NCBI GenBank assembly: GCA_938003525.1
Contig: CALKYM010000058.1
Location: 1 to 26,003 of the forward strand
Reading direction: 5' to 3'
Length of the DNA stretch: 26,003 nt
DNA from: an uncultured Planctomycetales bacterium
GTDB taxonomy: Bacteria > Planctomycetota > Planctomycetia > Pirellulales > JAEUIK01
Part shown: positions 1-26,003 of the stretch, piece after piece
How positions within the stretch are numbered: the stretch's first letter is position 1
How the letters are laid out: every line of letters begins with the position of its first letter
Position numbers and translations under genes: made by a program
Notes under the pieces: model-generated
What the model was told of the DNA's origin: nothing
Seen by the model: only the letters and a program-made list of their open reading frames with translations
The model's database searches: none

Positions 1-696
1 GCACGAATAATGCGATTAGCGCGGTCGCGTAGGATCTGATTCTGGTGTGCTAGCGATGAGCGGATCGCAGCGCGCCCGGCCAATCTAGCCACGTTCGCGT
101 TCGATCATGCCCGCGCTGGAATCATGTGTACTCGGCATGCTGCCCTAGCCCTTGCCGGTAGCCCCAGCGAATGAGTTCCACATCGCGGCCGAGCAATCAA
201 CTGACTGCCGGGAGGAGAGCTGGAGCGGCCGATTGGTCATTGCGATTAGCCATTTATCGAGTTTCGGTCGCCAGAGACGGGCGTACACAAAGTCAGTCAG
301 ACCCTCGTGGCGAGCTCCCGCGACTGCGGCGGAAATCGCCTGATGACGCCAAGTTGACGCGCGCCGCAGGAACAACGACTCCCTCTCTGTGTGCGGAATC
401 GCGCAACGTCCCGCACACCATCTGTGTGCTTCGCGGCACAAAGGACCCGACCAACCCGGTAATTGGTCCTTCGTGACTGTGGAATTGATATCTCGATTTC
501 GCGGCGCACCGTTTGCAGATTACCGCGACCGCCAGATGCTCATGCGAAGCATAGTTCTGGTTCGCGACGAGTTGAGAGGGGGCCACGGTTTCTGAGTAGC
601 TCATCGGCGTTTCTCCCCTACAAGGGAGCAGATGCGCCCGCATCGAGGCAAGAGCGAGCGGCTGCCGACAGGGCAGCCAAGACGGAGTGGGCAGCC

Positions 697-2592
697 ATGC
701 ATGGCTATCGGGTTGAAGTCCCCTCGGCCGACTATTGGCGGCGACAGATCAATTGTCAGCAGGCATGTCCGGTGCACACGGACGCTCGCGGCTATGTGCG
801 AGCCATTGCCGACGGACGCTACGAGGATGCGTACCTGATCGCCCGTGGCCCTAATCCTTTGGCCTCTATTTGCGGCCGGGTATGCGGCGCGCCTTGCGAG
901 GCAGCGTGCCGTCGGGGCGATGTCGACGAGGCGGTCTCGATTCGCGCGTTGAAGCGATTCGTTACCGACAAGTTCGACGAGATCGCGCATCCTTCATCTC
1001 CCGAGTCCCTGATCGGGCGGCTGATCGAACATGCCCGGACGCGAGACTGCGGCCGCACGGAGGAGTTGAGCGCCTACCAGCACTTTCTGCAACAGGGCGC
1101 CGCGCGGTCGAACTCACGCGGCGAAAAGGTGGCGATCATCGGGTCGGGACCAGCCGGGCTGGCAGCAGCGCACGATCTTGCGCTGCTGGGGTTTCGACCG
1201 ACTGTTTACGAAATGGAACCTATTCCGGCAGGGATGCTCACTGTCGGAATACCGCAGTATCGGCTGCCGCGAAAGTTGATCGCGGCAGAGGTCGAGTTCA
1301 TCCGCCAACTCGGTGTCGAATTCGTCTGCAATACGACCGTCGGAGTCGACATTGGATTCGACGAGATCCGGGAGCAACACCAGGCAACGCTCATTGCGAC
1401 CGGGCTAAAGCGGTCGCGAGCGCTGCCTCTGCCAGGCTCGGATGCCAATGGCGTCCTGGGCGGAATCGAGTTTTTGCGGGATGTCGCGCTAGGCCATCCT
1501 ATCGATCTCCGCGGTGACGTCGTCGTGATCGGTGGTGGCAACGTCGCTTACGACGTGGCGCGGACCGTAATTCGCCAGACTTCCGTCGACATCTCACGCA
1601 CGGCGCTGCGCCGCCCCGAAGTACGGCAAGTGCATCTGTGCAGCCTGGAAAGCCTGGAAGAGTTGCCAGCCGACGACATCGAGATCATCGAGGGTGACGA
1701 AGAGGGCGTGCAGCGACACCACAGTCTGGGCCCCAAGGAGATACTCAAGGACGACTCAGGAAACGTGCGGGGCGTGGTCTTTCAACGCTGCGTTCGCGTC
1801 TTTGACGACCAGGGCCGGTTCAATCCGGTCTTCGATACAGAAGAACTGACCACGCTCCATGCAGACACGGTCTTGTGGTCGATTGGGCAAGCGCCTGATC
1901 TGTCATTCATTGGCTCCGATGGCGACGTAAGGCTCACGAAGAACGGTCTCATCGAATGCGATCCGGCGTCTCAGAAAACGACCGCGGCTGATGTCTTCGT
2001 TGCCGGCGATATTTCGTACGGCCCGCGTCTGCTGATCGATGCGGTTGCCAGCGGCAAACAGGCTGCGCGGCGGATCTGCACGTTCATTCGCGGCACGAAA
2101 CTGGTCGAAGAGCCGACGCTCGTTCAGATCAATCTGCCGGACTACAAGCGCGAAGCCGACTACGAAAAACTGCCTCGCACTGCCGTACCCACGCTGAGCG
2201 CTGCCGAACGACAACATAGCCACCAAGCTCTGGTCGAGGTCGGCTTTAGCGAAACGCACGCGGTGACAGAGAGCTGTCGCTGCCTGGACTGCGGCATCAA
2301 CACGATCTTCGACTCTGACAAATGCATCCTCTGCGGAGGCTGCGCCGACGTTTGCCCCGAACTCTGCCTGGAACTGGTCTCGTTGGACCGGCTCGAAGGC
2401 GATCAAGCCTTGACCGAACTCCTAGAGCGCCGCGTCGATCGCGAAGAGCTCGACGCCTGGTCGGCGATCGTCAAGGACGAAACGAAGTGTATCCGCTGTG
2501 CGTTGTGCGCGGAACGCTGTCCGGTCGGAGCCATCACCATGGAGCGCGTGGCGTTCCAAGCCGTGTGGTCGATCGAGAATCAGGCAACCTGA
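697..2592 (+). CDS. GltD/NfnB-like NAD(P)H-dependent FAD oxidoreductase fused to a C-terminal 2x[4Fe-4S] ferredoxin domain. The six-frame ORF opens at 463 with a non-ATG codon; ATG 697 (MHGYRVEV...) is the likelier start.
   Basis: N-terminal Cys-rich GltD-type FeS region (CQQACPVHTD ... ICGRVCGAPCEAACRRG). Rossmann dinucleotide motif VAIIGSGPAGLAAAHDLALLG, and a second one VVVIGGGNVAYDVA. The C-terminus has two ferredoxin CxxCxxCxxxCP motifs (CILCGGCADVCPE, CIRCALCAERCPVG). No signal peptide, so predicted cytoplasmic. ATG at 697 confirmed in the sequence. Confidence 0.8.
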   Translation: MHGYRVEVPSADYWRRQINCQQACPVHTDARGYVRAIADGRYEDAYLIARGPNPLASICGRVCGAPCEAACRRGDVDEAVSIRALKRFVTDKFDEIAHPSSPESLIGRLIEHARTRDCGRTEELSAYQHFLQQGAARSNSRGEKVAIIGSGPAGLAAAHDLALLGFRPTVYEMEPIPAGMLTVGIPQYRLPRKLIAAEVEFIRQLGVEFVCNTTVGVDIGFDEIREQHQATLIATGLKRSRALPLPGSDANGVLGGIEFLRDVALGHPIDLRGDVVVIGGGNVAYDVARTVIRQTSVDISRTALRRPEVRQVHLCSLESLEELPADDIEIIEGDEEGVQRHHSLGPKEILKDDSGNVRGVVFQRCVRVFDDQGRFNPVFDTEELTTLHADTVLWSIGQAPDLSFIGSDGDVRLTKNGLIECDPASQKTTAADVFVAGDISYGPRLLIDAVASGKQAARRICTFIRGTKLVEEPTLVQINLPDYKREADYEKLPRTAVPTLSAAERQHSHQALVEVGFSETHAVTESCRCLDCGINTIFDSDKCILCGGCADVCPELCLELVSLDRLEGDQALTELLERRVDREELDAWSAIVKDETKCIRCALCAERCPVGAITMERVAFQAVWSIENQAT

Positions 2593-2610
2593 AGCGAAAG
2601 CGAGTGACTG

Positions 2611-3105
2611 ATGTCGACTGAACCGGGCGGCGACTTGCAAAGCAGCCAACGCTTCGCGCCACCCCAAGAGCGACGCGACTTCCTCGGGTTAGCCGCCATT
2701 TGGTCGGCAGTCGGAGCGTGCGCGTTTGCTTTGATCGGCGCGCTACGGCTGCCGATGCCGTCGGTGTTTCCAGAGTCCAATCCGAAAGTCAAGCTCGGCC
2801 CTCCGAGTCGGTTTCTTGACGCCGAAGTGACGGCCCTCCCGGAGCAGCGGCTGTGGGTGTATTCGACTTCGGAGGGGATGTACGCCATTTCGGCCGTGTG
2901 TACCCATCTGGGATGCATCGTTGCCAAAGAAGAAGACGGGTACTTCTGCCCCTGTCACGGCAGCCGATTCGACGCGATGGGCAACGTTGTGGCGGGCCCG
3001 GCTCCGCGCGGCTTGGTTTACCTCGAACTATCGATTTCACCCGACGGTCAGTTGGTCGTCGATCGACAAAAGGAAGTCGCCGCCGCCGTTCGCTTGAAAG
3101 CATAG
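2611..3105 (+). CDS. Rieske [2Fe-2S] iron-sulfur subunit of a cytochrome bc-type complex, with a Tat-type signal/TM anchor.
   Basis: Rieske box I CTHLGC and box II CPCHGS, 17 residues apart. N-terminal [25 protein letters not shown] is a twin-arginine motif followed by a hydrophobic helix. The gene starts 19 bp after the upstream gene. Confidence 0.85.
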
Positions 3106-3153
3106 ACGAACCCCATCGGTCAGCTACACGGCTAGTCGACGAGACGGACGAAC

Positions 3154-4707
3154 ATGAACCCCACTATGGCTCCCGAAACGCCTCCCGAGAAGAAGCCCAA
3201 GGCGTTGAGGCGGTTTCGCCGCAACTTGGCTGAGACGCCGCGGCTGTTTCGCGATTCGCTGGTCCGACACGGTCGGCCCACATCGGATCGCAGTGCGTCG
3301 CAGGCCATCTTCACCAACTTCTTCTTGCATATCATTCCGACCCGCATCGATCGCTACTCCCTGCGGATCCGAGCGACGCTGGGCTTGGGCGTGATCACAA
3401 CAGTGCTCTTCCTCCTGCTGACCGGAACGGGGATTGCACTGATGATCTACTACAAGCCCAGCACGGCGGAAGCCTACAACTCGATGAAGGACATTCACTA
3501 CGTCGTGCCAACAGGCCGCTTTATGCGAAACATCCACCGCTGGGCCGCCCACGGCATGGTGGCCTGCGTGTTTCTACATATGGCCCGCGCCTTTTACACC
3601 GGCGCCTACAAGGCCCCGCGCGAGTTCAATTGGGTTATCGGCATGGGGCTGTTCGTGTTGACCCTGTTCCTGAGTTTCACGGGTTACCTGCTGCCGTGGG
3701 ACCAGCTCGCGTTTTGGGCGGTCACCATCGGATCGGAAATCGCGCAATCACCGCGCGAGCTCACTGACGCCTTGGGCATCACGCAATGGTTCGATCCGGG
3801 CGGTGCGCAAAAACACATTTTGCTGGGCGCCAATCATGTGGGCGAAGAGGCCTTGATTCGGTTCTATGTCTTGCACGTGATCGTGCTCCCCTTGGCGACG
3901 ACCGTGCTCTTGGGCGTCCACTTCTGGCGGATTCGAAAAGACGGCGGTCTGACGCGACCTGCACGACCGGTAGTGCACGACCGCATTGTCGCCCAGCAAG
4001 CCCCCGCCAAGACCTATGGACTGATGGCGGTCGTGCGCGGGCGCACGCCGGCTGTGGATCGCGAGATGGCAACGACCGTGCCCGCTTGGCCCAACGCCAT
4101 CTTCGCCATTGCTGCGCTGAGCATGTTGACGATGGCGGTGATGCTGGCCCTGGGACTCGTGCTCGACGCGCCGCTAAAAGAAGAAGCCAACCCGGCCGTG
4201 CCTGAGAATCCTGCCAAGGCCCCCTGGTACTTCCTTGGTTTGCAGGAGCTCGTCAGTTACTCAGCGTTCATGGGTGGAATCGGCATTCCGGCCTTGGTCG
4301 TACTGGGCCTGATGCTGGTGCCGTATCTCGATCGCGAGCGGGAGAACATCGGCGTCTGGTTCGGCGGACGTCAGGGTAAATACGTGTGCCTGTTGTCGGC
4401 CGTGTTCACGGCAGCCGTGGTCGTGGGGATTCTCGCGTTCACCGTGACGCAAGGCTGGCTGCGCAATTGGTATCCCGATATCCCCCAGGTCGTGATCACG
4501 TTTGTGAACCCGGGGACGGTGATGCTGGTGATCTTCGCCCTCTGGTCGTTCGCGATCATGTCGGTCAGCAATTCAACGCGCATGGGTGCGTTGGCAGTCT
4601 TCACTTGTTTCCTGATCGCTTTCATCATCCTGACGTACTTTGCAATCGTGCATCGTGGCCCGAACTGGGATTTCTATTGGTCGCAGAGTCAGTGGCCCAG
4701 GCACTAG
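3154..4707 (+). CDS. Cytochrome b subunit of a bc-type complex. At 517 aa it is a long form with extra C-terminal helices.
   Basis: Helix-B haem-ligand region IHRWAAHGMVACVFLHMARAFYTGAY, which fits the Y.H..RG.Y..Y pattern. LLPWDQLAFWAVTIGSEIAQS segment. PEWY-type Qo motif present as APWYFLGLQE. Many hydrophobic helices through the C-terminus. Gene follows the Rieske gene after 48 bp. Confidence 0.85.
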   Translation: MNPTMAPETPPEKKPKALRRFRRNLAETPRLFRDSLVRHGRPTSDRSASQAIFTNFFLHIIPTRIDRYSLRIRATLGLGVITTVLFLLLTGTGIALMIYYKPSTAEAYNSMKDIHYVVPTGRFMRNIHRWAAHGMVACVFLHMARAFYTGAYKAPREFNWVIGMGLFVLTLFLSFTGYLLPWDQLAFWAVTIGSEIAQSPRELTDALGITQWFDPGGAQKHILLGANHVGEEALIRFYVLHVIVLPLATTVLLGVHFWRIRKDGGLTRPARPVVHDRIVAQQAPAKTYGLMAVVRGRTPAVDREMATTVPAWPNAIFAIAALSMLTMAVMLALGLVLDAPLKEEANPAVPENPAKAPWYFLGLQELVSYSAFMGGIGIPALVVLGLMLVPYLDRERENIGVWFGGRQGKYVCLLSAVFTAAVVVGILAFTVTQGWLRNWYPDIPQVVITFVNPGTVMLVIFALWSFAIMSVSNSTRMGALAVFTCFLIAFIILTYFAIVHRGPNWDFYWSQSQWPRH

Positions 4708-4719
4708 GAATATCGTGCG

Positions 4720-7515
4720 ATGGATGCTCCTCAAGTCACGCGTCTCAAGGTCATCTTGCTCGCCAGCAGTCTGGCGTGTTTGGTGCTCTTGGTAATCGCC
4801 GCCTCGGAAGAAAACCTGCTGGGCGAATGGCAGGGACACCAGCGGGCGTACGCGCGCGTGCTTGCACAGCAGGACAGCGAGGACGGAAGCGCTTCTGCGT
4901 TTAGCATCGAGCCGCGGCAGTTGTTTCTGGCGGATCTGAGCCGCGTCGATCGATGCGTGAGCTGCCATGTCGGCATCGACAATCCGTCGATGCAGAGCGA
5001 ACGCCTGCCACTGGCCAGCCATCCCGGCGACCTGCTCGAACATCATCCCATGGACAGGTTCGGATGTACGATCTGCCACGACGGGCAGGGGCGAGCGACG
5101 GTTGCCGCCGACGCCCACGGCGACTCGCCGCATTGGCCCGAACCGCTCTTGCGCGGCGACTTGGTCTACACGAGTTGCAGCCGGTGCCACTACGAGAATG
5201 ACCTCTACGGTGGCGAGTCGGACCTCTACGGCCAGAACAAGCCGCTCGACTACGTCCGCCAGGGGGAACTAGCCGCCCACGTCCCGGGCGCGGACAACAT
5301 CGCCCGCGGGAAAGCCTTGATGGTCAGCCGCGGCTGCCTGGGCTGTCACAAGTACCGGGCGCGGGGAGGTTCGTTGGGACCGGACATTACGCACGTTGGC
5401 GACAAGACCGTACACGACTTTGACTTCCGTCATGTACATGGTGACTACACGGTCCTCAACTGGCTGGTCACACACTTCAAATCGCCGACGGCCGTCGTAC
5501 CCAACACGGTGATGCCCGACATGGGGCTCTCGGATCAAGAAGCACACGATCTTGCCGAGTACATGATGAGCCTCAAGCGCAAGGAAGCGCCGGCTGAATA
5601 CACGCCGCTGCCGCGGCCGGTCGATGCGACACCCATACGCGGTGAAACGCTCTACACGATGTACTGCTCGGCGTGCCACGGCTCAGATGGCGTCGGCGCA
5701 CTGGTCCGCTCGGCGGAGGAAGCCAAAGCGCTCGACCGGCCGCGTGAGTTACTCACGCCGTCGCTGCGCAATATCGACACATTGGGAGTTTCCAGCGATG
5801 CGTATCTGCGGGCCATCGTTGATCGGGGCCGACCCGGCACCAGCATGCCGGCGTGGGGAGTGGATGGTGGACTGAGCAGCGACGACATCGACTTGGTTGT
5901 GGACTTCATTCGCCGCTGGGAGCCACAAGCTGCCGATCATTCCTACATCTCGGCGACGCGCGGCGATGCCCACTACGGCGGCGCTTTGTTCCGCGCCAAC
6001 TGCGCCGCCTGCCACGGTAGCGACGGGCGGGGTGGCGAAGTCGGGATATCGCTGCGCTCTTTGACGTTTCAGTCCATTGCCAGCGATGAGTTCATCGCTC
6101 AAACCATCCTCCGCGGACGGGCGAACACGGCCATGCCGTCTTGGGCTGAGTTCGACAACCGCGAGGTTAGCGATTTGCTCGCGTACATACGGCAATGGCA
6201 GCCTTTGCGATCCCAGCGGAGTGAAGTCCTCGCCAGCAATGTGCTGGCGTCGAACACCATGCCGCAAGATTCAGTGGCAACCGGGCTCAAGTTGTACCGC
6301 AGCCGCTGCGCCGTGTGCCATGGCGAAGATGGCGAAGGCAAGATCGGGCCGTCGCTCAACAATCAGTCGGTGTTACCAGTCGTCTCCGACGAGTTTCTGC
6401 ACGACACGGTCGTTTTGGGACGTCCCGGCACCGCGATGCCGGCATGGCGACAGCTCAGTTCCCTCGACGTTGTCGATCTGATCGCCTTGCTGCGGAGCTG
6501 GCAGATCAAGCCGGCGCGCGAATTGGATCCGGTTGCCGTGACCGGCGACCCGCAGTATGGAGCGTTGCTGTTCGAAGGCATGTGCGTCAGTTGCCATGGA
6601 CCGAATGCCGAGGGCTCCATCGGACCGCAGTTGTCCAACCCGGTCTTCCTGGCTTCGGTCAGCGACGAAACGCTGTTTGAGTGGATTGCACATGGCCGCA
6701 CAGGCACGCAGATGCGGCCGTTTTTGAAGGGTGAACAGGGAATCGTCGGACTCTCCTCTCCGCAAATCGTGGACATCATCACGTACATTCGGTCGCTACG
6801 TGGCCAACGCCCGATTCACGGGCAACAAATCGGGCTCGGCTTCGCCCCGCGAGGCGAAGTCCTCTATCGCCAGATGTGCGCAAGTTGCCACGGCCCAGAC
6901 GGTGCCGGCGCCACCGGTCCAGCCATACGCAACCCGGACTTCCTGGCGGCCGTATCCGACGGGTTCTTGCGGGCCACCATCGTGCTTGGCCGCGACGGGA
7001 CGGAGATGCGCTCGATGGGCCACGGTGGAGCGGGAATCGTCGAACTGCGTTCCGAACAGATCAACGATCTGGTCGCGTACCTGCGCAGCGCCGAGGACTC
7101 GCAGGACATTGCCCATCGGTTTGTGATCGGTGCGGATCCGAATCGAGGACACACGCTGTACGGCCAGTATTGCGCTGGTTGCCACGGGACCGAAGGTGTT
7201 GGCAATTTCGCACCCGAGTTGAACAACGCCGGCTTTCTTCGGGCCGCCACGGATGGTTACTTACAAGCGACGATTATTCGCGGGCGGCGCGGGACAGCGA
7301 TGCGCCCGTTTGGCGCCGGCCGCGCCGGCCTGGCAGAGCTGCCGCAGCGCGACATCAACGACATTGTCGCGTTCATTCGCCAATGGAGTCCCGATACGCG
7401 TCCGTTGCAGCGCACGGAACCGTTTCCCGAGGTGCCGCGCGAACTTGCCGAACTGCAGCCACCCCTGCGAGCCTCTGAAGGAGTGGTCGGCGCTTCGGGA
7501 AACGGCGCAGAGTAA
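4720..7515 (+). CDS. Membrane-anchored decahaem c-type cytochrome. An N-terminal TM helix precedes a tetrahaem block and six tandem class-I monohaem cytochrome c domains.
   Basis: Ten CxxCH motifs: CVSCH, CTICH, CSRCH, CLGCH, CSACH, CAACH, CAVCH, CVSCH, CASCH, CAGCH. N-terminal hydrophobic helix LKVILLASSLACLVLLVIAA. The last six motifs each sit in a repeat of about 100 aa, of the form G..L(F/Y)...C..CHG.DG ... (T/A)MP(A/S)W or TxMR, which gives a Met axial ligand. The repeat ends in a conserved (Y/F)(I/L)R(S/Q)(W/L) tail. Confidence 0.85.
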   Translation: MDAPQVTRLKVILLASSLACLVLLVIAASEENLLGEWQGHQRAYARVLAQQDSEDGSASAFSIEPRQLFLADLSRVDRCVSCHVGIDNPSMQSERLPLASHPGDLLEHHPMDRFGCTICHDGQGRATVAADAHGDSPHWPEPLLRGDLVYTSCSRCHYENDLYGGESDLYGQNKPLDYVRQGELAAHVPGADNIARGKALMVSRGCLGCHKYRARGGSLGPDITHVGDKTVHDFDFRHVHGDYTVLNWLVTHFKSPTAVVPNTVMPDMGLSDQEAHDLAEYMMSLKRKEAPAEYTPLPRPVDATPIRGETLYTMYCSACHGSDGVGALVRSAEEAKALDRPRELLTPSLRNIDTLGVSSDAYLRAIVDRGRPGTSMPAWGVDGGLSSDDIDLVVDFIRRWEPQAADHSYISATRGDAHYGGALFRANCAACHGSDGRGGEVGISLRSLTFQSIASDEFIAQTILRGRANTAMPSWAEFDNREVSDLLAYIRQWQPLRSQRSEVLASNVLASNTMPQDSVATGLKLYRSRCAVCHGEDGEGKIGPSLNNQSVLPVVSDEFLHDTVVLGRPGTAMPAWRQLSSLDVVDLIALLRSWQIKPARELDPVAVTGDPQYGALLFEGMCVSCHGPNAEGSIGPQLSNPVFLASVSDETLFEWIAHGRTGTQMRPFLKGEQGIVGLSSPQIVDIITYIRSLRGQRPIHGQQIGLGFAPRGEVLYRQMCASCHGPDGAGATGPAIRNPDFLAAVSDGFLRATIVLGRDGTEMRSMGHGGAGIVELRSEQINDLVAYLRSAEDSQDIAHRFVIGADPNRGHTLYGQYCAGCHGTEGVGNFAPELNNAGFLRAATDGYLQATIIRGRRGTAMRPFGAGRAGLAELPQRDINDIVAFIRQWSPDTRPLQRTEPFPEVPRELAELQPPLRASEGVVGASGNGAE

Positions 7516-7569
7516 GTGACCACACGTCCAGAGTAGGCGAGTCAAACAACTACGCGCCAGAACAATCAA

Positions 7570-7595
7570 CGGCGCAGCTCAAGGCGCCGCACTTT
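7570..7595 (+). terminator. GC hairpin with a short T-containing tail in the 150-bp gap between the cytochrome c gene and the molybdoenzyme gene. Candidate partial terminator, attenuator or processing site.
   Basis: CGGCGC-AGCTCAAG-GCGCCG is a perfect 6-bp stem with an 8-nt loop, followed by CACTTT. No long U tract, which is common in GC-rich genomes. Confidence 0.25.
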
Positions 7596-7665
7596 AGGAA
7601 AACGATAAGAAGCACACTTGATGCAGCGGTGAGCGAACACCGAACAGCCCTAAAGGATTCCAGTC

Positions 7666-10398
7666 ATGCCGAAGCAACGAGATCTCTCGCCGTTCGACCG
7701 CCGCGCATTCATGAAGATGGCGGCCACCACCGGGGCGGCTGTCAGCGCCACGTCGCTTTATCCAGAGGAGTTCGTCCAGTCTGCTGCCGCCGCATCGGCA
7801 ACGCCTGCGGCGGGGATCAAGCTCTTGCAGTCTGCTTGTCCTTACTGCGGCGTGGGCTGTGGCACCTTGATCAAAGTTGAAAACGGTCAGGTCGTGGGCA
7901 TGGTGCCCGACAAGAAGCACCCCACCAATCAGGGCATTCAGTGCATCAAAGGGCTCAACGCGCACGAACCCATCTATCGCGATCGACTGACAAAGGTGCT
8001 GGTGCGCAAGGACATGAGCGATCCCCTCCGCGGGCACGTCTCCGGCACCAAGGGCCGCTTCGACGACGACGTGTTTGACGAGGTGTCGTACGAGGAAGCC
8101 GAAGAGATCGTCGCCGAGCGGATTGCTGAGATCGTCCGCGAACGAGGCGGAAACTCGATCGGATTGAACGGCAGCGGTCAGCTAACGATGGAGGCCCAAT
8201 GGATCGAAAACGTCTTGATGAAAGGCGTGCTGGGCAGCAACTCGATCGAGGCCAACGCGCGGATGTGTATGACTTCAGCCGTGACGGGCTACTTTCACAG
8301 CTACGGTTCCGATGCACCGCCCACCAGCTACGAGGACATTGAACAGGCGGACTTCATCACGTTTTGGGGACACAATGCCCGCGAGGCGCATCCGATCCTG
8401 TTTTGGCGCGTGGCCGACCACAAGCAACAGACGGATATTCCCACGCTGGTTGCCGATCCGCGCCGCACGGGATCCGTAATTGGGCTGGAGAACATCAATC
8501 CCCGCAACAGCCTTCACATCCAAACGCTCAATGGCGACATCAGCTATCAAAACGCCATCGCGCACGTACTGTTGACCAAGTATCCCGACGCGATCATGCC
8601 GGAAGACTGGTTGAAGGACAACGTCAACGGATACCGCGAATACATCGATGGAGTGCTCGAACGCTACTCGCCCGAGCAGGTTGTCGAGCGACTTCAACTG
8701 CTCGACCGCGGACGCGTGACGGTGGAGACCATTGAACAGGTCGCGCAGTACTGGGCCGACGCCACGCGCAAGGGGCGACAGCGCGGAAGAGGCGGCGTGC
8801 TTTCCTTCTGGGGTATCGGCTACAACCAGATGCTGCACGGTCAACACAACACGATTAGCATCATCAACCTCCACTTGCTGACGGGCAATCTCGGGCGGCC
8901 CGGCTGCGGCAGCCATTCGCAAACCGGTCAGCCCAACGCCATGAGCGAGCGGCTCATGGGCGGGCTCACCGGACGTTTGCCGTTTAATCGTCCGCTGTCG
9001 GACGACAACTGGCGCGACCACATTGCCGACGAGTGGGGCATCTCCCGCGAGCGACTCAAGCAGACGTCGATCATGCCCAACCCGGGTATGGCGGTTGGCT
9101 TGATGGAACGCGCGCTGAAGGACGACCTGTTGGCCATGTTTTGGATGTACACGACGCATGTGCACATGCCGGATCTGGATACGCTGGTTCGACCGGCGCT
9201 GACCAAGATGTTTTGCGTCGTGCAGGAAATCTATCGTCACGCGCCGAACCTGTTGTACGGCGATGTGATCTTTCCAGCATCGACATGGGGCGAATGGTCA
9301 GGCGGTACGTACATTCAGAGCGAGCGCCGTGTCTACGTGTGCGACGGCACAAACCATCCGCCGGAGAATTGTCGTCCCGATATGGACATGGCGATCGACA
9401 AGACGAAGCTGCTGGCCAAGAAGCTGGGACTCGATGCCGACAAGATCATGCCGTTCGAGAAGAAGATTCGCTCGGGCAATGGCCTCATGGTGTACGATCC
9501 CGAGGAGGTGTTTCGCGCCATTGCGGTAGCCAGCAAAGGCAGCGACGCAGATATGTCGGGGATGATCGAGGTCGAGCAACGCGACGGCATCAGCGTCTAC
9601 GACCAACTCCGCGAATTGCGCGGCGTGCAGTGGCCCGCACCCACCTACGACATCGCACGAGCTGGTGGGACTCCGCGTCGGTACCTGGGCCAGGAAGGGT
9701 GGGCCGGCAAACCGTACGGTGCGTTTCGCCACCCGGATGGCAAGGCCCAGATGAAGCTGTGCGAACAATCGTACGACCGCATCCACGAGATCACCGACAA
9801 GTTGATGCAGTACGGTCATCGCGACCGACCCGGAGCGGGGCCCTACTTCGTCGACGACATTGCGCAGGCCAAAGCAGAAGGCCGCAAGAATCTTCTGGAA
9901 GAAGCCAGGGATGCTGCGCTCACCCCCGAGCTACCAGACCTGGAAGTCTATGCCGACGCAACGCTCGGCTTGGACGACCACAAACGCCAGGACGTCTATC
10001 CGTTCTGGCTGGGACTGGGAATCGTCTACGAGCACTTTCACACGGCCAAGACGATTCGCGGCGCGACAACCCGCAAGCTCGTTCCCGAGCAGTACGTCGA
10101 GATGAGTGTCGGCGACGCGCAGCGCTTCGGGCTTCGAGACGGCGACCCCGTTCGGCTGGTGACGCGGCGCGGGACGTATGAAGCGCGCGTCACGGTCGGC
10201 TTGCAAAGCGAGCTGCGACCCTCCCGGAGCGAGTTGCCCGAGGGCTACCTGTTCAGTCCTTGGAATCTCTCGGTGGCCGATAGTGCTGATCCGACCAAGA
10301 ACCGCTGGCTGGTGAACGCCGTCAGCCATCGGGCCTGGGACCCTGTGAGTGGCCAGGCAGATTTCAAGAAGCTGGCAGCGCGGATCGAAAGGATCTGA
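7666..10398 (+). CDS. Tat-exported bis-MGD molybdopterin oxidoreductase catalytic subunit in the Nap/Nas/Fdh clade. Probably a periplasmic NapA-like reductase, but the substrate is not determinable from sequence.
   Basis: Twin-arginine signal DRRAFMKMAATTGAAVSATS. N-terminal [4Fe-4S] motif CPYCGVGCG ... QCIKG, which is CX2CX3C plus a distal Cys. MopB-type core, 910 aa. C-terminal molybdopterin-binding-like segment VEMSVGDAQRFGLRDGDPVRLVTRRGTYEARV. SD-like AAAGGA lies 9 nt upstream of the ATG. Confidence 0.8.
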   Translation: MPKQRDLSPFDRRAFMKMAATTGAAVSATSLYPEEFVQSAAAASATPAAGIKLLQSACPYCGVGCGTLIKVENGQVVGMVPDKKHPTNQGIQCIKGLNAHEPIYRDRLTKVLVRKDMSDPLRGHVSGTKGRFDDDVFDEVSYEEAEEIVAERIAEIVRERGGNSIGLNGSGQLTMEAQWIENVLMKGVLGSNSIEANARMCMTSAVTGYFHSYGSDAPPTSYEDIEQADFITFWGHNAREAHPILFWRVADHKQQTDIPTLVADPRRTGSVIGLENINPRNSLHIQTLNGDISYQNAIAHVLLTKYPDAIMPEDWLKDNVNGYREYIDGVLERYSPEQVVERLQLLDRGRVTVETIEQVAQYWADATRKGRQRGRGGVLSFWGIGYNQMLHGQHNTISIINLHLLTGNLGRPGCGSHSQTGQPNAMSERLMGGLTGRLPFNRPLSDDNWRDHIADEWGISRERLKQTSIMPNPGMAVGLMERALKDDLLAMFWMYTTHVHMPDLDTLVRPALTKMFCVVQEIYRHAPNLLYGDVIFPASTWGEWSGGTYIQSERRVYVCDGTNHPPENCRPDMDMAIDKTKLLAKKLGLDADKIMPFEKKIRSGNGLMVYDPEEVFRAIAVASKGSDADMSGMIEVEQRDGISVYDQLRELRGVQWPAPTYDIARAGGTPRRYLGQEGWAGKPYGAFRHPDGKAQMKLCEQSYDRIHEITDKLMQYGHRDRPGAGPYFVDDIAQAKAEGRKNLLEEARDAALTPELPDLEVYADATLGLDDHKRQDVYPFWLGLGIVYEHFHTAKTIRGATTRKLVPEQYVEMSVGDAQRFGLRDGDPVRLVTRRGTYEARVTVGLQSELRPSRSELPEGYLFSPWNLSVADSADPTKNRWLVNAVSHRAWDPVSGQADFKKLAARIERI

Positions 10399-10399
10399 C

Positions 10400-11047
10400 A
10401 TGCCAGTCGATCGTCGCTCATTCTTGCGAAACGTAGCCGGTCTTGCCGCCGTGTCGACTGCCGCGGCCGGCACTTCGGGATTGTGGAGCGGAGGTGCGCA
10501 AGCAACAGACGCTCCTCTGCGGCCACCAGGAGCCCTTCCGGAGGATGAATTCCTCTCCACGTGTATCCGCTGTATGCGCTGCGTCGACTCGTGCCCGAAC
10601 CATTGTCTCGAGTCGACGCCTGTCACGGCAGGCGCCCAAATTGCGGGCACGCCGCAAATGCATCCGCGACGTCAGGCGTGCATGTTGTGCAGCCGGGCTG
10701 AGGGTGACTACTTACGGTGCACGGCCGCCTGTCCCACCGGAGCCCTGCGGCCCATCAAGAAAGACATTCTCCAGATTCGAGAGCACGTCCGCATTGGTGT
10801 GGCCGAGATCGATCTGAATCTGTGCTACTCGTACAACAACTATACGTGCGGCACCTGCTTTCATGCCTGCCCGCTGCAAGGCGAAGCCATCACGCTGGGC
10901 CTTTGGGAACGGCCGCAAGTGCATCCCGAGGCGTGCATCGGCTGTGGCCTTTGCGAGCGCGCCTGCATCCGTTACCCGCACGCGATTCGGGTCAAAGCGA
11001 CGGACAGACCGCACCAGCAGGAACCCGCATCGCCCTCTTCGTCATGA
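10400..11047 (+). CDS. Tat-exported NapG/MauM-like periplasmic polyferredoxin with four FeS cluster motifs. This is copy 1.
   Basis: The six-frame ORF opens at 10349. The internal ATG at 10400 sits 2 nt after the upstream TGA, with AAAGGA 6 nt upstream. RRSFLRNVAGLAAV is a Tat motif. Cys motifs CIRCMRCVDSCP, CMLCSRAEGDYLRCTAACP, CYSYNNYTCGTCFHACP and CIGCGLCERAC. Confidence 0.75.
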   Translation: MPVDRRSFLRNVAGLAAVSTAAAGTSGLWSGGAQATDAPLRPPGALPEDEFLSTCIRCMRCVDSCPNHCLESTPVTAGAQIAGTPQMHPRRQACMLCSRAEGDYLRCTAACPTGALRPIKKDILQIREHVRIGVAEIDLNLCYSYNNYTCGTCFHACPLQGEAITLGLWERPQVHPEACIGCGLCERACIRYPHAIRVKATDRPHQQEPASPSSS

Positions 11048-11676
11048 ATATCTCGCGGCGTACATGGTTGCAATTGTTTCGGCGCGGCGTTCGCGGCCTC
11101 GCGTTTGCTGGAGCCTGGATCGCGCTGGCCGTGGCGTTGCGCCGACCTGCGGCGCCGCGACATACGGCGCGACCACGTGTGGACGAACCACAGGAGTTCA
11201 CCTTTCGGCCACCCGGCGCATTGCCGGAATCCGACTTTCTGGCTCGCTGTATCCATTGTTATCTGTGTCAGGACGTCTGTCCGCCCGGGTGCATCTTGAT
11301 GAAGCCCGACACCGAGCCGGACCGCCATACTCCGTACATCACGCCTCGCCTCAAGGCCTGCACGCTGTGTCTGAAGTGCTGCGACGTCTGCCCCACCGGC
11401 GCGCTCACGCGGCTATCGAACAAGCGTGACGTGCAGATGGGCCTCGCTGCGGTGGACGAGACGATCTGCGTTTCGCATCTGCGGACCGGCGCCTGCGGAG
11501 CCTGCTTCACTGCGTGTCCCTTGAGGGGCGATGCGATCACGCAGGGATTGTACAACGCACCGTACGTCAACCCCGAGCATTGCACGGGTTGTGGACTGTG
11601 CGAAGAGGTGTGCATCGTCCCCTATCGAGCCATCCGCGTGTATCCAACGGAACACGTGTCGGAGGGTGTGGCATGA
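11044..11676 (+). CDS. Tat-exported NapG/MauM-like periplasmic polyferredoxin, copy 2.
   Basis: The ATG at 11044 overlaps the upstream stop (ATGA). The product begins MNISRRTWLQLFRRGVRGLAFAGAWIALAVA, a Tat motif plus a hydrophobic region. Cys motifs CIHCYLCQDVCPPGC, CTLCLKCCDVCPTGA, CVSHLRTGACGACFTACP and CTGCGLCEEVC. The listed ORF 10717..11676 is the same frame with a spurious upstream extension. Confidence 0.75.
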   Translation: MNISRRTWLQLFRRGVRGLAFAGAWIALAVALRRPAAPRHTARPRVDEPQEFTFRPPGALPESDFLARCIHCYLCQDVCPPGCILMKPDTEPDRHTPYITPRLKACTLCLKCCDVCPTGALTRLSNKRDVQMGLAAVDETICVSHLRTGACGACFTACPLRGDAITQGLYNAPYVNPEHCTGCGLCEEVCIVPYRAIRVYPTEHVSEGVA

Positions 11677-13322
11677 TAGGCCGCCTGATCCCGCCGATTC
11701 GCCGCACGGTGCAAGTGCTAAGCCTGCTGTTGGTCGGGCTGTTGCCGGTTCTCGCACTGTACACCCATCATCATGAAGCCCACGCGATCGACGACCTTCC
11801 GACCGACGACTGGCGCACGGCGGCGATTCGCACGGTCGATCGCGTCGTGGGCGATGATGAAGGCCGCGAGCATTTGGCCAAAAGCACGCAGGGAACTATC
11901 TGGTCGCTGCGACTCGCGGGATACAGCGTGTCAGATCCGTTGGCGGGTGCTGAGGCGATCGTCACGAGCCGCAGCTTTTACCAACCGCTGATGTGGTCGG
12001 TGCTGCTGCCGATTGTCGCCAGCCTGTTGCTGGGCCGTGTGTTCTGTGGGTGGATCTGCCCGGTCAACACGCTGTTGGAAGTCGTCGACCGTGGCCGTCG
12101 CCTGTTGCGGATTGCCGAAATTCGCCCCAGGGACGTCAGGTTCTCGCTGTGGAACAAGTACCTCGTGCTTGCGCTTGGACTGCTGATCGCTGGCGTCACT
12201 TCCGTGCCGTTCTTGGCTCTGTTCTATCCGCCCGCCGTGCTCAGTCGCGAAACGCATCTGTTCGTTTTCGGGGCGACGTTGGGATTGGGGCTGTACTTCT
12301 TGCTCGCCATTGTCCTGTTTGAACTCTTCGTCAGCCGGCGTTGGTGGTGCCGCTATATGTGCCCAGGCGGCGCGCTGTATTCGCTCTTCGGTCACTTGCG
12401 GGTTGTCCGAGTACGGCGCGACGACGACAAGTGCGTCAAGTGTGGCGAATGCGTCCGTGTCTGCCAGTTCGACCTGCGACCCATGTTGCACCACACTACA
12501 GGCTCTGAGTGCACCAACTGTGCGGCGTGCATCTCGGTTTGCGATTCCGATGCCTTGCACTACAGGTTGACGGCACCGCTCCCCATTCTTCACCCTGATC
12601 GCGCGGCCGTTTCTACAAGAGCCCCTGAGTCCGCCGCGCCGGAGGCGGAGCCGACGGAGGACGATCGACGTTCATCTGCGACATCCAAGGTGCTGCATAG
12701 CGGGCTGGGCCTGCTGCTGGCTTGCTTCATCACGAACCAAGCCCACGCGCACCATATTCTCGGACTGCCACACTACTCCTACAAAGACAACTACCCTCAA
12801 GCGCCGACCCTCGAGTATCCCGCCACGACGGGACCTTACCAGGTGCTGATGACCTGTTATCCAGGCACGCCGGTGCCGGGCGAAGCGTCGACCGTGGCCT
12901 TCTATATCAAGCATATTCAGGGCGACACGCCGTACGCTCAACCGGTAACCATGCGCGTGCTGCAGACCTTCACATTCGGTTCGAGCCGCGAAATCGTCGC
13001 TCCATCGCAGCGCGAGCCCTTCGACAATCAACACCGCTACACGGTCACGTTTCCGCAAGACGGCGAATACATTGTCGAGTTGACCATGGATGTCGAGGGC
13101 CGGCCGGAAGTGATTCCGTTCCTGGTGGTGTGCGGCAATCCTACAGCGACCAAGTCGATAGTCGTCTTCCTGGGCGGAGGGCTGGCCGTGTTCCTGGTTT
13201 CTGTGCGCGCGATCAAGAAAAAGCGTGAGCGCCGCGCCACAAAAGCGCGGTCACGCGGCAAGCTGACAAACGAGACAACTTCTTCCGCCGAACAAGATAC
13301 AGCCTCGCCGCTGGCTCACTGA
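11673..13322 (+). CDS. NapH/MauN-like integral-membrane iron-sulfur protein with two CX3CP motifs and two [4Fe-4S] motifs, plus a C-terminal extension of about 230 aa ending in an extra TM helix.
   Basis: The ATG at 11673 overlaps the upstream stop (ATGA), with GGAGGG 7 nt upstream. TM helices are present. GWICPVNTL and WWCRYMCPGGALYS are CX3CP motifs. CVKCGECVRVCQFD and CTNCAACISVCDSD are ferredoxin motifs. The C-terminal region (HHILGLPHYSYKDNYP ... VVCGNPTATKSIVVFLGGGLAVFLVSVRAIKKKRERR) has a soluble domain flanked by hydrophobic helices. Confidence 0.7.
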   Translation: MIGRLIPPIRRTVQVLSLLLVGLLPVLALYTHHHEAHAIDDLPTDDWRTAAIRTVDRVVGDDEGREHLAKSTQGTIWSLRLAGYSVSDPLAGAEAIVTSRSFYQPLMWSVLLPIVASLLLGRVFCGWICPVNTLLEVVDRGRRLLRIAEIRPRDVRFSLWNKYLVLALGLLIAGVTSVPFLALFYPPAVLSRETHLFVFGATLGLGLYFLLAIVLFELFVSRRWWCRYMCPGGALYSLFGHLRVVRVRRDDDKCVKCGECVRVCQFDLRPMLHHTTGSECTNCAACISVCDSDALHYRLTAPLPILHPDRAAVSTRAPESAAPEAEPTEDDRRSSATSKVLHSGLGLLLACFITNQAHAHHILGLPHYSYKDNYPQAPTLEYPATTGPYQVLMTCYPGTPVPGEASTVAFYIKHIQGDTPYAQPVTMRVLQTFTFGSSREIVAPSQREPFDNQHRYTVTFPQDGEYIVELTMDVEGRPEVIPFLVVCGNPTATKSIVVFLGGGLAVFLVSVRAIKKKRERRATKARSRGKLTNETTSSAEQDTASPLAH

Positions 13323-13446
13323 AGCCGGGCAAACGAAACAACGCGAAACGCAAGCCCGCACTGGTGACAGCTCGCCCCGTTCAGATCTGACAGACGCGAC
13401 ATTCGCAACAACAGCCTAAGACCGACGCCCTACTGAGAACCGACCG

Positions 13447-15447
13447 ATGCGGGCCCTTGTCAAGATATTCTTGCCGTATTCTGTATTGTTGGCTGTCGCC
13501 GTCGCGGTGTACGTGTCGACATTCCGCGCCCCTTCGCAGGCGAGTTCTGCTCCCGAGCGCGGCGAGGAATCGACGCCGCTCGATCCGGTGTGCCACATGG
13601 AAGTCAACCCGAGTTGGCAACATCAGGCGACGCACGAGGGCGAAGTCTACTGGTTCTGCACCAGTCGTTGTCGCGACCGCTTCGTCGCTTCCCCCGACTC
13701 ATTTCTCGGCGAGCGCTGCGTCGTGTGCAACGACTTGGTGGAAGCCGATGCGTCGTTGCCGGCGACCTATTTGGGCAAAACCTACCACCTCTGTTCTCAA
13801 GAGCATCGCCGCGAGTTCAAAGCCGACCCGGCGGCGTTCTTCATGCACACCATGTGGGGCATCCCTCCCTGGTTGTACTACGGATCGATTGCCGGTGTGC
13901 TCGTCGTCAGCTTCGGTGTTTTCGAGCGACGGGATCGAAAGACTTCATCGGGAACCCTTTCGGTCTCACCGTCGGGCGAGCTGACTCTGGACGATAAACC
14001 TAACACGTCGTTTGTACGCAGCGCTGCGGAACGAATCGATCTGCTACGCAGTCCACTGCTTCGCGCGGTCTTCACATCGCGGCGGCTGCGCTTTTGCGCG
14101 CAGGCCACGATGGTTCTGCTCTTCTTTCTGATCATTGCCGCCGGGCTGTTTGGCAATCAGAACCCGGCATTGAACATCGCGCCCATTCTGACATGGACCG
14201 TCTGGTGGGGCGGCCTGGTTGTGTTGATCATGTACGCCGGCAAGGCCTGGTGTTACATGTGCCCCTGGGACGCCGTTGCCGGCTGGATGGCGAAACTTAG
14301 ACTTTGGACCAAGACCGATGAGCGGCTCGGGCTTGATCTCAAGTGGCCGCCCGCCGTTCGCAACATCCTCGTCGCCACGTTGCTCTTCGTCGGTCTGACC
14401 TGGTTCGAACTTGGCTTCGGCGTGACGATGCGCCCGCGTGTGACTGCCTATCTGGCGATCGCGATGTTGCTGATGGCCATCGTCTCCGCGTTTTTGTTCG
14501 AGCGCCAGAGTTTCTGCAGATACGGCTGTCTGGTGGGCCGCGTGAGCGGCCTGTATGCCATGTTCTCCGGCGTTGAGGTCCGCGCCCGCGACGAAGCGGT
14601 TTGTCGCACGTGCGAGGGAAAAGAGTGTGTGCGCGGTAGTGAAAACGCCTATGGCTGTCCGACGTTTCTTTATCCGGGCAAGCTCAAAACCAACACCTAC
14701 TGTATTCAATGTACCGAGTGCATTCAGGCCTGCCCGGAGGACAATCTGACGATCAATATGCGTCCCTGGGGGGCCGACTTGGCCGCCGAACATCGGCCGC
14801 GGCAGGACGAGGCCTATCTGGCTCTGCTGATGCTGGCAATCACGGGCTTTCACGGGCTGACCATGACGCCCAACTGGGCGCTGCTCACCGGCTGGATGAG
14901 CGAAGTCTTTTCACTGGGACGCGTGATTGCCTTTACGCTCGGAATGACCTTGCTGCTCTTGGCGCCGATCGCCGTCTACGCCGTGTTGATTGGAGTGTCT
15001 CACCGCTTGGCGTTGGGCACTCGACACATCGAGAGGCGCGACCTCACCTACGGCGACTACTTCATTCGCTACGCGTACGCTTTGCTGCCCATCGCGCTCT
15101 TCTACCATCTCGCACACAATCTCGAACACCTGCTGCTGGAAGGGCCGAAGGTTGTGGCGCTTTTTTCCGATCCGTTCGGCTGGGGCTGGAATCTGTTCGG
15201 CACGAGCGATTGGGTGGTGCCGCCACTCGTCTCGCTCGAGGCACTGTGGATCGTACAAGTGCTGCTCGTGCTGGTGGGCCACGTCTACAGCCTGTGGGCG
15301 GCCCAACGCACGAGCGTCAACATCTTTGGCAGCCACAAGGTCGCGTTCCGCAGCCAACTCCCGATGCTCGTCGGCATGATTGCCTTCAGCGTGTTCAGCC
15401 TCTGGCTGCTCAAACAGCCCATGGAAATGCGGACCAGCGCCATGTGA
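13447..15447 (+). CDS. Membrane polyferredoxin of the CcoG/FixG/NapH family with two N-terminal YHS/TRASH metal-binding domains. Putative metal (cupric) reductase.
   Basis: N-terminal signal/TM MRALVKIFLPYSVLLAVAVAVYV. YHS-type motifs DPVCHMEV...YWFCTSRCRDRF and CVVCNDLV...YHLCSQEHRREF. Multiple TM helices. WCYMCPWD and FCRYGCLVG cysteine motifs. C-terminal ferredoxin motif CIQCTECIQACPEDN, plus CRTCEGKECV. Gene follows the NapH-like gene after 124 bp on the same strand. Confidence 0.7.
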   Translation: MRALVKIFLPYSVLLAVAVAVYVSTFRAPSQASSAPERGEESTPLDPVCHMEVNPSWQHQATHEGEVYWFCTSRCRDRFVASPDSFLGERCVVCNDLVEADASLPATYLGKTYHLCSQEHRREFKADPAAFFMHTMWGIPPWLYYGSIAGVLVVSFGVFERRDRKTSSGTLSVSPSGELTLDDKPNTSFVRSAAERIDLLRSPLLRAVFTSRRLRFCAQATMVLLFFLIIAAGLFGNQNPALNIAPILTWTVWWGGLVVLIMYAGKAWCYMCPWDAVAGWMAKLRLWTKTDERLGLDLKWPPAVRNILVATLLFVGLTWFELGFGVTMRPRVTAYLAIAMLLMAIVSAFLFERQSFCRYGCLVGRVSGLYAMFSGVEVRARDEAVCRTCEGKECVRGSENAYGCPTFLYPGKLKTNTYCIQCTECIQACPEDNLTINMRPWGADLAAEHRPRQDEAYLALLMLAITGFHGLTMTPNWALLTGWMSEVFSLGRVIAFTLGMTLLLLAPIAVYAVLIGVSHRLALGTRHIERRDLTYGDYFIRYAYALLPIALFYHLAHNLEHLLLEGPKVVALFSDPFGWGWNLFGTSDWVVPPLVSLEALWIVQVLLVLVGHVYSLWAAQRTSVNIFGSHKVAFRSQLPMLVGMIAFSVFSLWLLKQPMEMRTSAM

Positions 15448-16048
15448 CCGCGATGCAGCCGCCTTCGCCGAGAGCACTACATTGGACGTGCTAGGTTCCA
15501 CTGGTGCCACTGAAGAATTTGACGTGGCACCTCCACAAACCTCGACGGGGCGCACCGACCGCGCTCCGTTCGGCGGACAACTTGGTACGTGAGGGCGGCA
15601 ATGAACTGCGCTGGCTAGGTGCGCGACCCTTGCTCCACTTTCAGAGGTGAGGGCCGACCCGATGATCGTAGCGCTGGGCCCGCTACCGACCTGCGCGGTC
15701 AGGGAACTCACCAAGTCTAGCGCGGTGTCAGCGCCGGCCTTCATGGGCCGCTCAGTCTGACGAATTGACCAACTTCGCCGACCACAGATCCTGTGATCCA
15801 ACGCCGCCTGAGCAGTCCGACGCGAAGAGCAGTGCTCTGCTGTCACCGATCAGATGGGGTGCACGCTCGTCAGCTTCTGTGTTCAGTTCGTCGAGGCTTA
15901 CAATTATACAGCGGCTAGAGTGCGACGATCGTGGACAAGATCAACTCCCAGGGAACTTCGTTGACTGAAGACCGCAGCATTCTGAGAATGGGATCGTGCT
16001 GACGCTGATGGGCACCAACCGGGTGGCGCAAGTGCCGGACACGATCGA

Positions 16049-17455
16049 ATGTTGACGTTGCACAACGGCCAAGCGCGAATCGTTTGCGACCGTCGAGGCT
16101 TTTTGCGGGTGGGCGGCGGGCTGGCCGTTGCGGGTTTCGCGCTGCCGAACACGGTCTTTCAGAATTCGGCGTCCGCCGATTCGCCGCGTGCGGGACGTCG
16201 TGCAGGCAGCGCCAAGTCGTGCATTCTGGTGTACCTGCTGGGCGGGCCGCCGCATCTGGATATGTTTGACCTGAAACCGGCTGCGCCAGCCGAGATCCGC
16301 GGACCGTTTCAGCCGATCTCGACGCGCGTGCTGGGACTGCAAATCTGCGAGCTGTTGCCGCAACTGGCGGGCATGGCGGACAAGTACGCGCTGGTGCGCT
16401 CGGTGAGCCATCGCAACAGCAATCACACGCCGATGATCTACTACACGCTGACGGGTCGCCACACCGCTCAGCCAAATCGAGACAACGACGTGCGCCCACC
16501 GCAGGGTGATGACTTTCCGCACATGGGCTCCGTCATTGCGAAGCTCCGACCTCCGACCAACGCGCTACCCGGCTTTGTCGCAGTGCCGGAGGTGGCCATC
16601 CGCAGCAGCATCGAAGGAGAATACAAACGTGCGCGGACGCCGCTGCGGGGAGGTGGTCCCGGTTTTCTCGGCGCCCGGTTCGCACCCCTGTCGGTCGACG
16701 GTGAGCCGGGAACTCGGGAGGCAATTCCGGCGTTCAATTCACCGCCTGAGGTTTCTCCCGCACGCTTCGAGCGCCGCGCAGCGCTTCTCTCGCTGCTCGA
16801 CCGCACAGGCGGACCGGAGACACGGCCGCTCGAAGAAATCCAGACTCAGGCCGTCGCGTTGACCGGCTCTTCAGGTCGTGGCGGTCTACAGGCGTTTTCG
16901 CTGGATGGCGAGCCCGACGCGCTGCGCGATCGTTATGGACGGCACCGTTTCGGGCAGTCGATGTTGCTCGCCCGACGCCTGGCCGAGGCAGGCGTGCCGA
17001 TGATCGCCATTCACTTCAACGAAATGACGATCTGCGACGGTTGGGATACACACAGCAAGAACTTCGAGGCCTGTCGCGACGAACTGCTCCCGATGCTCGA
17101 TCAATCGCTCTCGGCTCTGCTGGAGGACCTCGATCACCGGGGGCGCCTCGACGAGACGTTAGTGGTCTGTATGGGTGAGTTCGGCCGCACGCCGAAGATC
17201 AACAAGAACGCTGGACGCGACCATTGGGGCGAATGCTCTTCGACCGTATTGGCCGGCGGCGGGATTCGCGGCGGGCAAGTCATTGGCGCGTCCGACAAGC
17301 ACGGGGCGTTCCCAACCGCGACACCCATCGACCCCGTCGATATCCAAGCCACGATCTACCACTGCTTGGGCCTCAGCCCACGCGAGCACATCTACGACCG
17401 ACTCGACCGACCTTGGGAAATCAGCCAAGGCCGCGTTATACGCCAACTCGTTTGA
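16049..17455 (+). CDS. DUF1501-domain protein, the sulfatase-like family abundant in Planctomycetota, with a Tat-type signal.
   Basis: DRRGFLRVGGGLAVAGFALP twin-arginine motif. Conserved DUF1501 segments LLGGPPHLDMFDLKP, VRSVSHRNSNHTPMIYYTLTG and CMGEFGRTPKIN...GRDHW. Recognised by eye, not searched. Confidence 0.8.
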   Translation: MLTLHNGQARIVCDRRGFLRVGGGLAVAGFALPNTVFQNSASADSPRAGRRAGSAKSCILVYLLGGPPHLDMFDLKPAAPAEIRGPFQPISTRVLGLQICELLPQLAGMADKYALVRSVSHRNSNHTPMIYYTLTGRHTAQPNRDNDVRPPQGDDFPHMGSVIAKLRPPTNALPGFVAVPEVAIRSSIEGEYKRARTPLRGGGPGFLGARFAPLSVDGEPGTREAIPAFNSPPEVSPARFERRAALLSLLDRTGGPETRPLEEIQTQAVALTGSSGRGGLQAFSLDGEPDALRDRYGRHRFGQSMLLARRLAEAGVPMIAIHFNEMTICDGWDTHSKNFEACRDELLPMLDQSLSALLEDLDHRGRLDETLVVCMGEFGRTPKINKNAGRDHWGECSSTVLAGGGIRGGQVIGASDKHGAFPTATPIDPVDIQATIYHCLGLSPREHIYDRLDRPWEISQGRVIRQLV

Positions 17456-17493
17456 GTTCGGGGCAGCTCGGTCGCCAGAGCCGCAAACTTGCA

Positions 17494-20073
17494 TCAATGG
17501 CGATGCGGCTTGGAGGGCTCGTGGCCCGGCTCAACGGGTAGCGGAAGGCCCAACATGTCGCCGCTGGGCTGGAAGCCGTCGCCGTCGACATCGACGAAGA
17601 TGGGATTGCCCACCGCCACCGGCATCTCGGCCCCGCGCTGCGATCCCATCACCGCCGTGCGATCGTGCCCCTCACCGGCGCAAGCGACGATCAAGTGGGC
17701 ATCTTGCGGCAACTCGATCGCGACCGTCTCATCGAACACGACGTGCTCCTCGTGAAACATCTGTGGGTGGCTGCGCAGTGTAAAGTTGTGCGCGTCGGAC
17801 AGGCTGCCGTTGATGAAGAGTTGCACGCGATTGACTTGCAGCCAGTTGGGCGTCTGCACGCGAACGTGGAGCTGGAGTTTGCCCCCGGGCGCGGTGAGGT
17901 CGTCGCCCACGGTCGCCTCGGCTCCGCCTTCATCGGCTGCGGCCAAGACTTCAAGATAAGGACCGTTGCTCATCACCATGTTGCCCCGCTCGGCCGATTC
18001 GACGAGATCGTCAATAGTCGCCTGCGACGGATCGTCTGACGGCATCTTGACAAAGTTCCTCAGCCCCCCGGAGCCGTGAAAGTTCCAGTGGGCGTCCGTG
18101 TTCACCACGCCGGGTGTGCGATAGCCGAGATTCAACAGTTGCATCCAATGAAAGATGGCATTGCTGCGGTCTCGCGGGCCCGGGAGCGCCTGCGGCGACT
18201 CGAAGATGTTAGGCAGCGGGTGCACTTCGATGACGTCCATGAAGGCGAACATCTTCTCGAATCCACCATCGGGCGATCCGTCGAGATCGCGATCGCCCAC
18301 CATCTGCACGATGTTCGGATGGTTGATCTGCACGACCTTGTCGGCGCCGTTGTCCCACATCGCGAGCCGCTCGATTTGCACGATGGGGTCGACGTCTGTC
18401 AGTGGCGCGCCGCCATCTTGCGTATGCGGATGCCGCACGAGCGGGAAAGCGTTTTGATGGTTGATCGGCAGCGGACGACCGGTCAACTCCAATCCGGGAC
18501 AGGTGAGCATGCGATGGCTGGCCTGAAAGTGTTCCAGGTGCGGATCGTAAATGCTGATGCGATTGTGCTCCGTGCACGGGGCGATCTCGATATGCTCGGC
18601 CAGCAGGTTGAGGACGCGGCCCCGCTGACTGGAGGTATTGTCGCCCGAGGGGGTCGAATGACTGTGAAAATCGGCGCTCAACCAGCCGGTCGTATCGACA
18701 CTCCGCGTTAGTTCCGCCCGCAGCGGCGCCTCGGCGCCGCGCGCGACTTCGATGTTGGTAAATACGGCGTCGTATTCGGGACCGTGGCTGATCACGACCT
18801 CATAGCTGCCCGGCGCGATCGCGATGCGGAACCGGCCGTTCGCCGTATAGTAGAGGTTGCGCACGCCGTGGATCGCGCTGTCCGGCCCGAAGTGCGGGTC
18901 GGGAGTGCCGTAGGTGCCGCGAAACTCGATCTTGCACGGGATCTCCTCGCCATCCACGCTGCTAATCTCGGCGGTCACATAACCGGGGGCGGGCAACGCG
19001 ATATTGAGCTGTTGGTCGGATCCCACGTCGAGTTGAATCGCTTGTTCACTACGTCCGATCGCGCGAACGATTCCCGTGTATGCTCCGGCAGGAAGTCGTG
19101 CAACGAGGCGACCTCTCGAATCAGTGCGACCGCGCGCGTAGGGTTGCCCGTCGCGCGAGTTCAGTTCGACTTCCGCTGCTTCGACCCCGCCGGCCGGGTC
19201 GCCGACGGAGAGTTCGACGGTGTGGAGTTCGTCGCCCGCCAACTCGTGCGCCAGTGCCACGATCTCGATCGGATGTGCGGCCGGATACACGTAACGCACG
19301 ATCTCGATGTCTTCGCCTGGCGATAGAGATTGTTTCTCGCTCTCGGAATAGCGCAGCCGCCGCATGGAACGGCCGGGCCTGTCTGCGTCGTTGAGGTCGG
19401 TTCGTAGTTGCCGGCCGGCCGCCACGACTCCATACGCTTGACGCCAATGCGCCTCGTAGGCCCAGAAGAGATTGACAAGTTCAGCCTGGCCGAACTCGAA
19501 TTCGCCATCCGCGCGGACGCCATCGCCAAGATCGACGTCGATCGGCTCATCGCTTGTGTTGGTGACTTTGGTGACAACCTCGAGCCAGCGCGCCGTGTCT
19601 GCGAGCACGTAGGTCAATTCGCAGGAAGTTTTCTGATCGTCGGAGCGGCCCTGGAACGTCACCATCAGCCGGTCCGCGGTGATGGAAGCGGACGGGCCTT
19701 CGGCATCTGCCAGTTCGGAGTTGGTGGGGCCACGCAGTTGATAGAGACCACCCAGCGGGTAAAACGCGCTGAGCTGATCGCTTTGCTGATTGCGAACTGT
19801 GAAGTCGATGACGGCGCCCCCCACGTTGCGAACTGTCATGTTGGCGTGGCGGCCTTCGACGGCGTCGGCAATGACGGCGACGACGTGCTCGTTGCGCAAC
19901 ACCCAGTCGCCGTAGTTGCAGTCGACTTCCTTGCCCTGGGGGACGAGCTCATCCCAGTTGCTTTCGGTCAAACGCACCAGTTCAGCACATTGCCCGGCCG
20001 TCGGTGTCACAAACGTCAGTGCGACGAAGATCAGAATTGCCAAGGCGAACCAGCGGCCGGTCGACTGAGCCAT
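17494..20073 (-). CDS. Secreted PHP-domain (polymerase/histidinol-phosphatase-like) metal-dependent hydrolase with N-terminal beta-sandwich (carboxypeptidase-regulatory-like) domains.
   Basis: The six-frame ORF opens at 20265. The preferred start is ATG at 20073 (MAQSTGRWFALAILIFVALTFVTPTAGQ, a signal peptide) with AGGAGC about 5 nt upstream. PHP motif DFHSHSTPSGDNTSS and later His/Asp-rich segments (TEHNRISIYDPHLEHF, NTDAHWNFHGSGG). Family call is moderate confidence. Confidence 0.55.
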   Translation of the reverse strand: MAQSTGRWFALAILIFVALTFVTPTAGQCAELVRLTESNWDELVPQGKEVDCNYGDWVLRNEHVVAVIADAVEGRHANMTVRNVGGAVIDFTVRNQQSDQLSAFYPLGGLYQLRGPTNSELADAEGPSASITADRLMVTFQGRSDDQKTSCELTYVLADTARWLEVVTKVTNTSDEPIDVDLGDGVRADGEFEFGQAELVNLFWAYEAHWRQAYGVVAAGRQLRTDLNDADRPGRSMRRLRYSESEKQSLSPGEDIEIVRYVYPAAHPIEIVALAHELAGDELHTVELSVGDPAGGVEAAEVELNSRDGQPYARGRTDSRGRLVARLPAGAYTGIVRAIGRSEQAIQLDVGSDQQLNIALPAPGYVTAEISSVDGEEIPCKIEFRGTYGTPDPHFGPDSAIHGVRNLYYTANGRFRIAIAPGSYEVVISHGPEYDAVFTNIEVARGAEAPLRAELTRSVDTTGWLSADFHSHSTPSGDNTSSQRGRVLNLLAEHIEIAPCTEHNRISIYDPHLEHFQASHRMLTCPGLELTGRPLPINHQNAFPLVRHPHTQDGGAPLTDVDPIVQIERLAMWDNGADKVVQINHPNIVQMVGDRDLDGSPDGGFEKMFAFMDVIEVHPLPNIFESPQALPGPRDRSNAIFHWMQLLNLGYRTPGVVNTDAHWNFHGSGGLRNFVKMPSDDPSQATIDDLVESAERGNMVMSNGPYLEVLAAADEGGAEATVGDDLTAPGGKLQLHVRVQTPNWLQVNRVQLFINGSLSDAHNFTLRSHPQMFHEEHVVFDETVAIELPQDAHLIVACAGEGHDRTAVMGSQRGAEMPVAVGNPIFVDVDGDGFQPSGDMLGLPLPVEPGHEPSKPHRH

Positions 20074-20438
20074 CACATCGCTCCTGTTTGCTGCAAAGAC
20101 ATAGCCCGTGAGCCAAGATTGTAACACGACGAACGCGAGCCCTATTTGGCTGAGCGGATTCCTAACGGCTTCACGATTGATCTTCACCCAAGCCGGACAC
20201 GGCGCACCGCTCCGCGCTCTGCGACTCCGTTTTCCGGGCCCGATGTCGCTTTCGCCAGAGCGCACGCGACGCTCGAATCTCAGCAGACTAACTGTCCGAA
20301 GATTGTCGACTCCGGGCTGCCAGCTTCGTGTGGGGCGATAGGCTGACCGCGTCTTGAAGCAGTTCGCTCGGTCGATCGTGCGGGAGCGCGACTAGCGTCG
20401 CCGTGATGGGCTGCCTAATCTGGAGAGGAGTAGCCTAT

Positions 20439-20446
20439 TGTATACT
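20439..20446 (+). promoter_or_regulatory. Candidate extended -10 element (TGTATACT) in the divergent intergenic region, about 100 bp upstream of the JmjC-like gene.
   Basis: TGnTATACT stands out in a GC-rich background. No good -35 hexamer is present, as is typical for extended -10 promoters. Position-based inference only. Confidence 0.2.
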
Positions 20447-20547
20447 GTCGAAGTGCGCTCTATTTGCGGAGCGAGTGACGGCGGCAGTCGTTCGCTTGGC
20501 GCTTTCCTGGTGACTTGGATATCACATTCCGGAGAACGTGCAGAAGC

Positions 20548-21591
20548 ATGGCCCCGTCTCGTACCGTGTCCGACAGCAGCGAATTGAAAGATGATACCGG
20601 TAACTGTTTCATCCACGTCATCGAACGAGACGAGCACGGCGGAGTCTTGACCGGCGAGGTGCTGGAGTCGTGCTCGCAAGAATTCTCTACGCCGGTCGTG
20701 TTTCGTGGTATGGTTCCGCTCGGCGAGAAGGGACTCGGCCGAGAGTTTCTCGAATTCGATCTGGAGCAGAAACTACTGTGGCGCGAGCGGACCGGCCAGC
20801 AGTCGGTCTCCTTTCGCGATGCTGTCGGCAAGACCGACTACAACTACGTGACGGGGCGGGAGGGAACGGCCCGCGCCTATCTTGACGAGATCTTCGTACG
20901 GCAAAAGGACGTCTACGCGCATCTCGGTCATATCTCCAGTGGTTTCGATCGACTCGACAAGTACCCCTGGGGCCGGGCGCTGTTCGATCGCATTCATGCC
21001 GAAGTGTTCCGCACCGACTGGTTCGCGGTGCCTGGTTGGGAGCTGACCGGACACGCCTTCTTGGGCCACAACACGGAGATGTTCGCGGAGCCGGCTCAGG
21101 GTGCGCCCGGCTCCGACTGGCACATGTTCCCAACCACAAACTTGTTTGTGATGTTGGCAGGCACGAAGAAGTGGATGACGCGACCGCCCCAGTCCGGCGA
21201 CCAACTGACTCATCGCGCGGAGTTGATCTTTCCTTCTGGCGGCCGAGAGCGACCGGCGGAAGAGCACTCGTACGACACGGTGTATCTCAAGCCGGGCGAC
21301 GTGCTGTTCAATGTTCCGTTTGAGTGGCACAAGGTGCTGAACGCCCGCGGCTGGTCGCTCGGAGCGGCGTTTCGCGTGATCGATCGTCCGTACGTGAACG
21401 AACTGCTGGCGTCTCCGGCCATCGCGGCCAATGTGAAGCTCAAGGAGCTCAGTGACGAGTATGCCCACCTGGCCACGTCGCTGCGGATGGCATCGCGCGA
21501 TCCGGTGCGGAGCCAGATGGCATTGAACATCGGCGAGATGATGATCTGTGCCGTGTCGCGTTTTCCGATGATCGCCGCTCCGACGATGTGA
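20548..21591 (+). CDS. JmjC/cupin-like domain protein, a putative 2-oxoglutarate/Fe(II)-type oxygenase fold.
   Basis: ATG at 20548 with GGAGAA 11 nt upstream; the ORF track start at 20515 is TTG. JmjC-like core HAFLGHNTEMF ... WHMFPTTNLFVMLAGTKKWM ... YLKPGDVLFNVPFEWHKVLNARGWSLGAAF, which resembles the pGDvLyiPrgWwH.v.n pattern of cupin-4/JmjC proteins. Confidence 0.55.
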   Translation: MAPSRTVSDSSELKDDTGNCFIHVIERDEHGGVLTGEVLESCSQEFSTPVVFRGMVPLGEKGLGREFLEFDLEQKLLWRERTGQQSVSFRDAVGKTDYNYVTGREGTARAYLDEIFVRQKDVYAHLGHISSGFDRLDKYPWGRALFDRIHAEVFRTDWFAVPGWELTGHAFLGHNTEMFAEPAQGAPGSDWHMFPTTNLFVMLAGTKKWMTRPPQSGDQLTHRAELIFPSGGRERPAEEHSYDTVYLKPGDVLFNVPFEWHKVLNARGWSLGAAFRVIDRPYVNELLASPAIAANVKLKELSDEYAHLATSLRMASRDPVRSQMALNIGEMMICAVSRFPMIAAPTM

Positions 21592-21673
21592 GGATTGCTC
21601 TGGCGGGCGACGAACACCCTCACCGCTTCAGCATCACGCCTCGCTGATCTCCTGTATTTCGCGGCCAGCCGCC

Positions 21674-22075
21674 ATGAGCAATTTCGAGCTCGATGCCCTA
21701 CGAGAGTGTTCTGACCGCGGTGCGGTGATGATGCTCAATCTCGTCAAGTTTCGTGAGAGATCGCGCGACGGCTGCGAGTCGGGCCGGAAGGCCTACGCGC
21801 GGTACATGAAAGCGGCCGAGCCATTGGTCGAAGCTCGGGGCGGTCGCGTCGTCTGGGCAGGTGCGGTCGATGGCCCGGCGCTCTGCGAGGGTGGCGAGAC
21901 CGACTGGGACTGGTCGCTGTTGGTCCACTACCCCAGCCGGGCCGCGTTCGTCGAGATGGTCACCAGCCCCGAGTACCAAGAGGCCAATCGCCACCGCGAG
22001 AACGGCGTGGAACGACACCTCATTCTGGCGACTTCGACCCTGAAGTTCGCCGCCTCGCCTGAACTCGAAGCCTAG
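21674..22075 (+). CDS. DUF1330-family small protein.
   Basis: Pattern LNLVKFRE...AYARYMKAAEPLVEARGGRVVWAG...LLVHYPSRAAFVEMVTSPEYQEANRHRENG matches the DUF1330 consensus (..GGr.l..g...EG.w...vviEFpS.eaa..wy.SpEYq). Recognised by eye. Confidence 0.55.
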   Translation: MSNFELDALRECSDRGAVMMLNLVKFRERSRDGCESGRKAYARYMKAAEPLVEARGGRVVWAGAVDGPALCEGGETDWDWSLLVHYPSRAAFVEMVTSPEYQEANRHRENGVERHLILATSTLKFAASPELEA

Positions 22076-22301
22076 TTCGACAGGCAGTTTCGTGGGAGTG
22101 CGCTGCCAGACACCGGCCTGAGCGAGAAGCGGGCGCGGAACTGTAGCGCGTGGTGAAGAGCCGAGGCTTACAAATCTCCAGGGCGGCGCTCGAGGAGCGC
22201 TATGGAAACCGGCCGCGACTGGGTAACCTGTTCAATGGACTAGCGTCTGTCCAAGCAACGATGACCATTCCGGCACGAGGATGGCACCCTACTCGAGGGC
22301 C

Positions 22302-22345
22302 CTATTCAGAGGCCCACGCTACAGAGGCCCCCTACACGGAGGCAC
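22302..22345 (+). repeat. Three imperfect direct repeats with a period of about 15 nt, immediately upstream of the first CBS gene.
   Basis: CTATTCAGAGGCCCACG / CTACAGAGGCCCCC / CTACACGGAGGCAC. The last copy supplies the GGAGG ribosome-binding site. Confidence 0.3.
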
Positions 22346-22351
22346 TGTCCC

Positions 22352-22822
22352 ATGGGACTTCACGAGAATATGCAGGCTGAGCCCGTCAGCCGACTGCGCG
22401 TGCGTCAGCCGGCGACCGCGTCGCCCGATACAACGTTGCGGGCGGCCGTCGGCATGATGCGCGAGAAGCGGCTGGGCTGCGTGATCATGATCGACCAACA
22501 GCGCCGGCCGCTGGGGATGTTTACCGAGAGCATGCTCACGCAAATCATTGCGCAAAATCCCGCGGCACTCGATGAACCGCTCGAGAACCATGTTTCCGAA
22601 CGCTGGCCGTGGGTCAAGCCGACCGACAAGATCGCTGTCGTCCTGGAAGCCCTGCAATCGAAGAACGTGCGGTTTCTATGCGTCGTTGACGACGACGATC
22701 GCCTGGTTGGCCTGACAGGGCAAAAAGGATTGATGGAGTACGTCGCCGAACATTTCCCCGGCCAGGTCATGGTGCAGCGCATCGGCAGCAAGCCCTACAC
22801 CGATCAGCGAGAGGGAGCGTGA
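22352..22822 (+). CDS. CBS-pair domain protein.
   Basis: Two CBS-like units: ...TLRAAVGMMREKRLGCVIMIDQQRRPLGMFTESMLTQII and ...KIAVVLEALQSKNVRFLCVVDDDDRLVGLTGQKGLMEYV. GGAGGC lies 9 nt upstream of the ATG. Confidence 0.7.
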   Translation: MGLHENMQAEPVSRLRVRQPATASPDTTLRAAVGMMREKRLGCVIMIDQQRRPLGMFTESMLTQIIAQNPAALDEPLENHVSERWPWVKPTDKIAVVLEALQSKNVRFLCVVDDDDRLVGLTGQKGLMEYVAEHFPGQVMVQRIGSKPYTDQREGA

Positions 22823-22824
22823 TC

Positions 22825-23322
22825 ATGTCGAGTGAATCTTCAGGTACGCCCTCGCCCGATGACTTCCAGGATCCGCTGGAGAACTACGAACCCAAGACCT
22901 ACGACGACGTCGTCGAACAGGCCCTGGCCGAGAAAACGGTGACGGAGATTCAGCACGCCCCGTTCACGACGATCGCACCCGACACCTCGATTGCGTCCGC
23001 CATCGAAAAGCTGGCCGCCAGTCACATCGCCTGCCTGCTCGTTGCAGAGGAAGGCAAGTTGGTGGGCGTGTTCACTGATCGAGATGTCCTCGACAAGGTC
23101 GCTTTGGAATACGACCAGGTGAAGGACGCGCCGGTGAGCAACGTGATGGCCGCCAATCCGGTTTACGTCTACGAGACCGACCCGGCGGCAGCGGCTCTAT
23201 CGGTGATGGCCGTCGGCGGTTACCGCCACGTGCCGATTCTCGATCTGGACGACCAACTGGTCGGCATCGTAAGCCCTCAGCGCGTTACCGCCTTCCTGCA
23301 ACGGCACCTGGAAGCGAAGTGA
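22825..23322 (+). CDS. CBS-pair domain protein, a second tandem copy.
   Basis: ATG at 22825 with GAGGGAGCG upstream; the six-frame track opens at GTG 22819, overlapping the upstream stop. CBS units ...SIASAIEKLAASHIACLLVAEEGKLVGVFTDRDVL and ...AAALSVMAVGGYRHVPILDLDDQLVGIVSPQRV. Confidence 0.7.
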   Translation: MSSESSGTPSPDDFQDPLENYEPKTYDDVVEQALAEKTVTEIQHAPFTTIAPDTSIASAIEKLAASHIACLLVAEEGKLVGVFTDRDVLDKVALEYDQVKDAPVSNVMAANPVYVYETDPAAAALSVMAVGGYRHVPILDLDDQLVGIVSPQRVTAFLQRHLEAK

Positions 23323-23458
23323 GCGTCGGGCTGAACGACGCATGGTCAATAGAGGATCAGTGCGCATCGCGTCGTGCGAACAGTCGGGCTTGATCGAGGG
23401 CGATGGCGAACCATAAACGCACCGGAGGGCGGGACGATTCCCGACCTCCGGTGTTTCG

Positions 23459-24568
23459 CTACAGCAGGTTGACAACCCGGTCGGCCAGGCCCTTTTCGCC
23501 CAGCACAACGTTGAGCTTGCCGCTGGTGGCGACCTTCTCCAGGACTTCCAGTTCGCGGAGTCGCATCAACGTCGGGTTGTCTGCCAACAGCCGCGCCGTA
23601 TTGGCCTGCGACCGCATGGCGGCCGTCTCTTCACGGCGAACAATCAGATTCGCCTCGGCGGCCTTCTTGGCCTCCGTCACGCGGTTGAGCAGTTCCCTCA
23701 TATCGCCCGGCAGGATCACGTCGCGGACACCAACCGATGCGACTTCCAGGCCCAGCTCGCCCGCGCGGCGGCGAACCGTCTCGGCGAACTCGTCCGTGAC
23801 CGCGTCCTTGTCCGTCAGGAACGCGTCGAGTTCGCGCGTCGCGACCACAGCCCGCAGCGCCAACTGCGCCTCGCGGTACAGCGACTGCTGCGCGCCGTCG
23901 GCGACGCTCACCGCCAGTCGCGGGTCGACGACACGGTAGGTGACCACGGCGTTCATCCGCAGCGTGACCTTGTCGGCGGTCATGATTTCCTGACCCGCCA
24001 CATCCAAGGTCTGCTCGCGGAGATCGACCTGCACGACCTTCGCGTCGGCCGCGTTCAGCCAGAACGCGTACTTACCCGGCGGCAGCGTCTCGACATACTC
24101 GCCATCCTGGAACGACACGCCGACCGTGTGCCGCTCAACCGCGCAGACATCGAGCACTCGCGCAGCGCCAGCGCTGCGCACGATGACCTTGAAGTCCTCG
24201 TGCTCGAACCGCACGCGGCGGGCATCAACGACCTCTACGCGCACGTTCTTTGCGCCGATCCAGTACGCATACAGACCCGGCGGCAGGATGTGGCTGAAGC
24301 GACCCTCGATCCACACCAGTGCGCGCTCATAGTCCTTCAGGTCGACGACTTGAGCCAGACCGTCGAGCGCGCCGCTCTTGACGATCACGTCGAGCTGCTC
24401 GTGAACCAGCCACGGCGCCCGCTGTGACACGACCTCAACGTGAATCTTCCACGCCGGACCGAGCAGCCAGTGTCGGCCGGCGGCAAGCAGGCGCTGAAAC
24501 TCACCATCGCGGAAGTACAGGCCGATCTCGTAACGTCGAATCTTCACTCGCTTGAACAACATGGCCAT
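23459..24568 (-). CDS. SPFH/band-7 (stomatin/flotillin-like) domain protein with a triplicated N-terminal repeat.
   Basis: C-terminal SPFH-like core (DKVTLRMNAVVTYRVVDP ... YREAQLALRAVVATRELD ... AKKAAEANLIVRREETAAMRSQANTARL). The N-terminal half carries three repeats of about 50 aa: YEIGLYFRDGEFQRLLAAGRHWLLGP, YERALVWIEGRFSHILPPGLYAYWIGAK and HTVGVSFQDGEYVETLPPGKYAFWLNAA. A perfect AAGGAGG precedes the start; the true start may be the third codon (ATG at 24562). Confidence 0.65.
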   Translation of the reverse strand: MAMLFKRVKIRRYEIGLYFRDGEFQRLLAAGRHWLLGPAWKIHVEVVSQRAPWLVHEQLDVIVKSGALDGLAQVVDLKDYERALVWIEGRFSHILPPGLYAYWIGAKNVRVEVVDARRVRFEHEDFKVIVRSAGAARVLDVCAVERHTVGVSFQDGEYVETLPPGKYAFWLNAADAKVVQVDLREQTLDVAGQEIMTADKVTLRMNAVVTYRVVDPRLAVSVADGAQQSLYREAQLALRAVVATRELDAFLTDKDAVTDEFAETVRRRAGELGLEVASVGVRDVILPGDMRELLNRVTEAKKAAEANLIVRREETAAMRSQANTARLLADNPTLMRLRELEVLEKVATSGKLNVVLGEKGLADRVVNLL

Positions 24569-25018
24569 CCCTCCTTTCCTAGTGAGTGCTGTGTTTGTTG
24601 CACAAAATTATTGATCTATGCAGTAGATGATTCTTAGTCGCCGGTCCAGGTTCACAAGTTCTGAAAAAGACCCTCGGGCAGCGAAACGTATCGCTTGATC
24701 ACGCGCTCGAAACGCGGAGTCCGCTTGAGCGGTCAGTGGCGCGGTGCCGTCATTCGGACGCCGCCGATGTGGCCAGCACGGCATTGCCGGGCTGGCGCTC
24801 GTCGGCTTGATCCGAACTTGAGCACCGCGCGCATGAAGGCGGAATCTGCGGACTGCAAGGCGTCGAGCCACGCTGCCGCTACGCCACACCATTGCTTCGG
24901 CTTGGCCGCAGCCTCACCTTGGCGCTGGCGTCGCGCGCGGCCGATCAAACGATCGTCCGCTGCCCTCGGGCTTCTTGGTCGCGGACGCTTGCGCGCCCAT
25001 GCAGGCTGTTCGCCTGCG

Positions 25019-25091
25019 GAGTTGGTACGGGAGTCGAACCCGTGACAGCCAGATTAGCAGTCTGGTGCTCTAACCACTGAGCTAACCTCAT
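25019..25091 (-). tRNA. tRNA-like gene with anticodon GCU, a class-I (short variable arm) body, and a 5' acceptor strand that does not pair with the 3' strand. Possible pseudogene or atypical tRNA.
   Basis: Minus-strand read: TA-GCTCAGTGGTTAGAGC (canonical D arm), then CCAGA-CTGCTAA-TCTGG (anticodon arm, U33, anticodon GCT), variable CTGTC, T arm ACGGG-TTCGACT-CCCGT (A58 present), and 3' acceptor ACCAACT + C. The 5' strand is ATGAGGT, so only 4 of 7 acceptor pairs form. GCU (Ser) tRNAs normally have a long variable arm, which is absent here. Confidence 0.4.
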
Positions 25092-25268
25092 GGCGGTTTC
25101 GTCTTCGCTTTCGTCAGAACCCAGTCACGGAACGCACGGAACCAACCGCTTTACTGGGGCGCCGTGCGCCGCTGGCCCAGCGATCGCAAAACCTTGCTTG
25201 CAAAGAGACGCCTTGGGTGTGCGTTCGCGCCGTAGCATCTCTCTGTGCAGCACTGATGCCGATGTCGT

Positions 25269-25289
25269 GTCCTTGCCAGGAACCGAACC
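25269..25289 (-). pseudogene. tRNA 3'-end fragment (T arm plus acceptor 3' strand), a near-copy of the 3' end of the tRNA at 25378..25450.
   Basis: Minus-strand GGTTCGGTTCCTGGCAAGGAC versus GGTTCGATTCCTGGCAAGGAC in the intact tRNA, which is 20 of 21 identical. A58 is replaced by G, the T stem would be mispaired, and there is no matching 5' acceptor, D arm or anticodon arm upstream. Confidence 0.35.
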
Positions 25290-25377
25290 AGCAACCGAGC
25301 ACGGCCGCCTCGAATGGCAGCCGTGCGCAGGGCGGTAGCGATTGCACAGGCGGCACTCTCGAGCGCGTGCTGCAAAA

Positions 25378-25450
25378 TGTCCTTGCCAGGAATCGAACCT
25401 GATCTTCGACCTTCGCAAAGTCGCGTGCGAATCCGGCACACTCCAAGGAC
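25378..25450 (-). tRNA. tRNA, Arg-like by anticodon (GCG as read). A canonical 73-nt cloverleaf with no encoded CCA.
   Basis: Minus strand: GTCCTTG / GA / GTGT-GCCGGATTC-GCAC / G / CGACT-TTGCGAA-GGTCG / AAGA / TCAGG-TTCGATT-CCTGG / CAAGGAC / C. Perfect 7-bp acceptor stem, and TTCGATT is a textbook T loop. The anticodon loop gives U33 and anticodon GCG, which is unusual for bacteria. Confidence 0.6.
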
Positions 25451-25531
25451 AATCTACCGAGCACAATCAACCGAGCACGCTTGCCAGATGGCAAGCGTGC
25501 GCCAGGCGATAGCCCTGTGTAGCTTCGGTAG

Positions 25532-25603
25532 CAGCCCGCCGAGGAATCGAACCCCGTCTTGCAGATCCGAAGTCTGCCGTGCGGTCCAGCACACTCGCAG
25601 GCC
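25532..25603 (-). tRNA. tRNA, Arg-like by anticodon (UCG as read). Its backbone is closely related to the tRNA at 25378..25450.
   Basis: Minus strand: GGCCTGC / GA / GTGT-GCTGGACC-GCAC / G / GCAGA-CTTCGGA-TCTGC / AAGA / CGGGG-TTCGATT-CCTCG / GCGGGCT / G. The acceptor stem has 5 Watson-Crick pairs plus 2 G-U pairs. It shares the GA-GTGT...GCAC-G...AAGA...TTCGATTCCT skeleton with the neighbouring tRNA. Confidence 0.55.
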
Positions 25604-26003
25604 GTGTTGTAGTGGAGCTCGCTGAAGAGCGATACGCCTCAGCTTCTTCTATTGGCAACTCGACTATCGCGTTCTGCCTCTCTCCTCCCTCATCGGTCGG
25701 TGGCAGAACTTGATAGAGCCGACGACTGGATTCGCACCAGCATGATCCGCTTTACGAGAGCGGCGCCTTTCTCACTCGAGCCACGTCGGCAAATGACTTA
25801 TCGGTGCAGCGTTGTGGCCGGTCCAAGTCTGAATTGGTTCGCGCCAAGTCGGTTTGACTCAGGGTGCCACTGGCTGCTCACCAGCCAGTGAGGAGCTTCG
25901 GCAACTCACGTGGCCAGCAATTCTTGAATCGCAGCCCGTGGCACCTTCAGTTCAAACTTGAGCCAACAAGAAACTCAGCACTATCGCACAAGCAGGAGTG
26001 CCA

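Follow-up and report, generated by a model that had tools for sequence, protein, structure and literature searches.

The locus analysed here raises the question of whether a quinol-oxidising Rieske/cytochrome b complex, an NAD(P)-binding flavoprotein and a periplasmic molybdoenzyme encoded side by side belong to one respiratory system and, if so, which acceptor that system reduces and in which direction its flavoprotein works. The window, a 26,003-nucleotide stretch from an uncultured Planctomycetales bacterium, carries nine tightly spaced genes (g1 to g9) at positions 697-15447, all on the plus strand. We consider that they probably constitute one horizontally mobile operon for a Nap-like periplasmic nitrate reductase, which is supplied by an anammox-type (b6-like) Rieske/cytochrome b (R/b) complex with a cytoplasmic NfnB/GltD-like NAD(P)-binding iron-sulfur flavoprotein.

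Organization of the gene block

The intergenic gaps from g1 to g9 are, in order, 18, 48, 12, 150, 1, -4, -4 and 124 bp, and g7 is overlapped on both sides by ATGA overlaps (g6/g7 and g7/g8). These coordinates and gaps (-4 to 150 bp) bear out the initial annotation, which had described nine co-directional genes with two ATGA overlaps, and its division of the block into three modules agrees with the Pfam domains, the count of ten CxxCH motifs and the Tat motifs. For g6 we preferred the ATG at 10400, which makes the Tat motif N-terminal, to a GTG start at 10349 that would overlap g5. Within the block, the g4-g5 gap included, neither promoter-like nor terminator-like signals exceeded chance, and neither NapB nor NapD is encoded there. 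None of the Nap-like proteins of the block reaches the curated NCBIfam cut-offs.

Rieske/cytochrome b module and flavoprotein

The genes g1-g4 show subunit-for-subunit homology to the R/b-3 locus of Kuenenia (L083), and the likeness to anammox R/b complexes proposed earlier was thereby confirmed. The flavoprotein g1 (697..2592, 631 aa) is a cytoplasmic FAD protein that combines the Pfam domains Fer4_20 and Pyr_redox_2 with a C-terminal ferredoxin domain (Fer4) and has no predicted signal peptide or TM helix. Its top PDB matches are the NfnB-like modules of Stn/Nfn enzymes, followed by NfnI, GltD and DPD, and it aligns with the Kuste4570 orthologue of Kuenenia sp. (33.5% identity, 620 aa, E 4e-98), although g1 has a Gly where Kuste4570 has Arg511. 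The 17 conserved Cys, six N-terminal (98%) and eleven C-terminal (100%), would suffice for about four FeS clusters.

The second gene (g2, 2611..3105, 164 aa) encodes a Tat-exported, membrane-anchored Rieske [2Fe-2S] protein (Pfam Rieske), in which the motifs RRDFL, CTHLGC and CPCHGS-x-F are invariant among 54 sequences. Its best PDB match is 9rk4 (Kuste4569, E 1e-19) and the third-ranked is 9rk3 (Kustd1480), with 38% identity to the Kuenenia sp. orthologue. The Em-raising Ser is retained and a Phe is present as in Kustd1480, a Rieske protein measured at +335 mV (PMC12954380).

The cytochrome b gene (g3, 3154..4707, 517 aa; Pfam Cytochrome_B) fuses a cytochrome b6-like part (4 TMH) to a subunit-IV-like part (5 TMH), and the subunit-IV-like part of Kuenenia was likewise modelled with five TM helices (PMC12954380). 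All four haem-ligand His (128, 142, 241 and 256) are present with the b6-type spacing of 14 residues in helix D, identity to the Kuste4571 and Kuste4572 orthologues of Kuenenia sp. is 44.6% and 37%, respectively, and the motifs ENPAKAPWYFLGLQE and APWY are identical between g3 and Kuenenia. The invariant His59 aligns with Kuste4571 His43, and the corresponding histidine of Kuenenia R/b-3 is modelled as a ligand of an extra haem b. Unlike the anammox proteins, which keep the haem cN cysteine, g3 has Gly77 in its place. Arg261, within a WRIRKDG motif, is invariant and the n-side region is conserved.

The membrane-anchored decahaem cytochrome c (g4, 4720..7515, 931 aa; one N-terminal TM helix) has exactly ten CxxCH motifs, all invariant. 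Three N-terminal haems are bis-His-type, with H101, H109 and H133 invariant, and residues 75-133 share 39% identity with the Kuste4573 orthologue; seven class-I domains follow, each with an invariant distal Met, and these His/Met haems would fit a high-potential branch.

We also considered whether the NapH-like proteins, through their cytoplasmic FeS domains, might take the place of cytochrome b as partner of g1, so that electrons from NAD(P)H would cross to NapG and NapA. Cytoplasmic [4Fe-4S] clusters are a feature of NapH-type proteins (PMC6195509), and in one locus (L078) g1 lies directly after g8 with no Rieske or cytochrome b gene nearby. However, g1 and the Rieske gene are immediate neighbours in about 50 loci and also in L084 and L085, and the Kuenenia R/b complex, whose locus L083 encodes no NapH, contains a g1 homologue as a subunit, all subunits having been reported to co-migrate (PMC12954380). 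Such a partnership is therefore most improbable.

The molybdoenzyme and its NapG/NapH-like partners

The product of g5 (7666..10398, 910 aa) is a Tat-exported bis-MGD molybdoenzyme (Pfam Molybdop_Fe4S4, Molybdopterin and Molydop_binding) and a candidate nitrate reductase. It falls below every cut-off of the curated NapA, Nas and Fdh models (NapA 307 vs 904 bits), and g5 orthologues share 67-92% identity across phyla, compared with about 35% to canonical NapA; by sequence, g5 is a branch separate from canonical NapA. In an alignment with Desulfovibrio desulfuricans NapA, Cys140, Met141, Asp155, Gln346 and Arg354 are conserved, Met308 is replaced by Ile and Glu156 by Ala, and the active-site positions compared are invariant or near-invariant among 81 sequences. 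Cys-Met together with Asp, Gln and Arg is the signature of NapA/Nas, whereas Fdh has (Se)Cys-His, and the active site of g5 is, as judged from these residues, of the NapA type. The closest relatives of g5 sit in operons with dihaem cytochrome c, NapG, NapH, Moco and Tat genes, in which a small class-I dihaem cytochrome c occupies the exact position of the R/b and decahaem module here, and this suggests that the electron donor was replaced.

Downstream of g5, the two Tat-exported NapG-type polyferredoxins of the initial annotation were recovered, each with 16 invariant Cys and a twin-arginine motif. The first (g6, 10400..11047, 215 aa) matches NapG with 134 bits (cut-off 269) and MauM/NapG with 113.5 bits, and its RR motif is conserved; the second (g7, 11044..11676, 210 aa) matches MauM/NapG with 106.6 bits and NapG with 104.8 bits, with RR in 69-70 of 73 sequences. 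Both are 4x[4Fe-4S] ferredoxins. As to the two membrane FeS proteins, one NapH-like and one CcoG-like, that had been assigned to the block, the first stands and the second does not. The NapH-like protein g8 (11673..13322, 549 aa) matches NapH/MauN with 140.5 bits (cut-off 213) and has two invariant CX3CP motifs, the Cys for two [4Fe-4S] clusters and an extra periplasmic C-terminal domain of about 130 aa between two TM helices, which has no Pfam match and in which H360, H361 and H367 are invariant. The weak CcoG match (38 bits, cut-off 316.7) is one of g8, and no CcoG match was found among the NCBIfam models for g9 (13447..15447, 666 aa). That protein consists of a YHS/TRASH domain (Pfam YHS), a NapH-like polyferredoxin core (weak NapH match, 43.7 bits) and a C-terminal multi-TM domain, with invariant C269/C272, C357/C361, eight FeS Cys and H469, H554, H557, H561 and H612; its AF2 model (pLDDT 68.6) has no match of fold in the PDB.

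In our reading, the block encodes a system for periplasmic nitrate reduction that depends on quinol and has an NAD(P)-linked bc complex as its base. A substrate other than nitrate, that is, another high-potential oxyanion (selenate, chlorate, tellurite or iodate-like) or a periplasmic oxidation feeding the haem chain, would agree with the low identity to NapA, with the equal distance of g5 from the NapA and Fdh HMMs, with the two pocket replacements, with a size difference of about 100 residues from NapA, with the YHS metal-binding domains in g9 and with the best NCBIfam match of g3, which is ExtP, the cytochrome b of a Geobacter selenite/tellurite-reduction operon (240 bits). We regard it as unlikely, because the active-site residues are not those of Fdh, the partners of g5 are NapG-like and NapH-like, and the recurrent neighbours are N-oxide or nitrosative-stress genes. 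Counted across loci, these neighbours are an Rrf2 regulator (26), a YtfE/DnrN-like hemerythrin (9) and moaA (6), hcp is inserted in two loci, and the block of Deferrisoma camini has an HAO-family octahaem cytochrome and MobA/MobB as neighbours. The recurrent neighbours thus point to N-oxide chemistry; D. camini itself is reportedly an Fe(III)/S0 reducer and not a nitrate respirer.

Conservation of the block across genomes

Among related loci with enough flank, g1-g4 lie in order upstream of g5 in 48 of 56 (effectively about 51 of 56) and g6-g9 lie downstream in 47 of 50, g9 too being present in 47 of 50, so the bc and Mo/NapGH genes are overwhelmingly co-located in other genomes too. The initial annotation had named the opposite finding, that these genes are never neighbours in related genomes, as one that would refute it. 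The order g1-g9 is retained in about 90% of loci from at least 10 phyla, and pairwise divergence is correlated among all nine genes (rho 0.49-0.88). The hosts include Planctomycetota, Wallbacteria, Myxococcota, Deltaproteobacteria, Binatia, Latescibacterota, Gemmatimonadota, Hydrogenedentota, Eiseniibacteriota and Deferrisoma, of which D. camini is cultured. Given this recurring gene order, the block is a conserved unit beyond chance. Genes for R/b complexes with an NAD(P)-binding flavoprotein, a type treated until now chiefly in the context of anammox, thus occur in at least 10 phyla.

The Mo/NapGH module lacks an adjacent R/b module in five loci (L031, L064, L070, L074 and L078), it also stands alone in L075 (with L074) and L088, and it is accompanied by a dihaem cytochrome c only in L086. 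Conversely, the R/b and flavoprotein module occurs without any Mo enzyme in L085 and beside a different one in L084; therefore, the modules are separable. It could be argued that they are co-located and functionally independent, the NapA-like enzyme receiving its electrons from quinol dehydrogenases of the NapGH type and a separate NAD(P)-linked complex with the decahaem cytochrome feeding other acceptors such as oxidases or nitrite/NO reductases, both having been co-transferred as an island. The Mo/NapG/NapH modules of L031, L070, L074/L075 and L088, that of L086 with its dihaem cytochrome c only, the R/b and flavoprotein module of L085 and of anammox bacteria, and the 150-bp gap, which falls exactly at the g4/g5 module boundary, would agree with this. 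However, the retained order and correlated divergence, the lack of a terminator-like site above chance in that gap and the apparent replacement of the donor in relatives all argue for linkage, and Nap respiration in the Epsilonproteobacteria Campylobacter jejuni and Wolinella succinogenes needs both a Rieske/cytochrome bc complex (Qcr) and NapGH (PMC6195509). Independence of the modules is thus quite unlikely.

Each component has precedent, namely the anammox R/b complexes, Qcr-dependent Nap and the nap cluster of Caldithrix abyssi. The initial annotation had presented the arrangement as uncharacterised, and this holds for the combination of a NapA-like enzyme with an NAD(P)-linked bc complex, which our literature search did not find described. 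It does not hold for the parts, since bc-linked Nap is known (PMC6195509), a nap cluster with Rieske/cytochrome b genes has been described in C. abyssi (PMC5317091), and phylogenomic work has recorded, in organisms other than anammox bacteria, cytochrome b genes beside those of NAD(P)-binding FeS oxidoreductases (PMC5600118).

Proposed electron flow

What the sequences establish is the gene content, its conservation, the homologies and the residues that bind cofactors; the substrate, assembly into a complex and the direction of electron flow are inferred, and so are the single supercomplex and the bifurcating or reverse-flow device suggested in the initial annotation. Bifurcation to NAD(P)+ by the block is plausible, and we tentatively propose, at chances somewhat short of even, a menaquinol-bifurcating mechanism with a high-potential branch to nitrate and a second branch to NAD(P)+. 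Menaquinol would be oxidised at the Qo site, and the first electron would pass through the Rieske cluster to the decahaem cytochrome (three bis-His, then seven His/Met haems) and on, possibly via the NapG-like ferredoxins, to the Mo-bisMGD enzyme, reducing nitrate to nitrite in the periplasm. The second electron would travel through haems bP and bN, possibly a further haem with the two invariant His59 residues as ligands where the monomers meet, and the approximately four FeS clusters of g1 to FAD, where NAD(P)+ would be reduced. Nitrate (+420 mV) would thus drive the formation of NAD(P)H from quinol, in line with what has been put forward for the R/b complexes of Kuenenia. The NapH-like g8 and g9 with g6 and g7 may provide auxiliary routes from quinol to the periplasm or reductive activation of the reductase, two roles that are also debated for NapGH in Epsilonproteobacteria.

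The flavoprotein may instead be used in the opposite sense, with NAD(P)H as donor, the FeS clusters of g1 feeding the n-side haems and Qi, and quinol being re-oxidised at Qo, which would make the block a self-contained NAD(P)H:nitrate oxidoreductase that is proton-motive and does not bifurcate to NAD(P)+. GltD/NfnB-type modules serve for NADPH input in both glutamate synthase and DPD, which are among the PDB matches of g1; each step would be thermodynamically downhill; the hosts, mostly presumed heterotrophs, would have NAD(P)H to spend; and Arg261 with the conserved n-side region is compatible with a working n-side site. Against this, ordinary NADH dehydrogenases would make such a function redundant, without the haem cN cysteine the cofactor of the b6-type Qn site is missing, and by its sequence the Rieske protein is closer to the anammox ones of high potential than to what a simple menaquinol Q-cycle would lead one to expect (PMC12954380). 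We hold this use to be doubtful.

Taken as a whole, the menaquinol-bifurcating nitrate reductase system is our best explanation, with the chances for and against it evenly balanced. Several observations count against it. Those given above are the scores of g5 below the curated cut-offs and its two pocket replacements, the lack of NapB and NapD, the separable modules, the missing haem cN cysteine, the Gly in place of Arg511 and the reported physiology of D. camini; in addition, mostly presumed heterotrophic hosts have no obvious need for NAD(P)H from quinol, and the NapGH-like pairs might by themselves suffice as electron suppliers. Since the block occurs in a culturable bacterium, the long-standing idea on NAD(P)H production becomes testable.

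Organization of the gene block

The respiratory block of the window consists of nine genes on the forward strand, with domains assigned by Pfam and NCBIfam: the flavoprotein gene g1 (697-2592; Fer4_20, Pyr_redox_2 and a C-terminal ferredoxin domain), g2 (2611-3105; Rieske protein), g3 (3154-4707; cytochrome b6-like, also matched by the NCBIfam ExtP and ExtQ models), g4 (4720-7515; ten CxxCH motifs), the molybdoenzyme gene g5 (7666-10398; Tat motif, Molybdop_Fe4S4, Molybdopterin and Molydop_binding), the NapG-like g6 (10400-11047) and g7 (11044-11676), the NapH-like g8 (11673-13322), and g9 (13447-15447; YHS domain and a weak NapH-like core). The ORF listing and inspection of the junctions gave intergenic distances of 18, 48, 12, 150, 1, -4, -4 and 124 bp from g1 to g9, with two ATGA overlaps, at g6/g7 and g7/g8, and bore out the initial annotation of nine co-directional, tightly spaced genes with these domains. 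A promoter and terminator scan of positions 1-16100 found nothing inside the block above shuffled expectation, which is neutral on co-transcription. FNR/CRP-type boxes gave 10 matches where 5.1 were expected by chance, none of them upstream of g1, and neither the leader nor the two largest gaps of the block had inverted repeats of note.

The Rieske/cytochrome b module resembles that of anammox bacteria

The best PDB match of the Rieske protein g2 was 9rk4 and the third was 9rk3, which are Kuste4569 and Kustd1480 of Kuenenia, respectively (PMC12954380). With the Kuste4569 soluble domain, rebuilt from the g2 PDB alignment, we located a Kuenenia sp. locus and compared the window proteins with it by BLASTP; the comparison with the second Kuenenia complex, R/b-2, covers its Rieske protein. 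Identities were 33.5% over 620 aa (E 4e-98) between g1 and the orthologue of the NAD(P) oxidoreductase Kuste4570, 38% over 147 aa between g2 and that of the Rieske protein Kuste4569, 44.6% over 260 aa between the N-terminal part of g3 and that of cytochrome b6 Kuste4571, 37% over 121 aa between the C-terminal part of g3 and that of the subunit IV-like Kuste4572, and 39% over 59 aa between g4 residues 75-133 and that of the multihaem cytochrome c Kuste4573. Residues 12-621 of g1 pair with 18-572 of the Kuste4570 orthologue, that is, the homology runs along the length of the protein. The suggested relationship to the anammox R/b-3 subunits was thereby confirmed, g1 to g3 being 33-45% identical to the proteins of this locus, and the module is, by its sequence, anammox-type.

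The b6-type hallmarks are present in g2 and g3: the CTHxGC and CPCHGS boxes, four b-haem His and the 14-residue helix D spacing. The xPWY Qo motif of the subunit IV-like part reads APWY in g3, as in Kuenenia, and the ENPAKAPWYFLGLQE motif is identical in g3 and the Kuenenia protein. We found g3 to be a fusion with four plus five TM helices, five TM segments lying past residue 300, and this five-helix C-terminal part agrees with the Kuenenia subunit IV, which was modelled with five helices (PMC12954380). His59 of g3 is invariant in 54/54 orthologues and aligns with Kuste4571 His43, which AlphaFold3 models place as the ligand of an additional haem b between the monomers, on the way to the flavoprotein (PMC12954380). 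The CxGG cysteine of haem cN is absent: Gly77 of g3 aligns with PetB Cys35 and the Kuenenia Cys, and position 77 is Gly in 47 of the 54 sequences. All 54 g2 orthologues carry the Rieske box CPCHGS-x-F, with the Ser kept and without the Tyr, as in Kustd1480, whose potential is +335 mV (PMC12954380). His39, His133, Cys485 and the last residue, His517, of g3 are also invariant or nearly so in the 54 orthologues.

The window and the Kuenenia R/b-3 (Kuste4569-4574) and R/b-2 (Kustd1480-1485) complexes have a subunit set in common, namely a Rieske protein, an NAD(P)-binding FeS flavoprotein, a b6-like cytochrome b, a five-helix subunit IV-like part and a membrane-anchored multihaem cytochrome c, and in each the gene for a periplasmic N-oxide enzyme, here a candidate, lies directly downstream. 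They differ in that the flavoprotein gene comes first in the window, cytochrome b and subunit IV are fused in g3, the haem cN cysteine kept in the anammox proteins and in b6 is replaced by Gly77, and g4 carries ten haems, of which seven lie in class-I domains, with homology confined to the region of the first haems. Where Kuenenia has an HAO-like octahaem protein as terminal enzyme, the window has a NapA-like molybdoenzyme with two NapG/NapH-like pairs, and the hosts are non-anammox bacteria.

An R/b module with a flavoprotein outside anammox bacteria is not new in itself, since the genes of one cytochrome b subfamily adjoin NAD(P)-binding FeS oxidoreductases "in many other cases" (Dibrova et al., PMC5600118). 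In an Armatimonadota MAG (GCA_016183865.1, L084:8253-16798), GltD-like, Rieske, cytochrome b6 and subunit IV-like genes and two multihaem cytochrome genes are followed by a different 794-aa MopB enzyme, 28% identical to g5, with Ser at the position of the Mo-ligand Cys of g5 and an N-terminal FeS motif that has degenerated; upstream there is a NapG-like gene. It thus seems that more than one kind of periplasmic Mo enzyme, indeed several, can be partnered with NAD(P)-linked R/b modules. The module also occurs alone, as in JGI metagenome 3300020118 (L085:8161-15126), where GltD-like, Rieske, cytochrome b and subunit IV-like genes precede a 1040-aa multihaem/class-I cytochrome c and CcmF, with no molybdoenzyme.

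The flavoprotein g1

The best PDB matches of g1 were NfnB-like modules of bifurcating enzymes, and its score against PRK12771 was 405 bits, below the cut-off of 516. Like the NfnB/GltD family (NfnI, Stn and the glutamate synthase beta subunit), g1 has two N-terminal [4Fe-4S] sites and the same FAD site and NAD(P)H fold. Unlike that family, it has an extra C-terminal domain with 11 invariant Cys, lacks an NfnA or GltB partner and would be linked to a membrane cytochrome b. Its 17 conserved Cys are enough for about four clusters.

The molybdoenzyme g5 and the decahaem cytochrome g4

The NapA-type hallmarks of g5, the RRAFMK Tat signal, the N-terminal [4Fe-4S] cysteines C58/C61/C65/C93 and the Mo-ligand Cys with its Met, C201-M202, are invariant in its orthologues, and its scores against the NCBIfam NapA models NF010055 and TIGR01706 (306.7 and 287.8 bits) lie below the cut-offs of 904 and 930.55. 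In an exhaustive search across 1.8 billion cluster representatives, a canonical NapA with 1546 bits against the NapA model shared just 35% identity with g5. Cys140-Met141 (C201-M202 in g5), Asp155, Gln346 and Arg354 of Desulfovibrio desulfuricans NapA are kept in g5, while Met308 is replaced by Ile384 and Glu156 by Ala217, and the pocket positions, the altered ones included, are invariant or near-invariant in 81 sequences. A substrate other than nitrate, for which these two departures leave room beside the retained residues, is in our judgement quite unlikely. Formate dehydrogenase carries (Se)Cys-His, and the Cys-Met of g5 argues against it; arsenite oxidase was rejected on account of the Cys ligand of g5, its own Tat signal and the bc-type Rieske protein. 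No NapB or NapD homologue was recognisable in the block with Pfam and NCBIfam. In the decahaem cytochrome g4, a distal Met is invariant in every one of the seven class-I domains.

Very close relatives of g5 exist, with 72-92% identity among the best 120 matches. Nearest to the g5 family are the Mo enzymes of two operons, L086 and L088, which are 49-52% identical to g5. As in the window, NapG-like and NapH-like genes and a class-I cytochrome c surround the Mo enzyme in these operons, and TatA/TatC and Moco genes are present in one of the two. In contrast to the window, both have a small class-I dihaem cytochrome c in place of the R/b, flavoprotein and decahaem module, a single NapH-like gene and nothing equivalent to the YHS protein; there is one NapG-like gene in L088, whereas in L086 a NapG-like gene follows the Mo enzyme and another, for a NapG/F-like ferredoxin, precedes it. 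If the cluster works as one unit, the g5 family would define an unnamed, widespread branch of NapA-like enzymes, which metagenome surveys probably mis-annotate as "selenocysteine-containing dehydrogenase" or similar.

The NapG-like and NapH-like proteins

Both g6 and g7 have 16 invariant Cys and RR motifs, and against the NapG/MauM models NF007012 and TIGR00397 (cut-offs 269 and 178.85 bits) they scored 134 and 113.5 bits and 104.8 and 106.6 bits, respectively. Two napG genes are also present in Bacillus azotoformans. The two CX3CP motifs and eight cluster Cys of g8 are all invariant, and its NapH/MauN score (TIGR02163, NF007013) was 140.5 bits against a cut-off of 213; g9 scored 43.7 bits and has the motif variants CYMCP and CRYGC. 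In a correction to the initial annotation, all of the Nap-like proteins stay below the curated cut-offs of their families. Its description of g9 as CcoG-like had to be abandoned: the CcoG/RdxA/FixG model (TIGR02745, cut-off 316.7 bits) did not match g9, and it is g8 that shows a weak similarity to CcoG, at 38 bits.

The C-terminal part of g8 (12690-13322) includes a periplasmic domain, some 130 residues long and bounded by TM helices on both sides, with an invariant HH-x5-H (H360, H361, H367), and the C-terminal part of g9 (14800-15447) a multi-TM domain with invariant H469, H554-x2-H557-x3-H561 and H612. Neither C-terminal domain had a PDB match, or a Pfam match at relaxed thresholds, and Foldseek of the g9 AF2 model (pLDDT 68.6) against the PDB gave no match with E < 0.001. 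Together with the two N-terminal YHS/TRASH Cys motifs of g9, these domains possibly bind metal or haem.

Conservation and spread of the block

A locus scan with one genome per GTDB species gave at least 535 loci with a g5 relative. The best 80 (67-92% identity) come from Planctomycetota (Planctomycetaceae, Gemmatales, Pirellulaceae, Phycisphaerae) and from Wallbacteria, Deltaproteobacteria/Myxococcota, Binatia, Latescibacterota, Gemmatimonadales, Hydrogenedentota, Elusimicrobiota and Eiseniibacteriota, and the cultured Deferrisoma camini (GCA_000526155.1) has all nine genes. Gene order was examined by tblastn with all nine window proteins, the upstream count being restricted to the 56 loci with at least 7.4 kb 5' of g5 and covering a 9-kb span. 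Among these, g1 to g4 were found upstream of g5 in 48 loci; with L005 and L007, where an insertion interrupts g1 to g4, and L002, where g1 is frameshifted, the effective count is 51/56. Downstream of g5, g6 to g9 were found in 47 of the 50 loci with enough sequence, so that co-location of the R/b and Mo/NapGH genes in related genomes, on which the initial annotation depended, was upheld on both sides.

Pairwise identities of all nine genes were correlated across 27 complete clusters (Spearman rho 0.49-0.88). Moreover, phyla interleave, the Deferrisoma enzyme being 78% identical to g5 of the window and some Planctomycetota enzymes only 68%, which indicates that the block was transferred as a whole. 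The nine-gene block is a conserved unit and not a chance juxtaposition. Modules that work independently and were merely co-transferred could also travel together in this way, and the Mo/NapG/NapH module does stand without an adjacent R/b module at L031, L064, L070, L074 (with L075) and L078; set beside the gene order at the 56 and 50 loci, we regard such independence as improbable. The arrangement at L078 hints that g1 might partner with NapH, a pairing that we consider very improbable, g1 being homologous along its length to the oxidoreductase of an R/b complex.

Comparison with known Nap systems

In Campylobacter jejuni and Wolinella succinogenes, Nap respiration requires Qcr and NapGH, although the role of NapGH is debated (PMC6195509). 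The epsilonproteobacterial system (napAGHBFLD; PMC6195509) and the window both have a Tat-exported periplasmic NapA-type enzyme with NapG and NapH, in the window NapG-like and NapH-like proteins, but no NapC, and in the former a menaquinol-oxidising Rieske/cytochrome b complex supplies the electrons, as we propose for the window. However, Qcr of Epsilonproteobacteria is encoded away from nap, with a dihaem cytochrome c and no NAD(P) flavoprotein; NapB, NapD, NapF and NapL are absent from the block, and g5, g6 and g8 fall below the curated NapA, NapG and NapH cut-offs. The nap cluster of Caldithrix abyssi (Cabys_2564-2557) contains Rieske and cytochrome b genes, with epsilon-Hao adjacent (PMC5317091). 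Compared by description, it resembles the window in combining napA, napG and napH, or in the window genes like them, with Rieske/cytochrome b genes and a multihaem cytochrome as proposed mediator, and it differs in that an NAD(P)-binding flavoprotein was not reported, and in having a tetrahaem NapM and single napG and napH where the window has the decahaem g4 and two pairs. An HAO-family cytochrome beside the cluster is common to C. abyssi and D. camini.

Every component of the block thus has a precedent. In the open-access literature we found such component precedents and no description of the nine-gene arrangement as one block, an absence that is no proof. The block unites an R/b module linked to NAD(P) with a decahaem cytochrome, a NapA-like enzyme of a distinct branch and a pair each of NapG-like and NapH-like proteins, one NapH-like protein having YHS domains. 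Hundreds of genomes, including that of at least one isolate, retain this combination as a single block.

Proposed electron transfer

Beyond the observed gene content, conservation, homology and cofactor ligands, we predict that menaquinol would be oxidised at Qo, that one electron would pass from the Rieske cluster to the decahaem cytochrome, possibly to the NapG-like ferredoxins, and on to the Mo enzyme, where nitrate would be reduced, and that the other electron would pass over the b haems toward g1. That the cluster is in general a Nap-like system fed by the R/b complex we consider likely, and by analogy this has strong experimental precedent in C. jejuni and W. succinogenes. Bifurcation, in which NAD(P)+ would be reduced by the second electron, is the mechanism that we favour, though at somewhat under an even chance, because the Rieske signature resembles that of anammox bacteria, the His/Met chain is of high potential, His59 is conserved and haem cN has been lost. 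The same flavoprotein and b haems could run in the opposite sense, with NAD(P)H as the electron donor, which we think rather unlikely.

The initial annotation had raised a bifurcating or reverse-electron-flow supercomplex. In its most specific form, the block would encode a quinone-based menaquinol:nitrate/NAD(P)+ bifurcating oxidoreductase with an extra interfacial haem, the first outside anammox bacteria, spread by horizontal transfer over at least 10 phyla and occurring in D. camini: periplasmic nitrate reduction would pull one quinol electron, and the other would be driven via the b haems, the additional haem at the interface and the FeS clusters of g1 to NAD(P)H, with no proton-motive force spent. 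We regard this full form as conceivable but doubtful.

The anammox NAD(P)-linked Rieske/cytochrome b complexes were reportedly proposed in 2013 to produce NAD(P)H through the bifurcation of quinol electrons. Anammox bacteria grow slowly, to our knowledge there are no genetic tools for them, and we know of no exergonic partner reaction for R/b-2. The present cluster is predicted to be an R/b-type complex hard-wired to an identifiable high-potential reaction, that of a Nap-like reductase. If it acts as one unit, it would offer a tractable system for testing the bifurcation hypothesis, in which the exergonic partner is defined and the host can be cultured, and would add to the evidence for energy-conserving Nap respiration via bc-type complexes.

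Neighbouring genes

A gene of about 150 aa for an Rrf2-family regulator adjoins the cluster in 26 of the 80 loci (e.g. L006:2356-2862), upstream on the same strand in 21, divergent in 3 and downstream in 2; it matched only the Rrf2 superfamily model and fell below the NsrR and IscR cut-offs. A YtfE/DnrN-like hemerythrin was found in 9 loci, moaA in 6 and hcp between the Rieske and cytochrome b genes in two MAGs. In D. camini (L081:721-2814 and 21323-22429), genes for a bacteriohemerythrin and for an octahaem cytochrome of the HAO family, which has 8 CxxCH and 27% identity to the Kuste4574 orthologue, lie divergently upstream of the cluster, and MobA/MobB-type and DsbD/thioredoxin genes lie downstream. 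The Rrf2, hemerythrin, moaA, hcp, HAO-family and MobA/MobB neighbours point to putative N-oxide chemistry; the Rrf2 and hemerythrin genes of the other clusters are absent from the window.

The 2.7-kb insertion that carries hcp (hydroxylamine reductase/hybrid cluster protein, 660 bits) in the two Planctomyces MAGs (L007:2560-5141, L005:2199-4770) also holds a gene without an NCBIfam match that is globin-like by eye and another that is macro-domain-like by eye. In two Phycisphaerae MAGs (L036:4914-6143, L050:9314-10549), g5 and g6 are separated by an inserted ORF of some 410 aa that matched no family. In the window itself, ORFs at 16049-17455, 17494-20265 (reverse strand), 21674-22075, 22352-23322 and 23459-24568 (reverse strand) flank the block, and the products found there are DUF1501, a 923-aa CarboxypepD_reg, DUF1330, two CBS-pair and SPFH/band-7 proteins. 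These genes seem to have no relation to the cluster, the DUF1501 protein being typical of Planctomycetota.

Follow-up and report, generated by a model that had tools for sequence, protein, structure and literature searches.

The window, a stretch of 26,003 nucleotides, carries a cluster of genes in which a soluble FeS flavoprotein is followed by a Rieske protein, a cytochrome b, a decahaem cytochrome c and several Nap-like proteins (Table 1). The flavoprotein gene lies in an open frame that spans 463..2592 (+), and translation from ATG 697 gives a protein of 631 amino acids. The preference of an earlier note on this DNA for ATG 697 over the alternative start at 463 proved sound: M1 is almost invariant in an alignment of 48 sequences, where homology sets in within the first 6 residues, the best 120 homologues have lengths of 586-666 (mostly 626-662) amino acids, and GC3 drops from 0.71 in the gene to 0.54 in the 463-696 extension. 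The longer ORF starting with TTG 463 was therefore rejected, given its low GC3, homologues that begin at the ATG and their typical length of ~630 amino acids.

The gene ends with TGA at 2590-2592 and the Rieske ATG is at 2611. Thus, the Rieske gene indeed comes right after the flavoprotein gene, as noted earlier, but the spacer is 18 nt rather than 19 bp. The next two gaps, Rieske to cytochrome b and cytochrome b to decahaem cytochrome, are 48 and 12 nt. No terminator-like site was seen at the flavoprotein/Rieske junction, which together with the 18-nt gap makes co-transcription of the two genes plausible. Counts from promoter and terminator scans were not above those for shuffled sequence and are therefore uninformative on the operon limits. 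The Rfam scan of the window detected three tRNAs only and nothing in the 700-nt region upstream of the gene. A palindrome in the upstream region was considered as a conserved operator and rejected, because it was found only in the closest relative (L003).

Table 1. Genes and sequence features of the flavoprotein-Rieske/cytochrome b cluster, with positions counted from the first nucleotide of the window.
Feature	Coordinates	Strand	Evidence and remarks
Soluble FeS flavoprotein gene, 631 aa	697..2592	+	First gene of cluster; Pfam, NCBIfam, PDB phmmer, AF2, Foldseek
N-terminal FeS domain, residues 19-95	751..981	+	Fer4_20; C20, C24, C59, C63, C67, E68, C71, K86
FAD-binding GxGxxG, G149-S-G-P-A-G	1141..1158	+	Pyr_redox_2 and NAD_binding_8 matches; G149 and G151 invariant (48 sequences)
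Second (nicotinamide nucleotide) Rossmann fold, G279-G-G-N-V-A through beta2 to S316-L317-E318-S319	1531..1653	+	Alignments to 9bov_A, 8oh5_C, 5vj7_A, 5jca_L, 9n5u_A
R528-C529-L-D-C532 ('RCLxC' Cys pair)	2278..2292	+	Invariant in 48 sequences and 87/87 loci; aligns with RCLEC of 9bov_A and 8oh5_C
C-terminal 2x[4Fe-4S] ferredoxin-like domain, C543/546/549/553 and C598/601/604/608	2305..2544	+	Fer4 matches, residues 537-616; all eight Cys invariant
Rieske [2Fe-2S] protein	2611..3105	+	PF00355; Tat-like RRDFLG motif, one TM helix
Fused cytochrome b6-like and subunit-IV-like protein, 517 aa	3154..4707	+	Pfam, NCBIfam
Membrane-anchored decahaem cytochrome c	4720..7515	+	Pfam; 10 CxxCH; N-terminal TM segment
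Tat-exported NapA-like molybdopterin oxidoreductase, 910 aa	7666..10398	+	Pfam, NCBIfam
NapG-like Tat-signal ferredoxin, first copy	10400..11047	+	NCBIfam NapG 2.2e-39; RRSFLR motif
NapG-like ferredoxin, second copy	11044..11676	+	NCBIfam mauM_napG 4.5e-30; start overlaps preceding stop codon
NapH-like membrane FeS protein with C-terminal extension	11673..13322	+	NCBIfam napH 8.3e-41; TM segments
YHS-domain and NapH-like polytopic membrane protein	13447..15447	+	PF04945 YHS; napH_ match 2.3e-11; TM segments

Pfam searches agree with the domain composition proposed earlier for the flavoprotein, namely a GltD/NfnB-type FeS domain, Rossmann folds of the FAD and NAD(P)H types and, at the C-terminus, a 2x[4Fe-4S] module. 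The matches are to Fer4_20 (PF14691, residues 18-95, E 2.5e-18), Pyr_redox_2 (PF07992, residues 144-453, E 2e-26), which contains both G149-S-G-P-A-G and G279-G-G-N-V-A, and a Fer4-type dicluster at residues 537-616. The NCBIfam models of GltD, gltA and DPD type all scored far under their cut-offs (in bits, TIGR01317, GOGAT_sm_gam, 199 vs 447.7; TIGR01318, 189 vs 483; gltA, 239 vs 472). Among proteins of known structure, the best phmmer matches are 9bov_A (NfnA of NfnABC, 2.1e-88) and 8oh5_C (StnC, 3.6e-81), followed by weaker matches to NfnB/NfnI-L (E 2.2e-57 and 1.3e-55). The AF2 model of the flavoprotein (pLDDT 90.9, pTM 0.91) has 9bov_A, 8oh5_C and 9n5u_A as its best Foldseek matches, and NfnI-L, NfnB, DPD and GltD also match it with a probability of 1.00. 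No Tat or Sec motif was found by inspection and no hydrophobic segment by the hydropathy scan (maximum KD19 1.55), in keeping with the earlier statement that a signal peptide is lacking. Similarly, no fusions to membrane subunits were found in the family, whose N-terminal extensions consist of TPR repeats or a response-regulator receiver domain, or have no recognisable content. Both the missing membrane anchor and the missing fusions speak against a subunit of a membrane complex.

The earlier description of the N-terminus as a GltD-type FeS region stands as far as the Fer4_20 match goes, but this match covers only positions 30-110 of the 113 profile positions, and the N-terminus lacks the CxxC pair that usually comes first. 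That pair is probably supplied by C529/C532 of the RCLxC motif, which normally stands ahead of the FeS domain in GltD/NfnB but behind the flavin domains here, as in StnC/NfnA. The residues of the N-terminal FeS domain listed in Table 1 are (near-)invariant in 48 sequences and 85-86 loci, with K86 invariant in the 48 sequences; taken together, all 16 cluster Cys and R528 are invariant in 85-87 loci, save one C59 substitution. The alignment pairs K86 with K170 of Csac NfnA and C24/C63/C67 with C108/C147/C151 of the same protein. The FAD-proximal cluster is thus predicted to be held by C24/C63/C67 and K86, and we infer a second cluster bound by C20/C71/C529/C532. The C-terminal dicluster is predicted to extend this wire toward the membrane complex.

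In the second Rossmann fold, alignments place S-L-E-S where NADPH-dependent relatives carry the 2'-phosphate motif YRR[TS]. E318 is kept in 85/87 loci, and the AF2 model contains strand 309-315. Because YRR[TS] is replaced by S-L-E-S, the flavoprotein is predicted, by the general Rossmann-fold rule, to use NADH rather than NADPH. Against this, a few Rieske-linked relatives retain the NADPH-type YRR.

The earlier note also associated this architecture with flavin-based electron bifurcation. An NfnB-like FAD that splits the electron pair of NAD(P)H, for example between the N-terminal clusters on one side and the C-terminal ferredoxin domain on the other, would be in line with the homology to NfnB/NfnI-L (E 2.2e-57, 1.3e-55), with the presence of FeS modules on both sides of the flavin domains and with the conserved R189, which is equivalent to NfnB R201, the Arg hydrogen-bonded to flavin N5. 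However, StnC and NfnA are closer relatives, and their FAD is non-bifurcating despite the same Arg, which in StnC lies about 6 A from N5 (PMC10482914); the homologous FAD of StnC/NfnA serves as a non-bifurcating entry of NADPH into a linear FeS chain (PMC10482914, PMC11829005). Moreover, the Glu of bifurcating NfnB at the FAD-proximal [4Fe-4S] cluster is Lys (K86) in our flavoprotein, and an NfnA/NfnS-type partner (FAD and [2Fe-2S]) was found neither among the window ORFs nor in the inspected syntenic loci. The RCLxC pair would join both FeS modules in one chain, not two exits, and the bifurcating examples of the family use NADPH, whereas YRR is lost here. Consequently, the association with bifurcation is not borne out, and we consider a bifurcating FAD in this protein very unlikely.

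The genes downstream add further detail. In the Rieske protein, the cluster motifs CTHLGC and CPCHGS-R-F have the Ser and carry Phe at the Tyr position. The cytochrome b, whose closest solved protein is a cytochrome b6 (9.6e-36), has the haem ligands H128/H142 and H241/H256, and its sequence lacks the haem-cn cysteine (CxGG), with Gly at the Cys position (T-L-G-L-G). H59, C485 and H517 are additional invariant residues, and the b6-type n-side motif W-R-I-R-K-D-G-G is also conserved (67-76 loci in both cases). The decahaem cytochrome c combines three N-terminal multihaem-type CxxCH motifs with seven class-I domains. The solved proteins closest to the NapA-like enzyme are NapA 2jio_A (9.7e-69) and 2nya_A (1.5e-68). 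The NapH-like gene may start at ATG 11673 or, further upstream, at GTG 11514.

The flavoprotein and its neighbours are kept together in related loci. The Rieske gene comes next, on the same strand and often overlapping, in 77/77 related loci with downstream DNA, and cytochrome b and multihaem cytochrome c come after it wherever the DNA suffices, with one exception (L022). A periplasmic molybdoenzyme is encoded downstream in 60 of the 87 loci; it is NapA-like in 36, belongs to the type II DMSO-reductase family in 22 and is DmsA-like in 2, and the four-gene module stays intact irrespective of its type. This gene order is retained down to 39-48% identity, including versions with a split cytochrome b and one tandem duplicate of the four-gene module. 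The loci come from more than ten phyla (Planctomycetota, Myxococcota, Acidobacteriota, Nitrospirota, Verrucomicrobiota, Gemmatimonadota, Binatia, Eisenbacteria, Hydrogenedentota and others), and the carriers look like organoheterotrophs. Locus L087 (protein P0194) has the order cytochrome b, subunit IV, flavoprotein, multihaem cytochromes; the nearest relatives of P0194 are Desulfobacterales proteins with a different C-terminus, and no link to anammox proteins was seen among them. NapGH was also considered as the partner of the flavoprotein in place of cytochrome b and was rejected, since loci lacking NapG and NapH still keep the four-gene module. With a Rieske gene next in 77/77 loci, the best homologues differ from GltD or DPD subunits that stand alone and have no membrane complex, and the synteny strongly supports the earlier proposal of a candidate cytoplasmic site where NAD(P)H enters or leaves such a complex.

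We consider it fairly probable that the flavoprotein is a cytoplasmic (n-side), non-bifurcating NAD(H)-binding subunit wired to the Rieske/cytochrome b complex; its domains, its conserved ligands and the conserved order of the genes are what we observe, and its docking, cofactor chain, NADH specificity and direction are what we infer here. In the cofactor chain suggested by homology, a hydride would be exchanged between NAD(H) and one FAD, and single electrons would pass through four [4Fe-4S] clusters that form a linear wire (C24/C63/C67/K86, C20/C71/C529/C532 and the two C-terminal ferredoxin clusters). The wire would reach the fused cytochrome b at its n-side haems, possibly via an extra haem on the invariant H59. 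On the p-side, the Rieske centre would pass electrons to the decahaem cytochrome c and further to the periplasmic NapA-like nitrate reductase.

The direction of electron flow is close to evenly balanced, and we lean toward quinol to NAD+, by analogy with the scheme proposed for anammox bacteria. Menaquinol would be oxidised at Qo, one electron running downhill via the Rieske protein and cytochrome c to nitrate, while the second, low-potential electron would pass through the b haems and the FeS wire to reduce NAD+. The NADH produced could re-enter complex I and so recover energy that is otherwise wasted by a non-electrogenic periplasmic nitrate reductase. In favour of this direction are the potential-raising Ser of the Rieske protein and the partner enzymes, all periplasmic, which presumably handle high-potential couples. 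Its energetics have been argued for in PMC12954380. With menaquinone, it would require a Rieske potential of roughly +300 mV or above and a haem bP potential close to -400 mV. One observation sits less well with quinol-driven NAD+ reduction: the organoheterotroph-like carriers have no obvious need for it.

The same subunit and wire might also operate in the opposite direction, from NADH through FAD and the FeS clusters to haem bN and quinone reduction at Qi. The complex would then be a built-in NADH dehydrogenase priming the Q-cycle that feeds nitrate reductase, a role comparable to the way in which FNR/ferredoxin has been proposed to feed cytochrome b6f. This reading, which we regard as possible but doubtful, is thermodynamically downhill and agrees with the NAD(P)H to FAD to FeS direction in which the nearest solved relatives run in assays; an NADH-type motif suits a catabolic donor, the carriers belong mostly to organoheterotroph phyla, and the b6-type n-side motif W-R-I-R-K-D-G-G is conserved. 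On the other hand, electrons entering at haem bN compete with the one coming from Qo and would tend to stall the Q-cycle, there is no energetic advantage over a separate NDH-2, and the specific tie of the module to high-potential periplasmic molybdoenzymes is left unexplained. A functional Qi site in such complexes has been doubted in the anammox literature (PMC12954380).

We find it improbable that the flavoprotein is a stand-alone soluble NAD(P)H:acceptor oxidoreductase that is merely co-regulated with its neighbours and serves ferredoxin reduction, repair or maturation of FeS/Mo enzymes, or the cytoplasmic clusters of NapH. Its place directly 5' of the Rieske gene is kept in more than ten phyla and to 39% identity, the linkage also holds where NapG and NapH are missing, and the homologous complexes of anammox bacteria co-migrate with an NAD(P) oxidoreductase subunit (PMC12954380). 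These observations have to be set against the absence of an anchor, the promiscuous occurrence of GltD-like modules in many soluble enzymes and the downstream NapH-like proteins with their cytoplasm-facing FeS sites.

Complexes of this kind are already known from anammox bacteria and from comparative genomics, and their design has so far been discussed mainly for anammox bacteria. Here, the architecture extends to at least ten other phyla, where it is simpler, with a fused cytochrome b and no haem cn. We tentatively raise the possibility that NAD+-reducing Rieske/cytochrome b complexes are a multi-phylum respiratory device, in which bifurcation at Qo would serve both a periplasmic high-potential molybdoenzyme and NAD+, with the NADH going to complex I. 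If this is true, the charge yield per nitrate would rise, by a rough estimate, from 2 or so up to a possible 6, and otherwise non-electrogenic periplasmic reductases would become strongly energy-conserving. Quinol-bifurcating reduction of NAD(P)+ by Rieske/cytochrome b complexes has been under discussion ever since it was proposed for anammox bacteria. Anammox bacteria are slow-growing and, to our knowledge, genetically intractable; the numerous relatives reported here offer other starting points for heterologous expression, biochemical work and cryo-EM. The testable prediction is the use of NADH, not NADPH, and a stigmatellin-sensitive, nitrate-dependent quinol:NAD+ activity. If it is true, the textbook H+/e- ratios of periplasmic nitrate respiration need revising; if the module oxidises NADH instead, it would be a new route of NADH electrons into complex III.

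The flavoprotein shares a Fer4_20 FeS domain and two Rossmann folds with NfnB/NfnI-L, GltD and DPD, and four clusters per chain with DPD, while at the proximal cluster it has Lys where NfnB has Glu. No GltB, NfnA, DHODH-like or FMN/pyrimidine-domain partner is encoded in the window. By both sequence and fold, the best match is to StnC of Sporomusa ovata StnABC (8oh5) and NfnA of the Bfu-type NfnABC (9bov/9bp5, 9n5u), which similarly have a Lys-ligated FAD-proximal [4Fe-4S] cluster, RCLxC after the flavin domains and C-terminal FeS clusters that continue a linear wire. Unlike these proteins, the flavoprotein ends at residue 631 after the 2x[4Fe-4S] module and has no NuoG/FdhF-like domain, the window encodes no BfuB/BfuC (NuoF/NuoE-like) partners, YRR is replaced, an additional C59 stands where StnC has Gly, and the wire is predicted to end at a membrane haem protein rather than at a bifurcating FMN.

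The nap cluster of Caldithrix abyssi (Cabys_2557-2564) also has Rieske/cytochrome b genes amid napA-napG-napH, without napB and napC (PMC5317091), and its Rieske/cytochrome b was proposed to pass quinol electrons to NapA via multihaem cytochromes (PMC5317091). In contrast to our window, no GltD-like flavoprotein is described there, and the cytochrome is a tetrahaem NapM, not a decahaem protein (PMC5317091). FNR on cytochrome b6f, a proposed input for cyclic electron flow, is likewise an NAD(P)-linked flavoprotein at the n-side of a b6-type complex; it belongs to an unrelated flavoprotein family and has no FeS wire, so the analogy is functional only.

Also among the closest known systems are those of anammox bacteria. 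The complexes Kuste4569-74 and Kustd1480-85 of Kuenenia stuttgartiensis include an NAD(P) oxidoreductase subunit and their components co-migrate as complexes (PMC12954380). The earlier note proposed an alignment against kuste4569-type anammox proteins, but kuste4569 encodes the Rieske protein, and it is Kuste4570 and Kustd1483 that are the NAD(P) oxidoreductases (PMC12954380). Co-occurrence of cytochrome b with such flavoprotein subunits was noted in PMC5600118. Like our protein, Kuste4570/Kustd1483 are soluble FAD/NAD(P)-binding FeS proteins within a Rieske/cytochrome b/multihaem cytochrome c operon, and their best structural homologue is the NfnA subunit of NfnABC (9bp5/9bov). Compared by description, which makes the case for orthology an indirect one, they also share four FeS clusters, FAD and a buried proximal Lys with the flavoprotein, whose clusters are predicted from 16 invariant Cys and K86. 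AF3 models of the anammox complexes lead from haem b over four FeS clusters to FAD and show a buried Lys at the cluster next to the FAD (PMC12954380); this electron path need not transfer to our complex, because the cytochrome b encoded in the window is a fusion without the haem-cn cysteine. The Ser and Phe of the potential-tuning pair are shared with the Kustd1480 Rieske protein (PMC12954380). The spacing between H59 and I-R-K (R261/K262) in the window cytochrome b is 202 residues, compared with 204 between the predicted extra-haem His and the cited Arg in both anammox cytochromes b (PMC12954380). Several features set the present module apart: the flavoprotein gene is first in the operon, and its product carries S-L-E, of NADH type, in place of YRR; the cytochrome b is a fused chain without CxGG, whereas the anammox complexes have a short b6-type cytochrome b with CxGG and a separate five-helix subunit IV; the p-side partner is NapA-like (elsewhere pNar/Nxr-like or DmsA-like) rather than an HAO-like octahaem protein; and the hosts are non-anammox MAGs of many phyla.

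The flavoprotein gene, first of the Rieske/cytochrome b cluster, lies in a forward-strand open reading frame spanning 463..2592, and translation from the ATG at 697 gives the 631-residue product. The earlier note preferred this start to one at 463, and it is well supported by the alignment, homologue length and GC3: in a 48-sequence alignment M1 is nearly invariant and similarity begins at most six residues in, the best 120 of thousands of homologues are mostly 626-662 residues long, and GC3 is 0.71 in the gene vs 0.54 in the 463-696 extension. Pfam and motif matches bear out the proposed FeS domain, two Rossmann motifs (G149-S-G-P-A-G and G279-G-G-N-V-A) and C-terminal 2x[4Fe-4S] domain. The expected lack of a signal peptide also holds. 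No Tat or Sec motif was found in the protein, and its mean Kyte-Doolittle hydropathy over 19-residue windows peaks at 1.55, with none at 1.6; on these grounds it is predicted to be cytoplasmic and soluble. The Rieske gene does follow directly, with a measured spacer of 18 nt (stop ending at 2592, ATG at 2611) rather than 19 bp.

Features of the window and of the flavoprotein, with residue numbers for the latter
Feature	Position	Strand	Remarks
Perfect inverted repeat TGTGCGG-N14-CCGCACA	390-417	+	
Flavoprotein gene	697-2592	+	631 residues
Fer4_20 (GltD/DPD N-terminal FeS domain)	residues 18-95		Pfam E 2.5e-18
Pyr_redox_2	residues 144-453		Pfam E 2e-26
4Fe-4S dicluster families	residues 537-616		Pfam
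Predicted FeS cluster	C24/C63/C67/K86, C59 nearby		by homology
Predicted FeS cluster	C20/C71/C529/C532		by homology
Predicted FeS cluster	C543/546/549/608		by homology
Predicted FeS cluster	C598/601/604/553		by homology
Tat-type Rieske protein	2611-3105	+	
Fused cytochrome b6 + subunit-IV-like protein	3154-4707	+	
Membrane-anchored decahaem cytochrome c	4720-7515	+	ten CxxCH motifs
Tat-exported NapA-like molybdoenzyme	7666-10398	+	closest solved NapA 2jio (9.7e-69), 2nya (1.5e-68)
Two NapG-like ferredoxins, NapH-like protein, YHS-NapH-like membrane protein	within 7666-15447	+	
Three consecutive tRNA genes	25024-25790	-	Rfam RF00005, 41-56 bits

The first four genes of the cluster are separated by 18, 48 and 12 nt. 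The nap-type cluster (7666-15447) lacks napB and napC, which the decahaem cytochrome c may replace; its NapH-like protein carries a long C-terminal extension, and its last gene fuses a YHS domain to a NapH-like membrane domain. The remaining genes of the window (DUF1501, CBS, band-7 and others) are unrelated to the cluster, and simple promoter and terminator scans of the window were uninformative. The inverted repeat, for which 0 matches are expected in shuffled sequence, sits ~300 nt upstream of the flavoprotein start codon in a ~700-nt stretch without a Pfam-matching ORF. It is kept in the closest relative (L003, 1085-1112), is absent from the other 86 related loci, and might act as an operator specific to this lineage or form an RNA hairpin.

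The best 120 of the thousands of homologues are 62-99% identical to the flavoprotein and belong to Planctomycetota, including Pirellulaceae, Planctomycetaceae and Phycisphaerae. Scanning one genome per species gave 80 loci (51-81% identity), all from MAGs, which span Planctomycetota, Myxococcota/Deltaproteobacteria, Acidobacteriota, Nitrospirota, Verrucomicrobiota, Gemmatimonadota, Binatia, Latescibacterota, Eisenbacteria, Hydrogenedentota, Armatimonadota, Cloacimonadota and others. Among species representatives the nearest is 81% identical, and a 99%-identical flavoprotein is encoded on an 11-kb ENA metagenome contig. When the window proteins were searched against 82 loci with tblastn, the Rieske gene was found directly 3' of the flavoprotein gene, often overlapping it, in 77; the other five are on contigs that stop no more than 114 bp from the flavoprotein gene. 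Genes for cytochrome b and a multihaem cytochrome c come next wherever the DNA suffices, with the exception of L022, a Planctomycetaceae MAG in which the Rieske gene is followed, in place of cytochrome b, by an ORF (2366-3133) that looks by eye like an ECF sigma-factor gene; either the order is interrupted there or the assembly is at fault. Two loci (L007, 12425-15006, and L011) carry ~2.7 kb with three ORFs between the Rieske and cytochrome b genes, which a by-eye reading alone takes as hybrid-cluster (Hcp-like), globin-like and macro-domain proteins. An Hcp-like ORF also follows the Rieske gene in L031, and L001 and L002 have ScdA and Rrf2 genes upstream; if the by-eye readings hold, these genes may point to nitrosative stress or N-oxides as the context.

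The order of this four-gene module is still kept at 39-48% flavoprotein identity. Among these more distant loci, L083 and L084 have split cytochrome b and subunit IV, a 713-residue cytochrome c, an FeS subunit and a DmsA-like enzyme; L085 (2241-13284) carries two tandem modules on a single contig, with a cupredoxin-like gene ahead of them; and L086 combines it with a type II DMSO-reductase alpha subunit. Across the 87 loci the molybdoenzyme after the module is NapA-like in 36, a type II DMSO-reductase-family alpha subunit in 22 and DmsA-like in two, those without an assigned enzyme being mostly on truncated contigs. The type II alpha subunits (1144-1159 residues) resemble pNar/Nxr in size, and in L060 the beta and gamma subunits were confirmed alongside. 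Partners other than NapA were seen in L045, L060, L074, L078, L083 and 19 further loci. Since module order is kept across loci with varied molybdoenzymes, the conserved unit is flavoprotein, Rieske, cytochrome b and multihaem cytochrome c, which plugs into differing periplasmic molybdoenzymes. This suggests a general electron-supply module for such enzymes.

All curated NCBIfam models score below cut-off for the flavoprotein (the best, NF009410, 405 bits vs 516; GltD models, 189-199 bits vs 448-483). Its matches rank identically by sequence and by the fold of an AF2 model (pLDDT 90.9, pTM 0.91): NfnA of Caldicellulosiruptor NfnABC (9bov_A, 2.1e-88), Sporomusa StnC (8oh5_C, 3.6e-81) and Thermococcus NfnABC (9n5u_A), followed by NfnB/NfnI-L, then GltD, then DPD. 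The homologous FAD of StnC and Bfu-type NfnA does not bifurcate and passes the NADPH hydride's electrons to a linear [4Fe-4S] chain, and their FAD-proximal cluster is held by three Cys and a Lys (K170), where bifurcating NfnB has Glu (PMC10482914; PMC11829005). K86 of the flavoprotein is invariant and aligns with this Lys; C24/C63/C67 align with C108/C147/C151 of Csac NfnA. Judged by its aligned residues, the flavoprotein matches the non-bifurcating group. Its N-terminus lacks the usual CxxC, and an invariant R528-C529-x2-C532, C-terminal of the flavin domains, aligns with RCLEC of StnC/NfnA. By homology it would hold four FeS clusters, whose assigned residues are invariant in 85-87 loci, bar one C59 substitution.

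As a general rule for Rossmann folds, an Arg pair binds the 2'-phosphate, and an acidic residue selects NAD. StnC, both NfnA proteins, NfnI-L and Xfn end the strand after GGGN(T/V)A with Y-R-R-[TSG], a position occupied in the window by S316-L317-E318-S319; by this rule NADH, not NADPH, is the predicted substrate of the window clade. Of the 87 loci, 85 retain E318, and a few distant Rieske-linked members keep YRR.

The cytochrome b most resembles cytochrome b6 (9.6e-36) and has b6-type His spacing (H128/H142 and H241/H256, invariant or nearly so), with Gly in place of the b6 haem-cn Cys. Beyond these four canonical ligands, H59 (in an N-F-F-L-H motif), C485 and H517 are invariant across 67-76 loci. 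Models of the anammox complexes predict that the dimer interface holds an extra haem b, with His43 (Kuste4571) or His62 (Kustd1481) as ligand and Arg247 or Arg266/Lys267 close to its propionates (PMC12954380). The spacing from H59 to R261 is 202 residues in the window vs 204 in both anammox proteins, which on numbering only makes H59 a good candidate for the same role. The Rieske motif, CPCHGS-R-F, has the Ser and a Phe for Tyr; Kustd1480, with the identical pair, measured +335 mV (PMC12954380).

The earlier note associated the flavoprotein with flavin-based bifurcation and took it as a candidate NAD(P)H entry or exit site of a Rieske/cytochrome b complex. Synteny supports such a site and the operon, and the conserved order rules out best homologues of a stand-alone GltD/DPD type; K86 and the StnC/NfnA type speak against the bifurcating flavin. 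The protein does have bifurcating relatives in NfnB/NfnI-L, but with Lys instead of Glu, its nearest relatives non-bifurcating and no NfnA-like partner in the window (nor GltB-like or NuoEF-like genes), bifurcation at its FAD is very improbable. A merely co-regulated enzyme would be soluble, as this one is predicted to be; we disfavour this reading too, as hardly more probable.

Best supported is a non-bifurcating n-side wire, NAD(H)-FAD-4x[4Fe-4S], that would be attached to cytochrome b. Direction is not readable from sequence, and NADH feeding the Qi side is a serious rival, if the less favoured one. We favour reduction of NAD+ by the low-potential Qo electron because the module, in all its versions, goes together with periplasmic, non-electrogenic enzymes of high-potential couples, because the energetics would be feasible as argued for anammox (PMC12954380), and because the NADH could be recycled through complex I.

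In Kuenenia, Kuste4570 and Kustd1483 are the putative NAD(P) oxidoreductases of two Rieske/cytochrome b complexes; kuste4569, which the earlier note named for comparison, is a Rieske protein (PMC12954380). There, bifurcation at the Qo site is proposed to drive the reduction of NAD(P)+, the other electron going to nitrite, and the path in AF3 models leads from haem b to FAD by way of four FeS clusters, 9bp5 being the closest structure (PMC12954380). According to Dibrova et al., cytochromes b of subfamily G are accompanied 'in many other cases' by NAD(P)-binding FeS proteins, and the long cytochromes b of clade G' belong to large conserved operons whose function is not known (PMC5600118). In Caldithrix, Rieske/cytochrome b genes lie inside a nap cluster (PMC5317091). 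The arrangement is therefore already known, and the main value of the present loci is to make an open anammox question testable in many other lineages. The window shares with Caldithrix the placement of Rieske/cytochrome b genes in a nap cluster but adds the flavoprotein, which was not described there. It differs from the anammox complexes in having the flavoprotein gene first in the cluster, a fused cytochrome b without the haem-cn cysteine, a flavoprotein motif of the NADH type and a Nap-type partner enzyme.

What the first reader, a model, noticed from the sequence alone, without database searches (positions are those of the whole stretch)
7666..10398. Tat-exported molybdoenzyme carrying an assimilatory-type (CPYCGVGCG) FeS motif, i.e. 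a periplasmic Nas-like reductase
The CPYCGVGCG motif is the form I associate with cytoplasmic assimilatory nitrate reductases (NasA/NarB). NapA proteins usually read CR(F/Y)CGTGCG. This protein nevertheless has a clear twin-arginine leader (DRRAFMK) and sits beside NapG and NapH genes. That suggests a periplasmic enzyme of a less common lineage, and its substrate (nitrate, or another oxyanion such as chlorate or selenate) is open. No NapB or NapD gene is evident in the window.
Basis: partly seen in the sequence, partly recalled or inferred. Interest (0 to 1): 0.6.

Follow-up and report, generated by a model that had tools for sequence, protein, structure and literature searches.

The report
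Third lineage of periplasmic nitrate-reductase-like enzyme
The gene encodes an exported molybdenum enzyme from a widespread, uncurated sister lineage of the two known soluble bacterial nitrate reductases. Here it sits in a conserved gene cluster with a respiratory Rieske/cytochrome b complex and an NAD(P)H-binding flavoprotein, so it is probably a nitrate-reducing respiratory module that nobody has studied.

Summary
ORF 7666-10398 (+) encodes a 910-aa bis-MGD molybdoenzyme with a twin-arginine leader (DRRAFMK, residues 11-17) and the cluster motif CPYCGVGCG (residues 58-66).

- The protein is neither a canonical NapA nor a Nas. It scores far below every curated cut-off.
- In a bootstrap NJ tree it forms its own clade (100%), outside Nap (99%) and Nas (99%).
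- It is about equidistant from Nap and Nas by clade HMMs.
- The CPYCG motif is not Nas-specific. FdhF and other Tat-bearing relatives also carry it.

The lineage is not rare. At least 80 species-level genomes under some 18 taxonomic labels carry proteins 56-92% identical with an invariant signature.

The active-site motifs are of nitrate-reductase type (Cys-Met, Arg). The partners are NapG-, NapH-, NapC- and NapF-like proteins, and a class-I multihaem cytochrome stands where NapB would be.

In the window and many relatives the cluster also encodes a Rieske/cytochrome b6-type complex and an NfnB-like NAD(P) flavoprotein. Anammox Rieske/cytochrome b complexes have the same make-up.

Nitrate is the best-supported substrate but is untested. 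I rate this a new variant of a known kind, of moderate interest.

The parts
7666..10398 (+). Catalytic subunit: a Tat-exported bis-MGD molybdoenzyme of a distinct Nap/Nas-related clade (910 aa). Key residues are FeS Cys58/61/65/93, Lys95, the Mo-ligand candidate Cys201-Met202 and Arg429. A clade-specific insertion lies at about residues 708-776.
7696..7716 (+). Twin-arginine motif DRRAFMK
   Evidence: RR is invariant in homologues.
7837..7863 (+). CPYCGVGCG, the first three Cys of the [4Fe-4S] cluster
   Evidence: The motif is constant in all related loci that hold it, except that the last residue is A or H in three of them.
697..2592 (+). NfnB/GltD-like NAD(P)-binding FAD protein with FeS clusters and no signal peptide or TM segment. 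The mechanical ORF starts at TTG 463, but ATG 697 matches the homologues' lengths of 610-635 aa.
2611..3105 (+). Rieske [2Fe-2S] protein with an RRDFL motif, one TM segment and the cluster ligands C97-x-H99 and C113-x-C115-H116
3154..4707 (+). Cytochrome b of b6 type with a region resembling subunit IV (ExtQ-like) fused to it (8 predicted TM). The four haem-ligand His are H128/H142 and H241/H256. A further His, H59, is also invariant.
4720..7515 (+). Membrane-anchored decahaem cytochrome c. It has 3 clustered CxxCH motifs followed by 7 tandem class-I domains. The proposed role is electron donor to the Mo enzyme, in place of NapB.
10400..11047 (+). NapG-like poly-ferredoxin 1 with a Tat motif (DRRSFL)
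11044..11676 (+). NapG-like poly-ferredoxin 2 (SRRTWL). Its start overlaps the preceding stop codon (ATGA).
11673..12752 (+). NapH-like membrane FeS protein with two CX3CP motifs and two 4Fe-4S motifs
12753..13322 (+). Conserved domain with no Pfam match, fused to the NapH-like protein. It is an Ig-like sandwich followed by a TM anchor, and it begins HHILGLPHYSYK after an internal AHA cleavage-like site. In other genomes it is a separate Sec-exported protein.
13447..15447 (+). Polytopic membrane protein with a YHS domain and a weak NapH/CcoG-like FeS region

Best explanation
The ORF encodes the catalytic subunit of a periplasmic, respiratory, nitrate-reductase-type molybdoenzyme. It belongs to a third lineage beside Nap and Nas.

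Shown:
- It has a Tat leader.
- It has the Cx2Cx3C...C [4Fe-4S] motif with the conserved Lys.
- It has Cys-Met at the Mo-ligand position and the conserved active-site Arg.
- Its closest solved sequence and its closest solved fold are both NapA.
- It forms a separate, well-supported clade.
- It keeps a conserved gene order across many phyla.

Inferred:
- It reduces nitrate to nitrite in the periplasm.
- Electrons reach it through a class-I multihaem cytochrome c. This is a decahaem here and a dihaem in the simplest clusters, and it takes the place of NapB.
- That cytochrome is fed from quinol in two ways. One is the co-encoded Rieske/cytochrome b6-type complex, which would make the pathway electrogenic. 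The other is the NapGH-like quinol dehydrogenases.

More speculative: the cytoplasmic NfnB-like flavoprotein docks on cytochrome b. Quinol oxidation would then be split, as proposed for anammox Rieske/cytochrome b complexes. One electron would go downhill to nitrate (+420 mV) and the other uphill to NAD(P)+. Alternatively, NAD(P)H could feed electrons in by the reverse route.
For: Catalytic subunit:
- Domains and motifs are as listed above.
- The family signature ANAR[MT]CMTSA, WGIGYNQ and TGQPNAM[SG]ERL keeps the Cys-Met and Arg of Nap and Nas, not the Cys/Sec-His of Fdh. It is constant in more than 75 loci at 56-92% identity.
- The best solved sequence is D. desulfuricans NapA (236 bits). 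The best fold matches are 2jio and 2nap (TM 0.82 on the target), then other NapA, then Fdh.
- The protein forms its own clade (bootstrap 100), outside Nap and Nas (99 each).

Partners:
- NapG- and NapH-like proteins are present in the window.
- NapC/NirT and NapF-like genes lie inside proteobacterial versions of the cluster.
- A cytochrome c built of class-I domains lies directly upstream of the Mo gene in most clusters, and just downstream in L056. It has 2, 4, 6, 8 or 10 haems.

Links to nitrogen metabolism:
- A canonical napFAGHB operon lies back-to-back with the cluster in L084.
- HAO-family octahaem cytochromes lie beside the cluster in 4 loci.
- The 49%-identical sister enzyme comes from Microaerobacter geothermalis. 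That organism was described as a nitrate reducer (my own knowledge).
- JGI pipelines name fragments of the family 'nitrate reductase NapA'.

Rieske/cytochrome b module:
- It is conserved together with the Mo gene in Planctomycetota, Deferrisoma, Wallbacteria, Verrucomicrobiota, Omnitrophota, Zixibacteria and others.
- The b6-type His ligands and the Rieske ligands are intact.
- The flavoprotein resembles NfnB-type modules.

Precedents:
- C. jejuni Nap is fed by Qcr (PMC6195509).
- The Caldithrix nap cluster contains Rieske and cytochrome b genes (PMC5317091).
- Anammox Rieske/cytochrome b complexes carry an NAD(P) oxidoreductase (bioRxiv 10.1101/2025.06.25.661457).
Against: - No member of the clade has been assayed.
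- The enzyme fails every curated nitrate-reductase model.
- Residues near the active site differ from both Nap and Nas. These are Thr after Cys-Met, Ile in place of Dd-NapA Met308, and Leu/Phe rather than Glu/Asp after the Arg. A different oxyanion is therefore possible.
- L084 already has a canonical Nap next door, which argues against simple redundancy.
- Deferrisoma camini, the one cultured host in the core clade, is known as an Fe(III) reducer. I could not verify whether it uses nitrate.
- The conserved His-His domain and the YHS protein are unexplained by a plain Nap model.
- The Rieske/cytochrome b module is absent from several members, so it is an add-on and not essential.
- My tree is NJ only, and the deep nodes are unresolved (bootstrap about 23).
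- The structure model has only moderate confidence (pLDDT 72.8). It is low at the loops that carry the FeS, Mo-ligand Cys and active-site Arg motifs.
Confidence: 0.6

Rival explanations
1. The enzyme is a periplasmic reductase for another oxyanion, with the nitrate-reductase scaffold re-tuned. Candidates are chlorate, perchlorate, selenate, iodate and similar.
For: - The clade-specific changes around the active site are invariant across phyla.
- The cluster coexists with a canonical Nap in L084.
- C. jejuni NapA itself turns over chlorate and perchlorate (PMC12769810).
- A paper on selenate reduction cites the species description of Deferrisoma palaeochoriense. I did not see in what context.
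Against: - The Cys-Met and Arg of nitrate reductases are retained.
- All partners are of Nap type.
- HAO-type cytochromes and a nap operon are neighbours in some loci.
- No chlorite dismutase or comparable gene was noticed among the annotated neighbours in the flanks inspected. I made no targeted search.
Confidence: 0.15
2. It is simply a divergent canonical NapA. NapB and NapD are encoded elsewhere, and nothing is distinctive.
For: - KO-based pipelines call it NapA.
- The best structural and sequence matches are NapA.
- A study of metagenome-assembled genomes (MAGs), which supplied several of the related loci, reports napAB as prevalent in its Phycisphaerae MAGs.
Against: - It scores a third of the NapA cut-offs.
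- The Nap clade excludes it (bootstrap 99).
- It has its own invariant signature and an insertion of about 60 aa.
- A different type of cytochrome partner is conserved across the whole clade.
- No NapB or NapD gene was seen in the window or in the annotated related clusters.
Confidence: 0.1
3. The enzyme works oxidatively. It oxidises nitrite or another high-potential donor and passes electrons through the decahaem cytochrome into a reversed Rieske/cytochrome b complex that makes NAD(P)H.
For: - The cluster includes an NAD(P)-linked flavoprotein, a device proposed for uphill NAD(P)+ reduction in anammox bacteria.
- Members occur in MAGs of groups that include lithotrophs: Gallionellaceae, Nitrospinota and Thiotrichaceae.
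Against: - No Nap/Nas-type enzyme is known to work as a nitrite oxidase.
- The MAGs from those lithotroph-containing groups that have enough upstream DNA lack the Rieske/cytochrome b module.
- Many of the hosts belong to groups I take to be mainly heterotrophs (Phycisphaerae, Verrucomicrobiota; my own knowledge).
Confidence: 0.06
4. It is a periplasmic formate dehydrogenase.
For: The NCBIfam Fdh-alpha model scores 290 bits, close to the NapA score.
Against: - Met, not His, follows the ligand Cys.
- The Fdh-type 'RGQNNVQG' segment is replaced by TGQPNAM.
- The Fdh clade HMM gives the lowest score, 349 bits.
Confidence: 0.02

Closest known systems
Periplasmic nitrate reductase NapA, especially the small monomeric type of Desulfovibrio desulfuricans (PDB 2NAP/2JIO) and NapAGH-type systems
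   Same: - It is exported by Tat.
- It has the same four-domain MopB fold (TM 0.82 on the target).
- It has the [4Fe-4S] motif with the Lys.
- It has Cys-Met and Arg at the active site.
- Its neighbours are NapG-, NapH-, NapC- and NapF-like proteins.
   Different: - Identity is only about 27%, and it lies outside the Nap clade.
- It reads CPYCGVGCG where Nap reads CR[FY]CG[TV]GC.
- It reads CMTSA, WGIGYNQ and SERL where Nap reads CMASA, W(T/C)MG.NQ and (A/V)RE.
- It has an extra segment of about 60 aa (708-776).
- Its partner is a class-I di- to decahaem cytochrome rather than NapB.
- No NapD gene was seen.
- It has additional conserved genes: the His-His domain and the YHS/NapH-like membrane protein.
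Assimilatory nitrate reductases NasA/NasC/NarB
   Same: - The FeS motif CPYCGVGCG is identical.
- It shares TGQPNAM and Cys-Met.
- It is about as close by HMM score as it is to Nap.
   Different: - It has a Tat leader and a respiratory gene context.
- No nirBD or nitrate-transporter genes lie nearby.
- It lies outside the Nas clade.
- It lacks the Nas C-terminal extensions.
Anammox Rieske/cytochrome b complexes Kuste4569-4574 and Kustd1480-1485
   Same: The gene set matches: a Rieske protein, a b6-like cytochrome b with subunit IV, a multihaem cytochrome c in place of cytochrome f or c1, and a cytoplasmic NAD(P) oxidoreductase. In both cases a high-potential nitrogen-oxide reductase is encoded alongside.
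   Different: - The terminal enzyme here is a molybdoenzyme, not an HAO-like octahaem protein.
- The hosts are not anammox bacteria.
- I did not test orthology to the Kuenenia proteins.
Nap systems coupled to a Rieske/cytochrome b complex: the Caldithrix abyssi nap cluster and Campylobacter jejuni Qcr-Nap
   Same: Periplasmic nitrate reduction is fed by a Rieske/cytochrome b complex. In Caldithrix the genes lie in a single cluster together with napGH and an HAO-type enzyme.
   Different: - Judging from what was read of the two papers, those systems use NapA enzymes named as canonical and NapM or NapB cytochromes, and no NAD(P) flavoprotein is mentioned.
- I did not check whether the Caldithrix NapA belongs to the present clade.

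Membership tests
NapA (canonical periplasmic nitrate reductase catalytic subunit; TIGR01706 / PRK13532) | Twin-arginine signal peptide | tested here: met
   DRRAFMK is at residues 11-17. RR is conserved in homologues.
NapA (canonical periplasmic nitrate reductase catalytic subunit; TIGR01706 / PRK13532) | N-terminal [4Fe-4S] motif, Mo-ligand Cys followed by Met, and the conserved active-site Arg | tested here: met
   C58, C61, C65, C93, K95, C201-M202 and R429 are invariant. C201-M202 and R429 align to Dd NapA Cys140-Met141 and Arg354.
NapA (canonical periplasmic nitrate reductase catalytic subunit; TIGR01706 / PRK13532) | Score above the curated equivalog cut-off | tested here: not met
   It scores 306.7 bits against 904 and 287.8 against 930.55, and the match is split into 3 stretches.
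NapA (canonical periplasmic nitrate reductase catalytic subunit; TIGR01706 / PRK13532) | Phylogenetic placement inside the Nap clade | tested here: not met
   The NJ tree has 119 sequences and 671 columns. The Nap clade (bootstrap 99) excludes the protein, and its own clade has bootstrap 100. No ML tree could be run.
NapA (canonical periplasmic nitrate reductase catalytic subunit; TIGR01706 / PRK13532) | NapB dihaem partner and/or NapD chaperone encoded with it | tested here: not met
   The window has no NapB or NapD domain. The partner is a class-I cytochrome c. The rest of the genome is not available.
NapA (canonical periplasmic nitrate reductase catalytic subunit; TIGR01706 / PRK13532) | Nitrate to nitrite activity | not testable with these tools
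   This needs an enzyme assay.
Assimilatory nitrate reductase (NasA/NasC/NarB) | Cytoplasmic, with no signal peptide | tested here: not met
   A Tat leader is present and conserved. All 64 Nas-clade sequences in my set lack a plausible one. One has an RR match of doubtful significance.
Assimilatory nitrate reductase (NasA/NasC/NarB) | Curated model cut-off and placement in the Nas clade | tested here: not met
   It scores 257.7 bits against 1000 (NasA) and 203.2 against 1100 (NasC). The Nas clade (bootstrap 99) excludes it.
Assimilatory nitrate reductase (NasA/NasC/NarB) | CPYCGVGCG-type cluster motif | tested here: met
   The motif is present, but it is shared with Fdh and with exported relatives, so it is not diagnostic.
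Formate dehydrogenase (Fdh-alpha) | Sec/Cys-His at the metal ligand position | tested here: not met
   The protein has Cys-Met.
NapGH quinol dehydrogenase | NapH has TM helices, two CX3CP motifs and two 4Fe-4S motifs. NapG is a Tat-exported poly-ferredoxin. | tested here: inconclusive
   The motifs are present: CGWICP, CRYMCP and two FeS motifs in the NapH-like protein, and DRRSFL in NapG-like 1. Scores are below the cut-offs, however: NapH 140 against 213 and NapG 135 against 269.
Anammox-type Rieske/cytochrome b complex with NAD(P) oxidoreductase | The gene set of Rieske protein, b6-type cytochrome b with subunit IV, multihaem cytochrome c and NAD(P)-binding FeS flavoprotein | tested here: met
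   All four genes are present, and they are conserved together in many loci.
Anammox-type Rieske/cytochrome b complex with NAD(P) oxidoreductase | Orthology to Kuste4569-74 or Kustd1480-85, physical complex formation, and NAD(P)+ reduction | not tested

The most novel reading that the evidence does not exclude
The cluster encodes a single supercomplex in non-anammox bacteria. A Rieske/cytochrome b complex would split the two electrons of quinol between nitrate (through the decahaem cytochrome and the new molybdoenzyme) and NAD(P)+ (through an NfnB-like flavoprotein). That would be a quinol-based electron-bifurcating NAD(P)H generator driven by nitrate respiration. The conserved His-His domain and YHS protein would add a metal-dependent (copper?) step not known in any Nap system.
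Probability: 0.15. Interest if true: 0.85.

Novelty: new variant of a known kind. Interest (0 to 1): 0.55.

Why it matters
1. Surveys of the nitrogen cycle count genes by name. This clade is named inconsistently, as NapA, ferredoxin-nitrate reductase, assimilatory nitrate reductase, selenocysteine-containing dehydrogenase, or a generic molybdopterin oxidoreductase. It occurs under many phylum-level labels, so nitrate-reduction potential may be both over- and under-called.

2. The proposal that some Rieske/cytochrome b complexes make NAD(P)H by bifurcating quinol electrons has so far rested on anammox bacteria, which are hard to grow. The same gene set, linked to a nitrate-reductase-like enzyme, occurs in Deferrisoma camini, which is cultured. 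That would make the idea testable.

3. As an exported enzyme with Nas-type motifs, the clade bears on how the periplasmic and assimilatory nitrate reductases diverged from formate dehydrogenases.

Tried and rejected
- **Miscalled start or cytoplasmic Nas.** Rejected, because the leader is conserved.
- **Formate dehydrogenase.** Rejected on the Cys-Met motif and the HMM scores.
- **Literature.** Seven full-text searches found no description of the clade or the cluster. Lacipirellula, Thermogutta and Limisphaera use other nitrate reductases. The Bacillus azotoformans Nap has NapB and NapD and looks different.
- **Cultured proteobacterial host.** I looked for one through a third homologue search and a cluster look-up.
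- **Deferrisoma camini species description.** It is not held in the library, so its nitrate phenotype is unverified.
- **Promoter and terminator scan.** Nothing exceeded chance.
- **Fold search of the His-His domain.** It returned only generic Ig-like matches. Two copper proteins appear at weak E-values, which is a hint and not a finding.
- **Count of relatives.** The 587 relatives in the genome scan include Nas-type proteins that match the same patterns. I therefore use only the capped top 80 as a count for the family.
- **Representative search.** It lists few full-length close representatives of the family and adds little on the family's size.
Full report
**1. The observation**

ORF 7666-10398 (+) is real. 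It runs from an ATG to a TGA and encodes 910 aa. It carries DRRAFMK at residues 11-17 and CPYCGVGCG at residues 58-66. It has the three Pfam domains of a bis-MGD molybdoenzyme.

The leader is not an artefact of a wrong start. RR is invariant in an alignment of 51 homologues. An RR motif precedes the FeS motif in every related locus that holds the N-terminus, apart from one Myxococcales sequence (L055).

Two NapG-like and two NapH-like genes follow with gaps of 1 to -4 nt, except for a 124-nt gap before the last gene. No NapB or NapD domain occurs in the window. The window has about 61% G+C and carries a DUF1501 gene. Its closest relative, at 92% identity, is a contig of an uncultured Planctomycetaceae MAG.

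**2. Placement of the protein**

It fails every curated model:

| NCBIfam model | Score (bits) | Cut-off (bits) |
|---|---|---|
| NapA (PRK13532) | 307 | 904 |
| NapA (TIGR01706) | 288 | 931 |
| Fdh-alpha | 290 | 666 |
| NasA | 258 | 1000 |

The best solved sequence is the monomeric NapA of D. desulfuricans, at about 27% identity. An AlphaFold model (pLDDT 72.8) superposes best on the same enzyme, then on other NapA, then on Fdh. I could not compare it with any solved Nas structure, since none appeared among the matches.

For a tree I combined three sets of sequences:
- representatives from an exhaustive HMMER search;
- members of the family;
- named NapA, Nas and FdhF sequences taken from annotated plasmids.

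In an NJ tree of 119 sequences with 100 bootstraps, the window protein groups with its close relatives. Three more distant Tat-bearing proteins join them: P0121 (52% identity), P0122 (49%) and P0125 (40%). This clade has bootstrap 100. The Nap clade (99) and the Nas clade (99) both exclude it, and the order of the three is unresolved (about 23).

HMMs built from each clade score the protein as follows:

| Clade HMM | Score (bits) |
|---|---|
| All Nap | 450 |
| Small Nap | 425 |
| Nas | 425 |
| NapAB-type | 362 |
| Fdh | 349 |

It is therefore a third lineage, about equally far from Nap and Nas.

**3. The motif argument**

Nap-clade members read CR[FY]CG[TVC]GC, and most Nas read CPYCGVGCG. 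But FdhF reads CPYCGAGC, and several exported relatives read CPYCG.GC. The motif is therefore probably the older form, and the Nap motif the derived one. It says nothing about cellular location.

More informative is the family's own signature, which hardly varies in more than 75 loci at 56-92% identity:
- Tat RR;
- CPYCGVGC[GHA];
- ANAR[MT]CMTSA[VA]T;
- WGIGYNQ;
- TGQPNAM[SG]ERL[MT]G.

This signature keeps the Cys-Met and the Arg (Dd NapA Cys140-Met141 and Arg354) that distinguish nitrate reductases from formate dehydrogenases. It differs from both Nap and Nas at neighbouring positions. A clade-specific insertion lies at residues 708-776.

**4. Distribution and naming**

All 120 best hits to the window protein are 72-92% identical. 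They come from Planctomycetota, Deferrisoma camini, Wallbacteria and others.

A scan of species-representative genomes returned the capped 80 loci at 56-92% identity. They carry about 18 taxonomic labels, nearly all from MAGs. A proteobacterial member again has 120 hits at 81% identity or more.

Names given by the sources are inconsistent. One MAG study supplied several of these loci. It reports napAB as prevalent in its Phycisphaerae MAGs and lists Rieske/cytochrome b genes separately. I found no paper that describes the clade or the cluster.

**5. Gene context**

The window's nine genes (697-15447) are kept in order in Deferrisoma and Wallbacteria, in a Planctomycete assembly and in many other loci.

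The invariant core consists of:
- a class-I cytochrome c;
- the Mo enzyme;
- a NapG-like protein;
- a NapH-like protein;
- a domain with no Pfam match that begins HHILG;
- a polytopic NapH/CcoG-like membrane protein, which carries a YHS domain in the window and at least some relatives;
- often a NapF-like ferredoxin, and in Proteobacteria a NapC/NirT cytochrome.

The cytochrome has 2, 4, 6, 8 or 10 haems. All of these are built from the same repeat. In the window it is a membrane-anchored decahaem.

The module of Rieske protein, cytochrome b and NfnB-like flavoprotein occurs in every locus of 73% identity or more that has enough upstream DNA. It also occurs in many more distant loci. It is absent from Elusimicrobiota, Gallionellaceae, gammaproteobacterial and Bdellovibrionota loci.

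Its cofactor ligands are intact. Cytochrome b has the b6-type His spacing plus a further invariant His, H59. The Rieske protein has the CxH...CxCH ligands. The flavoprotein has multiple Cys clusters. The flavoprotein's nearest solved relatives are NfnB-type modules.

**6. Function**

Five lines of evidence favour nitrate:
- the active-site motifs;
- the Nap-type partners;
- a canonical napFAGHB operon back-to-back with the cluster in a Thiotrichaceae MAG;
- HAO-family octahaem cytochromes beside the cluster in four loci, as in Caldithrix, where such an enzyme is proposed to reduce nitrite;
- a sister enzyme in Microaerobacter geothermalis.

None of this is an assay. The invariant differences near the active site leave another oxyanion possible, and so does coexistence with a canonical Nap.

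The electron path I propose runs from quinol to the multihaem cytochrome and on to the Mo enzyme, through either the Rieske/cytochrome b complex or NapGH. It is inferred from gene content and from two precedents: C. jejuni Qcr-Nap (PMC6195509) and the Caldithrix cluster (PMC5317091).

The role of the flavoprotein is inferred by analogy with anammox Rieske/cytochrome b complexes. For those, a split of quinol electrons between a high-potential acceptor and NAD(P)+ has been proposed but not yet shown.

**7. Verdict**

'Nas-like' is too narrow and 'less common' is wrong. The upstream Rieske/cytochrome b and NAD(P) module is the more interesting part. I rate it a new variant of a known kind, interest about 0.55.

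The main limits are:
- the NJ-only phylogeny;
- the moderate confidence of the structure model;
- the lack of any Kuenenia sequences for a direct comparison;
- the absence of experimental data for any member.

Noticed in passing
window 12753-13322 (C-terminal part of ORF 11673-13322); also L089 14425-15054, L084 13688-14269, L096 14874-15479: This is a conserved domain with no Pfam match. It is fused to the NapH-like protein here and is a separate Sec-exported protein of about 200 aa elsewhere, and it is found in 67 related loci. After the signal or anchor the sequence always starts HHILG(L/V/I)PHY(S/A)YK, which resembles an N-terminal histidine metal site. The AF2 model (pLDDT 88) is an Ig-like sandwich plus a TM helix. 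Weak fold matches include the copper proteins PmoD and CrdA.
   Followed up: partly
window 13447-15447: This is a 666-aa polytopic membrane protein with an N-terminal YHS domain, a second similar Cys/His-rich stretch, and a weak NapH/CcoG-like FeS region. It is conserved across the family. In at least the two proteobacterial clusters I read in full (L084, L096) the counterpart is about 510 aa, and in L096 it has no Pfam hit. Its role is unknown. CcoG, from the same superfamily, is a cupric reductase (my own knowledge).
   Followed up: partly
L084 123-6614 (-) and 7008-16555 (+): In a Thiotrichaceae MAG a canonical nap operon lies back-to-back with the family's cluster. The operon is napF, napA (CRFCGTGC), napG, napH and napB. 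The two systems are therefore probably not redundant.
   Followed up: partly
L001 721-2364 (-); L047 8656-9939; L081 20929-22682; L082 16439-18195: HAO-family octahaem cytochromes (Pfam PF13447) lie beside or inside the cluster in four loci. In L081 the octahaem cytochrome is preceded by a NapC/NirT tetrahaem partner, and in L082 by a similar small tetrahaem ORF. They are possible nitrite or hydroxylamine reductases.
   Followed up: partly
window 4720-7515 and the homologous cytochromes in L085, L089, L063, L048, L069: The cytochrome c partner occurs with 2, 4, 6, 8 or 10 haems, built by tandem expansion of one class-I domain. The window's version adds an N-terminal TM anchor and a trihaem c7-like segment.
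   Followed up: yes
window 3154-4707, residue His59 (about nt 3328-3330): A fifth invariant His lies N-terminal to the first TM helix of cytochrome b, in addition to the four haem b ligands. An extra b-type haem has been proposed from models of the anammox complexes. I did not test whether the two correspond.
   Followed up: no
L001 17719-21156 (-); L096 17984-20338: DsbD-type and Thioredox_DsbH proteins lie next to the cluster in two unrelated hosts (Deferrisoma and a closed 4.7-Mb contig). This suggests a need for periplasmic thiol reduction.
   Followed up: no
window 463-2592: The mechanical ORF starts at TTG 463 (709 aa). Homologues are 610-635 aa, and the only in-frame Met in the first 140 residues of the ORF, M79 at ATG 697, gives 631 aa. 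The first 78 codons are probably not translated.
   Followed up: yes
window 7569-7592, in the 150-nt gap before the Mo gene: A GC-rich inverted repeat (GCGGCGCC...GGCGCCGC-like) lies in the longest intergenic gap of the cluster. The scan lists it only on the minus strand, and the scan as a whole found no more than chance.
   Followed up: no
window 16049-20265: A DUF1501 gene (+) lies beside a 923-aa gene with a CarboxypepD_reg domain (-). DUF1501 genes are typical of Planctomycetota (my own knowledge), which fits the 92% match to a Planctomycetaceae MAG.
   Followed up: no
L094 2139-3107; L012 3656-7092; L001 21323-22429: Molybdenum-cofactor genes flank the cluster in several hosts. MoaA is in L094, MoeA, MobB, MoaE and a MobA-like gene are in L012, and a fused MobA/MobB gene is in L001. 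In M. geothermalis, TatA and TatC lie alongside as well.
   Followed up: no

What the first reader, a model, noticed from the sequence alone, without database searches (positions are those of the whole stretch)
25019..25603. Cluster of three tRNA-like genes with atypical anticodons plus a tRNA 3'-end fragment
Within 600 bp on the - strand there are two well-folded tRNAs whose anticodons read GCG and UCG. Both are Arg by the code and both are uncommon bacterial isoacceptors, and the two share a near-identical backbone. There is also a tRNA-like gene with anticodon GCU but a class-I short variable arm and a mismatched acceptor stem. A 21-nt near-copy of a tRNA 3' end sits about 90 bp from its parent, and a further degenerate T-arm-like motif (GGAACCAACCG) lies at about 25138-25148. 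Duplicated tRNA 3' ends are the usual scar of integrase-mediated insertion or excision at tRNA att sites, so the odd anticodons and the fragment may mark a decayed integration hotspot or a non-canonical tRNA array. The window ends here, so any adjoining element is unseen.
Basis: seen in the sequence. Interest (0 to 1): 0.55.

Follow-up and report, generated by a model that had tools for sequence, protein, structure and literature searches.

The report
tRNA array end plus tRNA-shaped RNA
The odd tRNAs are the last genes of a long extra tRNA array known from planctomycete bacteria, but the fourth "tRNA" is a tRNA-shaped part of a large, conserved and apparently undescribed structured RNA that always sits in front of a slipin (SPFH) gene.

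Summary
ARAGORN and Rfam find Arg(GCG), Arg(UCG), a tRNA-like body with loop CUGCUAA, and also Thr(CGU) just outside the given coordinates. The 22-nt repeat is 21/22 identical.

The att-site reading is not supported. In 33 of 80 related Pirellulales/Planctomycetales loci, the same slipin gene is preceded by 10-39 same-strand tRNA genes in a fixed order ending Arg(CCG)-Arg(UCG)-Arg(GCG)-Cys(GCA). The window shows only the eroded last few genes of such an array.

GCG and UCG are the array norm; A34 anticodons are almost absent. These tRNAs keep perfect cloverleaves with compensatory changes and G18-G19-A20, despite oddities such as G8.

The GCU element is not a decoder. Its body is nearly invariant, its acceptor stem keeps only 3 pairs, and its anticodon drifts freely (27 triplets in 92 copies).

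It lies inside a ~510-nt conserved RNA: a 5' stem-loop, the tRNA-like domain, and a ~300-nt multi-helix domain (74 pairs counting the tRNA-like domain and P1, 51 compensatory). This RNA always precedes slipin, with or without an array, and matches no Rfam family.

The arrays are known. The RNA appears new, and its function is inferred only.

The parts
25716..25790 (-). tRNA-Thr(CGU), an array member. It is the orthologue of the Thr(UGU) gene that follows Trp in relatives. It has an odd T-loop (UGCGAAU) and a D-loop without GG.
   Evidence: ARAGORN. Rfam 44.7 bits. 91% identical to L002 and L005 Thr(UGU). The odd loops are shared by most members of this Thr family.
25531..25603 (-). tRNA-Arg(UCG), an array member
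   Evidence: ARAGORN. Rfam 36.2 bits. Family alignment A2 gives a clean cloverleaf with 16 of 21 pairs showing compensatory changes and G18-G19-A20 invariant.
25467..25513 (-). Palindromic spacer element (GCGCACGCUUGCCA..UGGCAAGCGUGC, then UCGGUUG)
   Evidence: Perfect 12-nt inverted repeat I6. The motif occurs only in the array region of the window and in array spacers of relatives.
25377..25451 (-). tRNA-Arg(GCG), an array member
   Evidence: ARAGORN. Rfam 41.2 bits. Family covariation.
25285..25339 (-). Second copy of the palindromic spacer element
25268..25289 (-). Truncated tRNA 3' end (T-arm 3' half plus acceptor 3' strand), 21/22 identical to the 3' end of Arg(GCG). Read as a remnant of an eroded array gene.
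   Evidence: Repeat family D2.
25205..25212 (-). Last ~8 nt (GGCGUCUC) of the tRNA-Cys(GCA) gene that occupies this slot in relatives. The rest of the gene is missing.
   Evidence: Homology with relatives starts here. A Cys profile finds no gene in this slot.
25113..25175 (-). Conserved 5' stem-loop domain (CCAGCGGCGC-variable stem-GUGUUCCG..(A/C)UGGGUUCUGAC).
   Evidence: Alignment. RNAalifold A3: 18 pairs, 11 with compensatory changes.
25024..25087 (-). tRNA-shaped domain. It has an intact D-arm, anticodon stem and T-arm, a 3-bp acceptor stem, and anticodon loop CUGCUAA.
   Evidence: Rfam 55.8 bits over model positions 5-66. Orthologues in 57 of 80 loci with a near-invariant body and variable anticodon. 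Acceptor positions 1-3 pair only at chance level.
24983..25017 (-). Two small hairpins (P1 25001-25017, P2 24983-24998) directly after the tRNA-shaped domain
   Evidence: P1: 5 pairs, all with compensatory changes. P2 is read by eye from alignment A1; RNAalifold did not predict it. Both appear in the single-sequence fold.
24670..24971 (-). Large multi-helix RNA domain closed by a long helix (24943-24971 pairs with 24670-24700)
   Evidence: RNAalifold on 47 sequences gives 74 pairs, 51 compensatory. 92.7% of cells are paired against 33-44% in slid controls, and 0 of 500 shuffles reach the observed values. Coordinates mapped. Window fold z-score -7.3.
24664..24668 (-). U-run directly after the closing helix. 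It may be a terminator or the 3' end of the RNA.
   Evidence: Read from the sequence. A T-rich run at this place in many but not all relatives.
23459..24562 (-). Slipin (SPFH/Band 7) gene, the invariable downstream neighbour. The start is probably the second ATG, with an AAGGAGG ribosome-binding site about 7 nt upstream.
   Evidence: Pfam Band_7 1.8e-29. Relatives align from residue 3. Sources name homologues 'slipin family protein'. Matches stomatin structures.

Best explanation
**What it is**

The genes at 25377-25790 (Thr-CGU, Arg-UCG, Arg-GCG, minus strand) are the last members of a long same-strand array of extra tRNA genes. This array sits directly upstream of the slipin gene in many Pirellulales and Planctomycetales. 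The window ends about 210 nt beyond the Thr gene, so the rest of the array is unseen.

Array tRNAs are divergent in sequence, for example G at position 8 in the Arg genes and G55 with a GG-less D-loop in the Thr gene. They are nevertheless conserved, foldable tRNAs that carry arginine identity elements. The array uses G34, U34 and C34 anticodons throughout, so GCG and UCG are its normal CGN decoders.

This particular copy is eroded. tRNA-Cys is deleted except for its last ~8 nt, a 22-nt Arg-like 3' end is left over, and the spacers hold palindromic elements.

The fourth 'tRNA' (25024-25087) is not part of the array and not a decoder. It is a tRNA-shaped domain inside a ~510-nt conserved structured RNA (about 25175 to 24664). 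That RNA always precedes slipin, whether or not an array is present.

**How it most likely works (inferred)**

- The array is transcribed toward slipin as a multi-tRNA precursor. It supplies supernumerary tRNAs, by analogy with the stress-induced Anabaena trn operon.
- The tRNA-shaped domain serves as a folded recognition or processing module of the RNA. Its elbow and anticodon stem are constrained, while its anticodon and acceptor end are not.
- The RNA itself is most likely a cis-acting leader of slipin. Less likely, it is a free-standing RNA ending at the U-run.
For: **Array**
- 33 of 80 slipin loci carry 10-39 upstream same-strand tRNA genes in a conserved order ending Arg(CCG)-Arg(UCG)-Arg(GCG)-Cys(GCA).
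- Metagenome loci carry up to 40.
- Anticodon census in arrays: Arg GCG 38, UCG 32, ACG 3; A34 is nearly absent.
- Arrays are supernumerary. The description of Aeoliella strain SH292 and five compared Lacipirellulaceae strains lists 46-77 tRNA genes per genome (PMC13315336). The SH292 locus (L009) carries no array.
- An HNH endonuclease gene is embedded in at least 20 arrays, as in described L-arrays (PMC8421152).

**The array tRNAs are real tRNAs**
- 40 Arg(GCG/UCG) sequences give 21 pairs with none broken and 16 with compensatory changes. GGA (G18-G19-A20) is invariant.
- The odd loops of the Thr gene are shared by most of its family.

**Erosion of this copy**.

**tRNA-shaped domain**
- Near-invariant body in 57 loci.
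- Acceptor positions 5-7 are paired in 52-54 of 54 sequences. Positions 1-3 are paired in 20-37%, about the ~37% chance level or below it.
- 27 different anticodons in 92 copies.
- Anticodon columns are as diverged between close relatives (0.20-0.33 identity) as unconstrained flank columns (0.23-0.43).

**Structured RNA**
- 74 pairs, 51 with compensatory changes.
- 92.7% of cells paired against 33-44% when partners are slid. 405 double-change cells against 67-98. 0 of 500 shuffles reach the observed values.
- The 5' domain has 11 of 18 compensatory pairs.
- The window copy has a fold z-score of -7.3.
- Many G-U pairs fix the strand as that of slipin.
- All reading frames are equally 'conserved', so the region is not protein-coding.

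**Linkage without ascertainment bias**
- A 19-mer from the RNA core finds 108 metagenome loci. Of these, 66 have both the tRNA-like element upstream and slipin downstream, 2 more have slipin about 1.1 kb away, and most of the rest are cut by contig ends or are chance hits.
Against: - Only three array genes are visible in the window, so the size of this organism's array is unknown. A nearly identical 6.9-kb metagenome contig (L001) also ends there.
- No expression, processing or charging data exist for any of these RNAs. Co-transcription and the leader role are inferences from order, strand and adjacency.
- Array tRNAs score low on general tRNA models. One paper calls such clusters 'degenerate' and possibly dispensable (PMC4807772).
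- The closing helix followed by a U-run could mean the RNA ends before slipin.
- The U-run is absent in some lineages.
- The sequence-level invariance of the anticodon stem is not explained by a purely structural role.
Confidence: 0.8

Rival explanations
1. The duplicated tRNA 3' end and the odd tRNAs mark an integrase-mediated att site, or a decayed integration hotspot for a mobile element lying beyond the window.
For: A 22-nt near-perfect copy of a tRNA 3' end exists. Arrays are present or absent at the same site in related genomes, and their upstream flanks are not conserved. Both are what an insertion site would look like.
Against: - The repeat copies are 88 nt apart with nothing between them.
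- No integrase gene turned up among the large ORFs of the 26-kb window that were scanned or as a conserved neighbour.
- The array lies 5' of the tRNA-like element, not at a tRNA 3' end.
- HNH and slipin identities co-vary (r = 0.69). No pair has near-identical HNH proteins alongside strongly divergent slipin proteins. This argues for long co-residence rather than recent insertion.
- The same erosion also removed most of tRNA-Cys.
Confidence: 0.05
2. The array tRNAs, including the window's Arg and Thr genes, are decaying pseudogenes of a horizontally acquired cluster and have no function.
For: They score low on general tRNA models: 36-45 bits here against 50-63 for the tRNA-like domain. Position 8 is U in only 539 of 862 array tRNAs. 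Kim et al. describe 'degenerate tRNA gene clusters' with low Cove scores. The window copy has lost Cys and carries a truncated gene.
Against: - There is not one broken pair in 40 Arg sequences across two orders, and 16 of 21 pairs show compensatory changes.
- G18-G19-A20 and C35 are kept.
- The non-canonical features themselves are conserved within families, which decay would not produce.
- Gene order is conserved.
Confidence: 0.12
3. The variable anticodon of the tRNA-shaped domain is a specificity determinant under diversifying selection. Examples would be a decoy or sensor for anticodon-directed nucleases, or pairing with a variable partner.
For: - There are 27 triplets in 92 copies while the rest of the body is near-invariant.
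- Anticodon identity is lower than identity at 4-fold sites of slipin in every divergence bin.
- Two module copies on one MAG contig (L034 and L070), highly similar across the RNA region, differ at all three anticodon bases.
Against: - Unconstrained flank and D-loop columns are just as diverged between the same close pairs, so neutral drift suffices.
- No triplet complementary to the anticodon is found at any fixed position of the downstream RNA.
- Slipin has no match in a defence-system library.
Confidence: 0.12
4. The ~510-nt RNA is a free-standing, trans-acting non-coding RNA, possibly a partner of the slipin protein, rather than a cis-acting leader of the slipin mRNA.
For: - The closing helix is followed by a U-run.
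- The stretch between the U-run and the ribosome-binding site is unconserved and varies in length, leaving room for a separate slipin promoter.
- Other large bacterial RNAs (ROOL, GOLLD) also lie next to tRNA genes (my own knowledge; PMC12286853, listed but not read, covers their structures).
Against: - Strict same-strand, immediately-upstream placement in 68 of about 71 informative metagenome loci. This holds in genomes whose upstream flanks are otherwise scrambled, which is typical of cis-regulators.
- A segmental duplication keeps the RNA attached to the slipin 5' end (L051).
- The U-run is missing in some lineages.
Confidence: 0.35
5. The GCU element is an ordinary tRNA gene (Ser or Asn) that has recently become a pseudogene in this genome.
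For: The acceptor stem is mismatched and the anticodon does not fit the body. The body resembles ordinary tRNAs annotated Ile, Lys and similar in phage records.
Against: The same truncated acceptor stem, invariant body and position relative to slipin are found in 57 of 80 genome loci and about 85 metagenome loci across two orders. A recent pseudogene would not be conserved in this way.
Confidence: 0.02

Closest known systems
[quoted passage not shown] 2021, PMC8421152) and 'tRNA array units' (Tran et al. 2016, PMC4758250)
   Same: Relatives carry dozens of same-strand, closely spaced tRNA genes covering nearly all amino acids. These add to a housekeeping set. A neighbouring HNH endonuclease gene is present. 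Both surveys list Planctomycetes among the phyla with such arrays.
   Different: L-arrays are described as scattered and spread by horizontal transfer. Here the array sits at one fixed locus across two orders, in a fixed gene order. Its HNH protein diverges in step with the neighbouring host gene, with repeated loss or erosion. The window itself shows only three genes.
'Degenerate tRNA gene clusters' of Planctomycetes (Kim et al. 2016, PMC4807772, S2 text)
   Same: This is probably the same phenomenon: 2-28 low-scoring tRNA genes in Rhodopirellula and relatives, including a tRNA-Ile(UAU) that I also see in the arrays.
   Different: That paper regards the genes as partially degraded, fast-evolving and dispensable. 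Here the Arg and Thr families show clean covariation and conserved identity elements. The link to slipin, the tRNA-shaped domain and the structured RNA are not mentioned there: searches for 'band 7' and 'stomatin' found nothing.
Anabaena sp. PCC 7120 trn operon
   Same: It is a supernumerary tRNA operon with an adjacent, co-regulated homing (HNH-type) endonuclease. It is silent normally and induced under translational stress. It is the only functional model for such arrays.
   Different: It is not in Planctomycetes, has no slipin and no tRNA-shaped RNA module. Regulation of the planctomycete arrays is untested.
tRNA-like domains inside other RNAs: bacterial Y RNA YrlA, tmRNA, viral 3' tRNA-like structures, MALAT1 mascRNA (from my own knowledge)
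   Same: In each, a tRNA-shaped fold is used as a recognition or processing module rather than for decoding, and the anticodon identity is irrelevant.
   Different: The element here keeps a complete D-arm, anticodon arm and T-arm with canonical tRNA sequence (up to 63 bits on the tRNA model). It lacks a full acceptor stem and is embedded between a 5' stem-loop and a ~300-nt 3' domain. It has no Ro/Rsr or SmpB context. No Rfam family other than tRNA matches it.
ROOL and GOLLD large ornate RNAs
   Same: They are large structured bacterial RNAs of unknown function that tend to lie next to tRNA genes (my own knowledge; PMC12286853, listed but not read, covers their cryo-EM structures).
   Different: Their Rfam models do not match here. 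Those RNAs are typically in prophages of Firmicutes and similar hosts. This RNA is chromosomal, restricted to Planctomycetes so far as seen, and tied to one gene (slipin).
tRNA-gene att sites of integrative elements
   Same: A duplicated tRNA 3' end is present.
   Different: The repeat copies are 88 nt apart, no element lies between them, and no integrase turned up nearby.

Membership tests
Long tRNA array (L-array / tRNA array unit) | At least ~20 tRNA genes at a density of 2 or more per kb, all on one strand (Tran et al. definition, abstract) | tested here: inconclusive
   The window holds 3 tRNA genes plus the tRNA-like element in ~770 nt on one strand and then ends. Orthologous loci hold 20-40 genes in 4-6 kb.
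Long tRNA array (L-array / tRNA array unit) | The genes are supernumerary to a housekeeping tRNA set | tested here: met
   Canonical tRNAs, for example Arg(CCG), lie elsewhere in the same loci. The SH292 locus (L009) has no array, and the compared Lacipirellulaceae strains have 46-77 tRNA genes. This was not testable for the window's own genome.
Long tRNA array (L-array / tRNA array unit) | Associated HNH or homing endonuclease gene | tested here: met
   A 197-aa HNH protein is encoded between His and Trp in at least 20 arrays of relatives. It lies outside the window.
Long tRNA array (L-array / tRNA array unit) | Scattered distribution caused by horizontal transfer | tested here: not met
   The locus and gene order are fixed across two orders. 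HNH and slipin identities correlate, Pearson 0.69. Presence or absence is better explained by loss.
Genuine tRNA-Arg | Cloverleaf maintained by compensatory change | tested here: met
   21 pairs, 0 broken in 40 sequences, 16 with compensatory changes.
Genuine tRNA-Arg | ArgRS identity elements A20 and C35 (established for E. coli; my own knowledge) | tested here: met
   GGA in the D-loop is invariant, and the anticodons are NCG.
Genuine tRNA-Arg | Universal U8 (and A14) | tested here: not met
   Position 8 is G in nearly all array Arg genes. It is U in only 63% of all array tRNAs.
Genuine tRNA-Arg | Expression, CCA addition and aminoacylation | not testable with these tools
   No transcript data are available.
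Genuine tRNA-Ser(GCU), for the element at 25024-25087 | Long (class II) variable arm | tested here: not met
   The variable region is 5 nt, CUGUC.
Genuine tRNA-Ser(GCU), for the element at 25024-25087 | Seven-pair acceptor stem | tested here: not met
   There are 3 contiguous pairs in the window. No orthologue has 7, and positions 1-3 pair only at chance level.
Genuine tRNA-Ser(GCU), for the element at 25024-25087 | Anticodon conserved among orthologues | tested here: not met
   27 different triplets in 92 orthologues.
Integrase att site at a tRNA gene | Direct repeats of a tRNA 3' end flanking an element that encodes an integrase | tested here: not met
   The repeats are 88 nt apart. No integrase turned up in the window ORFs scanned or as a conserved neighbour. 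Sequence beyond 26003 is unseen.
Any Rfam 15 family other than tRNA (including ROOL, GOLLD, RNase P, tmRNA, Y RNA) | Covariance-model match | tested here: not met
   No relevant hit at E <= 1 in window 24500-26003, or at E <= 0.1 in six relatives.

The most novel reading that the evidence does not exclude
The conserved ~510-nt unit is a new class of large structured bacterial RNA. It consists of a 5' stem-loop, an acceptor-less tRNA-shaped domain with a free anticodon, and a ~300-nt multi-helix domain closed by a long helix. It is specific to Planctomycetia and obligatorily coupled to the slipin gene. On this reading the tRNA-shaped domain is a functional recognition module, for example for tRNA-binding proteins or RNase P. 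The long tRNA arrays have accreted next to it or been retained there because of it.
Probability: 0.5. Interest if true: 0.75.

Novelty: new variant of a known kind. Interest (0 to 1): 0.6.

Why it matters
The array part is a known curiosity. The comparative data change how it should be read. These planctomycete 'degenerate' tRNAs are conserved, co-varying and kept in order at one locus over long evolutionary distances. They are therefore probably a used, alternative tRNA set that decodes without A34/inosine.

The more valuable result is the constant module next to the array. It is a large, strongly co-varying RNA with a built-in tRNA-shaped domain that is absent from Rfam. Large structured bacterial RNAs of unknown function are rare and have repeatedly led to new biochemistry.

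This RNA comes with an obvious handle: one linked gene, slipin. It also occurs in culturable strains both with the array (Adhaeretor mobilis, Lacipirellula limnantheis) and without it (Aeoliella sp. SH292). That makes its function directly testable.

Tried and rejected
- **Extending the window by exact-protein look-ups.** Two guesses at the slipin start were not on record. The DUF1330 protein led only to a 6.9-kb contig, 99.7% identical, that also ends within the window's last ~200 nt.
- **Phage origin.** A phage database search gave only generic tRNA similarity for the tRNA-like body. One 'viral' IMG/VR contig (L082) carries the same chromosomal module and may be a misclassified chromosomal contig.
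- **Protein-coding spacer.** All six frames of the 450-nt spacer look equally 'conserved', so the conservation is at the nucleic-acid level.
- **Anticodon pairing with the downstream RNA.** No aligned position holds the complementary triplet in more than 11% of sequences.
- **Diversifying selection on the anticodon.** It looked faster than 4-fold sites (one search was mis-registered by one base and was redone). Unconstrained flank columns are equally diverged, so the test does not support selection.
- **Decayed tRNA-Cys in the window.** A Cys profile finds nothing in the slot. Only the last ~8 nt align.
- **Conserved upstream neighbour or integrase.** None was found.
- **Slipin as a defence gene.** It has no PADLOC match. 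NCBIfam gives only sub-threshold HflK similarity.
- **Rhodopirellula-1 motif (Weinberg 2010).** This is an unrelated multi-copy hairpin.
- **Intrinsic terminator and sigma-70 promoter scans of 24400-26003.** Nothing above chance.
Full report
**1. The observation**

On the minus strand ARAGORN finds tRNA-Arg(GCG) at 25377-25451 and tRNA-Arg(UCG) at 25531-25603. Rfam's tRNA model scores them 41.2, 36.2 and 44.7 bits.

Rfam adds a fourth match at 25024-25087. It scores 55.8 bits but covers model positions 5-66 only. This element has anticodon loop CUGCUAA and a 5-nt variable region. Its acceptor stem has three pairs followed by three mismatches.

The repeated 3' end is real: 25268-25289 against 25378-25399, 21/22 identical. 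The two Arg genes share their D-arm and T-arm but are only roughly two-thirds identical, by my count from the alignment.

**2. Genomic setting**

The window is a chromosomal stretch of a planctomycete (about 61% G+C). It encodes cytochromes, a molybdopterin oxidoreductase and a DUF1501 protein. A 369-aa SPFH/Band 7 ('slipin') gene lies at 23459-24568(-), directly downstream of the tRNA region on the same strand. Nothing phage-like was seen.

A nearly identical 6.9-kb metagenome contig ends at window position 25811. No extension beyond 26003 could be obtained.

**3. What the tRNAs belong to**

I used the slipin protein to fetch 80 loci from one-genome-per-species collections (Pirellulales and Planctomycetales, slipin 68-81% identical). 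In 33 of them slipin is preceded by 10-39 tRNA genes on the same strand, in a largely fixed order. A typical run is:

Phe, Glu, Pro, Ile, Lys, Ile(UAU), Lys, Thr, Gly, Pro, Asn, Ser, Gly, Gln, Gln, Ser, Val, Leu, Asp, Leu, Tyr, Glu, Leu, Leu, Val, Thr, Ala, Ala, Ser, Arg, His, [HNH gene], Trp, Thr, Arg(CCU), Arg(CCG), Arg(UCG), Arg(GCG), Cys(GCA).

The gap between His and Trp encodes a 197-aa HNH endonuclease in at least 20 loci. The window therefore shows only the last genes of such an array. Its Thr(CGU) is 91% identical to the Thr(UGU) that follows Trp in L002 and L005.

Among 862 array tRNAs, Arg anticodons are GCG 38, UCG 32, CCG 22, UCU 22, CCU 11 and ACG 3. A34 anticodons are almost absent overall. 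GCG and UCG are thus the family norm, not an anomaly of this window.

In ordinary bacteria CGU, CGC and CGA are read by an ACG gene whose A34 is deaminated to inosine by TadA (established knowledge). This array does not rely on that route.

**4. Are the array tRNAs real?**

They are unusual. Position 8 is U in only 539 of 862. The Arg genes have G8. The window's Thr gene has T-loop UGCGAAU and a D-loop without GG.

These oddities are conserved within each family. Forty Arg(GCG/UCG) sequences fold into one cloverleaf with no broken pair, 16 of 21 pairs with compensatory changes, and G18-G19-A20 invariant. A20 and C35 are the classical ArgRS identity elements (my own knowledge). That is purifying selection on a tRNA, not decay.

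The arrays are extra to the housekeeping set:
- Canonical-looking tRNAs occur elsewhere in the same loci.
- The locus of Aeoliella sp. SH292 (L009) has no array.
- The six Lacipirellulaceae strains compared in the paper describing SH292 have 46-77 tRNA genes.

**5. Prior knowledge of such arrays**

Long tRNA arrays are known:
- Tran et al. 2016 list Planctomycetes among the phyla with arrays.
- Santamaria-Gomez et al. 2021 define 'L-arrays', note an adjacent homing endonuclease, and show stress induction in Anabaena.
- Kim et al. 2016 describe 'degenerate tRNA gene clusters' with low Cove scores and an Ile(UAU) gene in Planctomycetes.

The array as such is therefore not new. The planctomycete case differs from the usual 'scattered by horizontal transfer' picture:
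- One fixed locus and a fixed gene order across two orders.
- HNH and slipin identities co-vary: Pearson 0.69, mean identities 0.73 and 0.74. No pair has near-identical HNH proteins alongside strongly divergent slipin proteins.
- The upstream flank is not conserved at all.
- Some genomes with ample upstream sequence have 0-5 tRNA genes.

The pattern is best read as long co-residence with repeated loss.

**6. The repeat and the missing Cys**

In relatives, tRNA-Cys(GCA) lies between Arg(GCG) and the tRNA-like element. In the window, homology to relatives resumes only at about 25212, the last ~8 nt of Cys (GGCGUCUC). A Cys profile finds no gene in the slot.

The slot instead holds two things:
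- A palindromic spacer element, GCGCACG..CGUGC UCGGUUG. A second copy follows Arg(UCG). Such elements occur only inside arrays.
- The 22-nt Arg-like 3' end.

There are thus two truncated tRNA 3' ends and no intervening element. No integrase turned up among the ORFs scanned. I read these as deletion scars of an eroding array, not att sites.

**7. The fourth 'tRNA'**

Orthologues of the element at 25024-25087 lie 360-570 nt upstream of slipin in 57 of 80 loci. These include loci without any array (L009, L020, L030, L041).

Its body is almost invariant: GGUUAGCUCAG.UGG.UAGAGCACCAGA[7-nt loop]UCUGGCUGUCRCGGGUUCGAYUCCCGUACC. It scores higher on the tRNA model than the array tRNAs do, up to 63 bits.

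The acceptor stem is never complete. Positions 5-7 are paired in 52-54 of 54 sequences, position 4 in 54%, and positions 1-3 in 20-37%, which is about the ~37% chance level or below it.

The anticodon is free. There are 27 triplets in 92 copies, many with A34, and position 33 is often C.

I tested whether this is diversifying selection. Anticodon identity is below 4-fold-site identity in every bin. Two module copies on one contig (L034 and L070) differ at all three anticodon bases. However, unconstrained 5'-flank and D-loop columns are just as diverged between the same close pairs: 0.23-0.43 against 0.20-0.33. Neutral drift therefore suffices.

No complementary triplet occurs at a fixed place downstream. 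The element is a tRNA-shaped domain, not a decoder.

**8. The RNA around it**

The sequence from just after Cys to about 100 nt before the slipin start is conserved in all reading frames, so it is not coding. It folds.

Upstream of the tRNA-shaped domain is a stem-loop, at window 25113-25175, with 11 of 18 pairs compensatory.

Downstream are two small hairpins and a ~300-nt domain, at window 24670-24971:
- A long closing helix: alignment columns 194-216 pair with 548-571.
- An inserted hairpin: columns 218-226 pair with 336-344.
- A long irregular arm: columns 346-387 pair with 510-547.
- Conserved internal-loop sequences: GGCAGCA, UGYAGUGCGUGGAUACCGC, GCUCAAAC, CACUCCGC and GUGUGAUC.

On 47 sequences, 92.7% of cells form pairs against 33-44% when partners are slid. 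There are 405 double-change cells against 67-98, and 0 of 500 shuffles reach the observed values. Frequent G-U pairs fix the strand as that of slipin.

The window's own 521 nt fold at -272 kcal/mol, with a z-score of -7.3. The closing helix is followed by a U-run at 24664-24668, present in many but not all lineages. After that comes an unconserved linker, then AAGGAGG and the slipin start.

No Rfam 15 family other than tRNA matches, in the window or in six relatives. Literature searches found no description. The Rhodopirellula-1 motif is unrelated.

**9. Is the link to slipin an artefact of how I fetched the loci?**

No. A 19-mer from the RNA core was used to scan metagenome contigs independently of slipin. 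It returned 108 loci:
- 66 have the tRNA-shaped domain upstream and slipin downstream.
- 2 more have slipin about 1.1 kb away.
- 23 are cut by a contig end on one side.
- About a dozen appear to be chance matches.

Arrays upstream range from 0 to 40 genes. A partial duplication in L051 copies the tRNA-shaped domain, the RNA and the slipin 5' end as one piece.

**10. Mechanism: shown and inferred**

Shown:
- Identity and conservation of the array.
- tRNA-type selection on its members.
- Erosion in this copy.
- A tRNA-shaped, acceptor-less, anticodon-free domain.
- A large co-varying RNA on the slipin strand.
- Obligate order: (array) > 5' stem-loop > tRNA-shaped domain > 3' domain > slipin.

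Inferred:
- The array is transcribed toward slipin and processed by RNase P and RNase Z. It supplies an alternative, inosine-independent tRNA set under some condition, by analogy with Anabaena.
- The tRNA-shaped domain is a recognition or processing module. Its elbow and anticodon stem are constrained, which suggests a protein or RNA partner.
- The RNA is a cis-acting leader of slipin (about 0.55). Alternatively it is a separate RNA ending at the U-run (about 0.35).

None of this can be tested without transcript data.

**11. Verdict**

The att-site idea fails.

As an array, this is a new, eroded member of a known kind. The adjoining tRNA-shaped domain inside a large, Rfam-absent structured RNA tied to slipin is the part worth following up.

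Noticed in passing
L023:164-754 and about 20 other loci (for example L044:6291-6881, L002:7625-8200); not in the window: A conserved 197-aa HNH endonuclease gene sits inside the arrays between tRNA-His and tRNA-Trp. Its identity between genomes tracks that of slipin.
   Followed up: yes
window 25467-25513 and 25285-25339 (-); L003:3935-3988, L005:5135-5183, L002:7334-7388: Palindromic spacer elements (GCGCACG..CGUGC followed by UCGGUUG) occur only in spacers of the tRNA arrays, not elsewhere in the 26-kb window. They may be processing or termination sites, or a small repeat family.
   Followed up: partly
window 25857-25877 / 25931-25951: A 21-nt inverted repeat (86% complementary, 53 nt apart) lies upstream of tRNA-Thr, where relatives have tRNA-Trp. 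No tRNA is detectable there. Two independent assemblies break within about 200 nt of this point.
   Followed up: no
L034 and L070 (both from contig CAWDRV010000004.1, about 50 kb apart); L051:12072-12513: Some genomes carry two full copies of array, tRNA-shaped domain, RNA and slipin. The two copies in one MAG differ at all three anticodon bases (AAU against GUG). L051 has a partial duplicate that ends in a truncated slipin.
   Followed up: partly
L024 against L040 (alignment): The slipin genes are 97% identical at 4-fold sites, and the 5' domain and 3' core of the RNA are highly similar. The stretch from the anticodon to the P2 hairpin is strongly diverged. This mosaic suggests local recombination.
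   Followed up: no
window 24319-24355 against L001: The nearly identical metagenome contig L001 (99.7%) differs from the window by an indel of about 36 bp inside the slipin gene.
   Followed up: no
arrays in L003, L004, L005, L034, L043-L045 and others: The arrays carry a tRNA-Ile(UAU) gene and use G34, U34 and C34 anticodons almost exclusively. This is a near-complete decoding set that needs no A-to-I editing. ARAGORN also reports several over-long or 4-base-anticodon calls that may be miscalls or introns.
   Followed up: partly
L082 (IMGVR_UViG_3300007072_000340, 94 kb): A contig filed as viral in IMG/VR carries the same array, tRNA-shaped domain, RNA and slipin module. It may be a chromosomal contig misclassified because of its tRNA density.
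   Followed up: partly
window 463-15447 (+): A gene cluster encodes a pyridine-nucleotide oxidoreductase with Fe-S domains, a cytochrome b, a multi-haem cytochrome c (931 aa), a molybdopterin oxidoreductase and a polyferredoxin-like protein. It looks like a respiratory module and is unrelated to the finding.
   Followed up: no
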